The position numbers were made by a program, and so were the translations under genes. DNA of 64,000 nucleotides, taken from the IMG/VR virus record IMGVR_UViG_3300022935_000005, positions 1-64,000 of that record; one strand, given 5' to 3'. Shown one piece after another: positions 1 to 64,000 of the stretch. The stretch's first letter is position 1. Every line of letters begins with the position of its first letter. Below the pieces are notes generated by a model. That model did no database searches and was not told where the DNA came from. It was given only the letters and a program-made list of their open reading frames with translations.

Positions 1-278
1 TTTCGGAGACGCGCGTTTCCTCCAGTTCTCGCGTAGAGTTCCCCACTATTCACTTTGCCCCTCTGTACACGAGAGACTTGGTCGCCCCGCTGCTGATCGC
101 GTTTTTGTTCCCGCTTTCTCGGCCCAACTCCCCGCCAGAACACAAGAGAACACATGGGCTCTCCGACTATACAAAACTCCACGAGCCGCCTCTGTACACT
201 TTCCACGACAGCGCGCGCAGCGAGGAATCGAGAGGGCTTTTCCCCGGGGCTGAAGTGAAAAAAAGTTCCGCCGATTCA

Positions 279-330
279 TGAACACTCGGACCGCGGCGTC
301 TATAATCTAAATGTTGGTAGGGAATACCAA
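279..330 (+). promoter_or_regulatory. Early promoter (TGAACA-N16-TATAAT) with 5' hairpin
   Basis: TGAACA 279-284, TATAAT 301-306, TTGGTA/TACCAA stem 314-330; same architecture as later early promoters. Confidence 0.7.
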
Positions 331-361
331 ACGCATGCTGAGAAAAAAGGAGAAAGCATAC

Positions 362-589
362 ATGAATTATGAGAAGCAGTATCAGACTAGTCGCTTCACT
401 TTCGGAGTGAACCGTAACACCACGAGCAAGCAGGCCGGCAGCAATGTCGTCACAATCGCGACGAACGCGGGGGATGGATTCTACTCCACGCCGACCACGC
501 AGCTCTCCATGACTGTAAAGGAAGCCCGCGCTCTTCAGGGTTTCCTTAACTCGACTCTCGGAACTAACGACACCGCGGTCAACAGTTAG
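362..589 (+). CDS. Hypothetical early protein (75 aa)
   Basis: AAGGAG SD before ATG 362; lies between a promoter and a terminator. Confidence 0.8.
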   Translation: MNYEKQYQTSRFTFGVNRNTTSKQAGSNVVTIATNAGDGFYSTPTTQLSMTVKEARALQGFLNSTLGTNDTAVNS

Positions 590-626
590 GATCAAGCTCT
601 CACCAGCAGGTGACGGGAAACTCCGG

Positions 627-661
627 GCCGGCGGCTCATTACGGGTCGCCGGCTTTTTTTT
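627..661 (+). terminator. Rho-independent terminator
   Basis: GCCGGCGGC/GTCGCCGGC stem followed by a T8 run. Confidence 0.85.
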
Positions 662-683
662 GTAATCTTCTAGGGAGGTGTGT

Positions 684-767
684 ATGAGAGGTATCGACGT
701 CACAGAAGTCATCGGCATTGCTGCGGTGCTGGCGTTTATCGTCTTCGCGATTGTTGTCACGGCATAA
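684..767 (+). CDS. 27-aa single-TM peptide (MRGIDVTEVIGIAAVLAFIVFAIVVTA)
   Basis: GGAGGT SD, ATG 684, TAA 765-767; translated by hand, below ORF-track cutoff. Confidence 0.65.
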   Translation: MRGIDVTEVIGIAAVLAFIVFAIVVTA

Positions 768-788
768 AACAAAAAAAAGAGAAAAAAG

Positions 789-845
789 CGTGCAAAGCGC
801 CGGCGGTTTGTGGTATAATATTGATGTTGGTCGGGGTAGACCAAC
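789..845 (+). promoter_or_regulatory. Early promoter CGTGCAAA..TGTGGTATAAT plus 5' hairpin
   Basis: CGTGCAAA 789, TATAAT 814, GTTGGTC/GACCAAC stem 826-845. Confidence 0.85.
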
Positions 846-857
846 AAAGGAGACCGC

Positions 858-1088
858 ATGCCCACCGCCGAATACAACACCGCTTTCGCCGCCCAGCTCG
901 GCGACACCCGCCGGGACCTGGCCATTATGGGTTGCGTTGTCGAGGAACAGCGCTTCCAGATCATCCGTGACGGAGCGTTCCTGACCATGACCGAGCTTGA
1001 GTATGTCGACGCCGACGGCATGACCACCCAGCTCCTGTTCGCGGGTACCGGTGACGGCGCTCCCCTTGAACGGTTCAAGCGTTTCTGA
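858..1088 (+). CDS. Hypothetical early protein
   Basis: AAGGAG SD, directly after the promoter. Confidence 0.8.
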   Translation: MPTAEYNTAFAAQLGDTRRDLAIMGCVVEEQRFQIIRDGAFLTMTELEYVDADGMTTQLLFAGTGDGAPLERFKRF

Positions 1089-1096
1089 GATTGACC

Positions 1097-1192
1097 ATGA
1101 AGACAAATACCGATATCATCATTGGCGCGCTGTTGAAGGGCGTCATCATCATGTGTGTTGTTAAGCTCTTGATTGGAGGTGTCCATGTTTGA
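1097..1192 (+). CDS. 31-aa hydrophobic peptide
   Basis: Hand translation MKTNTDIIIGALLKGVIIMCVVKLLIGGVHV; fills the gap and overlaps the next start. Confidence 0.5.
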   Translation: MKTNTDIIIGALLKGVIIMCVVKLLIGGVHV

Positions 1193-1334
1193 TGTTCAGT
1201 TGCGGGCCGTGCACCCCAAGCTGGGTGAGGGAATTGTCCGGCCGCTCAACGGTATGTACTGCGGTCGAGTCCTTGTCGAGTTTGAGGGGTTCGTCCGGTG
1301 GGTAGAGATTGATGACTTGGAATTTCTTGACTGA
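1185..1334 (+). CDS. 49-aa SH3/Tudor-like protein
   Basis: GGAGGT SD; MFDVQLRAVHPKLGEGIV...VLVEFEG (HPxxGxGxV motif); not in ORF track. Confidence 0.75.
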   Translation: MFDVQLRAVHPKLGEGIVRPLNGMYCGRVLVEFEGFVRWVEIDDLEFLD

Positions 1335-1343
1335 GAGGTAGAC

Positions 1344-1544
1344 ATGTTTGCCGGCGATCTCGTTGCACACTGGAACTGGGGTACGGGTCTTGTCCTTAAT
1401 GCTGCACCCACCCGGGAAGAGGTTCCAGAGGAGTGGCAGCACGACTGGCAGAGCGTTGTCCTTGTCCAGTTTCCTGAGTGGCACAACGCATGTGTGTGGG
1501 TCCTTGCCGCCTTCCTTGACCCGATCACCGACGAGTGTGAATAA
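1344..1544 (+). CDS. Small SH3/Tudor-like protein
   Basis: GAGG SD; GDLVAHWNWGTGLV...VLVQF. Confidence 0.75.
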   Translation: MFAGDLVAHWNWGTGLVLNAAPTREEVPEEWQHDWQSVVLVQFPEWHNACVWVLAAFLDPITDECE

Positions 1545-1556
1545 ACTTCAGATAAT

Positions 1557-1615
1557 CGTGCAAAGTACCAGCCCTCTATGGTATAATCTAGATGTTGGTC
1601 GGGGTAACTCGGCAA
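1557..1615 (+). promoter_or_regulatory. Early promoter plus 5' hairpin
   Basis: CGTGCAAA 1557, TGGTATAAT (TATAAT 1582), GTTGGTCGGGGTA leader. Confidence 0.85.
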
Positions 1616-1625
1616 AGGAGAGCGA

Positions 1626-1862
1626 ATGAAGGTCGGCACTGTCACCATCCCGGACTGGGCACCCGAGACTCTGGCCACTGTCCGCGAGGACCTCACCATT
1701 GCCGATGTGGCCTGGGTTGAAAAGCAGTGGTGCGACGTCGACGACGAGAACCGGATGCGGTGGATGACCGAGGTCCTTGTCCCCATGGGACCGTGGGACG
1801 ATCTCAAGTTCTGGTTCGAGGGCCGGGGCGCTGACGCTCGGCTTGTGTGGGCCAACTTCTAG
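1626..1862 (+). CDS. Hypothetical early protein
   Basis: AAGGAG SD; high GC3 codon usage. Confidence 0.8.
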   Translation: MKVGTVTIPDWAPETLATVREDLTIADVAWVEKQWCDVDDENRMRWMTEVLVPMGPWDDLKFWFEGRGADARLVWANF

Positions 1863-1887
1863 AGACACTGACTGAGAGGGAGAGATA

Positions 1888-2076
1888 ATGGGAAAGCACC
1901 TTTACCGCTGGAACTGGAACGAGGGTGGATACAACCAGTGCTACGCCGATACGAAGGCTCAGGCACGGAAGCTGGGTAACGCCATTGTGCCCGGTAAGCT
2001 GACCATCGACGAGAAGACTTTCCGACGGGTGAAGAACCAGGATCGCTTCTGGAAGAACTACCCCATCTTTGATTAA
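1888..2076 (+). CDS. Hypothetical early protein
   Basis: GAGGGAG SD; 62-aa ORF. Confidence 0.75.
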   Translation: MGKHLYRWNWNEGGYNQCYADTKAQARKLGNAIVPGKLTIDEKTFRRVKNQDRFWKNYPIFD

Positions 2077-2085
2077 GGAATCTAT

Positions 2086-2241
2086 TCGGGAGCCAGTAAG
2101 GCCGCGCCCACGGTAACGCTGGAGAGTTAGAGCACAGGGATGGGCGTCCCTGGCGAGCGGACTGGGTCTGCACGGATCGCATCGAAAGCCGCAGGGTGAG
2201 TAGGCACCGTTTCTGTGGGTTCGAATCCCACCTCCCGCACC
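2086..2241 (+). ncRNA. tRNA-like structured RNA (~155 nt) with canonical T-arm and acceptor stem but expanded interior
   Basis: T-arm GTGGG-TTCGAAT-CCCAC 2215-2231; CTCCCG 2232-2237 pairs with CGGGAG 2087-2092; several internal helices. Confidence 0.6.
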
Positions 2242-2280
2242 CTTTGTTTTTGCCAATAAAATCAACAGCTTGGAGAGCAC

Positions 2281-2445
2281 ATGTGGCGTGAAATTGCAGA
2301 CCTGATTCGTGAGCGTTACGAGGAGCAGACCCGAGACCCCGATGAGGACATCATTGTCTGGGGCGATGAGTATTGGGAGGAGCCGCATTACGGCTTTGAT
2401 GCAGAGTACGATCCTCCAGAGTTTGATGTCGACATGCCGTTCTAA
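2281..2445 (+). CDS. 54-aa acidic peptide ending DVDMPF (SSB-tail-like)
   Basis: GGAG SD; hand translation, 19/54 residues D/E; not in ORF track. Confidence 0.75.
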   Translation: MWREIADLIRERYEEQTRDPDEDIIVWGDEYWEEPHYGFDAEYDPPEFDVDMPF

Positions 2446-2480
2446 AATAATCACAAAAAAATAAAATAATTTTGTACATT

Positions 2481-2510
2481 CGTGCAAAGGGCTGACCACT
2501 GTGGTATAAT
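2481..2510 (+). promoter_or_regulatory. Early promoter
   Basis: CGTGCAAA 2481, TGTGGTATAAT (TATAAT 2505), A-rich upstream. Confidence 0.85.
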
Positions 2511-2555
2511 CATAATGTAAGCAAGGTTGGTTAATAAGGAACACGGAGGTTCAGC

Positions 2556-2975
2556 ATGGCAAAGGTAGGATTCGGTAAGGGCGACATCGTTAAGGTTCGG
2601 GACGACGCGTTCGGCGACCGCTGGGACAACACGGTACGGGACTATGTGCCGGAGACTACCGTCCGCGCCAAGTACTACTACACTGCTGCTGACAAGGAGC
2701 GTATGCGGGAAGAACGCCGGAAGGCAATCGCAGAGGCTCAGGCGGCGGGTGAAGACACGTTCGGTATGTGCTTTGATGATGCGGGTGAGCCGCGGTTGAT
2801 GGGTGATGATGGCATTACCTACCTCAAGAAGGGTATCGGATACCGAGTCCTCAGAGCTCGATGCCGTCAGAACTTCAACTACCACACCACTGGCGGCTGG
2901 ACAAAGCTCCTTGACCTTGACACGGGCCGGGAAGTCTTCATCAAGACTGAGAAGCTCGAGCGCGTGGAAGCCTAA
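2556..2975 (+). CDS. Hypothetical protein, possible SH3/KOW-like fold with insertion
   Basis: GGAGG SD; FGKGDIVKV at N-terminus, LLDLDTGREVFIK at C-terminus. Confidence 0.8.
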   Translation: MAKVGFGKGDIVKVRDDAFGDRWDNTVRDYVPETTVRAKYYYTAADKERMREERRKAIAEAQAAGEDTFGMCFDDAGEPRLMGDDGITYLKKGIGYRVLRARCRQNFNYHTTGGWTKLLDLDTGREVFIKTEKLERVEA

Positions 2976-3009
2976 AAAGTTTAATCATTTCAATCACTTG
3001 GGGGGTCTC

Positions 3010-3321
3010 ATGGAAAACGTAATCAAGATCAAGGTCGAACCTTATAACCCACGACGCTCTTATGGGTATCGCGACTACGATATGGAGTGCGGTTGTTGTC
3101 AGCGACCGATCCGGAACCGTGAGACTGCGACTGTGGTCGTGCGGCGCTCTTGTGATGAGCCTGGGTTTGCAGAGTTCCTTCCGATCCCAGAGCATGAGCT
3201 GCCTAACGATCCCGTTGAGTGGGGTACCTTCATCGGTAGTCACTGTGCGAAGGCTCTGCCAAAGACCCACAAGATCACTTACCGAAAGCTTTGGAAGAAC
3301 CACAGCGATACGTGGGTCTAA
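3010..3321 (+). CDS. Putative Zn-binding hypothetical protein
   Basis: CGCC...IGSHC; ATG 3010 after GGGGG. Confidence 0.75.
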   Translation: MENVIKIKVEPYNPRRSYGYRDYDMECGCCQRPIRNRETATVVVRRSCDEPGFAEFLPIPEHELPNDPVEWGTFIGSHCAKALPKTHKITYRKLWKNHSDTWV

Positions 3322-3375
3322 AAACACGCGTTACTCGGATCATAAAAAAATATAACTTGAATAACTCGTGAAAAT

Positions 3376-3442
3376 CGTGCAAATGTGACCCCCTCTGTGG
3401 TATTATATAAATGAAGGTGGGGAAAGGGTTTGAACCCCCGCC
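3376..3442 (+). promoter_or_regulatory. Early promoter plus 5' hairpin
   Basis: CGTGCAAA 3376, TGTGGTATTAT (TATTAT 3401), GGTGGGG/CCCCGCC stem 3416-3442. Confidence 0.85.
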
Positions 3443-3467
3443 ACAGTAAACGTCACAAGGAGACACC

Positions 3468-4268
3468 ATGAACCTCAAGACCTTCCGACTCCTCCAGCAG
3501 GAAAACCCCCACGCCGCGATGATCTTCGATCTCTCCGAGCGGTTCCCACGTGGACCGAAGGGTAAGCTCCGGAAGAAGCACTATCGTCGTGCGGATACGT
3601 GGTCCGACACTTGGGTCTCTGATGAACTGCTGGGTGGTGAGCTCGGCTACGACATCTTTGAGCTCTACAAGGTTGCCAAAGCCGGGATCGGTACGTGGGA
3701 GCTCGCTGATCTTTCAACGACAATCGAAGCAGCTGGTATGGGCTACCACCAGTATATGCCCTCCGCGGACGGAACGGAGAGAGTGTTTGTAAGCCGTAAG
3801 CTCTTCAAGGCCGGGGCTCAGAGTACTCGCCGTCTCAACCGACTGAACGAACGGTTCACTCAGGTGCGGAAGATGGTCGCCGAAAAGAGCAAGAAGAACC
3901 TCTACAACATCCGTATTGGTCATGAATCCAATGAGGTTGTGGTCTTCGGTGACAGCGAGCAGCACGCTCGGATGCAGTATGAAATGATGCTGAAGGCTGG
4001 TTTTGATGCCGGCACTCGTGCGGGATTCATCAACGCGGGCTGGGGTGAGCGTGATGAAGCGCCGATCCGAGTCGTGTACCGCGGACCGAGTCACGGTGTC
4101 CATGAGATCATGGCAGCCAACCAGGAGTACTCGAAGGGAATCGATGATGCCGTCAGCAAGATGGAGCTCCAGATCAAGCAGCTACAGGGCAAGATCGCTG
4201 CCGCTCGGGACATCCAGCAGATGGTCGATATGTTCACCCTTCAGTCCTGTGCCGCGGCGGCTGAATAA
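3468..4268 (+). CDS. Hypothetical protein with C-terminal coiled coil
   Basis: AAGGAG SD; 266 aa. Confidence 0.85.
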   Translation: MNLKTFRLLQQENPHAAMIFDLSERFPRGPKGKLRKKHYRRADTWSDTWVSDELLGGELGYDIFELYKVAKAGIGTWELADLSTTIEAAGMGYHQYMPSADGTERVFVSRKLFKAGAQSTRRLNRLNERFTQVRKMVAEKSKKNLYNIRIGHESNEVVVFGDSEQHARMQYEMMLKAGFDAGTRAGFINAGWGERDEAPIRVVYRGPSHGVHEIMAANQEYSKGIDDAVSKMELQIKQLQGKIAAARDIQQMVDMFTLQSCAAAAE

Positions 4269-4295
4269 GCCAACGATATCAACCACTTAGAAGTT

Positions 4296-4323
4296 TGTAC
4301 ATTTCACAAAGTTGAGGTATAAT
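4296..4323 (+). promoter_or_regulatory. Promoter TGTACA-N16-TATAAT
   Basis: Same spacing as sites at 279, 14520, 17045 and 36717. Confidence 0.6.
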
Positions 4324-4615
4324 GAAAATGAATGGTTTGGTAGAAGCGCTTAAGACCGGATGTCTTGTCTTGACTGATGATGAGTTGAACATCGCTTTCA
4401 AGATTCTGTCAGATGAGATGCTGGTTCGGCGGGAGAGACGAGAGGCAGCGACAAAGAGCAAGCTGTATCAAGGACAGGCTGTGAAGTTCTTTCATAGCGA
4501 GCAGGGAGACATCCACGGAACAATTCATAGGGTAAAGTACAAGAAGGCATTGGTCAAGGATCTCAATAGTGGTGTGGTTTGGGATGTTCCATTCCACATG
4601 CTAACGATCGTTTAG
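4322..4615 (+). CDS. Hypothetical protein, C-terminal SH3-like barrel
   Basis: LYQGQAVKF...GTIHRV...ALVKD...WDVP; true start probably 4328 because 4322 overlaps the -10. Confidence 0.75.
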   Translation: MKMNGLVEALKTGCLVLTDDELNIAFKILSDEMLVRRERREAATKSKLYQGQAVKFFHSEQGDIHGTIHRVKYKKALVKDLNSGVVWDVPFHMLTIV

Positions 4616-4651
4616 TTTGAGTTGATCACCAAGATTACGAAGGAGACGGTG

Positions 4652-4846
4652 ATGGATAAGAACAAGAAGTACAGTCATAACAACCCCAACCCCCACCTCG
4701 ACCCAGATATGCGAGACTACGTTATGGACCTCTGGTTCCGTGGTGTCGATCCAGAAGCTATTTCTCGAATGGTCCGACGCAAGATCGCTCGAGAGCGTGG
4801 GTATGAAAACAGTAAGCGCGAAAAGAATGACAAAAATGTTGCATAA
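4652..4846 (+). CDS. Small basic hypothetical protein (possible HTH)
   Basis: AAGGAG SD at ~4640; VMDLWFRGVDPEAISRMV. Confidence 0.65.
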   Translation: MDKNKKYSHNNPNPHLDPDMRDYVMDLWFRGVDPEAISRMVRRKIARERGYENSKREKNDKNVA

Positions 4847-4857
4847 GTTTTGACAAT

Positions 4858-4923
4858 CGTGCAAACAGCATAGGAACTGTGGTATTATTTATATGTTGGT
4901 GGGGATAAGGAATGGCCGCCAAC
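4858..4923 (+). promoter_or_regulatory. Early promoter plus 5' hairpin
   Basis: CGTGCAAA 4858, TGTGGTATTAT (TATTAT 4883), GTTGGTGG/CCGCCAAC stem 4895-4923. Confidence 0.85.
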
Positions 4924-4948
4924 GTTAACCCAACCAAGGAGAGTTCAC

Positions 4949-6034
4949 ATGGACATCAAGACCATCAAGACCATCGTTCCCAACCTTCCCGCCAACATTG
5001 CTGTTCTCATGCGAGGACCGACAGGTGTGGGTAAGTCTCACGTAGCCCGGGCTTTCGCTGATGAGCTCGGTCTGCCCTTCATCGATGTCCGTGGTTCCAC
5101 CATGGATGAGGCGAAGGTCGGTGGTCTGCCGGATATGCGGGCTGTCGATGAGAAGAAGGTTGCCACCTTCGTGGTCCCTAGCTGGTTCAAGACCGCTTGT
5201 GACCGCCCCTGTGTCATCATGCTGGACGAGCTTAACCGCTCCATGCCGACCGTGATGCAGGCCTTCTTCCAGATTGTCCTGGACCGTGAGCTCGGTAACG
5301 ATGAGGACGGTGTCCCCTACCGACTCCACCCGGAAACCCGGGTCATCGCGGCCATCAACGCCGGTAACGAGTACGACGTCAACGAGATGGACCCCGCTCT
5401 GCTCCGCCGCTTCTGGGTCTGCGATGTTGAGCCCACAGTGGCTGACTGGACCGATTGGGCTGCCGGTGCTGGTGTGGACAAGGTCATGGTCGAGTTCATC
5501 AAGCAGGAGCCTGCGCACTGGCGTGTTGACCCGGCCTCGGTTGAGCCCGGTACGGTTGTCCCGACTCCGGCCAGCTGGCACCGTCTCAGCGACTCGCTGG
5601 TTCACATGGGTCTGGCACCGGAGAAGCTGGCTGGTAACGATGTTCCGGCTCACTTCTACCCCGTCCTGACTGGGTTCGTCGGAGTTGAGGCAGCTATTGC
5701 CTTCCGCGACTTCGTCAAGAACTACGAGCTCCAGATCACCGCTGAAGACATCCTCGAGGGTAAGATCAAGGCTGCAGACATCAAGGATGCTCCTGCTAGC
5801 CAGCTCGCCTCGGTGGTTGAGAAGATCACGGCTCACGCCGCGGACAACAACTGGAAGCCGGCTCAGGTGAAGCGGATTGCCAAGTTCGCGGAAGAGGTTG
5901 GTGGTGAGTTCCTCATCCAGGTCTTCACCGGAGTTCAGAAGGCAGGGAACATGAAGAACCTGCTGCCCCTGAACCAGGCCATCGGCATGAAGGTGGTCGA
6001 GCTGGTTAACGCCGCTCGCGCTACTCAGAAGTAA
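4949..6034 (+). CDS. MoxR-like AAA+ ATPase (AAA_5 type)
   Basis: Walker A GPTGVGKS, Walker B IMLDELNR, sensor AAIN, MDPALLRRF. Confidence 0.9.
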   Translation: MDIKTIKTIVPNLPANIAVLMRGPTGVGKSHVARAFADELGLPFIDVRGSTMDEAKVGGLPDMRAVDEKKVATFVVPSWFKTACDRPCVIMLDELNRSMPTVMQAFFQIVLDRELGNDEDGVPYRLHPETRVIAAINAGNEYDVNEMDPALLRRFWVCDVEPTVADWTDWAAGAGVDKVMVEFIKQEPAHWRVDPASVEPGTVVPTPASWHRLSDSLVHMGLAPEKLAGNDVPAHFYPVLTGFVGVEAAIAFRDFVKNYELQITAEDILEGKIKAADIKDAPASQLASVVEKITAHAADNNWKPAQVKRIAKFAEEVGGEFLIQVFTGVQKAGNMKNLLPLNQAIGMKVVELVNAARATQK

Positions 6035-6051
6035 ACGGGAGTTTGCTCCCT

Positions 6052-6094
6052 AAGGGGGACCGGGGTTTTTGGGTTAACTCGGTCCCCCTTCTTT
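6052..6094 (+). terminator. Rho-independent terminator
   Basis: AAGGGGGACCGGG/CTCGGTCCCCCTT stem followed by CTTT. Confidence 0.75.
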
Positions 6095-6124
6095 ATACAA
6101 TCCTCTATAGACAGGAGGTAACCC

Positions 6125-6331
6125 GTGGCCGAAAAGAAAGTAACTCTTAACGAGATGATCGCTCAGATTCGAGAGTGGCATACTGAAGCTCTTAACATGC
6201 GTAACGATGGATGGACACAGCAGGCTTTTAAGGATCGACTAGAGTTCCTACATGCCCGTATGACAGCTGTGGTAGAGTCAATCAACCCTCCTCAGACGGC
6301 GCCGACAGAGAATAATAACGACAAAGAGTAG
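6125..6331 (+). CDS. Hypothetical protein
   Basis: AGGAGG SD, GTG start. Confidence 0.75.
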   Translation: MAEKKVTLNEMIAQIREWHTEALNMRNDGWTQQAFKDRLEFLHARMTAVVESINPPQTAPTENNNDKE

Positions 6332-6336
6332 ACATT

Positions 6337-6401
6337 CGTGCAATAGTGCTTTAACCTGTGGTATTATATAAATGATGGTGGGGAAGGAATAGAGCTTCTC
6401 C
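6337..6401 (+). promoter_or_regulatory. Early promoter plus 5' hairpin
   Basis: CGTGCAAT 6337, TGTGGTATTAT (TATTAT 6362), GGGGAAG/CTTCTCC stem 6380-6401. Confidence 0.85.
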
Positions 6402-6420
6402 CAAAACTACAGGAGTCCAC

Positions 6421-7821
6421 ATGGCAGACAAGACGACCGCAACAGACGCTCCCTTTGAGCACGCCTCTGAAGAGGTAGCCAAGGCATTTGACCTTCAGCC
6501 TCACCTCGTTGGTATGATGCTGGAGGAGCCGTTCTACACTAAGGTCCTTCGAATCCTGACCAAGACCCGGACTCGGAAGATCCCGACCGCCGGAGTTATT
6601 GCGAAGGACGGGGACCTGCAGATGTACTGGAACGACCGGTTCATGGCGGCTCTGCCCGGTAAGCAGATTCGGGGAGTCCTCAAGCATGAGATGCTCCACC
6701 TCATCCTCGAACACACCACCACTCGTAAGTACGAGCCTCACAAGGTTTGGAACTACGCCACTGACTTGGCGATCAACAGCCACCTCATGGACGAGCTTCC
6801 TGAGTTTGGTCTCTTCCCGGGTAAGGCGTTTAAGCCGCTGACTGAGGAACAACAGGAGCGAATGGGTGAGGCAGCTGTCAAGCAGTACGAGGCAGTGTCC
6901 AAGAAGATTGAAAGCTTCCCAGCTGGGCAGGCTGCTGAGTGGTACTTCGCGCGGCTCATGGAAGATGATGAAGTCAAGGAAGCCATTGAGAACCCGAAGC
7001 AGAACGGTAAGAGTCTGGCTGATGCTCTCCGCGATGGTGATGTGACCATCAACGAGAACGGTCAGATTTGTGATGCTGACGGTAACCCTCTCCCCACTGT
7101 CCCTGGTACGCTGGATGACCATGACGGCTGGGGCGAAATGAGCGATGAAGACCGTGAGTACATCAAGGCCAAGGTCAAGCAGGCTGCTGGTGACGCTGCC
7201 AAGGAGTGCGACCAGAAGGGTAGCTGGGGTTCGGTACCTGCAGAACTGCGGAAGCAGATCAAGGCAGCACTGGTCAACGAAGTTCCCTGGCAGAAGATCC
7301 TTGACCGCTTCTGTGGTTACAGCCGACGGGCCAACCGGACCACGAGCTACAGCCGCCTTCACAGCACCATGGGTCGTTTGGTTCCCGGTGCCAAGCGTGG
7401 GTACACGAGCTCGGTGGCAGCTTACATTGACCAGTCCGGCTCAGTCAGCGATCGTGAGCTGGCCCTCTGCTTCGGCGAGCTGGCTAACCTGGCCAAGAAC
7501 ACTGAGTTCACCTGCTACCACTTCGACACCGAGGTGGATGAGAAGAGCAAGACGGTATGGAAGCGTAAGGGTCACCCTGCCAACCGGACTCGCTGCGGTG
7601 GTACGGACTTCGCTGCTCCGACCGAGCACGCTGGAAAGCACAAGCGGGAGTTCGACGGGTACATCATCCTGACCGACGGCTACGCTCCTGACCCGGGTCC
7701 GAGCCGGTTGCCCCGAGCTTGGGTGGTTACCCCTGACGGAGCAGTTCAGGACTGGATGTTCAACTACAAGAAGGACGTCATCGTAAAGATGACTTGGCCA
7801 AAGAGTCTGCAGGAGGCGTAA
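6421..7821 (+). CDS. DUF2201-family protein: HExxH metallopeptidase-like domain plus vWA-like domain
   Basis: HEMLH, WNYATDLAIN, MIDAS DQSGS, GGTDF, ILTDG. Confidence 0.9.
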   Translation: MADKTTATDAPFEHASEEVAKAFDLQPHLVGMMLEEPFYTKVLRILTKTRTRKIPTAGVIAKDGDLQMYWNDRFMAALPGKQIRGVLKHEMLHLILEHTTTRKYEPHKVWNYATDLAINSHLMDELPEFGLFPGKAFKPLTEEQQERMGEAAVKQYEAVSKKIESFPAGQAAEWYFARLMEDDEVKEAIENPKQNGKSLADALRDGDVTINENGQICDADGNPLPTVPGTLDDHDGWGEMSDEDREYIKAKVKQAAGDAAKECDQKGSWGSVPAELRKQIKAALVNEVPWQKILDRFCGYSRRANRTTSYSRLHSTMGRLVPGAKRGYTSSVAAYIDQSGSVSDRELALCFGELANLAKNTEFTCYHFDTEVDEKSKTVWKRKGHPANRTRCGGTDFAAPTEHAGKHKREFDGYIILTDGYAPDPGPSRLPRAWVVTPDGAVQDWMFNYKKDVIVKMTWPKSLQEA

Positions 7822-8129
7822 TGAAGTTTAAGAAGGCAAATGAACGAGTGGAATGTGCTGATGGATTCTCCATGAGTGTACAGGCAAGTGAACGCAGCTA
7901 CTGTACTCCACGTGACGACCAGGGACCCTATACTGCGGTAGAGGTAGGTTTCCCCTCCTCATATGATTACTACCTCCACGAATACGCTGAGACCCCGGAG
8001 GATCCAACGGGGACAGTATACGGTTGGGTACCAGCTGATACAGTTATGATGTGTATTGAAGCACATGGCGGCATGATCAGTGGAGAGCTTCCGCCGCTAG
8101 TAAAAACAGATTTTGAGAGCATCACATGA
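7821..8129 (+). CDS. Conserved phage hypothetical protein
   Basis: GGAGG SD; CADGFSMSVQAS...VEVGFPS...VYGWVP. Confidence 0.8.
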   Translation: MKFKKANERVECADGFSMSVQASERSYCTPRDDQGPYTAVEVGFPSSYDYYLHEYAETPEDPTGTVYGWVPADTVMMCIEAHGGMISGELPPLVKTDFESIT

Positions 8130-8470
8130 AAGTAGACGAAGAAAAAGTAGACATTGCCAGAATGTTCTGGATAGAGGACTGGGACAAGATGTCTGCCTTT
8201 GATACAGATATAGAGAACGTAGAGTGGCACGTCACAAACTGCATGACGTATCTCATCCAGCTCAGCGAAGAAGTGGTACCTCTATACAAGCCTCCGCCGA
8301 ACATAGAGCTAGAGGGAGACTGGAACGAGAGAGAGATGCTGACTCTATATAGAGACCTGCTTGAAGCGGCAGAGCGTCGGGGGTACGAACCAGATGCCGG
8401 GATGATCACCCGGATTCGGAAAGCTCTACCCCCGAAGCGTGTCCGGGTCCGGAGAGTTGTTCGGCCTTGA
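8126..8470 (+). CDS. Hypothetical protein
   Basis: ATGA overlap with upstream gene. Confidence 0.7.
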   Translation: MKVDEEKVDIARMFWIEDWDKMSAFDTDIENVEWHVTNCMTYLIQLSEEVVPLYKPPPNIELEGDWNEREMLTLYRDLLEAAERRGYEPDAGMITRIRKALPPKRVRVRRVVRP

Positions 8471-8475
8471 GTTCC

Positions 8476-8750
8476 TGTATAGAGGGGGGCTGGTAAACAG
8501 GCCTGGTAAAATGTACAGAGGGGCCCCACTCCGAGCGAGAAAAAGTGGCCCAGATGGCCCCATCGGGGGCCCCTGAAAACAGGCCCCTTTTGGCCCCTTC
8601 TGGTGGCCCCCTGGAGCCTACTCAGTGGGCCTTTCTGGAGGGCATATGCCTAAGCGCGGTAAAAAATTTTTTCGGAGCGATTTTGAAAACCAAAAGCCCA
8701 AAATCCCAAAAAAAATTCTCGGGAAATTTTGAAAACGAAAAGGGTACCCC
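8476..8750. repeat. Non-coding GGCCC repeat cluster followed by A/T tracts
   Basis: GGCCC at 8522, 8547, 8556, 8568, 8582, 8592, 8605; then AAAAAATTTTTT and repeated A-tracts. Confidence 0.7.
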
Positions 8751-8796
8751 AAGAGAGAGACTCAACGCGGTACTAAAGAAAACGAAAGAAGAGCAC

Positions 8797-9036
8797 ATGA
8801 ACAATCTCCACATCATTGCCAACTATCTATTCGATAACCCAGGAGCGCGGTACACGGATGTCACAAAGCACTTGTGCCAGGAGCGCGGAAAGGTATGGAG
8901 CAAAGGGCACTATACTCGGTACTTCACCAACCCGATCTACAGCTCAGGTCGCCGGTACGCTCACCACCTCTGGTGCAAGACCCCATGCGGTGGATGGATG
9001 TTGACATTGGAAGGATATGGATATGTCCGCAAGTAA
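8797..9036 (+). CDS. Hypothetical protein (possible winged helix)
   Basis: MNNLHIIANYLFDNPGARYTDV; ORF-track extension to 8545 spans the repeat DNA and is probably spurious. Confidence 0.7.
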   Translation: MNNLHIIANYLFDNPGARYTDVTKHLCQERGKVWSKGHYTRYFTNPIYSSGRRYAHHLWCKTPCGGWMLTLEGYGYVRK

Positions 9037-9298
9037 GCTCATAGAGGTCGGAGATCTGGTCCGGTGGGGCTGGCCCCGCTTCCACAGCGATTCTCGCGTG
9101 GGAATCGTGACGCGAGTAGATATCAAACCTCGAGGCGCCGGATTCAGAGTGCCCAACCCGCGAGTCCGCTATGTTGTGCAGTGGTTCTACCCAGATGGAC
9201 AACCCAGCATCACTCAAGAGCACGTCTTCAACAATGAGATAACACGAGTCACAGAGGATCGAAATCCATGGCAAGACAAAACAGAGACTTCAAAGTAG
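9017..9298 (+). CDS. Small SH3/KOW-like protein
   Basis: IEVGDLVRW...GIVTRV...YVVQWF. Confidence 0.8.
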   Translation: MDMSASKLIEVGDLVRWGWPRFHSDSRVGIVTRVDIKPRGAGFRVPNPRVRYVVQWFYPDGQPSITQEHVFNNEITRVTEDRNPWQDKTETSK

Positions 9299-9534
9299 GA
9301 GACATTGTCCAGTGGGCTCCACCGATCGGCGGCGCCAACTCCGGTCACGTCTTTAGAGATGCAGTGGGTCTTATTGTAGGTGTCAAGTACCCAGACCCCG
9401 ACTCACAGCGTAACGAATGGGCAGACCCTCACATGTGGTACACAGTCCAGTGGTTCAGAGACGGCATTGCATCGGGTCGACCAGATCACATCGTTGAACA
9501 CCACATTCAGAGAGTTCGAGATGACGCACCATAG
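9268..9534 (+). CDS. Small SH3/KOW-like protein
   Basis: FKVGDIVQW...GLIVGV...YTVQWF. Confidence 0.8.
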   Translation: MARQNRDFKVGDIVQWAPPIGGANSGHVFRDAVGLIVGVKYPDPDSQRNEWADPHMWYTVQWFRDGIASGRPDHIVEHHIQRVRDDAP

Positions 9535-9817
9535 CAAGCTCAGCATCGGCGCGGGAGACACAGTGGTCCGGGTTCATGAGCAGGAAGACACCGATCCCTA
9601 CCCAGGACTCGTTATCAGGCGGGTAGAACCTCGTGAACTCTTGAGTATGGTGTTTGGAGAGGGAGATGACTTCGAAATGGGGGAAGCTCTATGGATGCGA
9701 GATGCAGCATCTGGTCTAGAGGAGTATTCGGGTGAATGGGTCCGCTATGAAGTCCTTTGGCCGGATGGTCGGTTCTCGATCGAATCGATCGCCCAAATCA
9801 GGAAGGCATATTCGTGA
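9521..9817 (+). CDS. Small SH3/KOW-like protein
   Basis: IGAGDTVVRV...GLVIRR...YEVLWPDG. Confidence 0.75.
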   Translation: MTHHSKLSIGAGDTVVRVHEQEDTDPYPGLVIRRVEPRELLSMVFGEGDDFEMGEALWMRDAASGLEEYSGEWVRYEVLWPDGRFSIESIAQIRKAYS

Positions 9818-10017
9818 TCGGTGTGGGAGACATTGTCTGCGTTGACGGAGATCTACTGGGTACAGCAATGGGACTCGGTCTTGTTACCCGGGTTTGTGAG
9901 TCTCGCTTTTCTAATTCATGTACTCGGTTTGTAGACGTCCTCTGGGCCTCGGGTGATATGTTCAAGGATGTTGATATGAACGTGCTGTTGCTTGTGCATT
10001 CTGCCGGCAGCCCGTGA
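9814..10017 (+). CDS. Small SH3/KOW-like protein
   Basis: GTGA overlap; IGVGDIVCV...GLVTRV...VDVLWASG. Confidence 0.75.
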   Translation: MIGVGDIVCVDGDLLGTAMGLGLVTRVCESRFSNSCTRFVDVLWASGDMFKDVDMNVLLLVHSAGSP

Positions 10018-10039
10018 CCTGCTAGTATACTTAAATGTT

Positions 10040-10276
10040 ATGGACACCGACTCACGCTATTCTGATGTTATCATTGGCTCACTTGTTGACCATCCGGTCT
10101 ACGGCCCGGGGCTGATCACTGCTGTCACGACCGAACCCGCATTTGCGACGCGCCAAAGCACGCATCGTCCCGATTACATCATTGTCTGTAGCGTCCTATG
10201 GAACACGGGTGAGTTGCAAACTGGCTGGCCCGCCAACCGGCTCGTCGATTACCTTGTGTTAACGTCGATTATCTAG
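10040..10276 (+). CDS. Small SH3/Tudor-like protein
   Basis: IGSLVDHPVYGPGLITAV...SVLWNTG; TATACTTA 6 nt upstream of ATG. Confidence 0.75.
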   Translation: MDTDSRYSDVIIGSLVDHPVYGPGLITAVTTEPAFATRQSTHRPDYIIVCSVLWNTGELQTGWPANRLVDYLVLTSII

Positions 10277-10293
10277 AGCGTATACTTAACGAT

Positions 10294-10575
10294 ATGGCAA
10301 AGGAAACTGTATTCTCCCCGCGCGGTGCTCTGCACCGGAACCTTGTTGGGTGCATCATCGTTCATCCGCACTTGGGTCACGGGCTCGTCACGAGCACGGA
10401 TCGCTACTGGACTGAAGTCCGGCAACAGCGACGTCAAGTCTGGACTGTTCTCTGGTCTGAGACCGGTACCGCTGAAGATGTTGACGAACGCATCATGCAA
10501 CACTGCATGATCATTGACGACGGAGACGGCGCTAAAGAGTGGGGTTCATGGGCCGAGGTTGTAGGTCACAAGTGA
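10294..10575 (+). CDS. Small SH3/Tudor-like protein
   Basis: VGCIIVHPHLGHGLVTS...WTVLWSETG; TATACTTA 5 nt upstream of ATG. Confidence 0.75.
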   Translation: MAKETVFSPRGALHRNLVGCIIVHPHLGHGLVTSTDRYWTEVRQQRRQVWTVLWSETGTAEDVDERIMQHCMIIDDGDGAKEWGSWAEVVGHK

Positions 10576-10611
10576 CCCTCTGAGACCCGCGGTCTCGAGA
10601 CATGATTGAGT

Positions 10612-10890
10612 CTAAGGTCGGCGAGTCCCGGGACGACTGGAGATGACTCTGAAGCGTGCCTTGGCACGGAGCTTCTCACCTGTTCGCGGGTGAGTCAAGT
10701 CAATTTCTCCCTTGAGTTCCGAGTCTCTATCTGGATCTGACATCATGATTCTGGATATCTGCGCCTGTATTTCACTCATTTGCTTTTTGAGCGCCTTGTC
10801 AATTGTGATGACGCTCCGCACTACGAAGGCAAGTCCCCCGGTGATCATGATGGCAATAGCATAGACCGTTAATTCAAAACCCATATCCAT
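10612..10890 (-). CDS. Membrane-anchored coiled-coil hypothetical protein (92 aa)
   Basis: AAAGGA SD before MDMGFELTVYAIAIM; N-terminal TM helix. Confidence 0.7.
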   Translation of the reverse strand: MDMGFELTVYAIAIMITGGLAFVVRSVITIDKALKKQMSEIQAQISRIMMSDPDRDSELKGEIDLTHPRTGEKLRAKARFRVISSRPGTRRP

Positions 10891-11360
10891 AGGGTATCCT
10901 TTCACAACCGATCTACCTTTAAGTATGGTGACTGGATGTATTGTGATTTCTCTTGGAGTGCGATCCGAGCAAGAAGGCACGCCTTCGGCGCGAGGATGCA
11001 CCCATGAAACGCAAAAAGTGGGTGTGCCGAAAACGCGTCCCGCGTTATTCACTGTTTCCAAAAAAACGCGTGTGTCCGGCGCCGACGCGCCGATAAATGA
11101 GAAAACCCACTTCACTCTCCGGCGGTGCCATTGTATGAGGGTGGGAAAGGTAACAACGTGGGTTTGACTATTATAATAGAGCTGTAATCGTTGAGGAGGA
11201 GGCGGATGGGTCGTGTTGGAGCGAATCAAGAAGATCAACAAGACGTTCGCTGTAATATCTATAATAGTTGCTGTCTGGTTGCACATGTACGTAAAATCAA
11301 TCAAGCAACAGAGCGATGATGCTGTATATTTAGAAAAACAACCAGGATGGAGAAATCAAA

Positions 11361-11726
11361 ATGTCCAACAAAATCAATGCAACCCAGTTGAGAAATCTGA
11401 TCATGGAAGTGCTAAATGAAGAAGCACACGAAGAAGGCGAGCACAATGAGCTAGACGAGATGGACGCTGCCATGCCCATGCCAAAGGGCGATGCTGAGCG
11501 ACTACCTGTCGGCACTCGTGTTACGCACCCTGAATGGGGCGCCGGTGAAGTCGTCGGTCATGGAGACCATGAGTTCGATCACCTTGTTCGATGGGACAAG
11601 CTTCCTAACCGCGATCGTCTTGCTCACAGATTCCAGCTTATTCCTGAGAGCGTTGGTAATGATGATTTGAATGAGTCAGCTGACCTTGCACGTTGGCGTA
11701 AGCTAGCAGGCATTCTAGTAGATTGA
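11361..11726 (+). CDS. Leader-motif protein with Tudor-like domain
   Basis: KINATQLRNLIMEVLNE; LPVGTRVTHPEWGAGEVVG; C-terminal LARWRKLAGI. Confidence 0.85.
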   Translation: MSNKINATQLRNLIMEVLNEEAHEEGEHNELDEMDAAMPMPKGDAERLPVGTRVTHPEWGAGEVVGHGDHEFDHLVRWDKLPNRDRLAHRFQLIPESVGNDDLNESADLARWRKLAGILVD

Positions 11727-11977
11727 TGGTCTCGTCTTTCTATTGCGTCTGGTACAAAGATGCCAGTGTCAATAAGGAGACGTGCGTCGGAGCATGCTCT
11801 ACTTGGGATGAGGCAAGAAGTCTCGCTGGGCGCCTCTACACGGTAAAGAAAAAGATAGACGATTCAGAAAATCTCTCTACTGGTATTTTTCTCTTCTCTC
11901 CCGGCGAACTTTATACAGCGCGATCTCCCAAAAGGTGGCAGATAATGCCGCTGCTGACCAGCAATACACAGCCTTAG
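11726..11977 (+). CDS. Hypothetical protein
   Basis: TGATG coupling to upstream gene. Confidence 0.65.
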   Translation: MVSSFYCVWYKDASVNKETCVGACSTWDEARSLAGRLYTVKKKIDDSENLSTGIFLFSPGELYTARSPKRWQIMPLLTSNTQP

Positions 11978-12019
11978 ATTATATTTACTATTAGTATCTA
12001 CGCACGGGAGATTTTTTAT

Positions 12020-12973
12020 ATGCGCAACTCAAGAGACAAGATTCGAAAGATCATTGCTGAACAGCTCGAGATTGAGCTTGAAAAGCTTGAAGACTTAGAG
12101 GCTACGGAAGATGCCTGGGCCGGCGGAGAAAACCTCGTCCACGACCTCGACCATTCTAAGATCACTGGTGGTGAATCGAACGTTGCGAGTCCAGAGACTC
12201 TAGAGATTATTGTCGCAGAGGTCCGGCGGCGTATCCAAGAGATGCAGGCTCATTCAAGGCCTGGAGATCTAAAACAGCCCCGGCCAGAAGAGACTGAATT
12301 TCCTGTTGTGGTTGGTTACTCCATCAACGGTCAACCCCAGTCAGAGATCGCATATGACGACGAAGAGTTAACTCAAATTTTAGATTACCTCGCGCCGTTA
12401 AGTCCTGGCGCAAAGCAGATCCCCTACAGTATAGATTCACTCAGCGATGTAGAAGCAGCTGACGTTCCTGTTGGTTCTAGAATTGAGCGCTATTCAGAGG
12501 CAAAGGATCAGAACAAGGACGGCAAGAACGATTTCGAAGATGTCAAGATTGCCAGAATGCGTGCTTCTGGTATGTCCGACGCCGAGATCAAGAAGAAACA
12601 TCCAGAGCTCTTTGAGGAAAGTGTTGTGCACAAACAACTTAGAAAGATCATCAGGGAAGCTATCATGGCAGAAAGTGGTATAGACGCAAATAAGCGAGCC
12701 GTTGAATTGTTAAATAGAGACTATGACGTTATTTCTGATGACACTAGCTACCCTTATGGTCGCTACCGCGGGGATGTTAGGCAGAAGACTGTATACGCCA
12801 GAAAAGACGGGCAGCCTGTTCCAGAAGCAGATATTAATCTTCTTAAAACCCGGGATGCTAAGGTTCGGGAAGCAGGTGGCTCAATGGCAGCTCTATCTGG
12901 AGTCTACACATCGAAAGTCTCCAGTGATGGACTCCAGATTATTGTAGATTATTATAGACACACGGCGGGGTAA
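12020..12973 (+). CDS. Modular leader-motif protein (putative internal head protein)
   Basis: DKIRKIIAEQ at N-terminus, internal KQLRKIIREA, DQNKDGKND Ca-binding-like loop. Confidence 0.85.
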   Translation: MRNSRDKIRKIIAEQLEIELEKLEDLEATEDAWAGGENLVHDLDHSKITGGESNVASPETLEIIVAEVRRRIQEMQAHSRPGDLKQPRPEETEFPVVVGYSINGQPQSEIAYDDEELTQILDYLAPLSPGAKQIPYSIDSLSDVEAADVPVGSRIERYSEAKDQNKDGKNDFEDVKIARMRASGMSDAEIKKKHPELFEESVVHKQLRKIIREAIMAESGIDANKRAVELLNRDYDVISDDTSYPYGRYRGDVRQKTVYARKDGQPVPEADINLLKTRDAKVREAGGSMAALSGVYTSKVSSDGLQIIVDYYRHTAG

Positions 12974-12975
12974 TC

Positions 12976-13395
12976 ATGAAGATCACAAGAACACAGATTA
13001 GAAATATTCTACAAGAAGCAATGGGTCAAGATGGAGTGTTTCCTGATCTAAGCCACCCTCTGATTGCTCCCTATGCTGACAAAATGCAGGGTCCTATTAA
13101 GGGCCGAGAAGGTAAGTGGTTCGTAGAATACCAGAGCTACAAGTACAATGCTGGTGGTCAAAGCGATCAAGGTATTACTGTATACCTCCTCCCTGATGGT
13201 AAATACACTGCTCGAGTTGGGGGTAACTTTAACAATACGATCTCTGGTCGTATAGGGAAGGATTTTGACGATCCAGAAAGTGCTATCGAAGCTGCCCTTA
13301 ACTCAGGCCCTTCAGCTACCGGCCCAACAGCCGCAGAGCTTCTCAAGAAGGTCGGCGAAAAAGTCTCCACTCGCGGATACATAGGACAGGATTAA
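12976..13395 (+). CDS. Leader-motif protein
   Basis: MKITRTQIRNILQEA. Confidence 0.85.
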   Translation: MKITRTQIRNILQEAMGQDGVFPDLSHPLIAPYADKMQGPIKGREGKWFVEYQSYKYNAGGQSDQGITVYLLPDGKYTARVGGNFNNTISGRIGKDFDDPESAIEAALNSGPSATGPTAAELLKKVGEKVSTRGYIGQD

Positions 13396-13398
13396 ATC

Positions 13399-13668
13399 AT
13401 GAAAATCACCAAGAGACAACTTAGAAGAATCATCAAAGAATCGTTCGACGAATTTGGTATGAGTGAGTACGGTCTTTACAACGATGCTGGATCGTCAGTA
13501 GAAGCAGAGTTTGACGCATTGCTTGACGAAGTTGCCTTGTTTATGAGTGATGCAAGAAAAAGGCTAAATGCCCTAATGGAGAAACACTCGGACGTCGGGG
13601 CTTCTGATAGTGAAGCGGTCGATTTGATAAGCGCAGCTTTTGAAGACGCAAAGTCTGGCATGCGATAG
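13399..13668 (+). CDS. Leader-motif protein, acidic
   Basis: MKITKRQLRRIIKES. Confidence 0.85.
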   Translation: MKITKRQLRRIIKESFDEFGMSEYGLYNDAGSSVEAEFDALLDEVALFMSDARKRLNALMEKHSDVGASDSEAVDLISAAFEDAKSGMR

Positions 13669-13677
13669 GGAGAAATC

Positions 13678-13980
13678 ATGAAGATCACAAAACAACAACT
13701 TAGAAGAATTATCTCAGAGCAGCTTACACTAGATGATCTTGTGGTTGGACCTGAACAGCCTCGACAACTCGGTTACGGTGAAGGTGAGGGTCGCATGTCA
13801 AAATCTCAACTTGACAAGATCGCTCGTTATTCTCAATCACTGCATGATAAACTGCTTGACGATGATGATCTACCAGAATGGGTACAATCAAAGATCGCTG
13901 TCGCTGCAGATAACATCGGTAAAGTATACCACTATCTTGATTACAAAATTAGACGTATGGAACAAGGAGATGAATCATGA
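13678..13980 (+). CDS. Leader-motif protein with helical domain
   Basis: MKITKQQLRRIISEQ; LPEWVQSKIAVA. Confidence 0.85.
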   Translation: MKITKQQLRRIISEQLTLDDLVVGPEQPRQLGYGEGEGRMSKSQLDKIARYSQSLHDKLLDDDDLPEWVQSKIAVAADNIGKVYHYLDYKIRRMEQGDES

Positions 13981-14522
13981 GACTGAAAGAATGCTGCGGT
14001 TCGTGTGGCGCTGAACTAGACAATGTTGAAGTTGATGCTCACGTAGAGCTTGATGATCTTATGATGCCGGCACCATCCGAAGTACTTGGTGCGTATGTTG
14101 GGTTCCTTAGAGCTTACCATCTTTGGATGCACGGCGCGCACAATGTAGTTAGTGGTCCGTCCTTTGCTGGTGACCATGTAGAGCTTTATGGTAAGATCTA
14201 TGAAGAGGTACAAGGCTCCGTCGACGGAGTGGTAGAGAAGGGTCTCGGAGTACTTCAGGATGAGTCTATTGCTTGCCCTATGAAGATTATGGGAGACGCT
14301 ATGCTTATTCTTGGTGAGTGGGAATCTCCTGTAGGTCTACCAGCTGAGAGGCTTGCTGCTCTCGCTCTTGAATATACTAAGGCTTTAGTCCAGATAACTG
14401 AAGGAACCGCACAAGTTCTAGAAGATATGGGAGTACTTAGCTATGGTATGGACAATATGCTCGGAGGACTGGCTGATACTCACGAGAACTATGTCTATCT
14501 TCTTCAGCAGCGTAATGGGTGA
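13977..14522 (+). CDS. Dps/ferritin-like protein
   Basis: HGAHNVVSGPSFAGDHVELYGKIYEE resembles the Dps HWNVxGxxF.xLH signature; four-helix pattern. Confidence 0.75.
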   Translation: MRLKECCGSCGAELDNVEVDAHVELDDLMMPAPSEVLGAYVGFLRAYHLWMHGAHNVVSGPSFAGDHVELYGKIYEEVQGSVDGVVEKGLGVLQDESIACPMKIMGDAMLILGEWESPVGLPAERLAALALEYTKALVQITEGTAQVLEDMGVLSYGMDNMLGGLADTHENYVYLLQQRNG

Positions 14523-14573
14523 ACAATATCTTACTACTCGTTAGAATTATATCTAAATGAGGAGTGAGTTGAT

Positions 14574-14837
14574 ATGAGAGACATCGCGAGCATTTTGGGA
14601 GCAAAGGAGGTTACCTTGACCCCATTTGAGGAAGCAGATTATAATCTTCTCATGTTCGCCGAGCATGCTGTTTTTCATTCGCAGCTTCGTAGATTGCTTG
14701 ATAGAATCAAGGTTGTTGATACTCAACTAGAGCACTCTAAAGAAAGCGACCCTCGACTTATTGCAGAAAAAGAGTTACTAAACATGACTCTGATCACGTT
14801 TTTAGATTCATATGATGTGTTTGTATATGAGGCCTGA
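14574..14837 (+). CDS. Hypothetical protein
   Basis: GAGGAG SD; TGAACA-N16-TAGAAT upstream (14520-14547). Confidence 0.75.
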   Translation: MRDIASILGAKEVTLTPFEEADYNLLMFAEHAVFHSQLRRLLDRIKVVDTQLEHSKESDPRLIAEKELLNMTLITFLDSYDVFVYEA

Positions 14838-15115
14838 TGACACATATACCTGATACCCACTATGATAGTGTTGTTGTTACCGTGAAGGGATGGGATGGCT
14901 CAAGAATTATTGGGGCATTTGCTAATTTAGACTGCGCAAAAACTGCTATTAAGAGTTATTACGAGAACACATGTGATACAGGAAGCTTTAAGGAAGAAGT
15001 AATTATTGACTTTCTTAAGCTGAACAAGGTAAGTAAGGTAATGACCGTACAGTTTGCGCGGGATAGTGATCTTCCTTATGAAGACTTGACTCTTCGCTAC
15101 CATGATTATGTTTAA
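14837..15115 (+). CDS. Hypothetical protein
   Basis: TGATG coupling. Confidence 0.7.
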   Translation: MTHIPDTHYDSVVVTVKGWDGSRIIGAFANLDCAKTAIKSYYENTCDTGSFKEEVIIDFLKLNKVSKVMTVQFARDSDLPYEDLTLRYHDYV

Positions 15116-15136
15116 AGTAGCGTAATAATTAAAGTC

Positions 15137-15427
15137 ATGGCCAAAGTAAATGAAAATGGGATAGGAAGCAACTATAAGACTCTTGACCCAAACCCTATAA
15201 CTCACTTTAACGATCCAAGAATCAGTGTTGAGATTTATCCCGGGGCTTGGGGAGATGTGCACGCAAACGTTTCGTGTAAAGAGTTGAGTTATGACTCAGG
15301 CCTTAAGACATTTAAGACCGACCAAGAGGCAAGAACGTTTGCTCTAAACCTACACGATCAGCTTGTTACCAAACTTGATTCGTTAATAGAAAACGTTATG
15401 TTAAGAATCATCAGGGAGATGAGCTAA
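15137..15427 (+). CDS. Hypothetical protein with C-terminal LRIIRE motif
   Basis: ORF; ends LIENVMLRIIREMS. Confidence 0.7.
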   Translation: MAKVNENGIGSNYKTLDPNPITHFNDPRISVEIYPGAWGDVHANVSCKELSYDSGLKTFKTDQEARTFALNLHDQLVTKLDSLIENVMLRIIREMS

Positions 15428-16195
15428 TAGAAATTCTCTTATTGATCTAGTCTTTGGTCCAATAGCGTATTCATCAAACCTAACAGCTGCCGCTGACACA
15501 ATGGAGACAACTTCATTTTTGTGGTTCATTATCGGAGAACCACTTGAGCCACCTACCGCCGGCACTGTGAATAGACTTATCATCGATATATCACCGATAT
15601 AGTAACCATCGAAAACAGGAACTGCTAACGGAGAAGATAGCCCAGCTGGGTTGGCCATGTTGTATACTTTGGAATGGAGCATCATGTCCTTTTGTGCTAT
15701 CTCTAAACCGGGTCCTAAGTCCTTGTTCGCTTTGAGGAGACATATGTCATTGTTTGTATCGATCGCAACAATCTCTCCTCGTCCTTCTCTGCCAAATCCT
15801 GTAGTCAAGCTTATCCTGTAAGCCACCCTGAGATTTGACGCTAATGGCCCGGGTACCATTGGCATCTTTGGAGGCATGCATATATGACCTGCTGTAACGA
15901 TATATTCATCTTTACTTGAGGTCTCTAAAATAAACCCTGAACCCATGCTGGTTTGACTTCCCAAGATTCCTTCTACACACCCTTCGCTTTTATCATTTTC
16001 GCATGAGATTGAAAAAACAAACTCTTGTGTTGTCATGACAAATGACTCTATGGGGAAGTATGAGTTCTCTTTTTTGATTACAGTATTGTCTGTTGTTCTT
16101 ATAATTTTATTCGGAACTTTAATGTTGAGACAACCAGACAGCAGAAAGAATAAAGCCGTAATCGAGAGTAGCAGCTGAATGATTAACTTTCTCAT
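15401..16195 (-). CDS. Trypsin-like serine protease, probable lipoprotein
   Basis: Lipobox LLSGC; TAGHIC, NDICLL, GGSSGSP catalytic triad motifs. Confidence 0.88.
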   Translation of the reverse strand: MRKLIIQLLLSITALFFLLSGCLNIKVPNKIIRTTDNTVIKKENSYFPIESFVMTTQEFVFSISCENDKSEGCVEGILGSQTSMGSGFILETSSKDEYIVTAGHICMPPKMPMVPGPLASNLRVAYRISLTTGFGREGRGEIVAIDTNNDICLLKANKDLGPGLEIAQKDMMLHSKVYNMANPAGLSSPLAVPVFDGYYIGDISMISLFTVPAVGGSSGSPIMNHKNEVVSIVSAAAVRFDEYAIGPKTRSIREFLLAHLPDDS

Positions 16196-16258
16196 TTGTC
16201 AAATGCTCCGCAATGGGATCTTTATTAATAATAAGTATAGAAGGAAGCATAATAAACG

Positions 16259-17047
16259 ATGACTGCGAAACAAAAAATTGTCTTGTTTGACATGGACGGT
16301 ACTCTGACACCAGCTAGAGAGCCAATAGAAGATGATATGATAGCTGCTTTAATACGTCTCACCAAGCACTCTAGAGTTGGTATCGTGACCGGATCAGACA
16401 TGGATTACGTAATGCAGCAGATGGGAAGAGCGTTTGATATCGGTGGGGTTCCAGTCAATAGGCTAGATGTTCTACCTTGCAACGGTACAAAATTCTATTC
16501 GTCAAACAGCTCCAACAATTACGTACTTGTCTCTGAAGCTGATATGCTTAAGGAAATTGGTCAGGCTGTATACAATAAGATTATTTCTAGATGTATGAGC
16601 TGGCAGACTGCTATCACTACCGACTATCCGAACCTTCCTTTTACCGGTACATTCTTTCAATACAGGGGCTCGTTATTAAACTGGTGTCCAATAGGGAGAT
16701 TAGCCGGCCAAGAACAAAGAAGCGCGTGGACCTCTTTGGATCAGCAAGAAGGAATAAGAGAGAAGTATTGTTCACAATTGTCTTCCCTACTTAAAGAAGA
16801 TGGTATCGACGTGACTGTTGCTCTTGGGGGTACAACTAGTTTTGATATATACCCGACTGGATGGGATAAAACATACGCTCTAAAGCACTACCCTGATCAT
16901 GATATATGGTTCGCCGGCGACCGCTGTGATCCAGGGGGGAACGATTGGCACATCTATGAGAAGCTAATTTCTGACAATCGGTCCTTTAAAGTTGAAAGCA
17001 CCTCGGAAACCATCGAACTTATCGATTCTCTAATCCTGACTTTCTGA
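16259..17047 (+). CDS. pmm: HAD-superfamily (eukaryotic-type) phosphomannomutase
   Basis: FDMDGTLT, VTGSD, CPIGR, GGTTSFDIYPTGWDKTYAL, GDRCDPGGND. Confidence 0.88.
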   Translation: MTAKQKIVLFDMDGTLTPAREPIEDDMIAALIRLTKHSRVGIVTGSDMDYVMQQMGRAFDIGGVPVNRLDVLPCNGTKFYSSNSSNNYVLVSEADMLKEIGQAVYNKIISRCMSWQTAITTDYPNLPFTGTFFQYRGSLLNWCPIGRLAGQEQRSAWTSLDQQEGIREKYCSQLSSLLKEDGIDVTVALGGTTSFDIYPTGWDKTYALKHYPDHDIWFAGDRCDPGGNDWHIYEKLISDNRSFKVESTSETIELIDSLILTF

Positions 17048-17072
17048 ACATGCTTTGCCCTGCTATTACAAT
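17045..17072 (+). promoter_or_regulatory. Promoter TGAACA-N16-TACAAT
   Basis: Same spacing as other TGWACA-N16 sites. Confidence 0.6.
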
Positions 17073-17091
17073 ATAGCATCAGGAGTAGTGC

Positions 17092-18717
17092 ATGAATCAA
17101 GAAATTATTTCTAAATTTCCGTATAAGTCAATTAGAGATCAGCAGCTTCAAGCTATAGAATTTTCAATCGACGCTATAAAGTCACAAGGCAAGAAGTTTG
17201 TGGTTATCGAGGCTGGTACCGGTGTCGGGAAATCAGCTATTGGATTAACAGTGGCAAGACTTCTTAGCGATGGAAGTTCAGAAAAGCATGCGCCCGGTGC
17301 ATACTTTTTAACCACTCAAAAAATTCTACAAGAACAGTATGTCAAAGACTTTGGTGGATTTAGCGGACCCATGAAGTCGATTAAATCTTCGTCTAACTAC
17401 TGTTGCAACTTCAATAAGGGAACTTCTTGTGGAGAAAGCTTAAGAGCTCTAAAGACAGCAGACAAATCGAGCAGGTTCTTTAAGTCATGCGCGTTTAATT
17501 GTGTATATAAGAAAGCCAAAGAATCTTTTGTCAATGGAACAGAGGGAGTTACTAACTTCCCTTACTTTCTAGCAGAGACACAATACTCTGGCAAAATTAC
17601 GCCAAGAGATGTTCTGGTAATTGATGAGGCCCACAATATCGATTCAGAGTTGAGCAAATTTATTGAGATCACCATCTCTGATAAGTTTTGCATGTCATTC
17701 TTGAATATGTCTATCCCGAATGGGATGACGCAACTACAGTACATTAAATGGATCAGTGATGTATATTTGAAGACAACAGTTTCAAAACTTACTCATCTTG
17801 AGAAGATGATGGAAAAATACATTGGGTTGAAGGAGAAAATTCGATCAGGCGAATTTGCATCAATTGCAAAAAAGTTTGAGATGCTTGATAAGCATGTGTG
17901 TAAGCTAAGAAGGTTCTTAGATTTGTATGACGGAAATAATTGGGTTATGAATGACATACCAAAAGACAATATGTCAAGTAGAAAACTACAATTTAAACCA
18001 ATTGATGTAGCACCGTATGCAAATGAAATGCTATATGATCATGGTCGTTACGTCGTATTAATGTCTGCGACAATTCTTGATAGAGATGCGTTTGCTTTGT
18101 CGGTCGGTATCCCTTCTCAGGATATGGCTTTTATATCTCTCGAGTCGCCGTTTCCTGTTGAGAATATGCCGATCATCTACGCCGGTATCGGAAAGATGAC
18201 GTACTCTGCTATTGACGGTACTTTGCCTAAGATGGTACAAGCTATTAAGCAGATCATTGATGAACACAAGAATGAAAAAGGCATCATACATTGTCATTCG
18301 TATAAGGTCGCTAGCTATATTAAGAAGAATATCAGAAGCACGAGAATCTTGATCCATGGATCTGATAACCGGGACGAAGTCTTGGAAAAGCACAAGAAGT
18401 CTAAAAAACCGACTGTTCTAATTTCTCCTTCAATGACAGAGGGTGTTGATCTAAAGGGAGAGTTAAGTAGATTTCAAGTTATCTGTAAAGTACCGTACCC
18501 TTACCTCGGTGACAAACTAATTAAAAAGAAGATGAATAAGTGGCAGTGGTGGTATCCGCTTCAGACTGCTAAGACCATCGTACAGTCTGTTGGAAGGTCA
18601 GTCAGGTCTAACGAGGATAGAGCAGTGACGTATATTCTGGATTCAGATTTCGAGAGGTTCTACAAATCTAATTCATCTCTTTTTCCAGCTAAGTTTAGGG
18701 AGTGTTTAAAATTATGA
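17092..18717 (+). CDS. DinG/Rad3-like SF2 helicase
   Basis: EAGTGVGKS, DEAH, MSATI, EGVDL, QSVGRSVR, Cys cluster. Confidence 0.9.
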   Translation: MNQEIISKFPYKSIRDQQLQAIEFSIDAIKSQGKKFVVIEAGTGVGKSAIGLTVARLLSDGSSEKHAPGAYFLTTQKILQEQYVKDFGGFSGPMKSIKSSSNYCCNFNKGTSCGESLRALKTADKSSRFFKSCAFNCVYKKAKESFVNGTEGVTNFPYFLAETQYSGKITPRDVLVIDEAHNIDSELSKFIEITISDKFCMSFLNMSIPNGMTQLQYIKWISDVYLKTTVSKLTHLEKMMEKYIGLKEKIRSGEFASIAKKFEMLDKHVCKLRRFLDLYDGNNWVMNDIPKDNMSSRKLQFKPIDVAPYANEMLYDHGRYVVLMSATILDRDAFALSVGIPSQDMAFISLESPFPVENMPIIYAGIGKMTYSAIDGTLPKMVQAIKQIIDEHKNEKGIIHCHSYKVASYIKKNIRSTRILIHGSDNRDEVLEKHKKSKKPTVLISPSMTEGVDLKGELSRFQVICKVPYPYLGDKLIKKKMNKWQWWYPLQTAKTIVQSVGRSVRSNEDRAVTYILDSDFERFYKSNSSLFPAKFRECLKL

Positions 18718-19217
18718 AAGTCTACAACAACATAGAAGATTTCTTGAAAGAGTCATGGGTACAAACAGAAAACCCTATATACATGACATCTGGTGGGTTT
18801 GATCCTTTACATATCGGACATCTTAGATGTATTTTAGAGACCGCTGACATGGCAGATCTTGATGGCGGACATGTCGTCGTCATTGTCAACGGTGACGGTT
18901 TCCTAAACAGAAAAAAAGGAAAGCCGTTCATGAATGAGGCAGAACGTGCTGAAATTATTGCTGGTATTCGTGGTGTTGATGCTGCTATCATTTGGGATGA
19001 TGGTGGCCAAACAGTAATTGGTGCCATTGAAAAACTTAAACCGACATTTTTTACCAAGGGTGGAGATAGAGCGGCACCTGAGGACATTCCTGAATGGGAC
19101 ATTTGTCAACAAGTCGGATGTGAAGTGTTGTTTAACATTGGTGGAGAGAAAATCCAGAGCTCTTCTTGGTTAATTGAAAACGCAGCTAACGAGGAAAATG
19201 ATGAGAAAAAAGATTGA
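18714..19217 (+). CDS. Cytidylyltransferase-like nucleotidyltransferase (RfaE-II/TagD-like)
   Basis: SGGFDPLHIGH, KGGD, KIQSSS. Confidence 0.88.
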   Translation: MKVYNNIEDFLKESWVQTENPIYMTSGGFDPLHIGHLRCILETADMADLDGGHVVVIVNGDGFLNRKKGKPFMNEAERAEIIAGIRGVDAAIIWDDGGQTVIGAIEKLKPTFFTKGGDRAAPEDIPEWDICQQVGCEVLFNIGGEKIQSSSWLIENAANEENDEKKD

Positions 19218-19542
19218 TAAGCCCTGGGGATTTGAGTTAATTTGGGCCCAGACAGAAGATTATGTAGCCAAGCTTATTGTTATCGAAGCCGGCCAACGGC
19301 TTTCGAAGCAATACCACGAAAAAAAGACAGAGACAGTGTATGTCATGGAAGGTGTGTTGTTGAATTATGACAAAGATGATAATGAAACAAGACTGATGCA
19401 AGGTGAAACGTTACATGTAGAACCTGGACAAGTTCACAGATTCTGTGCACCAGAAGATCGATATGTGAAAGTGATCGAAGTAAGTACGAACCACTTAGAT
19501 GATGTTGTCCGAATTAGCGATGATTACGGCAGGGGAGAATGA
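19201..19542 (+). CDS. Cupin, type II mannose-6-phosphate isomerase-like
   Basis: KPWG, LSKQYHEKKTE, PGQVHRF, DDVVRISDDYGR. Confidence 0.85.
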   Translation: MRKKIDKPWGFELIWAQTEDYVAKLIVIEAGQRLSKQYHEKKTETVYVMEGVLLNYDKDDNETRLMQGETLHVEPGQVHRFCAPEDRYVKVIEVSTNHLDDVVRISDDYGRGE

Positions 19543-19545
19543 ATA

Positions 19546-19953
19546 ATGGCTGGATCGGGATTCGTGCTATTTCGAGAAGACACTATTAGCAGCCCCTCGC
19601 CGCTGATGTTAGCATTAATTCGGAAAGATGGCATATTCGATATACCGAAAGGTCACAAGGAAAAGGGGGAGGATGATATTACTACAGCCACCAGAGAGTG
19701 CTTCGAGGAGTGTTCAGTGATGGTTAGGAGTGGTGATATTCTCTACAGCCCTTTCACCAACGGTGAGCTAACTTCATTTTGTGCTAGCACAAATCAAACT
19801 CCGACCATCACAAAAAACCCATCATCAGGTTTAGTTGAGCATGCAGGCTGGCGGTGGGTTACAAAGGATGAGTTTGTACAAAACTGCTTAAGCTACCTGA
19901 GACCTGGCGTTGAATATTTTTATTCAGAGCACTCTAGGAAATATAATCCATAG
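19546..19953 (+). CDS. NUDIX hydrolase
   Basis: PKGHKEKGEDDITTATRECFEE Nudix box. Confidence 0.88.
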   Translation: MAGSGFVLFREDTISSPSPLMLALIRKDGIFDIPKGHKEKGEDDITTATRECFEECSVMVRSGDILYSPFTNGELTSFCASTNQTPTITKNPSSGLVEHAGWRWVTKDEFVQNCLSYLRPGVEYFYSEHSRKYNP

Positions 19954-19996
19954 TTAGTAATATGTAGAATGGTTTAGGATCCAAGGATACAAAAGA

Positions 19997-21166
19997 ATGT
20001 CGATATTCAAGAAGCATAAAACTATCGCAGACCGATCAGCTAGCGACAGAGCACGTCATAGAAAAAAGATCGAAAAAGCGATAAAAGACGGCATTCACAA
20101 TATCGTAGCAGAAGAATCTATCATCGGAGAAAGTGGAAAAAAGAAGTTTAAGATTCCAGTTAGGGGAATCAAAGAACATCGCTTTGTCTATGGAGACAAC
20201 GGATCCAGAAGAGCTGGTTCTGGTGAAGGCAACGATATTAGTCGCGGTCAAACAATCGGAAAAAAGAAGAAGCAAAAAGGTCAAGGAAACCCTGATAAAC
20301 CTGGTAACGAAAAAGGCGAAGAGTTCTACGAAGTAGAGTTAACTCTTGATCAAGTCGCAGAATATCTCTTTAAAGACTTAAAGCTTCCAAACTTTGAAGA
20401 CAAGAAGAATGCTCAAGTAATAACCAAGAAAATCAGAAGGAAAGGTTACAGGACAAAAGGCATCAGACCAAGACTAGATAAAAAGAAGTCTGCAATTCAA
20501 CGTATTAAGAGAATGAAGAAAGATGAGTTCGCGGGCAAAAGAGACTCCGACTCTGATGAGAACTTTAGTTTCTTGGAAAAGGATTTACGTTACAAGCACT
20601 TTAAAGTTACCGAAAAGCGTACTTCGAATGCTGCTATCTTCTTTTTGATGGATATATCTGGGTCTATGACTACTGAAAAGAAGTTCCTGTCGAGAAGCTT
20701 TTTCTTCCTACTTTATCATTTCATCCGTTCAAGATACGACACCGTTGAAATAAATTTTGTCGCATATGAATCTCAAGCTTATGAAGTGGATGAAAAAAGC
20801 TTCTTTGAACGTGGCTCATCTGGAGGTACGATCACATCAACTGGTGTCAAGATGGTGAACGAGATCATTGACTCCCGATACCATCCATCATCATGGAATA
20901 TATATACTTTTCACGCGTCTGACGGCGATAACTGGCCAAGTGATAATGAGGCTTTGCTAAGCCAAATTGATGAGATGATCCCGAAGGTTCAATTCTATGG
21001 CTATTGTGAAATTGAGCCAAGCGCAGACAGGATACAGTTTTTAAGAGATAAAAGCTTAGGAGTACTCTTTGAAGGTTTAGTGTATGACAAGTTTAAGTCT
21101 TCCTCTATTACTTGTAAGGAAGATATATGGGAGGCATTCAATAGTTTCTTTGGGGGTGAGTTGTGA
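19997..21166 (+). CDS. yeaH: YeaH/YhbH (DUF444) vWA-like protein
   Basis: DRARH, DLRY, LMDISGSM, SGGT, YHPSSWNIYTFHASDGDNW. Confidence 0.92.
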   Translation: MSIFKKHKTIADRSASDRARHRKKIEKAIKDGIHNIVAEESIIGESGKKKFKIPVRGIKEHRFVYGDNGSRRAGSGEGNDISRGQTIGKKKKQKGQGNPDKPGNEKGEEFYEVELTLDQVAEYLFKDLKLPNFEDKKNAQVITKKIRRKGYRTKGIRPRLDKKKSAIQRIKRMKKDEFAGKRDSDSDENFSFLEKDLRYKHFKVTEKRTSNAAIFFLMDISGSMTTEKKFLSRSFFFLLYHFIRSRYDTVEINFVAYESQAYEVDEKSFFERGSSGGTITSTGVKMVNEIIDSRYHPSSWNIYTFHASDGDNWPSDNEALLSQIDEMIPKVQFYGYCEIEPSADRIQFLRDKSLGVLFEGLVYDKFKSSSITCKEDIWEAFNSFFGGEL

Positions 21167-22467
21167 ACTTCTTTGATGAACTAGCAGAGTGGGATGAAAA
21201 GCTTTGTAAGATGGCAAAAGAGCACGGACTAGATTGGTTTCCGCTTGCTTACGAGACTTGTGATTACTACGAAATGATTGGAGCTATGGCTTATCACGGC
21301 ATGCCGTCGCATTACAGTCACTGGAGCTTCGGTAAGTCTTTTGAAAGAAACCATACGATGTATGGAATGGGAATGCAGGGGTTACCTTATGAGATGATCA
21401 TCAATAGTAATCCATCGCTAGCTTATCTCATGGAAGAAAATCCGATGTACCTACAGGTTCTAATCATGGCTCACTGTATTGGACACTCCGACTTCTTTAA
21501 GAATAACATTACCTTTAAGCATACACACCCAGAAAACATTATATTAAGGATGAGAAATGCTAAGAGGTTTATCGATAAACTGATCGAAGATCCAAGCATA
21601 GGGATCGATGCAGTAGAAGATATTCTAGATTCAGCGCACGCTTTATCAATGAATGTTCCTCACAGGTATGTACCGTATGTTTCACAGAAGGACCAAAAGC
21701 GACAGTTAGTCAGTGACATCAAGGGTGGTTTATACGATAACTCTTTCCATGTTCCTGATCCGGAAAAAGTTCCAGTCTCTAATGAAATAAATATTCTAGC
21801 ATTCTTGGCAGACCAAAGCCCGATCTTGGAAGAGTGGCAAAGAGACCTACTGTTGATTGTAGAAGAAGAAGCTCACTACTTCATGCCACAGATAAGAACT
21901 AAGATTATGAACGAAGGATGGGCGAGTTATTGGCACTATCGTCTTATGCATGAGCTCGAGCTTCCTTCGTCGATGCATATACCTTTTCTTAAAACTCACA
22001 ATGAGGTTGTAAGACCTCATCCAGCATCCATTAACCCATATCATCTAGGGTTTCATTTATTTAGAAAGATAGAAGAAAGACATGGGTTAGAGGAATGCTT
22101 TATTGCCAGAGAATCTTTAAATGATGAAAGCTTCATAAGGCAGTATTTAACACAAGAAGACTGCGAAGAGTTAGAGCTGTTTAGCTTTTCGCTAAAAAAA
22201 GATGAATACGTTGTTGACGATGTCTCTGATGATGAGGGGTGGAAAAATATCAAGGAAGACCTAATCAAACAGGTCGGAGGTAATAGTATACCAATAATAG
22301 AGATTGACAATGTGGACGAATCTAATGTGCTTTGCTTAATTCATGAACATGATGGAAGGGACCTAGAGCTAGACTACGCAGATGCAGTTGTGCACCATAT
22401 TAGCAAGCTATGGGGCGATGTAGTAAAGCTTGATACCATCATTGAAGACGAACCTTTTGAGATCTAA
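21163..22467 (+). CDS. spoVR: SpoVR/YcgB family protein
   Basis: GMPSHYSHWSFGK, YEMIINSNP, GHSDFFKNN, TKIMNEGWASYWH, NPYHLG. Confidence 0.95.
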   Translation: MNFFDELAEWDEKLCKMAKEHGLDWFPLAYETCDYYEMIGAMAYHGMPSHYSHWSFGKSFERNHTMYGMGMQGLPYEMIINSNPSLAYLMEENPMYLQVLIMAHCIGHSDFFKNNITFKHTHPENIILRMRNAKRFIDKLIEDPSIGIDAVEDILDSAHALSMNVPHRYVPYVSQKDQKRQLVSDIKGGLYDNSFHVPDPEKVPVSNEINILAFLADQSPILEEWQRDLLLIVEEEAHYFMPQIRTKIMNEGWASYWHYRLMHELELPSSMHIPFLKTHNEVVRPHPASINPYHLGFHLFRKIEERHGLEECFIARESLNDESFIRQYLTQEDCEELELFSFSLKKDEYVVDDVSDDEGWKNIKEDLIKQVGGNSIPIIEIDNVDESNVLCLIHEHDGRDLELDYADAVVHHISKLWGDVVKLDTIIEDEPFEI

Positions 22468-22479
22468 CCCGGGGAAAAC

Positions 22480-24408
22480 ATGTCTGATAAAAACTTTCTA
22501 GAAATCATTAAGAGCCAAAGAGAAGAGAAGAAGCGCGAGAAGTTCGCCGGTACTTTTCTTGAATATCTTTCTTTAGTAGAGGAAGATCCAAGTATTACTG
22601 ACCACGCGCATAAGCGTCTGTATGACGCTGTAGTTTCTCACGGGACAGGGGTGATGGAAGACTCTGATCCTCGAAAGCACAAATTGTTTGATGGTGATAA
22701 CGTAAAAACCTACGAATACTTTCAATCAGAATTTTTTGGAATGGAATCAGTTATCGCGAAGCTTATGAGGTTTATGCGCTCTGCTGCTCTTAAGGGTGAA
22801 GAAAGTCGACAAGTTCTATTGTTGATGGGTCCTGTAGGAGCTGGTAAGTCTGCGCTAACAGAGCACATTAAGAAGTCTTTGGATGGGCAACCATACTATC
22901 ACCTTGTAGGAGACCCTCAGCGAGGAGAGCCACTTCAGTTGTTACCTCGTTCCCTAAGAGACCGATTTAATGAAATGCTGGGTGTCAGTATCGAGGGTGA
23001 CCTTTCCCCAGTCGCTAGACATCTACTATTTGAAGAATACGATGGTCAATACGAAAAGTTTAAAGTAAAAGAAACTACATTCTCCCAACGGGCTCGTCGA
23101 GGTGTTGCATCTGTTCCGCCAATGGACGCAAACTCACAAGATGTATCAGTGTTGATCGGTTCAGAAGATATTTCGAAACTTGATAGGTATTCAGAAGACG
23201 ACCCACGAGCGTTATCTCTAAATGGCGCCTTCAACGTAGGTAATAGAGGTATTGTTGAGCTTGTGGAGGTCTTTAAGAATGAAATTGAGTTTCTCCACAC
23301 AATCATTACAGCGACCCAGGAGAAGAGAGTTCCTGCCCCTGGAAAGCACGACATGATTTACTTCGATGGAGTCATTCTCGCGCATTGTAATGAAGCTGAA
23401 TGGAATCGATTCCAGAGCGAGCACACTAACGAGGCTATCTTAGACCGTATTGTTAAGATTGATGTGCCATACGTTTTGGAGCTAGAGCAAGAAATTAAGA
23501 TTTATGAAAAGATTCTTTCTCGCTCTAACTTTAAAGCCCACATTGCTCCTCATACGATTAGAATTGCTTCGATGTTTTCCGTGCTTAGCCGGCTTAAGGA
23601 AAGTCAAAAGTGCGATCTTCTTACGAAGCTTAAGCTTTACAACGGCGAAGAAGTTGTTGAAAAGGGTAGAGTTAAGAAGATCGATATTAAAGACCTTCGT
23701 GATGAAGCACCGAATGAGGGTATGAATGGTATTTCTACAAGATTTATTATGAAAGCCGTCGATAATGCATTGAGCGATTCTGATAAAGACTTCATCACTC
23801 CAATCTCAATATTAGATTCTCTCGTCAAGCAGGTCAAGGATCAGATTATAGATAGAGAGTTCCAGAGTCGTTGTCTTGAGTTGATAAGGAACGTAGTAAG
23901 AGGTGAATACCTCAAGATGCTTGAAAAAGAAATTGCTAAGGCGTTCATCACAGCATATGAGCCGCAAGCGCAGTCTATCTTTGAAAACTATATGGATCAT
24001 GCAGAGGCTTACACAACGAAGAGCAGGCTTAAGGATCGTATCACAAAAGAAGAGATGCAGCCTGATGAGAACTTTATGAGGTCTATTGAGTCAACAATCG
24101 GAGTCAGTGGTTCGGGTAAGGATGGCTTTAGAGCTGACGTGACTGCTTACATGTTCTCTAAGATGAGAAGAGGGGAGAAGGTAGACTATACTTCCTATGA
24201 GCCTCTTAAGGAAGCTATCGAGACCTATCTAATCACGTCAGTAAAAGACTTGGCCAGGATTGTTACTAAGTCTAGAGCAAGAGATGAAGAACAGCAACAG
24301 AAATATTCAGAGATGGTTCAGACGCTAATTGATGAATATGGATACACTGCTGACTCTGCAGAAGAAGTTCTAACTTACGCCAGTAATAATCTCTGGAGAG
24401 ACAGTTAA
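22480..24408 (+). CDS. prkA: PrkA/YeaG AAA+ serine protein kinase family
   Basis: LLLMGPVGAGKS, GNRGIVELVEVFK, LAHCNEAEW, NEAILDR, EGMNGISTRF. Confidence 0.95.
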   Translation: MSDKNFLEIIKSQREEKKREKFAGTFLEYLSLVEEDPSITDHAHKRLYDAVVSHGTGVMEDSDPRKHKLFDGDNVKTYEYFQSEFFGMESVIAKLMRFMRSAALKGEESRQVLLLMGPVGAGKSALTEHIKKSLDGQPYYHLVGDPQRGEPLQLLPRSLRDRFNEMLGVSIEGDLSPVARHLLFEEYDGQYEKFKVKETTFSQRARRGVASVPPMDANSQDVSVLIGSEDISKLDRYSEDDPRALSLNGAFNVGNRGIVELVEVFKNEIEFLHTIITATQEKRVPAPGKHDMIYFDGVILAHCNEAEWNRFQSEHTNEAILDRIVKIDVPYVLELEQEIKIYEKILSRSNFKAHIAPHTIRIASMFSVLSRLKESQKCDLLTKLKLYNGEEVVEKGRVKKIDIKDLRDEAPNEGMNGISTRFIMKAVDNALSDSDKDFITPISILDSLVKQVKDQIIDREFQSRCLELIRNVVRGEYLKMLEKEIAKAFITAYEPQAQSIFENYMDHAEAYTTKSRLKDRITKEEMQPDENFMRSIESTIGVSGSGKDGFRADVTAYMFSKMRRGEKVDYTSYEPLKEAIETYLITSVKDLARIVTKSRARDEEQQQKYSEMVQTLIDEYGYTADSAEEVLTYASNNLWRDS

Positions 24409-24480
24409 TACTAGTCTTGAAAATTAACTGCTGTCTCGATTACAATTATCATTATCCATTAGACATAAGGGAGTAATGAG

Positions 24481-24759
24481 ATGAAGATCGGTTATGCTGA
24501 AACACTATTGGCTTTTGCGGCTGTTACAACGTACCACAGTCTAACGTGGGGCCTTTCAATTGCAGCGTTAAGCTTGTTCATAGCATTTTGTAGATTTGCA
24601 ATCAGCTTTCAAGAAAAGAAAGAAGAAAAAGAAAAGCTACAAAACGCAACAAAGGTATTGAATGAACAAGCAGAAGAGCTTGGTAGCGCACTATCAAAAC
24701 TATTTAACAATGTAACGACGGATATCAACCAAAAGAACAGCAATAAGAAGTATCACTGA
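24481..24759 (+). CDS. Membrane protein with coiled coil
   Basis: Hydrophobic N-terminus, charged C-terminus. Confidence 0.75.
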   Translation: MKIGYAETLLAFAAVTTYHSLTWGLSIAALSLFIAFCRFAISFQEKKEEKEKLQNATKVLNEQAEELGSALSKLFNNVTTDINQKNSNKKYH

Positions 24760-24776
24760 ACATGTAGGGGTACGTT

Positions 24777-26033
24777 ATGAAAAACAAAGTTATTGCTGGT
24801 ACCTCACTTGATCGAATTAATTCTGATCTACTAGATCATATCAAGTCATTTGTTGAATCTATAGATAGCAAGAGTTATTCGCTTGTTGCGGAAGGCGGCC
24901 TATATTCATTAGGGTGGCTTGATTCATTTCGTTTGTTTTTAGAGCAGTATAAAGATAACGACTCTCCTCAAAAGAAGATGATTGTCTCATCTTTGCACAA
25001 CCTTAACAAGACATGCCCATGGGCAATACCTTTATACTTCGAAGAATTTTTTAGTTGTAATAAGGGGTTTGGCGTCCCAAAGAGAATTAGCTCTTTAGAG
25101 TTGTTTAATGGTATGAATAGAGTTAATGATGAGTTCATAACAGCCAATTCATCTACGCTCTATGACGCAATTCTACAATCAGGCTCATCAGGAAGTTTAA
25201 CTCTTAAGCACCACGATGATGCATCTCCTTTTGTAGAAACCCACTTGGGATTTAAAACCCTAGTATCTCTAAATGAGTTTTTTCATGGTTATGTTGGTTC
25301 CAGAGAAATAAAGGACTGTAAAGTACTTGTTGTAAACGGGGCTATTATAGATGTCAGTGAAATACATCATATCCTAGAATATGCATACGACACCAAAGAC
25401 AACATTATCATAGTGTCCAGCGCGTTTTCAGATGATGTTTCAAATACACTCTACGTAAACTGGAGCTCTGGTAAGACTCATATCATACCTTTTGTGTTAC
25501 CAGATTCAATAGAAACGATAAATGAAGCAAAAGATATATGCACAGCTTTGGGTATAGTTCCAGTTGATAAAGCAAATGGACTAAGACTTAGTAACATCGA
25601 CTTGAAAGAGCACAAGGGAATAGATGTGTATTATGACAGTAGCAAAGATACGCTTAGACTTTTACTAGATGATGTTGGCAGTTTACGAATCCACAAAGCA
25701 AAAATGAGTCTACAGGACCAGTACGAAAACGAAGAAGTTGATGATGTGAAAAGTATACTCTCAGAAAGAATAAGCAGAATGTCTGCTAGAAATACTGTCA
25801 TCTACACGAGACTTTCTAACACGAGCAAAGGCCTGCTAGAGGATCGAGCAGGAGCAGTGTTCTCGTACTTTTCAAGATGTGCTAAGCAGAATGTAGTAGA
25901 AATGAATGACGAATATTTCGTAAAATATCTACCAGCTAATGATGCTGCTAAAGCAGTCAACATGGCAAAATCTGATCGTAGATCCTTAAGTAGTATTAAG
26001 GCCATCTTAAGGATAGATGATGAAGCATGTTGA
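24777..26033 (+). CDS. Degenerate GroEL/Cpn60-like protein
   Basis: Apical-domain-like KVLVVNGAIIDVSEIHHILE..NIIIVSSAFSDDVSNTLYVN; ILSERISRMS; no GDGTT motif. Confidence 0.65.
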   Translation: MKNKVIAGTSLDRINSDLLDHIKSFVESIDSKSYSLVAEGGLYSLGWLDSFRLFLEQYKDNDSPQKKMIVSSLHNLNKTCPWAIPLYFEEFFSCNKGFGVPKRISSLELFNGMNRVNDEFITANSSTLYDAILQSGSSGSLTLKHHDDASPFVETHLGFKTLVSLNEFFHGYVGSREIKDCKVLVVNGAIIDVSEIHHILEYAYDTKDNIIIVSSAFSDDVSNTLYVNWSSGKTHIIPFVLPDSIETINEAKDICTALGIVPVDKANGLRLSNIDLKEHKGIDVYYDSSKDTLRLLLDDVGSLRIHKAKMSLQDQYENEEVDDVKSILSERISRMSARNTVIYTRLSNTSKGLLEDRAGAVFSYFSRCAKQNVVEMNDEYFVKYLPANDAAKAVNMAKSDRRSLSSIKAILRIDDEAC

Positions 26034-26493
26034 TTTAACACAGCTTACTTGGTGTAATGCAAGTTCTGACGTGGTTGAATTTAACGAAGTTCTAAGTGCT
26101 GTTGAGCTATCAAGAGGAAAAAAAGAACTACATGTTGGATGTGATTCACACTTCATAGGAAATCGATGTATTTTTGCTGTTGTGGTAGCGCTATACGAAA
26201 AGGGAAAAGGCGGGACCTACTTTTTTGCTAGAATCAAGAAAGATAGAAAGCTGTTCCACAATTTGAAGATCAGACTCTTGAAAGAGACGGAATACTCGAT
26301 CTCTTTGGCGGGACTTATAGGTGATACCCAAAGTGATGTTAATGTTCACTTAGATATCAACCCTAATGAAGCCTTTAAATCTAATGTAGTTTTTACTTCT
26401 GCGACGGCATGGGTAAAATCACTAGGTTACCAGTGTATTGTAAAGCCTGATTCTTGGGCCTCATCATGGTTAGCAGATGCGTACGCTAAGTAG
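26017..26493 (+). CDS. RNase H-like YkuK/DUF458 protein
   Basis: HVGCDS, RLLKETEYS, VHLDIN, KPDSWASSWLAD. Confidence 0.85.
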   Translation: MMKHVDLTQLTWCNASSDVVEFNEVLSAVELSRGKKELHVGCDSHFIGNRCIFAVVVALYEKGKGGTYFFARIKKDRKLFHNLKIRLLKETEYSISLAGLIGDTQSDVNVHLDINPNEAFKSNVVFTSATAWVKSLGYQCIVKPDSWASSWLADAYAK

Positions 26494-26530
26494 AAAAGAT
26501 AAATGCATCGATTTTTTTAGGAGAATATTC

Positions 26531-26758
26531 ATGCCAAGAAAAAATTCAGCACCATCAGTGCCTGTTATTGAAAAGTCAAAAGTCAAAGAAGCATTCTTAG
26601 ACTGTAAAGCTCTCTGTGAAGACTCTGTTTCCAGAGCAGTTGCAGAGATGGTTGCTCAAGAGCAAATAACTAGAGAACAGGCCGAAAGAATCTCAGCAGT
26701 CCTTCAGCCCGTCCTTGCAGACTCTATATTCAGAACGATGAGTAATAGAGGCTTCTAG
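26531..26758 (+). CDS. Hypothetical protein
   Basis: AGGAG SD before MPRK. Confidence 0.7.
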   Translation: MPRKNSAPSVPVIEKSKVKEAFLDCKALCEDSVSRAVAEMVAQEQITREQAERISAVLQPVLADSIFRTMSNRGF

Positions 26759-27237
26759 TGCAAAAGCAAGGGATCAAGCATCTTATAAAATGCAGATGCA
26801 TACTTCCAACGATGAAAAGACTCAGTGATCCGCCGGCTCACTCATTTGTTGTATTTTCTGTTGTGGGAGAAGATGGGGTGATGATCCCAAAAAAAGCTAG
26901 TTGTAATAATTGTGGTATCATGCACGAAGTTATAGAGGCATGTACGTCCAAGATTATTACCAGTGCCGAAGGTTCTGCTTCTGAAATGTCTCTCGAAGAC
27001 GTGGCAGTTTTTTTACCTGAGAGCGTCCGAAATGTATTATCATCTTACAATCTAGAGTTGCCAGACTACGAATACGTTAGGTTTATGATCGAAGAAAATA
27101 AGGTCGGAGAATGGTTAATTTTAGGTAGCGAATTAAACGATACAAGAAGGTCAGGTAAAATCCTAAAGTATAAAGGTGATAACCGGTTTGAGGTTGAGCC
27201 ATTTTCTAGGGAAGAATTTTTTGGTAATAGCAAATGA
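26758..27237 (+). CDS. Hypothetical Zn-ribbon protein
   Basis: CRC, CNNCG, H and C residues. Confidence 0.75.
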   Translation: MQKQGIKHLIKCRCILPTMKRLSDPPAHSFVVFSVVGEDGVMIPKKASCNNCGIMHEVIEACTSKIITSAEGSASEMSLEDVAVFLPESVRNVLSSYNLELPDYEYVRFMIEENKVGEWLILGSELNDTRRSGKILKYKGDNRFEVEPFSREEFFGNSK

Positions 27238-27518
27238 ACGCTAACAAGAATATGAATAATGACAAGCTTCATAATGAAGATGTCAATTGGTTAAACGACA
27301 CTAAGAAATCTAGAGAAATTGTTACTGAGATTTTAAGGTTTGGTGTGACACAAACACAAATGAAGAAGATTATTGGTTTACTAGCATTAGAGCTAGAAGA
27401 TAGATCTCTGATGATTGGCATTAGAAATCTAGTAGAGCCTTCCGAAGAATCTGAAAGCTCTGATAGTGAAAATTCACAAACAAAATTGATATACCCAGGA
27501 GGAATGGAAGATGAGTGA
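27234..27518 (+). CDS. Hypothetical protein
   Basis: ATGA overlap. Confidence 0.75.
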   Translation: MNANKNMNNDKLHNEDVNWLNDTKKSREIVTEILRFGVTQTQMKKIIGLLALELEDRSLMIGIRNLVEPSEESESSDSENSQTKLIYPGGMEDE

Positions 27519-27702
27519 ATCTACTAGCATTTTAGAGAGTTGGGAGTCTCTTAAGACTCTAGTCGAAGAGCTTGAGCTTGACGTGCATAAAAACGCTCAT
27601 GGCAATAAGTCAGCCGGTGTGCGAGCTAGAAAGGGTCTTCGGGCTCTTAAGTCAGCAGCTGGAGATCTTGTTAAGCTAACTCTCGAAGCCCAGAAAGATT
27701 AA
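27511..27702 (+). CDS. Histone H1-like (Hc1 family) protein
   Basis: GNKSAGVRARKGLRALK. Confidence 0.8.
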   Translation: MSESTSILESWESLKTLVEELELDVHKNAHGNKSAGVRARKGLRALKSAAGDLVKLTLEAQKD

Positions 27703-27727
27703 GTTTTTAAAGTCATTTTGGCAACAT

Positions 27728-27755
27728 AAAAGAGAGGCATCGCCTCTCTTTTTTT
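27728..27755. terminator. Bidirectional terminator between convergent genes
   Basis: AAAAGAGAGGC-ATC-GCCTCTCTTTTTTT. Confidence 0.85.
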
Positions 27756-27775
27756 GTGTTCGAAGATAGTTAATA

Positions 27776-28090
27776 CTAGCAAGGATTGTCAACTGTCTCT
27801 ATTGAGGTTTTTAAGATTTGTTTAGCTATTTTCTCTATTTGACATATCCTCATCCTGGTCACATCAAAAATGTCACCAACCTCTTGAAGAGTAAGCGGTC
27901 CTTGCTCAGAAGCGTTGATGATACAATTTTGAAAATTTCCAGCCATATCTTGGAAATAACGGCATTCAGAAACAACACAACTTACATCAAAGTTTTTGCA
28001 TGCAGAAAAACATGTCTCTCCTTTTATTGGTTGAGCATTGTCTCTTAAATTTATTAATGATGGTTCTTTCTTATTTGTTTTCTTACCCAC
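27776..28090 (-). CDS. Sigma-70 region 4 HTH protein with Cys-rich N-terminal part
   Basis: LTLQEVGDIFDVTRMRICQIEK; GGAG SD before GTG. Confidence 0.85.
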   Translation of the reverse strand: MGKKTNKKEPSLINLRDNAQPIKGETCFSACKNFDVSCVVSECRYFQDMAGNFQNCIINASEQGPLTLQEVGDIFDVTRMRICQIEKIAKQILKTSIETVDNPC

Positions 28091-28160
28091 TAACGAAGTC
28101 CTCCATGAGGTTTATTGATTATTTTAAGTTGGAACTACCGGATTTTTCAAGGAGTTTATT

Positions 28161-29480
28161 TTGAGTAACGTCAGAAAAAGGTTCGTATTAGATACTAGCG
28201 TTCTGTTATATGACAAAACAGCAATACATTCTTTTCCCGGAAATGATGTCATCTTGCCGCTCCAAGTGATGGATGAGATTGATAAATTCAAGGAAAAGCC
28301 GGGAGTTATTGGAGAGTCAGCCAGATACGTTAACAGGTTTCTAGATGAAATGCGAGATTTTGGTAGACTAGATGTGGGAGTAGAAGTTCCAGAAGAATTC
28401 GCGGTCTCGCAAACTGTTATGATTAAGATTGAGGATAGAGTTGATTCTCTACCTAACGGATTAAAGGCCGACCGCCCCGACAACAAGATACTAGCAACTT
28501 GTCTCAACGAGGCTCAGAATGACGATCAGAGGCCCCTTGTCGTAATTACCAAAGACATTAACCTCCGAGTTAAGTGCGATGCACTGGGGATAGCTTCAGA
28601 GGACTACTATAAGGACCATATCGAGCAGGACAGCGCTGCCTTTACGGGGAGGAGAGAAATAGAGGTTACCAAGTCACAGCTTGACCTGTTTTTCCTTGAA
28701 GGAGAAGTAAAACTCACCGACCCGGCGCTCATCTTAATGCCTAATGAGTTTGTTGTGCTTAAGTCTGCTGAGAGTGGTGGATCTGGCTTAGGCATGTTTG
28801 ATGGAAACCAGATTGTTAAACTTAGACATGAGCCAGGAAAAGCAATGTCTGATTTTCAATCAAAAAATAAAGAGCAGAGATTTGCCGTAGAAGCATTGTT
28901 AGATAGTGACATAGAGCTGGTAACACTGACAGGCTTAGCTGGTTCAGGAAAGACTTACGTTGCGCTGATGGCTGGCCTTGACGGATTACAAGAGGGAAGG
29001 TACAACAGAATCGTAATCAGTAGGTCCATTCAACCTGTTGGTCGCGATTTAGGTTATTTACCCGGTGACGTCGACGAAAAAATGGCACCGTGGTTAGCTC
29101 CTATTATGGATAACTTTAGAACCATGATGGGTGATAAGGACTTTACGTATTTCAATATCATGATGGACAAGGGAGAGCTTGAAGTTGCTCCTCTATCATT
29201 TATTCGCGGTCGGACTTTCAATGATGCCTATGTAATAGTCGACGAGGCTCAAAACGCCACAATCCATGAGCTAAAGACTATCATCACCCGTGTTGGCAAG
29301 AATTCTAAAATCGTTCTTCTTGGAGATACAGATCAAATTGACACTCCGTACATCGACAGGCTAAGCAACGGATTGTCAATCGTTATCGATAAATTCAAGG
29401 ACAGAAAAGAACACGCGCATGTTCAGCTCGCCAAGGGACAGCGCTCCAATATAGCTTCAATTGCCTCAGAAATTCTTTAA
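28161..29480 (+). CDS. phoH: PIN-PhoH fusion (PhoH2/YlaK type)
   Basis: VLDTSVLL and DNKIL..ITKDINLRVK (PIN); GLAGSGKT, GYLPGD, RGRTF, DEAQN, GDTDQID. Confidence 0.93.
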   Translation: MSNVRKRFVLDTSVLLYDKTAIHSFPGNDVILPLQVMDEIDKFKEKPGVIGESARYVNRFLDEMRDFGRLDVGVEVPEEFAVSQTVMIKIEDRVDSLPNGLKADRPDNKILATCLNEAQNDDQRPLVVITKDINLRVKCDALGIASEDYYKDHIEQDSAAFTGRREIEVTKSQLDLFFLEGEVKLTDPALILMPNEFVVLKSAESGGSGLGMFDGNQIVKLRHEPGKAMSDFQSKNKEQRFAVEALLDSDIELVTLTGLAGSGKTYVALMAGLDGLQEGRYNRIVISRSIQPVGRDLGYLPGDVDEKMAPWLAPIMDNFRTMMGDKDFTYFNIMMDKGELEVAPLSFIRGRTFNDAYVIVDEAQNATIHELKTIITRVGKNSKIVLLGDTDQIDTPYIDRLSNGLSIVIDKFKDRKEHAHVQLAKGQRSNIASIASEIL

Positions 29481-29518
29481 ACGCTTCTTGCTACATATTT
29501 AAGCAAGAGGTGTAAATT

Positions 29519-29869
29519 ATGGCTGTTAGAACAAAGTCTATAGACAGAAACCGATGGCGTAAGACGTACCCGAGGTTTCGCAAAGAGCCCAAGCCTGGTC
29601 TTCAAGCGGATGGGCATGTCGTGCTAGATGGTATATTGGTCGACTTTAATAACGAAGATTCCAAGACAGCAACTTTCAAGGGATACTATAAGAACGAAAT
29701 ACCAACAGTCACTTTAACACCATACGGCGATATAAACAACGTAAATCTCTTCATAACGGGTATAGTTTTATCGGGTGTACCTTCCAGCGGAGGGCGTGAA
29801 GTTACAGTAACTATAGAGGCTAGTGCACCATTCACGGGACAAGTCCATGTGCAGGTGGTGCAAGTATGA
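29519..29869 (+). CDS. Putative virion/tail-associated protein
   Basis: Beta-rich; first gene after CATATTTA motif, upstream of the fibres. Confidence 0.7.
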   Translation: MAVRTKSIDRNRWRKTYPRFRKEPKPGLQADGHVVLDGILVDFNNEDSKTATFKGYYKNEIPTVTLTPYGDINNVNLFITGIVLSGVPSSGGREVTVTIEASAPFTGQVHVQVVQV

Positions 29870-30225
29870 TAGGAGATAGCATCTACATAGCTTCTGGAGT
29901 CGGTGTCATACCAGCAGGACAGGAAGACTTACTGGATCCTGTAGAGTTAGATTTCCCGTCAGACTATTTTCCGGTTATAACTGTAATTCCGTACAGGCCT
30001 GCAGTGGGCGCAGACTACGAAGATGATAATGCAAACATCAACATTCATTTATTCACGAGACTTGAATTTGATACTTCTGACGACAAGTGGAAATTCAATG
30101 TAAGAAGAAGTGTTGGGGAAAATCTTGTAGATGACGGTGGCATAGAAACCATGTCTTTTATGTGGAAAGCTATTGGGGTCAAAAACAAGACGCTAAGCAC
30201 GACAACAGTTACTGAGAATGCGTGA
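29866..30225 (+). CDS. Putative virion/tail-associated protein
   Basis: ATGA overlap; FPVITVIPY resembles IPTVTLTPY of the previous gene. Confidence 0.7.
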   Translation: MIGDSIYIASGVGVIPAGQEDLLDPVELDFPSDYFPVITVIPYRPAVGADYEDDNANINIHLFTRLEFDTSDDKWKFNVRRSVGENLVDDGGIETMSFMWKAIGVKNKTLSTTTVTENA

Positions 30226-30254
30226 AGATATAAGACAATTGGAGCTTTTAAGAT

Positions 30255-33200
30255 ATGGCAAAAGACTTTAGAGCAGACAGAATTAGAATAAAAGCTATTG
30301 TGGGCACAGGCTCTATTGCTAGCACAAAACCCCACCTCGGCTTGCTAATATACAGCTCCTCCATAGCATCTGACTGGAGAGGTAACGTCACTGATTCCGC
30401 CATACTATCTAATGTTGGTGATGACGTTTGGATGTTTGTAAGCGGAGCTGCCAATCCAGGACTTACAAGAGCTGATGGTTCTTCTGTTCTTTTCGGTGGA
30501 GATGTTGTTGTCAGTGGTACTCTTTGGGCTGAAAGAAGTGTCATTGAAGTGTCAGATACTGTTGTCGGTGACTTTAAGGTACCTAATAAGATCATACAGG
30601 GATACACTACGGATCCAACTACAGGTAAAGCGTTATTTCTCGCAGATCCCACAACCAGTAATAACGGAAGCAGCAACGGTGCTGGAAACATATCTTTTAA
30701 GATCGTCGACGGCGTAGCCGGAGCGTTCGCGTATCCCGACGACGGGTCAACGAACACAGACGTCTTTTTCCACGTGTCTGGTTCACGAGGAGTTAAGGGA
30801 ACGGATGATCGTGGTCTCGCTCTTTTCGATGGTGATGTCTTTATTTCTGGTAACTTTGAGCTGTCTCCAGAGTCTGCTTTCTCACTGGCGGGGGACTTCA
30901 CAATTGGTGGTGACCTAACCGTTGGTGGAAATGACATTCTCGGGTCCGCTGGTAATGCTCTGAGCTTCGGAGCCGTAGATCCTGATGTCACCATTACCAG
31001 AGGACTTAAAATAGGAAACGACGCCCTTACAGGGTCTGATGGTACGGTTTTTCTTGTTCACACTGGAGCGGGAAATACCGGAATATACGGTATGCTGCAA
31101 GTAGCTGGTAACGAAATCAAGAACTCTCAATGGGACACGGTCTTGAGGTTCTCAGAATATAGTGGAACTCCAGGTACTATATATGGTCAAGGGGTGGGAG
31201 GAAAGCCAGGGCCCTTATTGGGAGAAGTGTATATAACCGGTTCAGGAGTAGGGTATGGCGCCGCAGAGCTCTTCATTGATGGTGATCGAAAGCAGGGCGT
31301 TTTAAATCTTTCGAATATCAACGCTGGTATTTCAAGCGAGGACCCACTCGGAGTAATCAAGTTTGGCTCCAATAATGGAGGCTCAGGTCGTTCCGATGCA
31401 GCTTACATAGGTGCACGAGCAAAATCAACCTGGAGTACTGTACCAGATTTTAACACAGCGATTGAATTCTGGACAAGAGGAACTTCTGACAGCGGATTTG
31501 GACCCCCTAAGCTAAGAGCAACTATAGAAAACAACCCCAACGTCTCAGACAGGATTCAGCTCACGATTAGCGGAAACCTTAAGCTAGCTGACGGCCTCTC
31601 CCCTGGCGGTGGGAGTAGTTTTGGATCTAGTGTTCTTAGTGCTGATGATGTTGTTTCGTTCAGCGTTTTAGACAACGGAACAGTCCGCTTTTTTGAGGAC
31701 GCTATTATAGATAGTGATGTTTACATCGGCGGAAATCTAGACGTTAACGGTACGTTGACAACGATAGATACTGTAAACCTGCAAGTTAAGGATGCCCTAA
31801 TCGAGCTAGCTAGCGCTGGCGGAGGCGGTTCAAATAACACAAATGGCGGTATTGCAATTGCCAGTGGTTCTAGTATAAATGATGTATCTCTGGTGTTCGG
31901 GCGAGGTAGCGCAAATGATACGTGGCGCGCTGGTATAAAAGATACCGTTGAAGGAACTATAACTGATGTATCCGATTCTGAACCTGTTAGGGTAGAAATG
32001 GCTGGCGTCAGTATCCCAGCGACTGCACCCGGAGTTGGTTACCTGCTAATAACAGGTTCTGACAATGCTCTCGGTACCGTAACTCACTTAACAGCGTCGA
32101 CAGGAAACGGACTAGGTAGAGGCGGTATTCTGTTTAATCCAGGACCTAGCTATGGTACAACATTCAAAAATCAGATCAACTTAGACCCGGGTAATCAAAT
32201 CAATGCCGGTGACAATCCATTGATGGTTACCTCTGATGGAAATGATTTAAGCTTCTACGCTCCAGCCGGTTCATTCCAGGTACGGAATGTTCAGAGTCAA
32301 CTTGCGGGAGCAACTCCCGCTGATGATGACACTGATCTCCAGATTGGTATTCCCACAACTAAATTGAGGTCTGAGAGACTTGGATCTACATGGTTCTATG
32401 GTTCACAGCTTTTCGTTTCCGGTACTCATATTAACATAATAGCAGACAGACCAGCCGACGGCGGCGGGGGAAGTTACTTGAATAATATACCGGCACAAAG
32501 CATCGTTCTTAGTGCGTCTTCAGATGAGCAAGCCGGTGGAGCAGTTATAATTCTTAGCTCCAGTCAAGAATATGCTGGTGGACCGGGTAGCGGATTCGAA
32601 GGATTCATATCTATCGGTGGGAACCAAGCAGACGTCGATCGTGACTTTACCATGCTTCGACATCGGGACGTAAGGACACTATTGAGTGGAGCTGTTGGTA
32701 CAACCAACTCTAACACAAGAGGGGTTACCTTAGTCGGAGGTGACTTGGTTGTCTCTGGTAACACTGATTTTAAAGGCGCTGTTGCTATTGGTTCAATCTC
32801 TTCAGATAACTTGACACTCGCATCCGTGAGCTCAAATGAACCATATCTCAGATTTAGAGACAGTACTGTACAAATCAATAGAAGAACCGGAGATGACGCT
32901 TTAGTGTTTCTTGATGGTGACTTAGGTATATCTAAATCTCTTAGAGATCTGGCTTCCTTATCTGTCACTGACAATACTGACGTCTTTACAATCAGTGGTG
33001 GTGAACCATCGTACATAAAGACGACTGGCTCGTTCTCATTCGATTCAGATGATCAGTATACGACCGCTGTGAATGGCGGTAACTCAGATACATATTTCTA
33101 CGTTAGTGGATCAATAGGTTCTGCCGTCAAATCCTACCGACCAGCCAGCAACTTGGATAGAGGAACAGCAGTGTTCGGTGGTGATGTACACATATCTGGT

Positions 33201-33884
33201 TCAATATTCACTGACAATCCTCAATTCTATATGACACTCCACACTGCATATAATACGCCTGGCTATGGTTATCCGGTACCGTTTTCCGGGCTCATGGCAG
33301 GTGCTGGTGCAGTAATTGATACGGACGGATCAGGAATTCCAGTTCAGGTGAGAGGTGCAAATGCAGGTAATGAACACCTGTTAGCTCTCACAGGAAGTAT
33401 GGCATTTGCGTATCCGGGTAGCGGTGATAATGTCAAGATAGAGATGAAGACAGACAACCGGCTCGAATTTCACAACAGCGCCGGCGAAGTTTTCAGGATG
33501 ACAGGCGCGAGTGGCGGACAAGCTGTCTGGTTTACGGGTAACAACAGAATCTATTTTGAGGATACATCTAGATATGTTTATGGCGTCACGCAAGACTCAG
33601 TCAAGAAGTTGAAACTTGAAAACACTGATTCAGGCGGAACAGTCGCTGTCTCCACAAATTCAGGACGAATGGAAGTCACCGGGAGTCTTTACCCGGGTGC
33701 AGACAACACCTACGATCTTGGGTCCAATGATTACAGGTGGGCAAACATCTATACAGGCGACTTACACCTGCAAAATGAACGTGGCGATTGGACTGTGATC
33801 GAGGAAGAAGACTTTCTCACTTTGCGAAACAATAAGAACGGCAAGAGATACAAGCTCTTGATGGAACTTATGGACGAGGAATAA
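30255..33884 (+). CDS. Long tail fibre protein
   Basis: 1209 aa Gly/Ser/Thr-rich, internal repeats, C-terminal YDLGS..RWANIYTGDLHL. Confidence 0.85.
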   Translation: MAKDFRADRIRIKAIVGTGSIASTKPHLGLLIYSSSIASDWRGNVTDSAILSNVGDDVWMFVSGAANPGLTRADGSSVLFGGDVVVSGTLWAERSVIEVSDTVVGDFKVPNKIIQGYTTDPTTGKALFLADPTTSNNGSSNGAGNISFKIVDGVAGAFAYPDDGSTNTDVFFHVSGSRGVKGTDDRGLALFDGDVFISGNFELSPESAFSLAGDFTIGGDLTVGGNDILGSAGNALSFGAVDPDVTITRGLKIGNDALTGSDGTVFLVHTGAGNTGIYGMLQVAGNEIKNSQWDTVLRFSEYSGTPGTIYGQGVGGKPGPLLGEVYITGSGVGYGAAELFIDGDRKQGVLNLSNINAGISSEDPLGVIKFGSNNGGSGRSDAAYIGARAKSTWSTVPDFNTAIEFWTRGTSDSGFGPPKLRATIENNPNVSDRIQLTISGNLKLADGLSPGGGSSFGSSVLSADDVVSFSVLDNGTVRFFEDAIIDSDVYIGGNLDVNGTLTTIDTVNLQVKDALIELASAGGGGSNNTNGGIAIASGSSINDVSLVFGRGSANDTWRAGIKDTVEGTITDVSDSEPVRVEMAGVSIPATAPGVGYLLITGSDNALGTVTHLTASTGNGLGRGGILFNPGPSYGTTFKNQINLDPGNQINAGDNPLMVTSDGNDLSFYAPAGSFQVRNVQSQLAGATPADDDTDLQIGIPTTKLRSERLGSTWFYGSQLFVSGTHINIIADRPADGGGGSYLNNIPAQSIVLSASSDEQAGGAVIILSSSQEYAGGPGSGFEGFISIGGNQADVDRDFTMLRHRDVRTLLSGAVGTTNSNTRGVTLVGGDLVVSGNTDFKGAVAIGSISSDNLTLASVSSNEPYLRFRDSTVQINRRTGDDALVFLDGDLGISKSLRDLASLSVTDNTDVFTISGGEPSYIKTTGSFSFDSDDQYTTAVNGGNSDTYFYVSGSIGSAVKSYRPASNLDRGTAVFGGDVHISGSIFTDNPQFYMTLHTAYNTPGYGYPVPFSGLMAGAGAVIDTDGSGIPVQVRGANAGNEHLLALTGSMAFAYPGSGDNVKIEMKTDNRLEFHNSAGEVFRMTGASGGQAVWFTGNNRIYFEDTSRYVYGVTQDSVKKLKLENTDSGGTVAVSTNSGRMEVTGSLYPGADNTYDLGSNDYRWANIYTGDLHLQNERGDWTVIEEEDFLTLRNNKNGKRYKLLMELMDEE

Positions 33885-33888
33885 GAAT

Positions 33889-36573
33889 ATGTCAATTTGG
33901 GTAACAGGATCTTTAGAAGTCAGAAACACATCAGGTGACCTCGTTTTCCAAGTAGGGGACAGCGCCGTTGCTAATCCAGATCCCACTCCTATGAACTTTA
34001 GATCCTCTATTGTCGAAGGGTCTTTTGAGGTTATTGGTGATCAGAATGTCAGCCATAAAATCCTTACAGCATCTTATGCTGGTGGCACTAACGGTGCCCG
34101 GGTTGGAGTAGGTGTAAGCGCAGAAACAAACGTAGCTTTCGCGGTAGGTGGAGACTTAGGATTAAGCGATACTTCTAGTGATCGCAGGATTGTAGTAGAG
34201 TCAGCTAGCGCTTTAGGAGATGCTTATATAAACGCTGGGTATGATAACAGTAACCGTCTTTTCATAATGTGGGAAGGTCAAGAAAAACGCATACGGATGG
34301 GTACCAGGGAAAGTGGTAGTACGTACTTCAGCTCTTTTATTATTAAATCTGGAAGCGCTGATTTACAAAACACTTTTACGGCCGGCGGAGATATAAAGGC
34401 TGGTGGTTCATTACAAGTCGGCGGTAATGTTATTCAAGCTTCAGACGGTGGAAACACCATCATCATGGATACGGATGATAACGTTACAATACGTGGTGAC
34501 TTAACAGTCAATGGTGGAGACATTCTTGGACCCACTGCCGGCCAATTAGCAATCAAGTCAGATGGTAATGCTATCATACAGGTTGATGCAGATAGCACCG
34601 GTGGAACCCCTGTTTTTGCTGTTTGGGATGAGTCTCAAAATCCCCAGTTTAGAGTACAGCTAAATGCTGCTGACGGCGGCACTAATAGCGTGACAACCAC
34701 ATATGGGCACGCCCATGTGGGAGAGAACTTAAACGTTACCGGATCTTTTGAGATGGGTAGTAGCGCAGTAGCCAACTTCGGCGCGGGTTCGACCCTAAAC
34801 TTTGGAGCGAACTCTTCTATTGATTGTGCTGCTTTCACTATTGACTCCACGTCAAACATAACGCTAGATTCTGACTTAAGTCAAATATACATCAAGGATA
34901 ACGGTGCTGATCGTTTCTCTTTCACCGCTGCTAACTTAAAAATACATAATGAGAGCAATACTTCAGACTATTTTGCTATTGATGTTGGAGCAAATGGGGC
35001 GACTACGCTGTCTACTGTCGATGATGGTGTCACTGCTACTGGTCACCTTTATGTAAATCCAGACGGTATCATACAACTACAACCGATCGGTGGAGTCAGG
35101 ATCGTTGGAACCAACCCTTACTTGAGAATTGGTGATGGTGGGGCAGAAGACGTTAAGGTTGAGTTTTATTATCAAGCAGCTGGTACTCTTTACTACCATG
35201 CCGGTGTGGATAATACTGACAGTATCTTCAAGATTGGACATGGGAATGTTCTTGGTACAGATTCAGCTATAGAGGTTGACACAACAACATCTGTTAACGT
35301 GAATCTTCCCATGACAGTTAATGACACGATCACTCTAGAGAATGGCGCAACAATAGGTAATGGAGTCTCAGGACGGATTGATCTTGCCGCCGCCACGACA
35401 CGCTTGAGTGGTGACTTACAAATTGCAGGAAACGACATCTTGAACAGCGGTGGTACCGCTGTGATGTCTATTAGCACTGGTAATGTCGTTGCCACCGCGG
35501 ATGTTGAGGCCCAGAACGTTCTAGCTGGAGGCTTGACTAGTACTAATTTGACTAGGGATAGAGTTGTGATTGCTGGGACTGGTGGTTTGCTAGATGATAG
35601 TGCTAACCTAACTTATACTACTAACAGACTAGCCATGGAGGGTGGCGGAACTCCATCAGTAGTGCTCATGTCAGATAGTACAAGTATGAATAATGGCGCC
35701 GGTTTGTACCTAAAGAGATATGTACCAAGTTCTACGACGCCTGCAGCAGGATATAACGTTGGTGAGCTAAACTTCCAAGCCTCCACCGATGATATTACAT
35801 ATCATGACGTCGCAAACGTTATAGTAGAGTTTTCTGAAACCTTCCAGCCAGCTACGGCGGAAGGAACTAGAATTGTTTTCAACTCCACGGCCAACGGAGC
35901 GACGTCGACCACTCAACACTTACAGGTCGGAGGTATGGATAATGCTCATGTTGCTGTTGGGTCTAATCCCCTAACAAATGGTGGTGGAAACGCAGGACTT
36001 TTAATTGGTGTTGGTTCCGGTAATGAAGCTAGATTAGACTTGATTGAGAACACTATTTCTACAACAGAAGGCTTTGGAACCGTTGGAGCTTACGGCTTCA
36101 GGGTGATGTACGATGGGACTGCTAATGACCTTATAATACAAAGCGGAGAGGCGACGAGCGTCGTCAATCGGATCATAGTTGATCGAGCCAGTGGGCTATT
36201 ACAGGTACCGTCGGTGTACACTTTATCCACCGCCTCCTCCGCGAATGTCAATGTCGATGTCGCCGGACAGATTAGAAGATCTACTTCCGACCGTAGAGTA
36301 AAGAAAGATATATCTGATTTGTCTGCTAGTCTCGATCAGGTGACAAGTCTTTTACCACGTCTGTTCTATGACATATCCGATGATACCAATAGTGTACATA
36401 TACCTGGGTTTGTAGCTGACGAAGTTGTTGATATTTTTCCAGAACTAGTCCCAGAAAGAAATGAGCCTGTAGAGATCACGAGGTCAGTATCTTATGACAG
36501 AGTGACAGCTTACATAGTTTCAGCGCTAAAAGAAGTAAAAGATAGATTAGAGGCTTTAGAAAGCTCTAACTAA
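33889..36573 (+). CDS. Tail fibre/spike with C-terminal intramolecular chaperone (peptidase S74)
   Basis: SDRRVKKDI, GFVADEV, VSYDRV, terminal coiled coil ALKEVKDRLEALE. Confidence 0.88.
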   Translation: MSIWVTGSLEVRNTSGDLVFQVGDSAVANPDPTPMNFRSSIVEGSFEVIGDQNVSHKILTASYAGGTNGARVGVGVSAETNVAFAVGGDLGLSDTSSDRRIVVESASALGDAYINAGYDNSNRLFIMWEGQEKRIRMGTRESGSTYFSSFIIKSGSADLQNTFTAGGDIKAGGSLQVGGNVIQASDGGNTIIMDTDDNVTIRGDLTVNGGDILGPTAGQLAIKSDGNAIIQVDADSTGGTPVFAVWDESQNPQFRVQLNAADGGTNSVTTTYGHAHVGENLNVTGSFEMGSSAVANFGAGSTLNFGANSSIDCAAFTIDSTSNITLDSDLSQIYIKDNGADRFSFTAANLKIHNESNTSDYFAIDVGANGATTLSTVDDGVTATGHLYVNPDGIIQLQPIGGVRIVGTNPYLRIGDGGAEDVKVEFYYQAAGTLYYHAGVDNTDSIFKIGHGNVLGTDSAIEVDTTTSVNVNLPMTVNDTITLENGATIGNGVSGRIDLAAATTRLSGDLQIAGNDILNSGGTAVMSISTGNVVATADVEAQNVLAGGLTSTNLTRDRVVIAGTGGLLDDSANLTYTTNRLAMEGGGTPSVVLMSDSTSMNNGAGLYLKRYVPSSTTPAAGYNVGELNFQASTDDITYHDVANVIVEFSETFQPATAEGTRIVFNSTANGATSTTQHLQVGGMDNAHVAVGSNPLTNGGGNAGLLIGVGSGNEARLDLIENTISTTEGFGTVGAYGFRVMYDGTANDLIIQSGEATSVVNRIIVDRASGLLQVPSVYTLSTASSANVNVDVAGQIRRSTSDRRVKKDISDLSASLDQVTSLLPRLFYDISDDTNSVHIPGFVADEVVDIFPELVPERNEPVEITRSVSYDRVTAYIVSALKEVKDRLEALESSN

Positions 36574-36716
36574 GAATTAACTTATATAATATATAGATTA
36601 ATAGTATTTAATAAGTAATAAGATTCAGTAATACAGTAGTTCAGTTATTCAGTTACAGAAATATATTAGCAGTCTTTCCAGAATTTGTACAAGCACTTTT
36701 CGAAAAAAACTTGACG

Positions 36717-36744
36717 TATACAACCTCAGACCCCTCTCTATTAT
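36717..36744 (+). promoter_or_regulatory. Promoter TATACA-N16-TATTAT for the glycan cluster
   Basis: Same spacing as TGWACA-N16 class; upstream AT-rich tract. Confidence 0.5.
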
Positions 36745-36770
36745 TGATGGAGTAAGGTTAGAGGTCGTAT

Positions 36771-38720
36771 ATGTCAGTATTCAAAAGTCCATTTGAGCAA
36801 CAGCAGCCTTCTGTCAATTTGATCGATGACAGTACAGATGTGGTTGTAGTTGCAGATTTATTTGTAGAAGATTATGTCGGTGGTGCTGAGCTAACAACCG
36901 AAGCTCTAATTCAAGCCGCAAGTGATGTCAAGGTACAGAAGGTTTATGCTAGAGATGTAAGCATGGCAATGCTAAAGTCCGGGCATGGGAAGCATTGGGT
37001 TTTTTGTAACTCGACTTCTATGAATCCATCTCTTATTCCGACCATCATCGCTAACATGGAATATTCAATAATCGAATATGACTACAAGTTCTGTAAATTC
37101 AGAAGCATAGAGAAGCATGAGTTAGAGACTGGTACTCAATGCGACTGTCATGAAGATCTTCACGGTAAGATGATATCAGCTTTCTTCCATGGCGCAAAGA
37201 GCCTATGGTGGATGAGTGAAGATCAAGAAGCAAGATACTTAGCACGTTTTCCTTTCCTAAGAGAAAATGATTCAGTTGTGCTTAGCAGCGTTTTCGATGA
37301 TAGCTTCTTTGCATATGTCAACTCCGTGAAGTATGAAAATGAGAATCAAGACCGTCAGGGGTGGATTGTTCTCGGCTCAAATTCTTGGATCAAGGGGTTT
37401 GAAGATGCCGAGCAGCACTGTAAAGATAACGACTTGGAATACGAAGTCGTGTGGGGAGTTCCTCATGAAGAACTGCTTCAAAAGCTTTCTGCTGCTGAGG
37501 GTTTTGTGTATCTGCCTAAGGGAGGAGACACATGTCCAAGAATGGTTATCGAAGCCAAGGCTTTAGGATGCGAACTGGTCTTAAATGAGAACGTTCAGCA
37601 CGCTAATGAGGAGTGGTTCACTGGATCTGATATCGACATGCTGTCATATCTCTATGCAGCCCGCGAAAGATTTTGGAACGCAATCAAGTCTATCATGAAT
37701 TATACTCCTACACTTTCTGGCTATACCACTGTTAGGAACGCAAATCGTATGAAGTACCCTTGGCAGGCGACTGTAAGGTCCATGCTTGGCTTCTGTGATG
37801 AGGTAGTTGTTGTCGATGGTGGTTCCGATGACGATACATGGGAAGAACTACAGACCATGGCTCAGGGTCAGGAAGACGGACGTCTTAAAGTATACCAGCA
37901 TTCTGTTCCGAATGATCACCCCTCATTTGCGTATGAGACAGACGGTAAGCTAAAAGCTACAGCTAGAAGCTATTGTACAGGTGATTTCTGCTGGCAGATG
38001 GATGCCGATGAGATAGTCCACGAAAATGACTATCAAAAAGCTAGAAATGTCATGAAGGCTTTCCCACCACAGTTTGACATCATGTCGTTACCAGTTATCG
38101 AGTACTGGGGCGGTGACGAAAAAGTTCGTATGGATATCAATCCATGGAAGTGGCGGATAAGCAGAAACAAACCATATGTTACGCAAGGTATCCCGAGTGA
38201 ACTTCGAAGATGGGATGAAGAAGGTAACATATATGCTGCTTTAGGGACAGACACATGTGATTACATACACTCTGAGACAGGTGAAAGAATACCCCACGTC
38301 GGCTTCTACACTGAGGATGCGCATAGGGTTAGGCTAGCTGCTTTGATGGGTAATGATGAAGCGATGTCCGCATATCAAAACTGGTTCCAGCAGGTTGTAG
38401 ATCAGATTCCATCAGTTCACCACTATTCATGGTATGATATTTCTAAGAAGATTAAGCAGTACAAGCTTCATTGGGCATCATTCTGGAAAAGCCAGTATCG
38501 TCATGATGCAGAGGATACCACAGAGAACAATGTCATGTTTGATAAGCCGTGGAGCGAAGTAACTGATGAAGACATCGAAGCTTTAAGCAAAAGGTTGGCT
38601 TCTGAGTTAGGGGGGTGGATATTCCACACTAAAGTTGACTTCTCTGCGAATGTTCCTCATGTAACTCTTAATACAACTCATCCTGTAGAGTTCTTAAATT
38701 TACGAGAGAAAAATGAATAG
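36771..38720 (+). CDS. Two-domain glycosyltransferase (GT4-like plus GT2-like)
   Basis: GGAELT, DTCPRMVIEAKALGC; DEVVVVDGGSDDDT, QMDADE. Confidence 0.85.
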   Translation: MSVFKSPFEQQQPSVNLIDDSTDVVVVADLFVEDYVGGAELTTEALIQAASDVKVQKVYARDVSMAMLKSGHGKHWVFCNSTSMNPSLIPTIIANMEYSIIEYDYKFCKFRSIEKHELETGTQCDCHEDLHGKMISAFFHGAKSLWWMSEDQEARYLARFPFLRENDSVVLSSVFDDSFFAYVNSVKYENENQDRQGWIVLGSNSWIKGFEDAEQHCKDNDLEYEVVWGVPHEELLQKLSAAEGFVYLPKGGDTCPRMVIEAKALGCELVLNENVQHANEEWFTGSDIDMLSYLYAARERFWNAIKSIMNYTPTLSGYTTVRNANRMKYPWQATVRSMLGFCDEVVVVDGGSDDDTWEELQTMAQGQEDGRLKVYQHSVPNDHPSFAYETDGKLKATARSYCTGDFCWQMDADEIVHENDYQKARNVMKAFPPQFDIMSLPVIEYWGGDEKVRMDINPWKWRISRNKPYVTQGIPSELRRWDEEGNIYAALGTDTCDYIHSETGERIPHVGFYTEDAHRVRLAALMGNDEAMSAYQNWFQQVVDQIPSVHHYSWYDISKKIKQYKLHWASFWKSQYRHDAEDTTENNVMFDKPWSEVTDEDIEALSKRLASELGGWIFHTKVDFSANVPHVTLNTTHPVEFLNLREKNE

Positions 38721-39495
38721 AGTTTCCGTATTGATACCCTTATACAACTGCGAATCGACAGTTCGTAGAGCATTAGTATCAGTAAAAAATCAGACCTACA
38801 AAGACTTTGAAGTCATCGCCGTCGACAATAACTGTACAGATAGCACTATCGAAATAGTCGAAGAATTTATTGACGATATGGACATAAAGATAGTGAGCTG
38901 TAAAGAGCCGGGTATTGTTCCTGCCCTCAATGCAGGTCTTAAACATTGCCATCTTGAGTTTGTGGCGCGCCAGGACGGAGATGATTACTGGTATCCTGAA
39001 AAGCTAGAAAAGCAAGTTGCTTTTATGGACGAAAATCCTGAAGTGTCAGTCTTGGGAACGCAGATACAGTTACTTGACGAAGAAGGTAACTTACAAGAAA
39101 TGGGTACGATGGGAAGAAAAGTTGATTACCCAACTGATGACAATACAATTAAGGCGTTTTTTCTTTATGGTCAAAATTCAATATGTCACCCATCTGTGCT
39201 GATAAGAAACAAAATGTTTGGTATAGTCGGAGGCTATGAGCAGCTTTTTCCAAAAGCTGAAGACTTACATCTCTGGCTTAAGCTTTTACCACATACAGAT
39301 TTTGCTAACTTAGAAGATGTTCTTGTTGATTATACTCAAAGAAAAGACCCTGACTATGACGCTAGAATACCGATTTTTATGAGCGATACATACTACACGA
39401 TGTATAAGACAGCAGGTATTGTTCATGGAGAAAGAGAGAAAAAGATTTATGATTGGCAACTCGATCCTACTGCACATGGTAACAAGAGGGTGTGA
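38713..39495 (+). CDS. GT2 glycosyltransferase
   Basis: VSVLIPLYN, VDNNCTD, ARQDGDD, HPSV, AEDLHLW. Confidence 0.92.
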   Translation: MNRVSVLIPLYNCESTVRRALVSVKNQTYKDFEVIAVDNNCTDSTIEIVEEFIDDMDIKIVSCKEPGIVPALNAGLKHCHLEFVARQDGDDYWYPEKLEKQVAFMDENPEVSVLGTQIQLLDEEGNLQEMGTMGRKVDYPTDDNTIKAFFLYGQNSICHPSVLIRNKMFGIVGGYEQLFPKAEDLHLWLKLLPHTDFANLEDVLVDYTQRKDPDYDARIPIFMSDTYYTMYKTAGIVHGEREKKIYDWQLDPTAHGNKRV

Positions 39496-40250
39496 CTATG
39501 CAAAAAATGAAGATAGTGGTTCCCACCTACAATACAGAGAACTGGATAGAGCGTTGTCTTAAGTCTATTTCTACTCAGACTTTTGTGAATTGGGAGTGTG
39601 TCATAATAAACGATGCTAGCACTGACAAGACAGGAGAAGTTATCGATAGCCTTCCCTTTGTGAAAGATGACAAAAGGTTTAAAGTCGTTCACAACCAAGA
39701 GAATGTTAAAGCGCTTAAGAATATAGTCGACGGTTTTAATATACTGAAGTGCCATGAAGATCCGGATAACATCATGATGGTAATCGATGGAGACGATTTT
39801 CTGTATTCAGATTCTAGCCTGTCTATAATAGAAGCAGTGTATACGCAAAACCCTTCTTTCTTGTTGACTTACGGTGACTGGATTGGCCACCCCTATGGTG
39901 ATCGTAGCAATTGCAGACCCTATGCAAGAGAAGTGGTTATTGGAAATGACTATAGAAACGTCCCTTTTTGCGCTTCGCACTTAAGAACATTCAAGAGCCG
40001 ATTGTGGTACTCGATTAAAGATGAAGATCTACGTGACAACAGTGGAAAGTACTTTTCGGCTGGCTGGGATGTTGCATTCATGGTACCAATGTTAGAAATG
40101 GCTCAAGAGCGTCATGCGTTCTTACCGTATGTTATGTATTGCTATAATAAGGAAAACCCTTTGTCGGATTATAAGGTAAACTCCAAAGAGCAAAATGATG
40201 CAGTCACGCTAACGAAAAGTCGTAAAAAGTACGAAAGACTTTCTTGGTAA
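39492..40250 (+). CDS. GT2 glycosyltransferase
   Basis: VVPTYN, INDASTD, IDGDD, SHLRTF. Confidence 0.9.
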   Translation: MTMQKMKIVVPTYNTENWIERCLKSISTQTFVNWECVIINDASTDKTGEVIDSLPFVKDDKRFKVVHNQENVKALKNIVDGFNILKCHEDPDNIMMVIDGDDFLYSDSSLSIIEAVYTQNPSFLLTYGDWIGHPYGDRSNCRPYAREVVIGNDYRNVPFCASHLRTFKSRLWYSIKDEDLRDNSGKYFSAGWDVAFMVPMLEMAQERHAFLPYVMYCYNKENPLSDYKVNSKEQNDAVTLTKSRKKYERLSW

Positions 40251-40273
40251 AAAAAGAATAACGGAAGAAGAAT

Positions 40274-41476
40274 ATGGAAGATAATCAACTACTGCAACTA
40301 TATAGAAGATCTTTGGTGCATCTATCAACTTCAAATATTAATTCTACTAGGGTCCACACTCTCAAATCACTTGAAAAAGACAAATTTCGATTGTATGAAG
40401 AAGATCAAAGCTGCGAGTTGCTAATAATAGTGCCTGTCCATAAAAGAGGTAACCACTTAAAAGCAACAGTTAGATGTCTAAAGTCTCAAATAAATAATTT
40501 GGAAGATCCAACCGCTGTTGGGTTGATAGTGTCCGAGATGGATGATGAGCCCTTACATAACATTTTCTGTACAGAGGAGAAAACAAGCTATCACTTTATG
40601 AGAAAAGTGAAGGGTGAATTTAATAAATCTGTTACGATGAACGCCGCAGTAAATCACTTTATTGGAGACACTAGTCATATCCCTTCCTACATTTTGTTTC
40701 ATGATGTAGACATTGTTACAGACGATGGGTGGGTTAAAAGTTGCTTGGACAATGCTAGAAATTTTCAAGCATCACTACCTGCTGGTGAAGGATGGATATG
40801 CCAAACTATAAAAGACAGAAAGCTAGAATACGTTTCAAAAGAAAATACAGAAAAATACTTTTCGAATGAATTGAGTACCAAAGACTTGAGTCAGATATCA
40901 CATAACATAAGCAGCAGGTGGTATGAACAAGTGTATCCACCTGGTGGTAGTATAATGGTGAACGCTCTCCTTCTATATGCTAGTGGTGGTTATGATGAAG
41001 CTTTGTTCTGGGGTTACAGTCCAGAAGATAAGCACTTTTTAGATATATGTCAAATCTTGGCCCCCAACTGTTTTTTTACGTTTGAAAGTGAGAAGAGGTC
41101 TTATCATTTGCACCATGAAAACCTAGAGCTCACCAACAATAGTTTGGAACACATGGTCGCGATAAGTGGCATGATAAAAGCAGATATATCTGTATTTTGC
41201 TATCACCAAGCTATGAAATTAGCCGCGCACATTATTTTTCCCAAAATCAACCACATCGCTTTCTATAGTTTGCTAGACACATCTGGAAAGGATGGGTACC
41301 TAGATTTCTATAAAAACGCTTTTTCTGATATCGATGGCGAGACTTTTGTTCTTGTTCACCGTGCGAACAGGCCTCTTGCTAGGTTTATATTAACTTACTT
41401 GGCTCAAATTATACCAGACCATAAGTTGGTCCAACAATTTAACACAAGCGCCGGCCCAAAGCCCGGTGTTCAGTGA
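40274..41476 (+). CDS. GT2/GT7-like glycosyltransferase
   Basis: FNKS, FHDVD, GGYDEALFWGYSPED. Confidence 0.75.
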   Translation: MEDNQLLQLYRRSLVHLSTSNINSTRVHTLKSLEKDKFRLYEEDQSCELLIIVPVHKRGNHLKATVRCLKSQINNLEDPTAVGLIVSEMDDEPLHNIFCTEEKTSYHFMRKVKGEFNKSVTMNAAVNHFIGDTSHIPSYILFHDVDIVTDDGWVKSCLDNARNFQASLPAGEGWICQTIKDRKLEYVSKENTEKYFSNELSTKDLSQISHNISSRWYEQVYPPGGSIMVNALLLYASGGYDEALFWGYSPEDKHFLDICQILAPNCFFTFESEKRSYHLHHENLELTNNSLEHMVAISGMIKADISVFCYHQAMKLAAHIIFPKINHIAFYSLLDTSGKDGYLDFYKNAFSDIDGETFVLVHRANRPLARFILTYLAQIIPDHKLVQQFNTSAGPKPGVQ

Positions 41477-42159
41477 GGACGATTTTGCAACACAAGATTA
41501 AATACAACAGTGAAAAATACAATTTTGTAGGCCTTATATCAGATCTGTTTGAAGCTGAAGATTTGCAGGTCTTGCATAATCACCTTGAAGAGATTTATGT
41601 AGCCCCAGATGGAAATACTGGTTTGGGAAATGATACACACAGTAAATACCACAAACTGTTTTATGATAAATTGAGATCTGGATGGGACGAGTTTTTGAGT
41701 TCTTACAAATCATTCATAAAAGATGAAGTTGCTTCTAAGTTTAAAGACGAGAAAAGAATCATATATCAAACATTACCGTCATTTCGAATACAGTATCCCA
41801 CAGGAAAAGCCGTTACTACCTGGCATTGTGACAATGATGAAAGACACAAGCATCCGCTGGGTGAATTGAACATATTATTACCTTTGACACAGATGAGAGA
41901 TGAAAGTGCTGTCTGGGCTGAGTCGTTACCAGGATTAGGTGATTTTTCTCCGATGAACTGTGAGTATGGCGAGTTTATAATCTGGAATGGAAACAGGTGC
42001 CGCCACGGAAATAAGCCAAACACTACTGGGCTAACTCGCGTTAGTCTTGATTTTCGTGTGCTTCCTGAAATGTACTACAACGAAGATTATGACTTATCAA
42101 CTGCCACTACAAATATGAAGTTTAAAATTGGTGAATACTATTCCGCCTTAGGAGTTTGA
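41473..42159 (+). CDS. StrG-like 2OG-Fe(II)-fold protein
   Basis: YQTLPSFR, WHCD, HGNKPNTTGLTRVSLDFR. Confidence 0.75.
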   Translation: MRTILQHKIKYNSEKYNFVGLISDLFEAEDLQVLHNHLEEIYVAPDGNTGLGNDTHSKYHKLFYDKLRSGWDEFLSSYKSFIKDEVASKFKDEKRIIYQTLPSFRIQYPTGKAVTTWHCDNDERHKHPLGELNILLPLTQMRDESAVWAESLPGLGDFSPMNCEYGEFIIWNGNRCRHGNKPNTTGLTRVSLDFRVLPEMYYNEDYDLSTATTNMKFKIGEYYSALGV

Positions 42160-42160
42160 G

Positions 42161-42826
42161 ATGTTTGTTTCTTTAGAAGATGTGATACCGTACCTGAAGA
42201 AAAAAGGGTTTACTATCAATGATCCATGGGACGTTGTTGATGCCTTCGAAAAAATGGTAGCAGAATACGCAGGAAGTAAATTTGCAGTATCAGTAGATAA
42301 CTGCACAGATGCTATGTTTCTTTGTCTAAAGTATCTCGACGCAAAAGGTACCATTACTGTTCCGTCTAAGACTTACGTTTCCGTCCCACAGACTATTATA
42401 CATGCTGGGTGTAGGGTAAAGTTTGAAGATGTTGAGTGGTCTGGTGCATACCAACTTCACCCGTATCCAGTAATTGATGGTGCAACAAGGTTTACTAAAG
42501 GAATGTATGTTCCAGGGACATATCAGTGTTTGTCATTTCATATAAAGAAAATCCTGAATATTGGTAAAGGTGGTATGATTCTAACAGATGATCCAGAAGC
42601 AGCAAGGTGGTTCAAGGTTGCGCGTTACGAAGGCCGTCACATAGACGTACCGTATGACAAAGATGAGATAGAGATGCTAGGTTGGAATATGTACATGCCA
42701 CCTGAGCAAGCTGCAAGAGGAATTCAAATCTTTAAAGACTTACCAGAAGAAAATAAAGACTGTGGTGGCTCATGGAAGTATCATGATGTCTCTAACTTGA
42801 GCGTATTCAAGGGGTTCGTAGACTAG
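42161..42826 (+). CDS. Short DegT/DnrJ/EryC1/StrS-type PLP aminotransferase
   Basis: FEKMVAEYAG, AVSVDNCT, SFHIKK..GKGGMILTDD. Confidence 0.85.
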   Translation: MFVSLEDVIPYLKKKGFTINDPWDVVDAFEKMVAEYAGSKFAVSVDNCTDAMFLCLKYLDAKGTITVPSKTYVSVPQTIIHAGCRVKFEDVEWSGAYQLHPYPVIDGATRFTKGMYVPGTYQCLSFHIKKILNIGKGGMILTDDPEAARWFKVARYEGRHIDVPYDKDEIEMLGWNMYMPPEQAARGIQIFKDLPEENKDCGGSWKYHDVSNLSVFKGFVD

Positions 42827-42852
42827 AATGAGTCTAATGAAAGTGGTTTAAT

Positions 42853-43449
42853 ATGAATGATAGCGAAAGAAAGTTCTATAACGAAGACTATTGGTTTAAG
42901 AACACTCATCTTCATGGAGAAGTTAACGGATACGGCTTAGAATATTATGTCTGTAAGATCTACAGAGATGTCATATTCAAGATTAATGACATTCCCGATA
43001 ACGGATACATAGTGGTTCTTGGAAGCAATAATTGCGTTTCTTTTAACTTGCTTTGTGAAAGATATGGTAAAGAAAGATGCATCGGGTATGACATAGCTAA
43101 TCCGACCAACCACGAAAAAGTGATAGTCAAGAATGTCTTAGATTTCAATTCTAGTGATGACATACCCATAGCTTTTGTTCATAACGATATTGGCTCTTTT
43201 CCGACCACGCCGATAGCAAAGTTCGCAGCGCAAGACTGGGCAGCCAGAAATGTCGTAGAAGGAGGTTATTTTTTAAGCAGAAATAATTTTAACGCAGCGA
43301 AATATCCACTTGAGCAGCACTTAGAGAGGCATGGCTTCATAAACACTCACTTTCTAGGTTTACAACCCTTCATGGACTTGAGCTCTTTGGACTCTGCTTG
43401 CGTAGAGGGTCATATGATATCAAAGAAGAATCGGCCGAAACTAAGATAG
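42853..43449 (+). CDS. Hypothetical protein, possible SAM-dependent methyltransferase fold
   Basis: IVVLGS, IGYDI; located in the glycan cluster. Confidence 0.55.
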   Translation: MNDSERKFYNEDYWFKNTHLHGEVNGYGLEYYVCKIYRDVIFKINDIPDNGYIVVLGSNNCVSFNLLCERYGKERCIGYDIANPTNHEKVIVKNVLDFNSSDDIPIAFVHNDIGSFPTTPIAKFAAQDWAARNVVEGGYFLSRNNFNAAKYPLEQHLERHGFINTHFLGLQPFMDLSSLDSACVEGHMISKKNRPKLR

Positions 43450-43459
43450 AGGATACAAC

Positions 43460-44332
43460 ATGGGTTCTAATAAAGATAATGATGTGCTTGAAGTCAACTT
43501 GTTTGACTATAATATTGCCCACGCTACTAGCTATGACGACTCTTTAGAGAAGGGAAGGATAGAGCCCGGTATCAAATACATTAGAGATTATGACCCTCAA
43601 AGAGTAAGCGTATTTACCGATAATATGCTGAGTCAAGTTGATAACAAACCGGGAATTATTAACGTAGCTTGGATAATGGAACCCATAGACTTCGCTCCAA
43701 CTTCTTATAAGTACCTTTCGCAAAATTACAAGAAGTTTGATTTAATCTTAACCCATAACCTAGATGTTATTGATAAACACTTATCAGAAGTTGACTGTCG
43801 ATACGTAACAGCAGATGGTATTTTTTTAGACACTCCTGCTCTTGATAAAGCAAACCACAATAAAAGCCGACTTTGCTCACATATTTTCTCTAGCAAAAGG
43901 TCTCTTCCTGGGCATAGGTTAAGACACGACATCGCCACGATGTTACCTAATTCTTTTGATATGTTCGGATCAGGAACAGGAAAATGGCTAGAAAAAAAGT
44001 CGGATGCTCTAAGAGATTACTATTTTTCTGTTTCAATAGAAAACAGCAGGTCTAGAGGCTACTTTACAGAGAAGATTATGGATTGTTTTGCAACAAGGAC
44101 GGTGCCTATCTATTGGGGAGATGCTCATGTGTGGGAGTATTTCAATAAAGATGGAGCAATCAGGTTTGATACCCTAGAGCAGCTAAAAGACATAATCAAT
44201 GGTATCAATAAAGAGATGTATGATGAGATGCTACCGGCTATTGAGCAGAACTACGAGCTATGTATTAAGTCGTGTTATAGCGTAGACCGTCAAGTAAAGC
44301 AACACATACAAGAATTTATTAAGTCTAGATAA
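43460..44332 (+). CDS. GT10 (alpha-1,3-fucosyltransferase-like) protein
   Basis: YYFSVSIENS..GYFTEKIMDCF..TVPIYWG. Confidence 0.85.
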   Translation: MGSNKDNDVLEVNLFDYNIAHATSYDDSLEKGRIEPGIKYIRDYDPQRVSVFTDNMLSQVDNKPGIINVAWIMEPIDFAPTSYKYLSQNYKKFDLILTHNLDVIDKHLSEVDCRYVTADGIFLDTPALDKANHNKSRLCSHIFSSKRSLPGHRLRHDIATMLPNSFDMFGSGTGKWLEKKSDALRDYYFSVSIENSRSRGYFTEKIMDCFATRTVPIYWGDAHVWEYFNKDGAIRFDTLEQLKDIINGINKEMYDEMLPAIEQNYELCIKSCYSVDRQVKQHIQEFIKSR

Positions 44333-44347
44333 ACAAAGGAAAATAGC

Positions 44348-45061
44348 ATGTATGACATAACGCAACAGTTAGAGGATAGAAACATATTCGATGATATGTC
44401 TTTTCCAAGATTGGTTTCCTACCCAAGAACAGGCTCACACTGGCTAAGGATGATGCTGGAGGTCCACCTGGGCATGCCTTCTTACGTTCAAAGTTTTTTT
44501 GATCCGAATCCCGTTAAATGCTGGGGATTTCATATCCATAATAGGTTGATAAAAGAACCACACCATACAGAGGGTCCTGTTATAGGACTAAAGAATGTGT
44601 TATACCTTTACAGGGATCCAATAGACACGATATTCTCACAACTTAGGTACGAAAAAAATCTACTACCTTCCTGGGACGGCAAGACTAATGAACGTTTAGA
44701 CCAGGACGTTGAAAAGATATCACAAGAATACTACGCTCATCTTAAGCGTTGGTTATCCAATAACAGTGATGTCAAGAATTTTATGTCATTGACGTACGAG
44801 GATTTGAAAGACGATCCTGTTGGAAAGCTGATGGCAATATCTACTTTTTTGGGAATGGGCGGTACTGTTGATACGGCTAGCGAGGCAGTGAGAAGATGTG
44901 ATAAGTCTTTGACAAAAAAACTTACACCACATGACAATAGCGCTTTGAACGACCAGTCTTTAAATCGTCCAGATCAATATGCTGACCAAAAACGGCTCTT
45001 TGCGTCCAGATATGGAAGCGCAATAACTGAGAAGTTCAAGGGTGTATATTATGTCAAGTAA
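44348..45061 (+). CDS. Sulfotransferase
   Basis: PAPS loops SYPRTGSHWL and YLYRDPID; TYEDL. Confidence 0.85.
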   Translation: MYDITQQLEDRNIFDDMSFPRLVSYPRTGSHWLRMMLEVHLGMPSYVQSFFDPNPVKCWGFHIHNRLIKEPHHTEGPVIGLKNVLYLYRDPIDTIFSQLRYEKNLLPSWDGKTNERLDQDVEKISQEYYAHLKRWLSNNSDVKNFMSLTYEDLKDDPVGKLMAISTFLGMGGTVDTASEAVRRCDKSLTKKLTPHDNSALNDQSLNRPDQYADQKRLFASRYGSAITEKFKGVYYVK

Positions 45062-45719
45062 ACTAGAGCATAATGAACACTGGAATTTAGAGCAAGGTAT
45101 ATCGGAAAGTAATAGCTTATTTTTTGTAGGTGTGCCGAAAACAGGTAGTCAGACTTTCGCTTCTATCCTCGGCGCAGGAGGACCTAACAAGATAAATTCC
45201 GGTAACTTTACGTTAGAAGACTTTTGCTTAATGCACGGAATAGAAAAAGTAAGAAGGTTTAAGAAGGTAGCCTCGATCAGAAATCCGTATGATAGAATAT
45301 ATTCGTGTTGGACATACGCCGCAAAACCGAGAGGCATTAGCTTCAAAGAATTCACCAACCTCTTGAAATCACACTCTAATAGAATAAAGAATTTAGACGA
45401 GCTTTCGTCTATATCTTCTCTAGACTTGATAAGAGAGAACTTTCCTTTTGGGAACTGGACGATGCATGGGTTGGCTTCAATGCACAACTTTATTAAGCAT
45501 CCTGAGATTGGCATAGATCTAATCGTTTCGATTGACGATATGGATCATTCTATAGAGGGAATAAAGGGCTTACTAAAAAAAGACGTCAGCCCTATACATG
45601 TTAATAAGAGTAGTAAACCAGTAGACTCTAGCTCTATGAAACGCGACCCTGAATTTATTTCAATAGTGAACGAAATATATGAGAGAGATTTTGCAGAGTT
45701 TGGTTATGAAATGCTGTGA
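45051..45719 (+). CDS. Sulfotransferase (family 2)
   Basis: VPKTGSQT, IRNPYDRIYS, YERDFAEFGY. Confidence 0.85.
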   Translation: MSSKLEHNEHWNLEQGISESNSLFFVGVPKTGSQTFASILGAGGPNKINSGNFTLEDFCLMHGIEKVRRFKKVASIRNPYDRIYSCWTYAAKPRGISFKEFTNLLKSHSNRIKNLDELSSISSLDLIRENFPFGNWTMHGLASMHNFIKHPEIGIDLIVSIDDMDHSIEGIKGLLKKDVSPIHVNKSSKPVDSSSMKRDPEFISIVNEIYERDFAEFGYEML

Positions 45720-45849
45720 GTAGCTATACAGACAGCTTTACAACTATCTAGAGTGTTGTATTTCACTATTCCTTCGTTTTTCTTAATATAAATAGAAGTA
45801 GTACGTAGCGTAATGTGTAAACATGTCGTTCCGCAAATAAGGTTTATCT

Positions 45850-46779
45850 ATGAAGATACTAGTTACAGGTGGGCATGGGATGGTTGGATCTGCATTTAAC
45901 CGTGTAGACACCACTCACACAATCATCACTATAGGCCGCCAAGATGCGGATTTAGCAAATCGGTCCGAAGTATTATCAGTGATTGATAAAGTGGAGCCTG
46001 ATGCCGTTATACATCTTGCTGCAAAGGTGGGTGGTGTCAAGGGTAACACTGATTTCGTCGCAGACTTTTATACCGAGAATACCTTGATGAATACCAATAT
46101 CCTTGACTGTTGTCACGAGGCTGGTGTAACAAAAGTGCTATCGCTACTTTCTACGTGTATATATCCAGATGACGCAGTTTACCCATTAACTGAAGATCAA
46201 ATTCATCTTGGTCCACCTCATGTAAGCAACTTTGGATATGCGTATGCAAAGAGGATGCTAGATGTACACTCTAGAGCACTTCGAAGACAATATGATAGAA
46301 ACTACATCTGCGCCGTGCCAAACAATCTGTATGGCCCTTATGACAACTTTGATCTTGAGAATAGTCATGTGATTCCAGCCATCATAAGAAAGATATGGGA
46401 AGCGAAAATTAATAATAGCACACCAATTTTCTGGGGAGACGGTAGTCCCTTAAGAGAGTTTACTTTCTCTGACGATATAGCTAAGTGTTTGATTTTTTTA
46501 CTTGAAAAGTATGAAGATGCCGACCCTGTGAACGTAGGAAACATAGGGGAGGTTAGTATCAAACAAATCGTGGAAAAGACATGCGATATTTTAGATTACA
46601 AGGGTAGTATAGAGTGGGATCCAACAAAGCCTGCTGGACAGTTTAGAAAGCCAAGCGACAACTCTAAATTCATAGGTTTAGGCTGGTCTAACGATATGTA
46701 TACAGACTTCGATACAGGACTGAAGGTAACAATCGATTGGTTTAAGAAAAACTACCCAAATATAAGGGGAGTTAGATGA
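45850..46779 (+). CDS. fcl: GDP-L-fucose synthase (Fcl/ColC-type epimerase-reductase)
   Basis: TGGHGMVG, HLAAKVGG, STCIYP, YAYAK, SHVIPA, WGDGSPLREF. Confidence 0.92.
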   Translation: MKILVTGGHGMVGSAFNRVDTTHTIITIGRQDADLANRSEVLSVIDKVEPDAVIHLAAKVGGVKGNTDFVADFYTENTLMNTNILDCCHEAGVTKVLSLLSTCIYPDDAVYPLTEDQIHLGPPHVSNFGYAYAKRMLDVHSRALRRQYDRNYICAVPNNLYGPYDNFDLENSHVIPAIIRKIWEAKINNSTPIFWGDGSPLREFTFSDDIAKCLIFLLEKYEDADPVNVGNIGEVSIKQIVEKTCDILDYKGSIEWDPTKPAGQFRKPSDNSKFIGLGWSNDMYTDFDTGLKVTIDWFKKNYPNIRGVR

Positions 46780-47552
46780 TCACATGTAATCTAAAGGGAA
46801 GGCTGGGAAACCAGTTGTTTCAGATCGCAACAGCACACGCTCTCGCTCTAGATAATGGTGACAGATGCATATTCCCACTTGGCATTGAGGGTGCTACACC
46901 CAATATCTATGAAAGAACCTTTTACGCAAATACTGTATTAAGAAACATTGTGTATGGATATGACTTTTCGTGGATAAAAAGTATCTATAGAGAACCTGGA
47001 TTCCATTACAGCAAGATAGGCTATCAAGACGGACTACTATTAGACGGGTACTTTCAAAGTGAAAAGTATTTTGTACACCAGAGGGATAGAATACTGGAGC
47101 TTTTTTCGCCCTCTGAATATATCACTGAAAGAGTGGAAAGATATACTGAAGTTATTAACTTTGGTGAGTGTGTAGCGGTTCACGTAAGAAGAGGTGATTA
47201 TGTGAAGTTGTCTGATGTCCACACAAATCTTGCTGAAAACTCACCGTACTACACAGATGCATTAAGTAAATTTTCTAATAAGAAAAAAGTGTTCTTTAGC
47301 GACGATATACAGTGGTGCAAGCAGAAGTTCGGAGACCAACACACATATGTTGCTAATGAAAACGATGTAGTTGAGTTGTTTCTATTTTCGAAGATGTCGA
47401 GTAAGATAATCGCAAATTCATCGTTCAGCTGGTGGGGAGCATGGCTAGGAAGTTTTGACGATGAAGTTATAGCTCCAAAGCAGTGGTTTGGTCAAAATAA
47501 TTCTCACTTAAACACTGAAGATGTGATACCGCAAAGATGGAAAAGAATATGA
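46776..47552 (+). CDS. GT11 alpha-1,2-fucosyl/colitosyltransferase
   Basis: GRLGNQLFQ, GYFQSEKYF, HVRRGDY, NSSFSWWGAWL. Confidence 0.92.
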   Translation: MITCNLKGRLGNQLFQIATAHALALDNGDRCIFPLGIEGATPNIYERTFYANTVLRNIVYGYDFSWIKSIYREPGFHYSKIGYQDGLLLDGYFQSEKYFVHQRDRILELFSPSEYITERVERYTEVINFGECVAVHVRRGDYVKLSDVHTNLAENSPYYTDALSKFSNKKKVFFSDDIQWCKQKFGDQHTYVANENDVVELFLFSKMSSKIIANSSFSWWGAWLGSFDDEVIAPKQWFGQNNSHLNTEDVIPQRWKRI

Positions 47553-48715
47553 GCATTAGATATCCTCTGGTGAAAGATACCATTGATAATTCCGACATCG
47601 ATGAGCTAATCGAGTGGTTGAAGACGTATCCTAGACTAACAAAGGGACCTTTGACCAAAGAATTCGAATCAAGGTGGGCTTCTTGGCTTGGGTCAAAAAG
47701 AGCAATTTATGTAAATTCAGGAAGCTCAGCGAATCTTCTTATGTTGTATTCCTTGATAGTCGATGGAAAAATAAACCACGGCGATTCGATTATCGTTCCG
47801 GCAATATCATGGGCTACAGACTTATCTCCCGTAATGCAGTTTGGATTGAGACCGATCCTTTGCGATTGTAACATGGAAGACCTGTCTGTGGATCTAGAAC
47901 ACCTTGAGCAATTAATTAAGGATAAAAAACCGAAAGCTCTTATGCTAGTCTCTGTACTTGGACTTGTTCCAGATATGGATAAGCTCATGAAGCTCTGCGA
48001 TGATAATAACGTGATTGTCTTAGAAGACACATGCGAATCATTAGGTTCTATGTTCAGCGGCCGGAAGCTTGGTACATTCGGAACGATGTCGAGTTTCTCT
48101 CTTTATTTTGGTCACCACATATCTACCATAGAGGGTGGTATGATATGCACAGATGATGATAATTTAGCAGATATATTGTTAAGTATAAGGAACCACGGTT
48201 GGGATCGCGACTGGAGCGAAGACAGAAAAGAAAGATACAGGAAAGAGTACAACGTTAAAGAGTTTGACGCTCTTTACAAATTTTATTATCCTGGATTCAA
48301 TGTAAGAGCCACAGATCTTCAAGCAAAGTTGGGCTTTCGACAACTAGAAAAATTAGACGAAGTTTGCAAAATTAGAGAAAGAAATTTTCAACTGTACATG
48401 TCAAACTTAAGTGAATCAGGGATTTGGTTGCCTAAAAACAGTCCAGAGAATTTCACATCTAATTTTTGCTTCCCCATCATCCATGAAAATAGAGATAAGA
48501 TTGCAGGTTCTTTGATATCTGCGGGAGTTGAGTGTCGGCCACTTATCGCTGGTTCAATGGGCACTCAACCCATGTACACTCGTAAGTATGGCGTTTTGCA
48601 TCTCAAGAATGCAAGTGTGGTGGACAACAGCGGAATGTATGTTCCAAACAATCAATCTTTCAAAGAAGAAGACATAGACAGAATTTGTGAAATCATCATT
48701 GGTTCTGTAAACTAG
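47549..48715 (+). CDS. colD: ColD-like GDP-4-keto-6-deoxymannose 3-dehydratase (DegT family, His in place of Lys)
   Basis: VNSGSSANLL, EDTCESLG, SLYFGHHISTIEGG, RNHGW, GVECRPLIAG. Confidence 0.75.
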   Translation: MSIRYPLVKDTIDNSDIDELIEWLKTYPRLTKGPLTKEFESRWASWLGSKRAIYVNSGSSANLLMLYSLIVDGKINHGDSIIVPAISWATDLSPVMQFGLRPILCDCNMEDLSVDLEHLEQLIKDKKPKALMLVSVLGLVPDMDKLMKLCDDNNVIVLEDTCESLGSMFSGRKLGTFGTMSSFSLYFGHHISTIEGGMICTDDDNLADILLSIRNHGWDRDWSEDRKERYRKEYNVKEFDALYKFYYPGFNVRATDLQAKLGFRQLEKLDEVCKIRERNFQLYMSNLSESGIWLPKNSPENFTSNFCFPIIHENRDKIAGSLISAGVECRPLIAGSMGTQPMYTRKYGVLHLKNASVVDNSGMYVPNNQSFKEEDIDRICEIIIGSVN

Positions 48716-48753
48716 ACTTTGAAAAACTAAATTTATTATTTAGGGAGTACTTT

Positions 48754-49734
48754 ATGAAGACAGCGATGGTAACTGGTATAACAGGACAGGATGGCTCTTA
48801 CTTAGCAGAACTGTTACTAAACAAAGGTTACAGAGTGGTTGGTCTCAAGAGAAGAACAAGTATCCTGTCGACTGATAGAATAGACCACTTGTTCGATAAC
48901 CCGATGTTATCACTGGAATATTATTCTCTTCACGACGCCACAACGTTATACAGGCTGATTGAGAAATATAAACCACAAGAGTTTTACAACTTAGCTGCTC
49001 AATCGCACGTTAAGGTTTCATTTGATGTACCTGTCGAGACCGTTGATACTATCGTGATGGGTACTTTAAAGATTCTAGAAGCAGTTAGACACGTCGATCC
49101 AACAATAAAGGTTTACCAAGCAAGTTCTTCAGAGATGTTTGGAGACAATCCGACTGTGCCGCAGTCAGAGACAACAGCTCTGCAACCAGCAAGCCCATAC
49201 GCATGTGCAAAAGTATTTGCCCACAATCTCTGTAGGAACTATAGAGAGTCTTACGGAATGCATATATCTAGCGGTATCTTGTTTAATCATGAAAGCCCTC
49301 GACGTGGCGAAACATTTGTCACGAGAAAAATTACGCTGGCTGCTGCGAGAATAAAGCTCGGGCTCCAAGACAAGCTTTATCTTGGAAATCTAGACGCAAA
49401 AAGAGACTGGGGTTTTGCTGGTGATTATGTGGAGGCAATGTGGAGAATGCTGCAGCAGGAATCGCCAGATGACTATGTAATTGCTACAGGCGAAACGTCG
49501 ACAGTCAAGGAGTTTCTGCACAAAGTCTTTGAGATAGCAGGTCTTGATGTAGAAAAATATGTAGAAATAGACTCTCGTCTGTTCAGACCTCATGAGGTTC
49601 CTCTTCTTTTGGGAGACGCTACAAAGGCAACAGAAAGGCTTGGGTGGAAAGCAACAGTTGATTTAGACGGACTAGCTAGGATGATGTATGAGTCAGACCT
49701 AAAGATGTTAAGCAAAGAACAAGGAAGACAATAA
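48754..49734 (+). CDS. gmd: GDP-mannose 4,6-dehydratase
   Basis: TGITGQDGSYLAE, NLAAQSHV, QASSSE, PYACAK, NHESPRRGETFVTRKI. Confidence 0.96.
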   Translation: MKTAMVTGITGQDGSYLAELLLNKGYRVVGLKRRTSILSTDRIDHLFDNPMLSLEYYSLHDATTLYRLIEKYKPQEFYNLAAQSHVKVSFDVPVETVDTIVMGTLKILEAVRHVDPTIKVYQASSSEMFGDNPTVPQSETTALQPASPYACAKVFAHNLCRNYRESYGMHISSGILFNHESPRRGETFVTRKITLAAARIKLGLQDKLYLGNLDAKRDWGFAGDYVEAMWRMLQQESPDDYVIATGETSTVKEFLHKVFEIAGLDVEKYVEIDSRLFRPHEVPLLLGDATKATERLGWKATVDLDGLARMMYESDLKMLSKEQGRQ

Positions 49735-50297
49735 TGGCAATACCTGAGCAACTTTTAAAAGAAGTAAAGGAAAAACACAACTGTACTGTCTTTTTTGAGA
49801 CTGGATTATATCATGGGTATTCTGCGAGGATTGCTCTCGACATGGGTTTTGAAAAAGTGGTGTCTATTGAGCTGTTGCAAAGATTCGTAGACAGGGGAAA
49901 AGACACGTTTAAAAAAGAGATTGCTGAAAATAGATACTTTGTGATACCTGATGACAGTGCGAATTTAGGCAACCACTTAAGCTCTATATTGGATGACAAG
50001 GTTGTTTTTTGGCTGGATGCCCACATAGACAATCCACTAAATGGAGCTGTTTGTCAACCACTCGAGACGTGTCCAGTTGTGCAAGAGATTAACTCCCTTA
50101 GCGTGATGAGGCAAAAGCCAGTGATCTTGGTTGATGACATAAGCATAATAGAAGGTTCAGCACCGTGGGGTGATAGATCACCTGATGCCATAAATCTTGA
50201 AAAAATAATCTCAGCAATAAACAACTTACCGTTTGACTATAGCATATCCTATTGGCCATCTGTTTCTTCTGAGAAAGATATATTGGTGGCTGTGTAA
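49734..50297 (+). CDS. Methyltransferase-fold hypothetical protein
   Basis: FFETG.YHG, SIEL, FWLDAH, ILVDD. Confidence 0.65.
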   Translation: MAIPEQLLKEVKEKHNCTVFFETGLYHGYSARIALDMGFEKVVSIELLQRFVDRGKDTFKKEIAENRYFVIPDDSANLGNHLSSILDDKVVFWLDAHIDNPLNGAVCQPLETCPVVQEINSLSVMRQKPVILVDDISIIEGSAPWGDRSPDAINLEKIISAINNLPFDYSISYWPSVSSEKDILVAV

Positions 50298-50325
50298 AGT
50301 CACAAAATAAAGTATAATATTCTTT

Positions 50326-51204
50326 ATGAGTGATGAATTAGATAACAGAGTTGCCTTAGTGCAATTTCCGACTAGTAAACCCCACGTTTCATACTCTGAG
50401 ATTCGTACATGGAAAGAGTGTCCGTATAGACACAAACTTACTTACATAGACAAGATCTCTGTTGATGAGCCAAGTCCGTATCTTTCTTATGGTACAGCGG
50501 TCCATGCTGCGCTAGAGGATTTTTTAAAGACCCGCTCTATGGACGTTTCTATAGCTCTTGATCAGATTAAAGCAGAGTGGGAAAAGCACGGCTTCGATTC
50601 TGATGTATGGATAAAGGCTCAAGCCGACTATCGCTCTTCACAAGGGTGGAAGCCTAAGCCGCACAATTATTTAAGTGAATGGCTTGAGTGGGCTGAAAAC
50701 TGTCTTAATGAAATCCCACAATTTCTAGATTCTGAATTTGATGAGTGGGAAACAGTATCAGCAGAAGAAGAACTCTATGAGTTTGTGGAAGGTTATGACA
50801 TTTTCTTCAAGGGCTTTATCGATGCTCTTCTTAAGGTAAAGATTAAGGGGAAAGAATTCTATTATGTTCTTGACTGGAAGACCGCCGGTGATAAAGGGTG
50901 GTACGCGTCCAAGAGAAGAGACATACTAACATGGGCTCAAATTGCTTTATACAAGTCATTCTGGATGAGAAAGAATGATTTAGATACAAAGCAAGTTAAA
51001 TGCGGGTTTGTACTTCTCAAACGAGGTGCCAAGAAAGGCAACACTTGTGAGCTAGTAAAAGTGTCTGTTGGTCCTAAAGCGGAAGAGAATGCTCTATCGA
51101 TTATGAGAAGTATGGTAAAGACAGTCCGCCGCGGCATTTTTCTGAAGAATAGAGACTCATGCTTGTTCTGTGAGTTCAAGGGGACAACGAACTGTCCAGG
51201 ATAG
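50326..51204 (+). CDS. PD-(D/E)XK nuclease, RecB/Cas4-like
   Basis: SYSEI..ECP, GTAVH, GFIDA, DWKT, QIALY, CLFC..C. Confidence 0.88.
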   Translation: MSDELDNRVALVQFPTSKPHVSYSEIRTWKECPYRHKLTYIDKISVDEPSPYLSYGTAVHAALEDFLKTRSMDVSIALDQIKAEWEKHGFDSDVWIKAQADYRSSQGWKPKPHNYLSEWLEWAENCLNEIPQFLDSEFDEWETVSAEEELYEFVEGYDIFFKGFIDALLKVKIKGKEFYYVLDWKTAGDKGWYASKRRDILTWAQIALYKSFWMRKNDLDTKQVKCGFVLLKRGAKKGNTCELVKVSVGPKAEENALSIMRSMVKTVRRGIFLKNRDSCLFCEFKGTTNCPG

Positions 51205-51283
51205 TCTCATTAGATAAATATACTTCTGAAATCGTTTTGATATGATTACTCACAAGGTACCCAACATTTAGACAGGGCTTACA

Positions 51284-52549
51284 ATGAGTGAAAATCAAAA
51301 CAAAAAATTAAAAATACTTCTAATATCAGACCACGCCTTGAGCACATCTGGTGTAGGTTGTCAGTCACGATTCTTGATGAATGGACTGATAGAAAAGGGA
51401 AATTGGACAGTCAGGCAGCTAGGTGCCGCAATGAAGCACAGCAGTTATGACGTCCAAGCACCGCACCCAGAGTTTATCATAAAGCCCATTGACGGGTTCG
51501 GTAACCCAGATATGATACGAGTTCTTCTTGCAACAGAGAAGCCAGATGTACTCATGATCTTTACCGACCCGCGCTTTTATACTTGGCTGTGGGCAATGGA
51601 AGACGAAATCCACCAAGTTTGTCCTATCGCTTATTGGCACGTTTGGGACAACTATCCGTCTCCTGATTTTAATGACGACTTTTATGCATCAACAGACTTA
51701 ATAAATTGTCACTCGTACCTGACTTATGGAATAGTCAAAGAAAAGTTTCCTGATAGAACAAACTTCATACCTCATGCTCTACCAGATGAATTGTTCTTTA
51801 AGCTCCCTGAGAATCAAAAAAAGAGCTTTAGGCAACAACTGCTTGGTCCAAATTCTGAAGACAAGTTTGTTCTTTTTTGGGTCAACAGGAATGCTAAGAG
51901 AAAAAGACCAAATGACGTACTATGGTCTTGGAAGTTGTTTCTAGATAAGCTAGATGGGGAACAGCGCAAGAACGTGATGTTACTGATGCACACTGACCCT
52001 CATGATCAAGAAGGACCGAATTTGATGGCTACTTCTCAAAAGCTGGGTATCTTGGATACTGTGAAATTTTCAAGAGAGCGTGTTGGATTTGAACAGATGA
52101 ATGTTCTTCACAACATATCAGATGCATGTATTAATATAGCTTTTGCAGAAGGTTTTGGTCTTGCAACTTTAGAGGCAATGAAGGTCGGGAATCCAATTAT
52201 CGCTTGTAAGACGGGTGGATTGACAAGACAAGTTGTTGATCATCGTGACGGGTCTGAAAATGGTGTGGCTCTTGACATTGTAACAAAGACTCTCGTGGGG
52301 TCTCAAAATGTTCCGTACATATACGAAGACTATTGCTCTGTCGAAGATACTGCTGAGGCGATAAATAAGCTGTACTCTATGTCTAAGCAAGAAAGAGAGC
52401 AGCTCGGCCAGAAAGCTATGGAATATGTTCAAGAAGAGTTTGCGATGCAAAAAACTATTGACTTGTGGCATGATTCTCTTCTTAAACTCGTAGAAGACTG
52501 GAAAGAAGGAAAGAGGGTTGTCCCACGTTATGAGATCAAGGAGTTGTAA
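51284..52549 (+). CDS. GT4 glycosyltransferase
   Basis: NRNAKRK, AEGFGLATLEAM. Confidence 0.88.
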   Translation: MSENQNKKLKILLISDHALSTSGVGCQSRFLMNGLIEKGNWTVRQLGAAMKHSSYDVQAPHPEFIIKPIDGFGNPDMIRVLLATEKPDVLMIFTDPRFYTWLWAMEDEIHQVCPIAYWHVWDNYPSPDFNDDFYASTDLINCHSYLTYGIVKEKFPDRTNFIPHALPDELFFKLPENQKKSFRQQLLGPNSEDKFVLFWVNRNAKRKRPNDVLWSWKLFLDKLDGEQRKNVMLLMHTDPHDQEGPNLMATSQKLGILDTVKFSRERVGFEQMNVLHNISDACINIAFAEGFGLATLEAMKVGNPIIACKTGGLTRQVVDHRDGSENGVALDIVTKTLVGSQNVPYIYEDYCSVEDTAEAINKLYSMSKQEREQLGQKAMEYVQEEFAMQKTIDLWHDSLLKLVEDWKEGKRVVPRYEIKEL

Positions 52550-52551
52550 GG

Positions 52552-53727
52552 ATGATTGTTTTAATTAGAGGTCCATTGCTCAGCGTAACTGGATATGGAT
52601 GCCATACTAGGCAGATATGGAAGTGGGCGAGATCGAAACCCGGTTGGCAAGTGTATGCCAACATCGTCCCTTGGGGAACGTGCACTTATTACGTAGATCC
52701 TGAAGCTGAGGATGGGGTCATCGGCGATGTGATGGCAAATTCCAGTCCACCCACTACGAAACCAGATTTAACGATTCAAGTGCAGCTGCCAGATGAGTGG
52801 GACCCTACCTTGGGCAAGGTTAATATCGGTGTAACAGCAGGAATAGAGGCAGACAAGTGTAGCATGAAGTGGATTTCTGCTTGCGAAAAAATGGACAGGG
52901 TAGTCGTTCCGAGTGAGTACTCAAAAGTGGCTTTGCTTAACGGCGGACTAGCGAAGGACAAACTTGTAAATATTCCAGAGGCTACTACATGTGGATTTGA
53001 ACAGACACCCGGTTCCATTGAGGTTACTAAAAGGCTCGACAAAATTAGCACTGATTTTAATTTTCTGATGTTCGGTCAGATAACAGCACATAATGCGGAA
53101 ACAGACAGAAAAAACACTTTTAATTGTCTAAAGTGGTTGTGCGAAGAATTTGAGGGAAGAGAAGACGTGGGGATTATCATAAAGACTAACCTGGGAAGAA
53201 TGACTGTCCAGGATCGGTCATATGCAACATCTACAATCACTCAAGTTCTATCTATGGTCCGAAAAGGTGAGTACCCTCGCATTCATATTGTCCATGGGCT
53301 CATGGATCCTAACGAAATCGGTGCTGTATACAGGCATGATAAGGTAAAGGCGCTTGTAGCTCCCACTAGAGGAGAAGGATGGGGACTTCCAATTCTTGAT
53401 GCCGCCGCCAATGGTTTACCTGTTATTGCAACAGGACACTCTGGTCATCTAGATTTCCTAAAACACACGAAGTTCTTAGATATTAAATTTTCCTTAAGGG
53501 AAATACCGGAAGCCATGCAAGACGGAAGAATATGGGTAAAAGGCGCAAGATGGGCTGAGCCTAGCGAAAAGCACTTTAAGAGTCGTGTGAGAAAATTTAA
53601 AGACTCTCATCGACCACCCACGGAATGGGCAAGCAATAGCGCAAGCAAGATTAGAGAACTTTTTTCTATTGAGTCTGTGTTTACGAAATATGATGAAGCG
53701 CTAGGTGACTTAATTGACTTATCTTGA
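52552..53727 (+). CDS. GT4 glycosyltransferase
   Basis: TGYG, DRKN, TRGEGWGLPILDA, TGHSGHLDF. Confidence 0.88.
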   Translation: MIVLIRGPLLSVTGYGCHTRQIWKWARSKPGWQVYANIVPWGTCTYYVDPEAEDGVIGDVMANSSPPTTKPDLTIQVQLPDEWDPTLGKVNIGVTAGIEADKCSMKWISACEKMDRVVVPSEYSKVALLNGGLAKDKLVNIPEATTCGFEQTPGSIEVTKRLDKISTDFNFLMFGQITAHNAETDRKNTFNCLKWLCEEFEGREDVGIIIKTNLGRMTVQDRSYATSTITQVLSMVRKGEYPRIHIVHGLMDPNEIGAVYRHDKVKALVAPTRGEGWGLPILDAAANGLPVIATGHSGHLDFLKHTKFLDIKFSLREIPEAMQDGRIWVKGARWAEPSEKHFKSRVRKFKDSHRPPTEWASNSASKIRELFSIESVFTKYDEALGDLIDLS

Positions 53728-54040
53728 GATAATACTTCTTTTTGTTCTGGCTATCCTCTTATGTTTATTAGGATGGATGGGATTTAAACTGTACACCCTG
53801 GGTGTAACGATACTTAACGTACAGGACACTCTGGAAGACAGTATAGAAGTACTTGATAGCAAGGTCGAGTCAATGGAGAGAATTCTCGCAATTCCTTTAT
53901 TTTCTGACAGTCCAGAGATAAAGTCGCTACAAAGGGACATGATAGCGTGTAGGGACGCAACACTGGACATTGCGTATTCGCTTTCAAATTCTCTGAAAAG
54001 AGAAATTGCTGAAGAAGAAGTCGTTGGAGAACAACAGTGA
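53714..54040 (+). CDS. Membrane-anchored hypothetical protein
   Basis: N-terminal TM helix followed by coiled coil. Confidence 0.7.
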   Translation: MTYLEIILLFVLAILLCLLGWMGFKLYTLGVTILNVQDTLEDSIEVLDSKVESMERILAIPLFSDSPEIKSLQRDMIACRDATLDIAYSLSNSLKREIAEEEVVGEQQ

Positions 54041-54771
54041 CAATAAAGAAGAAGAAGATTATAAGAAGAAAACCTGGTCAAAAAAGAAATATGTATTTCA
54101 CCAAAGACACTCAGGTTTCAATAGAGTCATACCAGCAAGAGGAAGATAAAGACGCCAGAGAAGTCATCTACAAAAAAGAGATAGCTCCCGCGTTTGAGCA
54201 GCTTGCTGAGAGTCTTATATACGTATACGGGTTTAATTCTCCATATGAGACTGTTGCTTCGATGAAAGATGATTGCGTGGCTTTCCTTTACGAGACAATA
54301 CATAAGTGGGATCCAGAAAGAGGAACGAAAGCATTTTCTTATTTTAATGTAGTAGCCAAAAACTGGCTAATCATAAGATGTAGAAATGCTAAAAAGAATT
54401 TCCACCGTCACGTTTCAATGTCAGATATGTCAGTATTGAACTCAAACGATAAGCACACTATTGCTAGCCATCAAGTTGTACCCTCACCTGAAGATATATT
54501 AGAACAAGCAAATTACAAGAATGAGCTATTTAGTGTAATCACAGAAATAGAAAACAGAGTTAAAAAGCAGAATGAGGTCACATGTGTAAAAGCAATCCGA
54601 ACAGTCTTTGAGAATATAGACAATCTGGATTTCTTAAATAAACGTGCAATATACGTTTATATCCGAGAGATATCTGGCTTAAATTCAAAACAACTATCTG
54701 TTGCGATGTCTAGGATTCGAAAGCACTACAAGGACATAGTGAAAGACGAAAGATTGGTAGATTTATTCTGA
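54037..54771 (+). CDS. Phage sigma-factor-like protein (putative late sigma, gp55-like)
   Basis: Region-2-like IHKWDPERGTKAFSYFNVVAKN; C-terminal HTH-like IREISGL. Confidence 0.7.
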   Translation: MTIKKKKIIRRKPGQKRNMYFTKDTQVSIESYQQEEDKDAREVIYKKEIAPAFEQLAESLIYVYGFNSPYETVASMKDDCVAFLYETIHKWDPERGTKAFSYFNVVAKNWLIIRCRNAKKNFHRHVSMSDMSVLNSNDKHTIASHQVVPSPEDILEQANYKNELFSVITEIENRVKKQNEVTCVKAIRTVFENIDNLDFLNKRAIYVYIREISGLNSKQLSVAMSRIRKHYKDIVKDERLVDLF

Positions 54772-54778
54772 GGTACGT

Positions 54779-55147
54779 ATGAGTTTAGATAAAGTTTCAA
54801 ATGCTCTACAAGATTTTGATGAGCTAAAAAAGAAGGTCAAAGATTTTTCTGAAGTACTTCAGAAATTAGAGCATGCTGATGCAAAGAAGAAGATTCTCTG
54901 GAAAGAGATTTATGAGAATGCGATAACAGACAGACAAAATGCTCACGTTCTATTTGTAGAGGCATATACAACGATGAGCCAAGGTACAACTGAGCATGCG
55001 ACGCTGGGATCGACTTTGAGTAAATACCTGGAAAGAATGAACAAAGCGAACGATCAATTACTTAAGCTAGCGGAAATAATGGCGCGCTCTGAAGATGACT
55101 TCAATAAGATTAACGCTGACGATTTGTTCGATCAAATTCAAGGATAG
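54779..55147 (+). CDS. Hypothetical helical protein
   Basis: GAGG SD; coiled-coil character. Confidence 0.75.
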   Translation: MSLDKVSNALQDFDELKKKVKDFSEVLQKLEHADAKKKILWKEIYENAITDRQNAHVLFVEAYTTMSQGTTEHATLGSTLSKYLERMNKANDQLLKLAEIMARSEDDFNKINADDLFDQIQG

Positions 55148-55153
55148 TTTTAG

Positions 55154-56995
55154 ATGGCTAGCAACGTAGGAAAAGATGCGGTATCGGAATCGTTAGAGAC
55201 AAGATCTAGCGTAGCTGACGTCGTCCAACAGCAGGCCACGGCCAGTCCTACACAGACCTTACTTCGAGCTGTAGTGGTGGAAGTACTTTACGATTTAGCT
55301 GCCATACCAGATGAGGACATAGAGGAGCTCAAATCGCTAGTTAATGTTCCTGACTTGGTCGCCTCAGCACCACGAAATTCAATCATTGCGAGAGTTACCA
55401 CTGCCGGCGCTGACAAGAAAGCAGAAGTCGCGAGAGAACAAGTCACAGAGGAAGAACAGCAAAAAGCTGACGAAAACAAAGAGCCGGTTGAGGAAAAAGA
55501 CGCGATAGGGAAGGTAGGTATACTGGCTTATCCGTTCTTTCCACCTCATCTCTGCATGCCTCTCAAACCTGGAGAGCAAGTCTGGCTGGTCACTGAGTCT
55601 CCTGATACACCTTCTAAGATAATGTACTGGATGTGCAGAGTTACAGAGCCAGATCATATAGACGACATTAACTACACTCACTCAGACAGAAAATTTTCTG
55701 GATCACTCGCTCCAAAAACATCAAAGGAAAAAGCTGACGCAGCAACTGGTTCATCTGAAAAAACGGACACTTCACCATCAAGCTCTACAGGACAAGCTGA
55801 GGGAAAAAAAGAAACATTCGATAAGAATGAAGACGGAATAGATGATCGTATTTTTGGCTTTCCCAATGGAACCGGCGAGGCTGATGGTTACACTTTAGCA
55901 GAAGAGTTTGCTTACGAAGAGATTGTCAACTTGGCTTCCGCCTATAATCAGTTTCGTACTCAAGATGTGCCAAGATATACGAAACGTCCTGGTGACCTAG
56001 TGCTGCAAGGTTCAAACAATACTCTTATATGCTTAGGCGAAGAAAGAGGATGGCGCCACGATGACAGTCCGGCAGATAGCGAGACCTCAAACGCGACAGA
56101 GACAGAAGATCAGCTTACTGAGAAAAAAGATCACGTATGGGGAGCAATCGATATTGTTGCCGGACGTGGCAGGTACAACTGGAGAATGCTGGGTGAAGAA
56201 GTCGAAACTTCAACAAGCTCAGAGCCTCTAAGTCCATCCGCTCGCGTCATACTGAACTCTCCAGATGCAGACCAAGGCCGTGAAGCGTGGGTTGAAGTAA
56301 ACAAGAATCCTCAAGAGTCTGATAACGCAGAGGAGAACAGAAAGGATAACCCGACTGAAGGCGACCCGGATTTCTTTAGCGACGCTGCAAGAATAATAAT
56401 TTCTCATGGCTCTAAGACGGACGAAAACTTTAATATTGCGGAGATCGGTGCAACTCTTCCGACTCCTATCGGCGAATCGTTCGGTCAATACGATTTGGTG
56501 AACAAGGAAGGGGAGTATCCTTCTGCGATCACAACAAAGGCTGATGAGATAAGAGTCATAGCTCGTAAGCTTGAAGCAGGTTCACCTGTAGAAGGAGCAC
56601 CAGAAATTAATGGTTCTATACGGCTGGTTAAAGAGGGGACACCAGATGGTGATCTCGCCACCATCATGTTACTTCCTGACGGTACTGTACAGATAACTGG
56701 CTCTAGAATAGTACTAGGTCGGCATCCTGATGATGGTGGACTGGGTGCCGATAACAAGGGTCCAGGAGAGGGTAATTCTCAACCTTATGTGAAGTACCAG
56801 CAGCTAGAAGACTTGTTAACTGCGATGATGAAAGACGTGCAAACATTTTGTGATACAGTGTTGACTCACACAACACCTGGGTATGGTGCTCCATCAGTTC
56901 AATTGAATTCAGCTGCAAACGCATTAAAGGCTGCAATGTCTTCCCGTATAGGCGAAATACCAGACTTACAGTCTGAAAGAATATTCGGAGAATAG
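55154..56995 (+). CDS. Putative baseplate hub/central spike (gp5/VgrG-like)
   Basis: OB-like PLKPGEQVWLV..YW, PGDLVLQG; position upstream of gp25/gp6-like genes. Confidence 0.6.
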   Translation: MASNVGKDAVSESLETRSSVADVVQQQATASPTQTLLRAVVVEVLYDLAAIPDEDIEELKSLVNVPDLVASAPRNSIIARVTTAGADKKAEVAREQVTEEEQQKADENKEPVEEKDAIGKVGILAYPFFPPHLCMPLKPGEQVWLVTESPDTPSKIMYWMCRVTEPDHIDDINYTHSDRKFSGSLAPKTSKEKADAATGSSEKTDTSPSSSTGQAEGKKETFDKNEDGIDDRIFGFPNGTGEADGYTLAEEFAYEEIVNLASAYNQFRTQDVPRYTKRPGDLVLQGSNNTLICLGEERGWRHDDSPADSETSNATETEDQLTEKKDHVWGAIDIVAGRGRYNWRMLGEEVETSTSSEPLSPSARVILNSPDADQGREAWVEVNKNPQESDNAEENRKDNPTEGDPDFFSDAARIIISHGSKTDENFNIAEIGATLPTPIGESFGQYDLVNKEGEYPSAITTKADEIRVIARKLEAGSPVEGAPEINGSIRLVKEGTPDGDLATIMLLPDGTVQITGSRIVLGRHPDDGGLGADNKGPGEGNSQPYVKYQQLEDLLTAMMKDVQTFCDTVLTHTTPGYGAPSVQLNSAANALKAAMSSRIGEIPDLQSERIFGE

Positions 56996-57004
56996 GAGAG
57001 AGAA

Positions 57005-57274
57005 ATGCCATTATCAGTTGCAAAAGTACCGTTAGAGACTCAAATAGCCGCCGCTTTCAAGAGAGTTAGGAATGCTGGCAAAGAAGACGGTGCCAACCCC
57101 GACGCTATTATAGACCAGTTGGCTAACGATCTTGCTACAGCTATTAATGCTTATGTTACTCAAGCTGTCGTACAAGTTACACTAGTTAATACAGCTGTAG
57201 TCGGAGTAGGCGGTGGTGTTCCAGGACCTGTGGTAGGAACAGGCGTCGGAATAGGTTCTGGGATATTGATATGA
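57005..57274 (+). CDS. Small baseplate-associated protein
   Basis: Helical N-half, Gly/Val-rich C-terminus; between spike and gp25-like genes. Confidence 0.65.
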   Translation: MPLSVAKVPLETQIAAAFKRVRNAGKEDGANPDAIIDQLANDLATAINAYVTQAVVQVTLVNTAVVGVGGGVPGPVVGTGVGIGSGILI

Positions 57275-57314
57275 CAAAACATCACCACTATTTTTGAGCA
57301 ATGGATATTTATGA

Positions 57315-57830
57315 GTGGTGGTGGAACAAGTTATGTCAATTGAACGAAGAGTAAATACAAAAACTTACAGTTTCAAATCTGTAGGGAATACAGCCGAGCT
57401 AAAGAAGAAGCTCGCGAACTCCGACCTACAGCGTCCACCTGTGGGTATAAAGACTCCCGTTGCTTTGTCTGAAAAGGGCGGAGCTTTTCTGGAAATGCAT
57501 GATAATTTTCCAGATCAGATACATGACAACTTATTGAACTTGATACTTTGTAACCATGGAGAAAGATTGGGACTACCTGACTTTGGAGCTAACCTGATGG
57601 AACTGACGTTCGAACTACAGGAATCAGATACTCAATCTGAAGCGATGTCTAGAATCAACTCTGCTGTTTCAAAGTACATGCCCTACGTTTCTTTAGAGAC
57701 GTTTACACCGATTATTGATCTGTTTGACAACAAAGAAGTCGCAAAGATCGGAGTCAATTTAGGCTACACCATACCTAAGCTTCGTACCGACCTTCGTCAA
57801 ATTGAGGTAATTTTGTATAGTGCAGGATGA
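57315..57830 (+). CDS. Baseplate wedge subunit, gp25/GPW family
   Basis: NLLNLILCNHGERLGLPDFGANL, AVSKYMPYV. Confidence 0.9.
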   Translation: MVVEQVMSIERRVNTKTYSFKSVGNTAELKKKLANSDLQRPPVGIKTPVALSEKGGAFLEMHDNFPDQIHDNLLNLILCNHGERLGLPDFGANLMELTFELQESDTQSEAMSRINSAVSKYMPYVSLETFTPIIDLFDNKEVAKIGVNLGYTIPKLRTDLRQIEVILYSAG

Positions 57831-57834
57831 TTGA

Positions 57835-59679
57835 ATGGCTATTGACGCAAAAAAACAATTAAAGAACGCGACGAAAAGAAATTATCTTGCAAGAGATTTT
57901 CAATCTTTTAGAAACGAGCTGTATTCACACGCAAAGCTTTTTTTCTCTGACAAGATACAGGACTTTACAGAGCCCGGGTTAGGGGGACTCTTACTAGACA
58001 TGGCTGCATATGTCGGCGACACCATGTCATTCTATCTAGATCATCAGTTCAACGAGTTAAACTGGTCAACAGCTATAGAGAATAGAAACATCAAGAGACA
58101 TCTTAGAAACGCAGGTGTTAAGGCTCGTGGCGCAAACCCAGCTGTCGCGATGATAAAGCTTTATTTTGAAGTGCCAGCAGAGACCGTCGACGACGAAATA
58201 ATACCTAAGAGAAATCTGCTTCCGATAGTCCAAGCGGCGACAACTTTCGTCTCTAAGGATGGTGTACCGTTTTCCCTAACTGCGGATGTTGATTTTTCTG
58301 AAAAAGATTCTGCTGGTAATTACCTGTATGACTCTATCGTTGTTGAAACAGATGATGACTCCAATCCTACTTCATTTGTGGTCGTAAGAAATGGTCTGGT
58401 GTTGTCTGGAATAAGAAAAGAGGAGCAATTTGCGATCTCTAACGTTTCTAAACCTTTTAGAAAGATTATCCTTCCTGATGAGAACATAACATCTATAATA
58501 AGCGTGAAAGATAGTGATGATAATCAATATTATGAAGTTGAATCGCTATCACAAGACACGGTATTTAAAAGAGTAGAAAACGTGTCTGTAGACCGAGACG
58601 ACGTTTCTCATAATTTAGAAGTCATACCAGCTCCCAGGAGATTTGTTTCATATTATGATTATGACACTAAGTTGACATCTTTACAATTCGGCTCCGGAGA
58701 CGCAACCACAACAGATAATGACTTGCTACCTGACCCATCTGAGTTAGCATTACCTCTTTACGGGAAGACTACTTTCACAAGATTTTCTTTAGATCCTAAC
58801 AAGCTAATGCAAACGCAGACCTTGGGAATATCACCGAGAAACACGACACTAACTGTAGCCTATAGAGCTGGTGGCGGATTAAAGCACAATGTAGCGGCAG
58901 ACATGATAAAGACTGTCACTAAGCTCTTCATAAAGTTTCCACAAAACGCAAGTGCCAGTGACTCCGCTCTTGTTAGGGCAAGTATAGATGTTACTAACCC
59001 TCTCCCGGCGATGGACGGAGATAGAGCGCCAACGCTTGAGGATTTGCGGTCGCAAATACCAGCTGCTAGAAACAGTCAGTCAAGAATCATTACAAAGCCT
59101 GATTTAATAGCGAGGATCTACACACTCCCCAATGAGTTTGGAAGAGTGTTTAGGGTCGGCATAAGACCCAACCCTATAAATTCTCTAGCCAGCCAGATCT
59201 TCGTGATTTCTAGATCAAGATCTGGAACTTTAAAAATGTCATCTGACACTTTGAAGAAAAACTTACGTACTTACTTAAACGAATTCCGAGCCGTTAGCGA
59301 TGCTTACGATATACTAGATGCTAGAATAATCAATTTTGGAGTACACATCGACGTAGTTGCCCATCCTGACTCAAACAAAGGTCAGGTTGCGCAAGGGATT
59401 ATATCAAACCTCACTAACCTTCTGGCACTGAAGAATATGCAAATAGATCAACCGATCGCATCTGCAGATATAATGAACTCAATATTAAACAGTGCCGGTG
59501 TGATATCGCTAATAGACTTTAGGGTGGTAAATCTTTCTGGCACGATAGAAGACAGAACTTATAGCGATGTCTCATTCAACGTCGACGCGAATACAATGCA
59601 ACGAATGGTGGTAGGTCAACCTGGATCGATATTTGAGCTGAAGTATCCAGCAAATGATATCGTGGTAACAGTGAGGTAA
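57835..59679 (+). CDS. Baseplate wedge subunit, T4 gp6/baseplate J-like
   Basis: YLARDFQSFR, AYVGDTMSFYLD, LQFGSG, QSRIITKPD. Confidence 0.88.
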   Translation: MAIDAKKQLKNATKRNYLARDFQSFRNELYSHAKLFFSDKIQDFTEPGLGGLLLDMAAYVGDTMSFYLDHQFNELNWSTAIENRNIKRHLRNAGVKARGANPAVAMIKLYFEVPAETVDDEIIPKRNLLPIVQAATTFVSKDGVPFSLTADVDFSEKDSAGNYLYDSIVVETDDDSNPTSFVVVRNGLVLSGIRKEEQFAISNVSKPFRKIILPDENITSIISVKDSDDNQYYEVESLSQDTVFKRVENVSVDRDDVSHNLEVIPAPRRFVSYYDYDTKLTSLQFGSGDATTTDNDLLPDPSELALPLYGKTTFTRFSLDPNKLMQTQTLGISPRNTTLTVAYRAGGGLKHNVAADMIKTVTKLFIKFPQNASASDSALVRASIDVTNPLPAMDGDRAPTLEDLRSQIPAARNSQSRIITKPDLIARIYTLPNEFGRVFRVGIRPNPINSLASQIFVISRSRSGTLKMSSDTLKKNLRTYLNEFRAVSDAYDILDARIINFGVHIDVVAHPDSNKGQVAQGIISNLTNLLALKNMQIDQPIASADIMNSILNSAGVISLIDFRVVNLSGTIEDRTYSDVSFNVDANTMQRMVVGQPGSIFELKYPANDIVVTVR

Positions 59680-59686
59680 ATAAAAC

Positions 59687-61240
59687 ATGTTCTATATCAT
59701 TACAGCTAGCTCTGATACATACATCACTGACAAAATCTTACAAAATAAATTTAGAGCCACCGACGCAAACGTAGGTAGGGCTGGCACTCTGGATCTGTTT
59801 AAGTTATATGATGAGTCGATATTCACGCAGAATGGAACCATAGTGACTAGTTCTGTCAGTGAGTTATCGAGAATACTGATTAAGTTTGATTATGAAAACT
59901 TAGTCTCTCTTACTTCAAGCAGTCTAGATCTGAATAGCGATACTTTTAAAGCCGAACTTCAATTAACAGAAGTTAATTCAGGTGTGCCGGTCCCTAGAGA
60001 TTTTTCCGTCATTGCCAATCCTCTAGCGGTGAAGTTTGATGAAGGTTCTGGAAAGAGTACTTCACAGTTTTCTGATGTCGATGTTGCAAACTTTATAACT
60101 GCTTCCGTAACTGCTGGAACACCTTCTCTATGGAATGTGACGGGCTCAGGCCAGGGTGGATATCTTAATTCTTCTGGTATCGACTATATCACTAGTGGCT
60201 CAATAGGCTCGGCGGAGATTGACTTTGGAGCTTCCAAGACTTTTGTTGAAGGACCCGGTAATCTGGTGTTAGACGTGACCAAGCAGGTCTCTTCATCATT
60301 AGCGAATGATATGGTCAATCACGGCTTCAGAATAGCTTTTAGCGGCTCCTACGAAAGCGACACTAAAACACGATTTGTGAAGAGGTTTGCTTCTAGACAT
60401 TCAAGAAATAGACTTCTTGTTCCAAGACTACTTTTGACCTGGGACAACTCAATCCAAGATCGGCATTTAGACCTACAGTTTAATGTGTCATCATCTTTGT
60501 TTTTAAAGAACTTCATTTCAGGACGTCCTGCAAATCTCGTCAGTGGGTCAGCGCTGACTGAACTAACAGGACAGAACTGTTTGAACCTGAGGTTCGTATC
60601 AGGATCAGGTACGATTACAGAGACGACGTTCAACGTATCTGTGTCTCAACATACTGGGTCGACAGACGGTTCTGGTATGGTAGGCGTATATTCTGGAACT
60701 TTTAACTTAGATGAGTTTAACACAACCTTCTTCGGTAATTCTACGAAATACGTCGATGAGATAGAGCTAAAAGAAATTTGGTCCTCTAATGATTTGACTG
60801 TTTCATTCTTTAGCGGTTCTGTGAAGATCAGAAAGGGTTCTAGAAGCACAGCGGGATTTTCTAATAGAAGATTACATGTTTCTGTTGTGAATGCACAGAC
60901 GGCATACAGGGAAGGTGATGAAGCGAGTTTTAGACTATTCGTAGAGGACCTCGACAAGACACTAAATGAGAAAGCCTATAAGCTTCCTAGAAGAAGAACA
61001 AGCGAGGTATTTGATGTTGCTCATTATAGACTTGTAGACAAAGAAACAGGCACAATCATCGTTCCATTCGACAAGATAAGAAATTCAACTCGCGTTTCAA
61101 CAGACGCGGATGGAATGTATATTTCGTTCTTGACAGCTGGTCTTCCAAAGGGCCGGACGTACACTATACATCTTTTAGTAAATGACCGAGGTATCGAGAG
61201 GTTGTTCAGTCTAGATGATATATCTTTCACGGTGGTATAA
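59687..61240 (+). CDS. Virion structural protein
   Basis: DTYI, RILIKFD, KRFASR..PRLLLTWD; in baseplate cluster. Confidence 0.75.
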   Translation: MFYIITASSDTYITDKILQNKFRATDANVGRAGTLDLFKLYDESIFTQNGTIVTSSVSELSRILIKFDYENLVSLTSSSLDLNSDTFKAELQLTEVNSGVPVPRDFSVIANPLAVKFDEGSGKSTSQFSDVDVANFITASVTAGTPSLWNVTGSGQGGYLNSSGIDYITSGSIGSAEIDFGASKTFVEGPGNLVLDVTKQVSSSLANDMVNHGFRIAFSGSYESDTKTRFVKRFASRHSRNRLLVPRLLLTWDNSIQDRHLDLQFNVSSSLFLKNFISGRPANLVSGSALTELTGQNCLNLRFVSGSGTITETTFNVSVSQHTGSTDGSGMVGVYSGTFNLDEFNTTFFGNSTKYVDEIELKEIWSSNDLTVSFFSGSVKIRKGSRSTAGFSNRRLHVSVVNAQTAYREGDEASFRLFVEDLDKTLNEKAYKLPRRRTSEVFDVAHYRLVDKETGTIIVPFDKIRNSTRVSTDADGMYISFLTAGLPKGRTYTIHLLVNDRGIERLFSLDDISFTVV

Positions 61241-61242
61241 GA

Positions 61243-64000
61243 ATGTCAAGAAAAAAGAACGTTTTCTCAAACCAAAAGTTGTTTACACCAGCTGTTGTAA
61301 GAAAATATACAAAATCGTCTGGAGTCTTAAAAGAACAGACATTGGGCTCTGTCTCTGGATCAAAGGAGGTTAATGATACTCCGTCTGGGTCATTCCGTTA
61401 TGATCCTCCAGGGTCTCCCCTTAAGTCATCGCAACAGCTTCCTTTAGATTTTTCGAAGTTTGAAAATCACACGTTCTTTTCTTCTGCTGAGGTAAACGTT
61501 AATTTAGCGTACGAAAAAATTATTAACAAGTTTCCGTTTGACGGAACAAAGAAAGAGTACGAAGACTGGCTTGATGACCTATCAGGATTTGAGAAGTACA
61601 TTTTAGATATATACCCATCATATACCGGCTATCTGACCTTTCATGGTAACAATGAGTATGTGGAAGTCATAGATAAAGCAGGTGTTATATTTCCTTCTAT
61701 CTCTAAGAAGGTATCTGCCAAGACTGTCTTGAACCCCCGCTCAAATCCAATTTTTATTGAGCTAGACTTGGCAATACCTAGCGAAGCATCTAATGACCAA
61801 TACATCTTATATCATAATTCGAATAATGATGTTGGGTATGCTGCATTCACAAGAGCATCAACATCGAGCTCTAAAGCTGATCTAACATTCACAGTCTTTA
61901 GTGGGTCGACTACTGCATCTGCAACAACTGAGATTGAAAAGGGTAGCTTTACCCACGTCTGTCTCTCTTATGATAACTCTATACAGGAGAAGAGAGCAAA
62001 GATATTGTCTGGAAGTGTTGTTGTCGCAACCTCGGATAGGGTATCTTTTGATTCAATTAGTACTGCGGGAAATTCGTTACTGATCGGATCAGGCTCAACT
62101 TTAGCAATCAGTAGCTTTACGCCAACTCAAACGTTTTCAGGGTCAATCAATAACTTTAGAGTATACCATAAGACAAGAACATCATCTGAAATTGACCGCT
62201 ATATAAAAAGGACTCTTTTTGCCGACAGTAACAGCATGAACGTCTTAAACTTAAGGTTTAATGAGGCAACGGGAAGCTATCAAAACAATTCAGTTGTTTT
62301 AGATTCTTCTGGTGAGAGTTTACACTCCAGGATTGTCAACTACGACGCCGGAATACGCTCTGAAAAGCCTTACGACAGTTTATGCTTATTTGAAAGTTCT
62401 GTATATCATCCTACGCTGTTTCCAAGTCATCCTGACGTCATTTCTTTAAACGAGCAGTTGTTGGTTAGCGCTTCTAACTATGATGCCAATAACCCTAACT
62501 TGATAACAAAGCTTATTCCTGATCATTACTTTGAAGTTGCAAAAGCCTCAACTGGACAAAGCGATTATGGCACAACCTTGAACGGTATAGAACAATCACC
62601 TGACGCATATTCTGTTCCTGGCGCAGCCAAGATGGGACAACCACAGATCATATCAGCTCTGTTGTTTATGTGGGCCAGAATGTTCGACGAATTAAAGCAA
62701 ATGATCGATCATGCATCTGAACTAGTTCATATAGACTATGAATCAGAGGAATCGATAGCGAACCAGCTTTTACCAATGTTATCTGAGTATTACGGTTTTG
62801 AGCTTTCTAGCATGTTTAGGAACGCAAGTTATGACCAATTCTTTGACGGTGAATCTATAGTTGCTGGGAAAGTACCGGGCCTTCTGGCACTACAGAACGA
62901 AATATGGCGTAGAATATTAATTAATCTACCTGAGATTGTACGATCGAAAGGGACACTGCATAGTATAAAATCCCTATTTAGATCCGCCGGTATCGATCCG
63001 GATAGGATGTTTCGATTCGTTGAGTACGGGAGTGAAAACCAACTTCGGCTCGGCCGGTCAAGAAAAAAGATAACAGAAATATCGACGTTACTAGATTTTT
63101 CGGGAAGTATCTCCTACACTCCCTCTGCTACAACAGACGTACAGGGATACAACAGCAACAAGCCAAACCTAATATCTTCTTTCTTGACTGGGTCTAGGAT
63201 AGAAGTCGGTTATCCTGACATTTCTGGAGTAATGATACAACAGGAAGAGTATTCTCCACACGGCATATCCAACTCTGAAAATGACGGCTTGTTCACATCC
63301 GGAAGCTGGTCGATAGAAAGTAGATTTAAGTTTCCTACAACTAGAAATTTTTATGATCCACAAAGTCTTTTACGACTACACACAACTGGATCGTCTGTAT
63401 CGCACAACGTGATTGTGAACTTGGTAGCAGACCCCAATATTGACGAAGATGCCGAGAATGGAATAGTGACGCTGTATTGCCGACCCGGCTTTGAAACCTC
63501 AGATGATCTATTAACTCTCTCTATTAATGATGTCAACATCTTCGACGGAAATAAATGGTACGTATCCGCGGGAAGAAAGAGAAATGATGAGATAGACAGC
63601 TATGTGTCATCAAGCTACTTTCTGACTCTTGCCAGACAAGAGAATGGCGAGATACTGGAATATTACACAACATCGTCTTTGTTCTTGGACTCAAATGTCG
63701 TTGGAGAAAATGCGTTCCAAAAGAAAGATTATCTTGGCACGACGCTGAACGCATCAGGCTCTTTCATAGTGGTTGGAAGCCAGACACTAGACGACTCTAT
63801 TTCTCGCCACTTAAATGATAGCACAATAGTTGAAAAAGCTAGAACAACAAACTTTTCTGGGCTAATGGGTCACACAAGGTTTTGGTCGAAAGCCTTGACA
63901 CAAGAAGAAATGAAAGAACACACGAGGAACTTTACTTCTTTGGGTGTAGAAGACCCTCTAAAGAACTTCGGTTTTTCTCATGAGATCACTGGTTCATTCG
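61243..64000 (+). CDS. Large virion/baseplate protein with LamG-like domains (3'-truncated by window end)
   Basis: Partial hand translation, open wherever checked: DFSKFENHTFFSSA, FSGSINNFRVY, EIWRRILINLP..SKGT, GHTRFWSKAL; absent from ORF track, consistent with no stop in the window. Confidence 0.85.
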   Translation, partial: MSRKKNVFSNQKLFTPAVVRKYTKSSGVLKEQTLGSVSGSKEVNDTPSGSFRYDPPGSPLKSSQQLPLDFSKFENHTFFSSAEVNVNLAYEKIINKFPFDGTKKEYEDWLDDLSGFEKYILDIYPSYTGYLTFHGNNEYVEVIDKAGVIFPSISKKVSAKTVLNPRSNPIFIELDLAIPSEASNDQYILYHNSNNDVGYAAFTRASTSSSKADLTFTVFSGSTTASATTEIEKGSFTHVCLSYDNSIQEKRAKILSGSVVVATSDRVSFDSISTAGNSLLIGSGSTLAISSFTPTQTFSGSINNFRVYHKTRTSSEIDRYIKRTLFADSNSMNVLNLRFNEATGSYQNNSVVLDSSGESLHSRIVNYDAGIRSEKPYDSLCLFESSVYHPTLFPSHPDVISLNEQLLVSASNYDANNPNLITKLIPDHYFEVAKASTGQSDYGTTLNGIEQSPDAYSVPGAAKMGQPQIISALLFMWARMFDELKQMIDHASELVHIDYESEESIANQLLPMLSEYYGFELSSMFRNASYDQFFDGESIVAGKVPGLLALQNEIWRRILINLPEIVRSKGTLHSIKSLFRSAGIDPDRMFRFVEYGSENQLRLGRSRKKITEISTLLDFSGSISYTPSATTDVQGYNSNKPNLISSFLTGSRIEVGYPDISGVMIQQEEYSPHGISNSENDGLFTSGSWSIESRFKFPTTRNFYDPQSLLRLHTTGSSVSHNVIVNLVADPNIDEDAENGIVTLYCRPGFETSDDLLTLSINDVNIFDGNKWYVSAGRKRNDEIDSYVSSSYFLTLARQENGEILEYYTTSSLFLDSNVVGENAFQKKDYLGTTLNASGSFIVVGSQTLDDSISRHLNDSTIVEKARTTNFSGLMGHTRFWSKALTQEEMKEHTRNFTSLGVEDPLKNFGFSHEITGSF

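Follow-up and report, generated by a model that had tools for sequence, protein, structure and literature searches.

The DNA analysed here, referred to as the window, is a stretch of 64,000 nucleotides corresponding to positions 1 to 64,000 of the IMG/VR record IMGVR_UViG_3300022935_000005, a marine phage genome of 280,913 bp. Between positions 30,255 and 64,000, two tail-fibre genes and a baseplate block enclose a cluster encoding eight glycosyltransferases, two sulfotransferases and a GDP-fucose-type pathway, as assigned by Pfam (Table). This gene content is as stated in the first-pass annotation, which had been made from the sequence alone.

Table. Features of the locus and of other genome regions referred to in the text. 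Positions are those of the window unless marked as genome positions. Strict and loose sites are defined in the text.
Position	Strand	Gene	Assignment and supporting evidence
22480-24408			PrkA/YeaG-like kinase, with YeaH- and SpoVR-like partners
30255-33884	+	g48	1209-aa tail-fibre-like protein; 8 strict (12 loose) sites; no Pfam or PHROG hit; contains the fibre-type VTGSLYPGADNTYDLG segment
33889-36573	+	g49	894-aa tail fibre with C-terminal Peptidase_S74 intramolecular chaperone (PF13884); PHROG long tail fibre distal subunit; 2 strict (4 loose) sites
36771-41476	+	g50-g53	Four GT2-family glycosyltransferase genes (g50 36771-38720, g51 38713-39495, g52 39492-40250, g53 40274-41476; PF00535, PF10111, PF13641); variable part of the glycan island; one motif site in total
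41473-43449	+	g54-g56	g54, unknown, weak hit to a carbohydrate-cluster 2OG-Fe oxygenase; g55 (42161-42826), short DegT-like, 221 aa, short-form homologues in phage immuto and LR756511; g56, unknown
43460-44332	+	g57	GT10-type (fucosyl)transferase (PF00852)
44348-45719	+	g58, g59	Two sulfotransferases (PF00685/PF13469 and PF03567)
45850-46779	+	g60	GDP-L-fucose-synthase-like epimerase/reductase (PF01370; NCBIfam GDPFucSynFcl, 270 bits, below its cut-off)
46776-47552	+	g61	GT11-type, alpha-1,2-fucosyltransferase-like (PF01531)
47537-48715	+	g62	DegT/RfbH/PseC-like PLP-dependent sugar aminotransferase or dehydratase (PF01041; NCBIfam)
48754-49734	+	g63	GDP-mannose 4,6-dehydratase (PF16363, E 1.7e-127)
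50326-51204	+	g65	PD-(D/E)XK nuclease (PF12705); first gene of the conserved triad; adjacent to the GT4 pair in relatives and in phages immuto and Mel-JY01
51284-52549	+	g66	Retaining GT4 glycosyltransferase with intact EX7E motif; core gene of the clade and best-conserved gene of the block
52552-53727	+	g67	Second GT4, of a virus-only lineage; predicted partner of g66
54037-54771	+	g69	gp55-like late sigma factor (PHROG 234)
55154-56995	+	g71	613-aa unknown protein in the baseplate block
57315-59679	+	g73, g74	gp25-like (g73) and gp6-like (g74) inner baseplate wedge proteins (Pfam, PHROG)
59687-61240	+	g75	517-aa all-beta multi-domain outer baseplate protein with carbohydrate-binding-module-like N-terminal domain; 5 strict (11 loose) sites
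61243-64000	+	g76	1169-aa protein running on to genome position 64752, with ConA-like/Laminin_G_3 domain; 7 strict sites
111193-113106 (genome)			Major capsid protein; no strict and one loose site
161991-163013 (genome)			Divergent thymidylate-synthase-family ORF, next to the DNA polymerase gene

Profile searches of the whole genome with PF02397, PF00953 and PF01943 returned no initiating undecaprenyl-phosphate transferase (Bac_transf or WecA/MraY type) and no Wzx-type flippase, and no polytopic membrane protein lies in the cluster. The locus therefore does not correspond to a Wzx/Wzy-type O-antigen or capsule gene cluster. The GDP-mannose dehydratase g63, the GDP-fucose-synthase-like g60 and the GT11-type g61 are 52%, 40% and 33% identical to proteins of cyanophage P-SSM2, whose LPS-like cluster is the closest found and which also has GT2 genes. 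The fucose, sulfotransferase and GT2 part looks like a variable island, and glycan islands of differing content abut the GT4 pair in this phage, in Flavobacterium phage immuto and in Microcystis phage Mel-JY01.

A short motif enriched in outer virion proteins

The first-pass annotation had noted that VSGS, ITGS and similar tetrapeptides recur in the fibres and in the proteins at 59687 and 61243 but apparently not in the enzymes. This observation was confirmed. Counting the loose motif [VILFMYW][ST][GAS]S against per-protein shuffles gave 12 observed vs 2.3 expected for g48, 4 vs 1.5 for g49, 11 vs 1.1 for g75 and 9 vs 2.2 for g76, while the 18 enzymes g50-g67 together have 1 vs about 2.9. Almost all of the signal was found to reside in Gly at position 3 and Ser at position 4. 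In the fibre and baseplate proteins the strict form PHI-[S/T]-G-S, where PHI is V, I, L, F, M, Y or W, was observed 71 times vs 8.5 expected (8.4x over composition shuffles, z 23), and PHI-[S/T]-G-S-PHI was 17x enriched. In contrast, Ala or Ser at position 3 gave only 1.6x and 2.0x, respectively, and T, D, N, A or G at position 4 gave 1-2.2x. The motif is hence narrower than first proposed.

Enrichment by Ser/Gly/Thr content alone, which had been named beforehand as a possible refutation, is ruled out, since shuffling within windows of 10-40 residues, together with collapsing of tandem repeats, still gave 6.7-8.3x with z 18-23. The repeats concerned are those of a 2417-aa fibre encoded beyond the window, which are roughly 80 aa long and contain three sites each; removal of redundant contexts likewise left the signal. 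Out of the 24 possible orders of the four residue classes this one is the commonest, with 68 instances against a median of about 10. A word acting at the DNA level, such as a restriction, methylation or recombination site, was rejected because the codons are diverse: 86 instances use 59 different 9-mers and both Ser codon families. Selection therefore acts on the protein.

The motif is short and largely independent of context, 87 of 102 instances having unrelated flanks. It occurs in fibres, in a beta-sandwich baseplate protein and in insertions of the tail sheath, and in the predicted structure of g75 the sites fall into several kinds of secondary structure. Among g75 homologues the Ser at position 4 is kept in 0.80, against 0.52 for all Ser, whereas S and T interchange at position 2. 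Only some virion proteins carry the motif. Over homologues at 41-84% identity the enrichment is 12.7x for g75, 9.5x for g76, 5x for g71 and 5.6x for g77, but 0.39x for the gp6-like and 0.6x for the gp25-like inner baseplate proteins, and about zero for the enzymes.

These properties have to be weighed against a purely structural motif, i.e. a short beta-strand or tight-turn element (hydrophobic in, hydroxyl out, Gly for packing) reused by the fibre, spike and beta-sandwich domain families of this clade, with the glycosyltransferases acting on something else. In favour of it, many sites form period-6 tandem arrays (PHI-T-G-S-x-x-PHI-S-G-S) in fibre shafts, and these arrays as well as 'FSGSFxGDGSGLTGI'-type shaft segments occur in annotated tail spikes and fibres; a structural repeat would look the same. 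Hydrophobic residues are favoured on both flanks, and several sites lie within or at the C-terminal end of predicted beta strands. On the other hand, the motif is independent of fold and flanks, the strong preference for Ser over Thr, Asp or Asn at position 4 is unusual for a turn, and the motif is absent from T4 and phiKZ fibres and from the inner baseplate proteins of the same virion. Sequence searches of the PDB with motif-rich fibre segments and of cultured phages with g75 found no homologues, and an alignment of sheath proteins was uninformative as to whether the motif positions are structurally obligatory, as the sites lie in insertion domains that cannot be aligned. We consider the structural explanation less likely than not, although it remains possible.

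Distribution of the motif and of the GT4 pair

The enrichment is not a general property of phage fibres. T4 (0.79x) and phiKZ (0.89x) show none, and six other phages score 1.1-1.7x (S-PM2 1.6x, P-SSM2 1.7x, Ma-LMM01 1.5x, phiYS40 1.3x, KVP40, of which part was analysed, 1.6x, and LR756511 1.2x), although the mild 1.5-2x seen in fibres of other marine myoviruses, including cyanomyoviruses, would also fit a structural element. The motif instead marks one deep clade of distant T4 relatives, with 4.2x in this phage, 4.85x in immuto, 4.3x in Rhodothermus phage RM378 and 3.3x in Mel-JY01. Among the tail-spike and fibre proteins of immuto, immuto35A_169 has 20 sites. All 39 of 39 further metagenomic loci were positive (370 observed vs 42.9 expected). 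It is retained across hosts from three phyla and across very different genome G+C contents, which, like the coincidence of its loss with that of g67 described below, speaks against a purely structural motif.

The genes tracking the motif are the adjacent GT4 genes g66 and g67 rather than the whole cluster. The g67 family is present in every motif-positive complete or near-complete genome, namely this phage, immuto, Mel-JY01, RM378 (weakly, 29 bits) and a 197-kb genome (G002), and is absent from every motif-negative genome. g66 is one of only three genes of this phage with BLASTP hits in all three cultured in-group phages (immuto, Mel-JY01 and RM378) and none in T4, S-PM2, P-SSM2 or phiKZ; P-SSM2 also lacks g67. 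In every relative of this lineage with enough flanking sequence the pair is syntenic with the baseplate block, and no relative without the pair was found among roughly 30 such loci. The contrast came from a more distant phage, LR756508, which nests with immuto and Mel-JY01 in the TerL, MCP and DnaB trees. It keeps g66 but lacks g67, and shows no enrichment: 1.14x for the whole proteome and 1.47x in 28.9 k residues of its structural region, with no sites in its 1400-aa g76 homologue. The comparative link rests on one clade plus a single independent co-loss, with shared ancestry confounding the rest. Moreover, the virion proteins of LR756508 have a much lower S/T/G content (0.14-0.20 against 0.26-0.38), suggesting different domain types, and on the structural view this phage would simply have swapped its outer virion domains.

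The stop and start codons of g66 and g67 often overlap, as in translationally coupled genes, and both families keep GT4 catalytic signatures, which in the g67 family comprise R-K and E-G-x-G-L-P-x-L-[E/D]. Structure prediction of the pair indicated a heterodimer with an ipSAE of 0.88 against 0.01 for the best control. That mark was reached by 58 of 80 solved complexes and 2 of 110 mismatched pairs, counts which hold only roughly because our own alignments were used.

Two other roles for the cluster were considered. First, the glycosyltransferases may serve DNA hypermodification, the nuclease and GT4 pair acting on a hydroxymethylated base, or the fucose and sulfotransferase island may remodel host LPS or capsule as in cyanophage LPS-like clusters, the virion motif being unrelated. 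In the three cultured relatives the nuclease-GT4-GT4 triad lies in replication modules, the thymidylate-synthase-family ORF of this genome scores far below the family cut-offs (110 bits against 327), and both fit DNA glycosylation equally well. g67 also marginally passes the Pfam model for GT4 in conflict systems, the 33-52% identity of g60, g61 and g63 to the P-SSM2 cluster likewise speaks for this reading, and DNA, host serotype and virion are all listed as possible targets of the core glycosyltransferases of aquatic jumbo phages (PMC12619734). However, Mel-JY01 and RM378 have no thymidylate-synthase-family gene, so a hydroxymethyl-pyrimidine route is not universal in the clade; export and initiating enzymes are not encoded, although host enzymes could supply these steps; and both the motif and its co-distribution with g67 are left unexplained. 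A role on DNA or host glycans is therefore unlikely but not excluded. Second, the motif may be recognised by something other than a glycosyltransferase, for instance for Ser phosphorylation by the PrkA-like kinase or another modification, by an assembly chaperone, or as a host-surface ligand. A conserved hydroxyl is indeed required at positions 2 and 4. Yet the kinase and its two partners are not among the genes found in all three cultured in-group phages and do occur in the motif-negative LR756511, and no other candidate enzyme tracks the motif. We regard this as the least likely explanation.

With respect to expression, the T4 late-promoter word TATAAATA is not enriched, and a candidate word, ATATTTA(A), precedes some structural genes but none of the cluster genes.

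A putative sequon for virion O-glycosylation

The best-supported reading, held tentatively and without biochemical support, is that PHI-[S/T]-G-S(-PHI) is a recognition site for O-glycosylation of outer virion proteins, i.e. tail fibres, tailspike-like proteins, outer baseplate proteins and the surface insertion domains of the sheath, carried out in the cytoplasm before or during assembly. The g66/g67 pair would be the likely core enzyme, acting as a heterodimer and attaching the first sugar or sugars to a Ser/Thr hydroxyl presumed to be displayed on or at the end of a beta strand, the small Gly giving access. In this phage the neighbouring variable island could then extend and decorate that glycan. 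What the analysis itself establishes is the motif with its specificity and conservation, its restriction to outer virion proteins, a distribution across phages matching that of g67, the prediction of a g66-g67 complex, and the absence of export machinery. That the motif is modified at all, that the modification is a glycan, which residue carries it, and that the island acts on the same acceptor are inferred; literature searches on phage fibre O-glycosylation and on RM378 glycosylation found nothing relevant, and no chemical evidence of a glycan on any virion protein of this clade was encountered. The interpretation of the first-pass annotation, a cytoplasmic system coating the virion with a sulfated deoxy-sugar glycan at a defined sequon, is thus only partly supported, the sulfated deoxy-sugar coat being no more than a reading of gene content.

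Virion glycosylation by virus-encoded enzymes has precedents. In mycobacteriophages, phage-encoded cytoplasmic glycosyltransferases of variable content reportedly decorate the phage's own structural proteins (Freeman et al., 2023, Cell Host Microbe 31:1216, cited in PMC12619734). There the glycans are reported to sit on C-terminal extensions of capsid and tail-tube subunits, and no compact sequon is reported, whereas here the candidate sites form a 4-5-residue motif scattered through fibres, spikes, outer baseplate proteins and sheath insertions, with no strict site in the major capsid protein, and the phages are distant T4 relatives of Gram-negative and cyanobacterial hosts. In chloroviruses, cytosolic virus-encoded glycosyltransferases modify the capsid independently of the host at non-canonical sequons, but the glycans are N-linked and the host is eukaryotic. 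The nearest solved structure to the g66 family is the chlorovirus NY-2A glycosyltransferase B736L (E 1e-11, near full length), a similarity at the level of the GT4 family to an enzyme without a known acceptor.

The predicted heterodimer resembles the GtfA-GtfB O-GlcNAc transferase of streptococci and staphylococci, in which two adjacent GT-B-fold proteins form a complex and O-glycosylate Ser residues of a fibrous surface protein, the serine-rich-repeat adhesin, in the cytoplasm; g66 also resembles UDP-GlcNAc-using retaining GT4 enzymes such as BshA and MshA. However, GtfB is non-catalytic whereas the g67 family keeps its signature, Pfam found no DUF1975 insert, similarity to Gtf1 is marginal (E 0.05), and the substrate would be a discrete motif, not a long Ser-rich repeat. 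The autotransporter heptosyltransferases TibC/AAH hyperglycosylate Ser in the cytoplasm on the folded, repetitive beta-solenoids of AIDA-I/TibA and recognise a short strand-loop-strand motif, but belong to a different, GT9-like family, and Pfam detected no such domain in the cluster. The general O-glycosylation of Bacteroidota uses the sequon D-[S/T]-[A/I/L/V/M/T] and periplasmic transfer of a flipped lipid-linked glycan, whereas the enriched motif here is PHI-[S/T]-G-S and no flippase or initiating transferase is encoded. 'Moraphages', aquatic jumbo phages of up to 307 kb with predicted Bacteroidota hosts, have four glycosyltransferase orthogroups in their core genome (PMC12619734); no motif is reported for them.

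In its widest form, for which our confidence is somewhat lower still, a widespread clade of aquatic myoviruses with hosts in Bacteroidota, Rhodothermota and Cyanobacteria, including jumbo marine phages, would write a glycan coat on its fibres, spikes and outer baseplate at a defined linear sequon by means of a virus-specific heterodimeric GT4 enzyme, with lineage-variable islands diversifying the glycan, in this phage by fucose or deoxy-sugar and sulfate. This would be the first compact O-glycosylation sequon for a phage, and could be read directly from sequence in hundreds of metagenomic genomes; the existence of three cultured relatives makes the idea directly testable. Even if the motif proves structural, it is a strong, clade-specific signature of outer virion proteins, useful for annotating the many unnamed fibre and baseplate genes of these phages. 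If it is a sequon, glycosylated virion surfaces would be common in aquatic phages and not a peculiarity of mycobacteriophages, and the modified sites could be predicted from sequence alone. The receptor-binding organelles themselves would be glycan-coated, which bears on host recognition, on adhesion to marine polysaccharide gels, on resistance to proteases and on grazing, and the variable islands would then be a second axis of phage diversification.

Genome setting and the glycan gene cluster

The window is the first 64 kb of an IMG/VR virus record that is linear, 280,913 bp long and rated 92% complete by CheckV. A simple greedy gene call gave 358 ORFs, mostly on the + strand. PHROG and Pfam scans showed a distant T4 relative, a myovirus, encoding a gp55-like late sigma factor, gp25-like and gp6-like baseplate wedge proteins, terminase, portal, a gp23-type major head protein and two tail-sheath paralogues, as well as UvsX, DnaB, RNR, DNA polymerase, PhoH and a PrkA/YeaH/SpoVR trio. 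The latter comprises SpoVR-like, YeaH-like and PrkA/YeaG-like serine-kinase genes and represents an auxiliary gene set; the kinase also matches Thermus phages, Ralstonia phage RsoM2USA and huge uncultured phages. The first 12 kb differ from the rest of the window in G+C content (0.50–0.55 against about 0.40). This stretch encodes an AAA_5/MoxR-like ATPase and a DUF2201 metallopeptidase/VWA-like protein, while its remaining ORFs have no family hit, and it could be a foreign island or an assembly join.

The gene inventory of the first-pass annotation, which had placed about eight glycosyltransferase genes, two sulfotransferases and sugar-modifying enzymes between virion protein genes, is correct. 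Two fibre genes (g48 and g49, the latter with a Peptidase_S74 C-terminus) are situated upstream and the baseplate block is situated downstream. Between them lie four GT2 genes, a GT10, a GT11 and two GT4 genes, together with two sulfotransferases, GDP-mannose 4,6-dehydratase, a GDP-fucose-synthase-like reductase, two DegT-type PLP enzymes and a PD-(D/E)XK nuclease. One of the DegT-like ORFs (221 aa) looks truncated, but is conserved as a short form in Flavobacterium phage immuto (44% identity) and in the phage LR756511 (50%), and is therefore probably a functional short protein and not a fragment. No Bac_transf, WecA/MraY-type or Wzx family was found in the whole genome, and no multi-span membrane protein lies in the cluster.

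Two upstream elements were found in the course of these analyses. Over the whole genome, the word ATATTTA(A) is about 12x over-represented in upstream gaps and is positioned 10–75 nt (mostly 24–46 nt) before 14 genes, several of them structural. It may be the late promoter, but it does not precede the glycan-cluster genes. In addition, a near-identical element of about 30 nt, CTGTGGTATTATATAAATGA[A/T]GGTGGGGA, lies 51–63 nt upstream of three genes and looks like a shared promoter or regulatory site.

Coordinates of the features (window positions unless marked as genome; L006, L008 and L010 are stretches of this genome, L261 is a stretch of Microcystis phage Mel-JY01)
Position	Feature
1-12000	stretch of elevated G+C
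4949-6034	AAA_5/MoxR-like ATPase
6421-7821	DUF2201 metallopeptidase/VWA-like protein
3405-3435; 6366-6396; genome about 252796	30-nt element (downstream gene starts at 3468, 6421 and 252847)
11326, 11981, 29495 (examples)	ATATTTA(A) word
19997-24408	SpoVR-like, YeaH-like and PrkA/YeaG-like trio
30255-33884	fibre gene g48
33889-36573	fibre gene g49
42161-42826	short DegT-like ORF
55154 onward	baseplate block
genome 72332-79585	2417-aa fibre
genome 92591-94586 (L006:14591-16586)	g88 and g89
genome 116849-123134 (L008:2849-9134), outside the window	two adjacent tail-sheath paralogues
genome 161991-163013 (L010:11991-13013)	divergent thymidylate-synthase-family ORF
L261:3065-4591	motif-rich structural protein of Mel-JY01
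L261:4750-8430	1226-aa protein of Mel-JY01 with a g67-like GT4 domain

A strict Ser-Gly-Ser motif in outer virion proteins

The observation of a recurrent motif made in the first-pass annotation was confirmed, although the motif is sharper than proposed there. With per-protein shuffles, the loose form [VILFMYW][ST][GAS]S was observed 185 times genome-wide against 84 expected, concentrated in the fibre g48, in the baseplate-block proteins g75 and g76, and in the large proteins just beyond the window. Dissection showed that h[ST]GS, h being hydrophobic, accounts for 71 observed versus 8.5 expected instances in the fibre and baseplate set (8.4x, z 23), reaching 17x with a following hydrophobic residue. 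Ala or Ser at position 3 gave only 1.6–2x, and Thr, Asp, Asn, Ala or Gly at position 4 gave 1–2.2x.

The 2417-aa fibre holds roughly 80-aa tandem repeats with three sites each. Even so, 87 of 102 strict instances have unrelated ±15-residue contexts, and after these repeats were collapsed and shuffling was confined to 10–40-residue windows, the enrichment was still 6.7–7.6x (z 18–20). Of the 24 orders of the four residue classes this order is the commonest (68), followed by the same sites read one residue later (56), the median being about 10. The 86 instances in proteins with two or more sites use 59 different 9-mers and both Ser codon families, close to background usage; hence, the constraint is on the protein and not on the DNA. 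Outside the core there is only a modest hydrophobic preference at −3 to −1 and at +4.

The motif is carried by fibres (g48, g49, g79, g80), by outer baseplate-block proteins (g71, g75–g78, g89, g90), by the insertion domains of the two sheath paralogues and by a few small structural candidates. The adjacent sheath paralogues, with 1062 and 1020 aa, are much longer than the 659-aa T4 sheath, and their strict sites lie in variable, unalignable regions. In contrast, the gp6-like and gp25-like wedge proteins, portal, terminase, the capsid protein and all 18 enzymes of the cluster are non-carriers.

The g75 family has at least 1124 members in marine metagenomes and at least 595 IMG/VR loci. In an alignment of 60 sequences reaching down to 43% identity, the position-4 Ser of the eleven sites is kept in 0.80 of sequences, against 0.52 for all Ser, while position 2 alternates between S and T, and position 3 among G, S and A. 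Over homologues at 41–84% identity, strict-motif enrichment was 12.7x for g75 (254 observed versus 20 expected), 9.5x for g76, 5.6x for g77 and 5.1x for g71, whereas it was 0.39x for the gp6-like g74 and 0.6x for the gp25-like g73. The GT4 enzyme g66 showed 0 observed versus 1.3 expected, the GT4 enzyme g67 1.1x, and the PD-(D/E)XK nuclease g65 showed 0 observed. An AlphaFold model of g75 (pLDDT 81, pTM 0.80) is an all-beta, multi-domain protein with an N-terminal domain resembling a carbohydrate-binding module. In this model the motif sites lie in mid-strand, at strand ends, in loops and in two short helices, so that there is no single structural context. However, sites inside strands, together with period-6 arrays in fibre shafts, support the main rival reading, namely a structural motif, which is judged to be rather unlikely.

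Distribution of the motif and of a GT4 gene pair

The same gene caller and shuffle were applied to other phages, showing that the motif is not a generic fibre feature. Among large S/T/G-rich proteins alone, T4 scores 0.6x, the two cyanomyoviruses about 1.9x and this phage 8.2x.

Strict-motif ratio (observed to expected) over whole proteomes
Phage	Ratio
This phage	4.2x
Flavobacterium phage immuto	4.85x (z 16.5)
Rhodothermus phage RM378	4.3x
Microcystis phage Mel-JY01	3.3x
T4	0.79x
phiKZ	0.89x
S-PM2	1.6x
P-SSM2	1.7x
Ma-LMM01	1.5x
phiYS40	1.3x
KVP40 (part)	1.6x
LR756511	1.2x
LR756508	1.14x

By capsid protein, the nearest cultured relatives are Mel-JY01, immuto and RM378, plus two uncultured huge phages. 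Homologues of g66 were found in Mel-JY01, immuto, RM378 and LR756508 but not in LR756511; weaker GT4 hits occur in a few unrelated phages. In immuto and Mel-JY01 the triad PD-(D/E)XK – g66 – g67 is adjacent and is followed by other glycan genes, while RM378 has the GT4 pair. The three cultured phages, the hosts of which come from three phyla, show the same motif enrichment, concentrated in proteins annotated as tail spike or tail fibre. Besides g66, only g88 and g89 among the genes of this phage have BLASTP hits in all three cultured in-group phages and none in T4, S-PM2, P-SSM2 or phiKZ; they have no family annotation and are probably clade-specific structural proteins. Thirty-nine further, diverse IMG/VR loci recovered with the gp6-like protein are all motif-positive downstream of gp6 (370 observed versus 42.9 expected), and the one complete genome among them has g67.

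Profile and six-frame HMM scans placed the g67 family in this phage, immuto, Mel-JY01 and, weakly, RM378, and in none of the motif-negative genomes. The informative case is LR756508, which shares 51 proteins with this phage and groups with immuto and Mel-JY01 in the TerL, capsid and DnaB trees, i.e. inside the motif-positive clade. It keeps g66 and two PD-(D/E)XK genes but has no g67. It also has no motif enrichment, with 1.47x over 28.9 k residues of its structural region against 7.3–9.1x in its relatives, and no sites in its 1400-aa g76 homologue. This is a single independent co-loss and is suggestive, not proof.

g66 is the best-conserved gene of the block (58–74% identity, where g75 is 41–66%). 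It keeps the GT4 EX7E motif and its phosphate-binding residues, resembles the BshA, MshA and TreT retaining GT4 enzymes and, as a profile, matches the chlorovirus NY-2A glycosyltransferase B736L best among solved structures. g67 belongs to clusters that are essentially all viral, and its family keeps E-G-x-G-L-P-x-L-[E/D]. The two ORFs often overlap stop and start, and a complex prediction with controls supports binding (ipSAE 0.88 against a best control of 0.01). This mark was reached by 58 of 80 solved complexes and 2 of 110 mismatched pairs, counts which hold only roughly because our own alignments were used. A g67-like GT4 domain is also contained in a 1226-aa protein of Mel-JY01 annotated as FkbM methyltransferase, directly after a motif-rich structural protein and with a cytidylyltransferase-like gene nearby.

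In the remainder of the island, g60 (GDP-fucose-synthase-like), g61 (GT11) and g63 (GDP-mannose 4,6-dehydratase) are 33–52% identical to genes of the LPS-like cluster of cyanophage P-SSM2, a phage that lacks g66 and g67 and has only weak motif enrichment. Immuto and Mel-JY01 carry different glycan genes next to their GT4 pair, namely aminotransferases, methyltransferases, an acetyltransferase and other glycosyltransferases. The fucose and sulfate part is therefore a variable add-on, and a host-glycan role for the island remains possible. Similarly, a DNA-glycosylation role for the GT4 pair is kept alive by the location of the triad among replication genes in the cultured relatives, by its nuclease neighbour and by a divergent thymidylate-synthase-family ORF of this genome. 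This ORF, next to the DNA polymerase gene, scores far below the thymidylate synthase cut-offs and is a possible pyrimidine hydroxymethylase, which would imply modified DNA. The host-glycan and DNA roles, taken together, are considered doubtful.

A candidate O-glycosylation sequon

The motif is short, independent of fold, needs hydroxyls and is confined to the outer parts of the virion; it is conserved over a deep clade with hosts in three phyla and disappears together with one glycosyltransferase. All of this is most simply read as a modification sequon, with O-glycosylation by g66/g67 as the modification, a reading that we favour only tentatively. Another modification or a ligand is possible but improbable. 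The enrichment, conservation and distribution of the motif are results of the sequence analyses, whereas modification of the sites, its nature as a glycan and the action of the island on the same acceptor as g66/g67 are inferred, no biochemical evidence having been found in the material examined. The proposal of a virion glycosylation sequon in the first-pass annotation is thus supported in part, and the cultured relatives make it directly testable.

Functionally, the putative system resembles mycobacteriophage virion glycosylation, the GtfA-GtfB system and the autotransporter heptosyltransferases. It fails defining features of each, these being the target proteins and sites, a non-catalytic partner with a DUF1975 insert, and the GT9 family, respectively. 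It does not match the Bacteroidota D-[S/T]-x sequon or a Wzx/Wzy cluster. No description of this motif was found in the literature searched, and a paper on ‘moraphages’ (PMC12619734) notes core glycosyltransferases in aquatic jumbo phages, leaving their target open. Glycosylation of phage virions is in itself known; if the present reading is true, what is new would be a sequence-readable sequon and a virus-specific two-subunit GT4.
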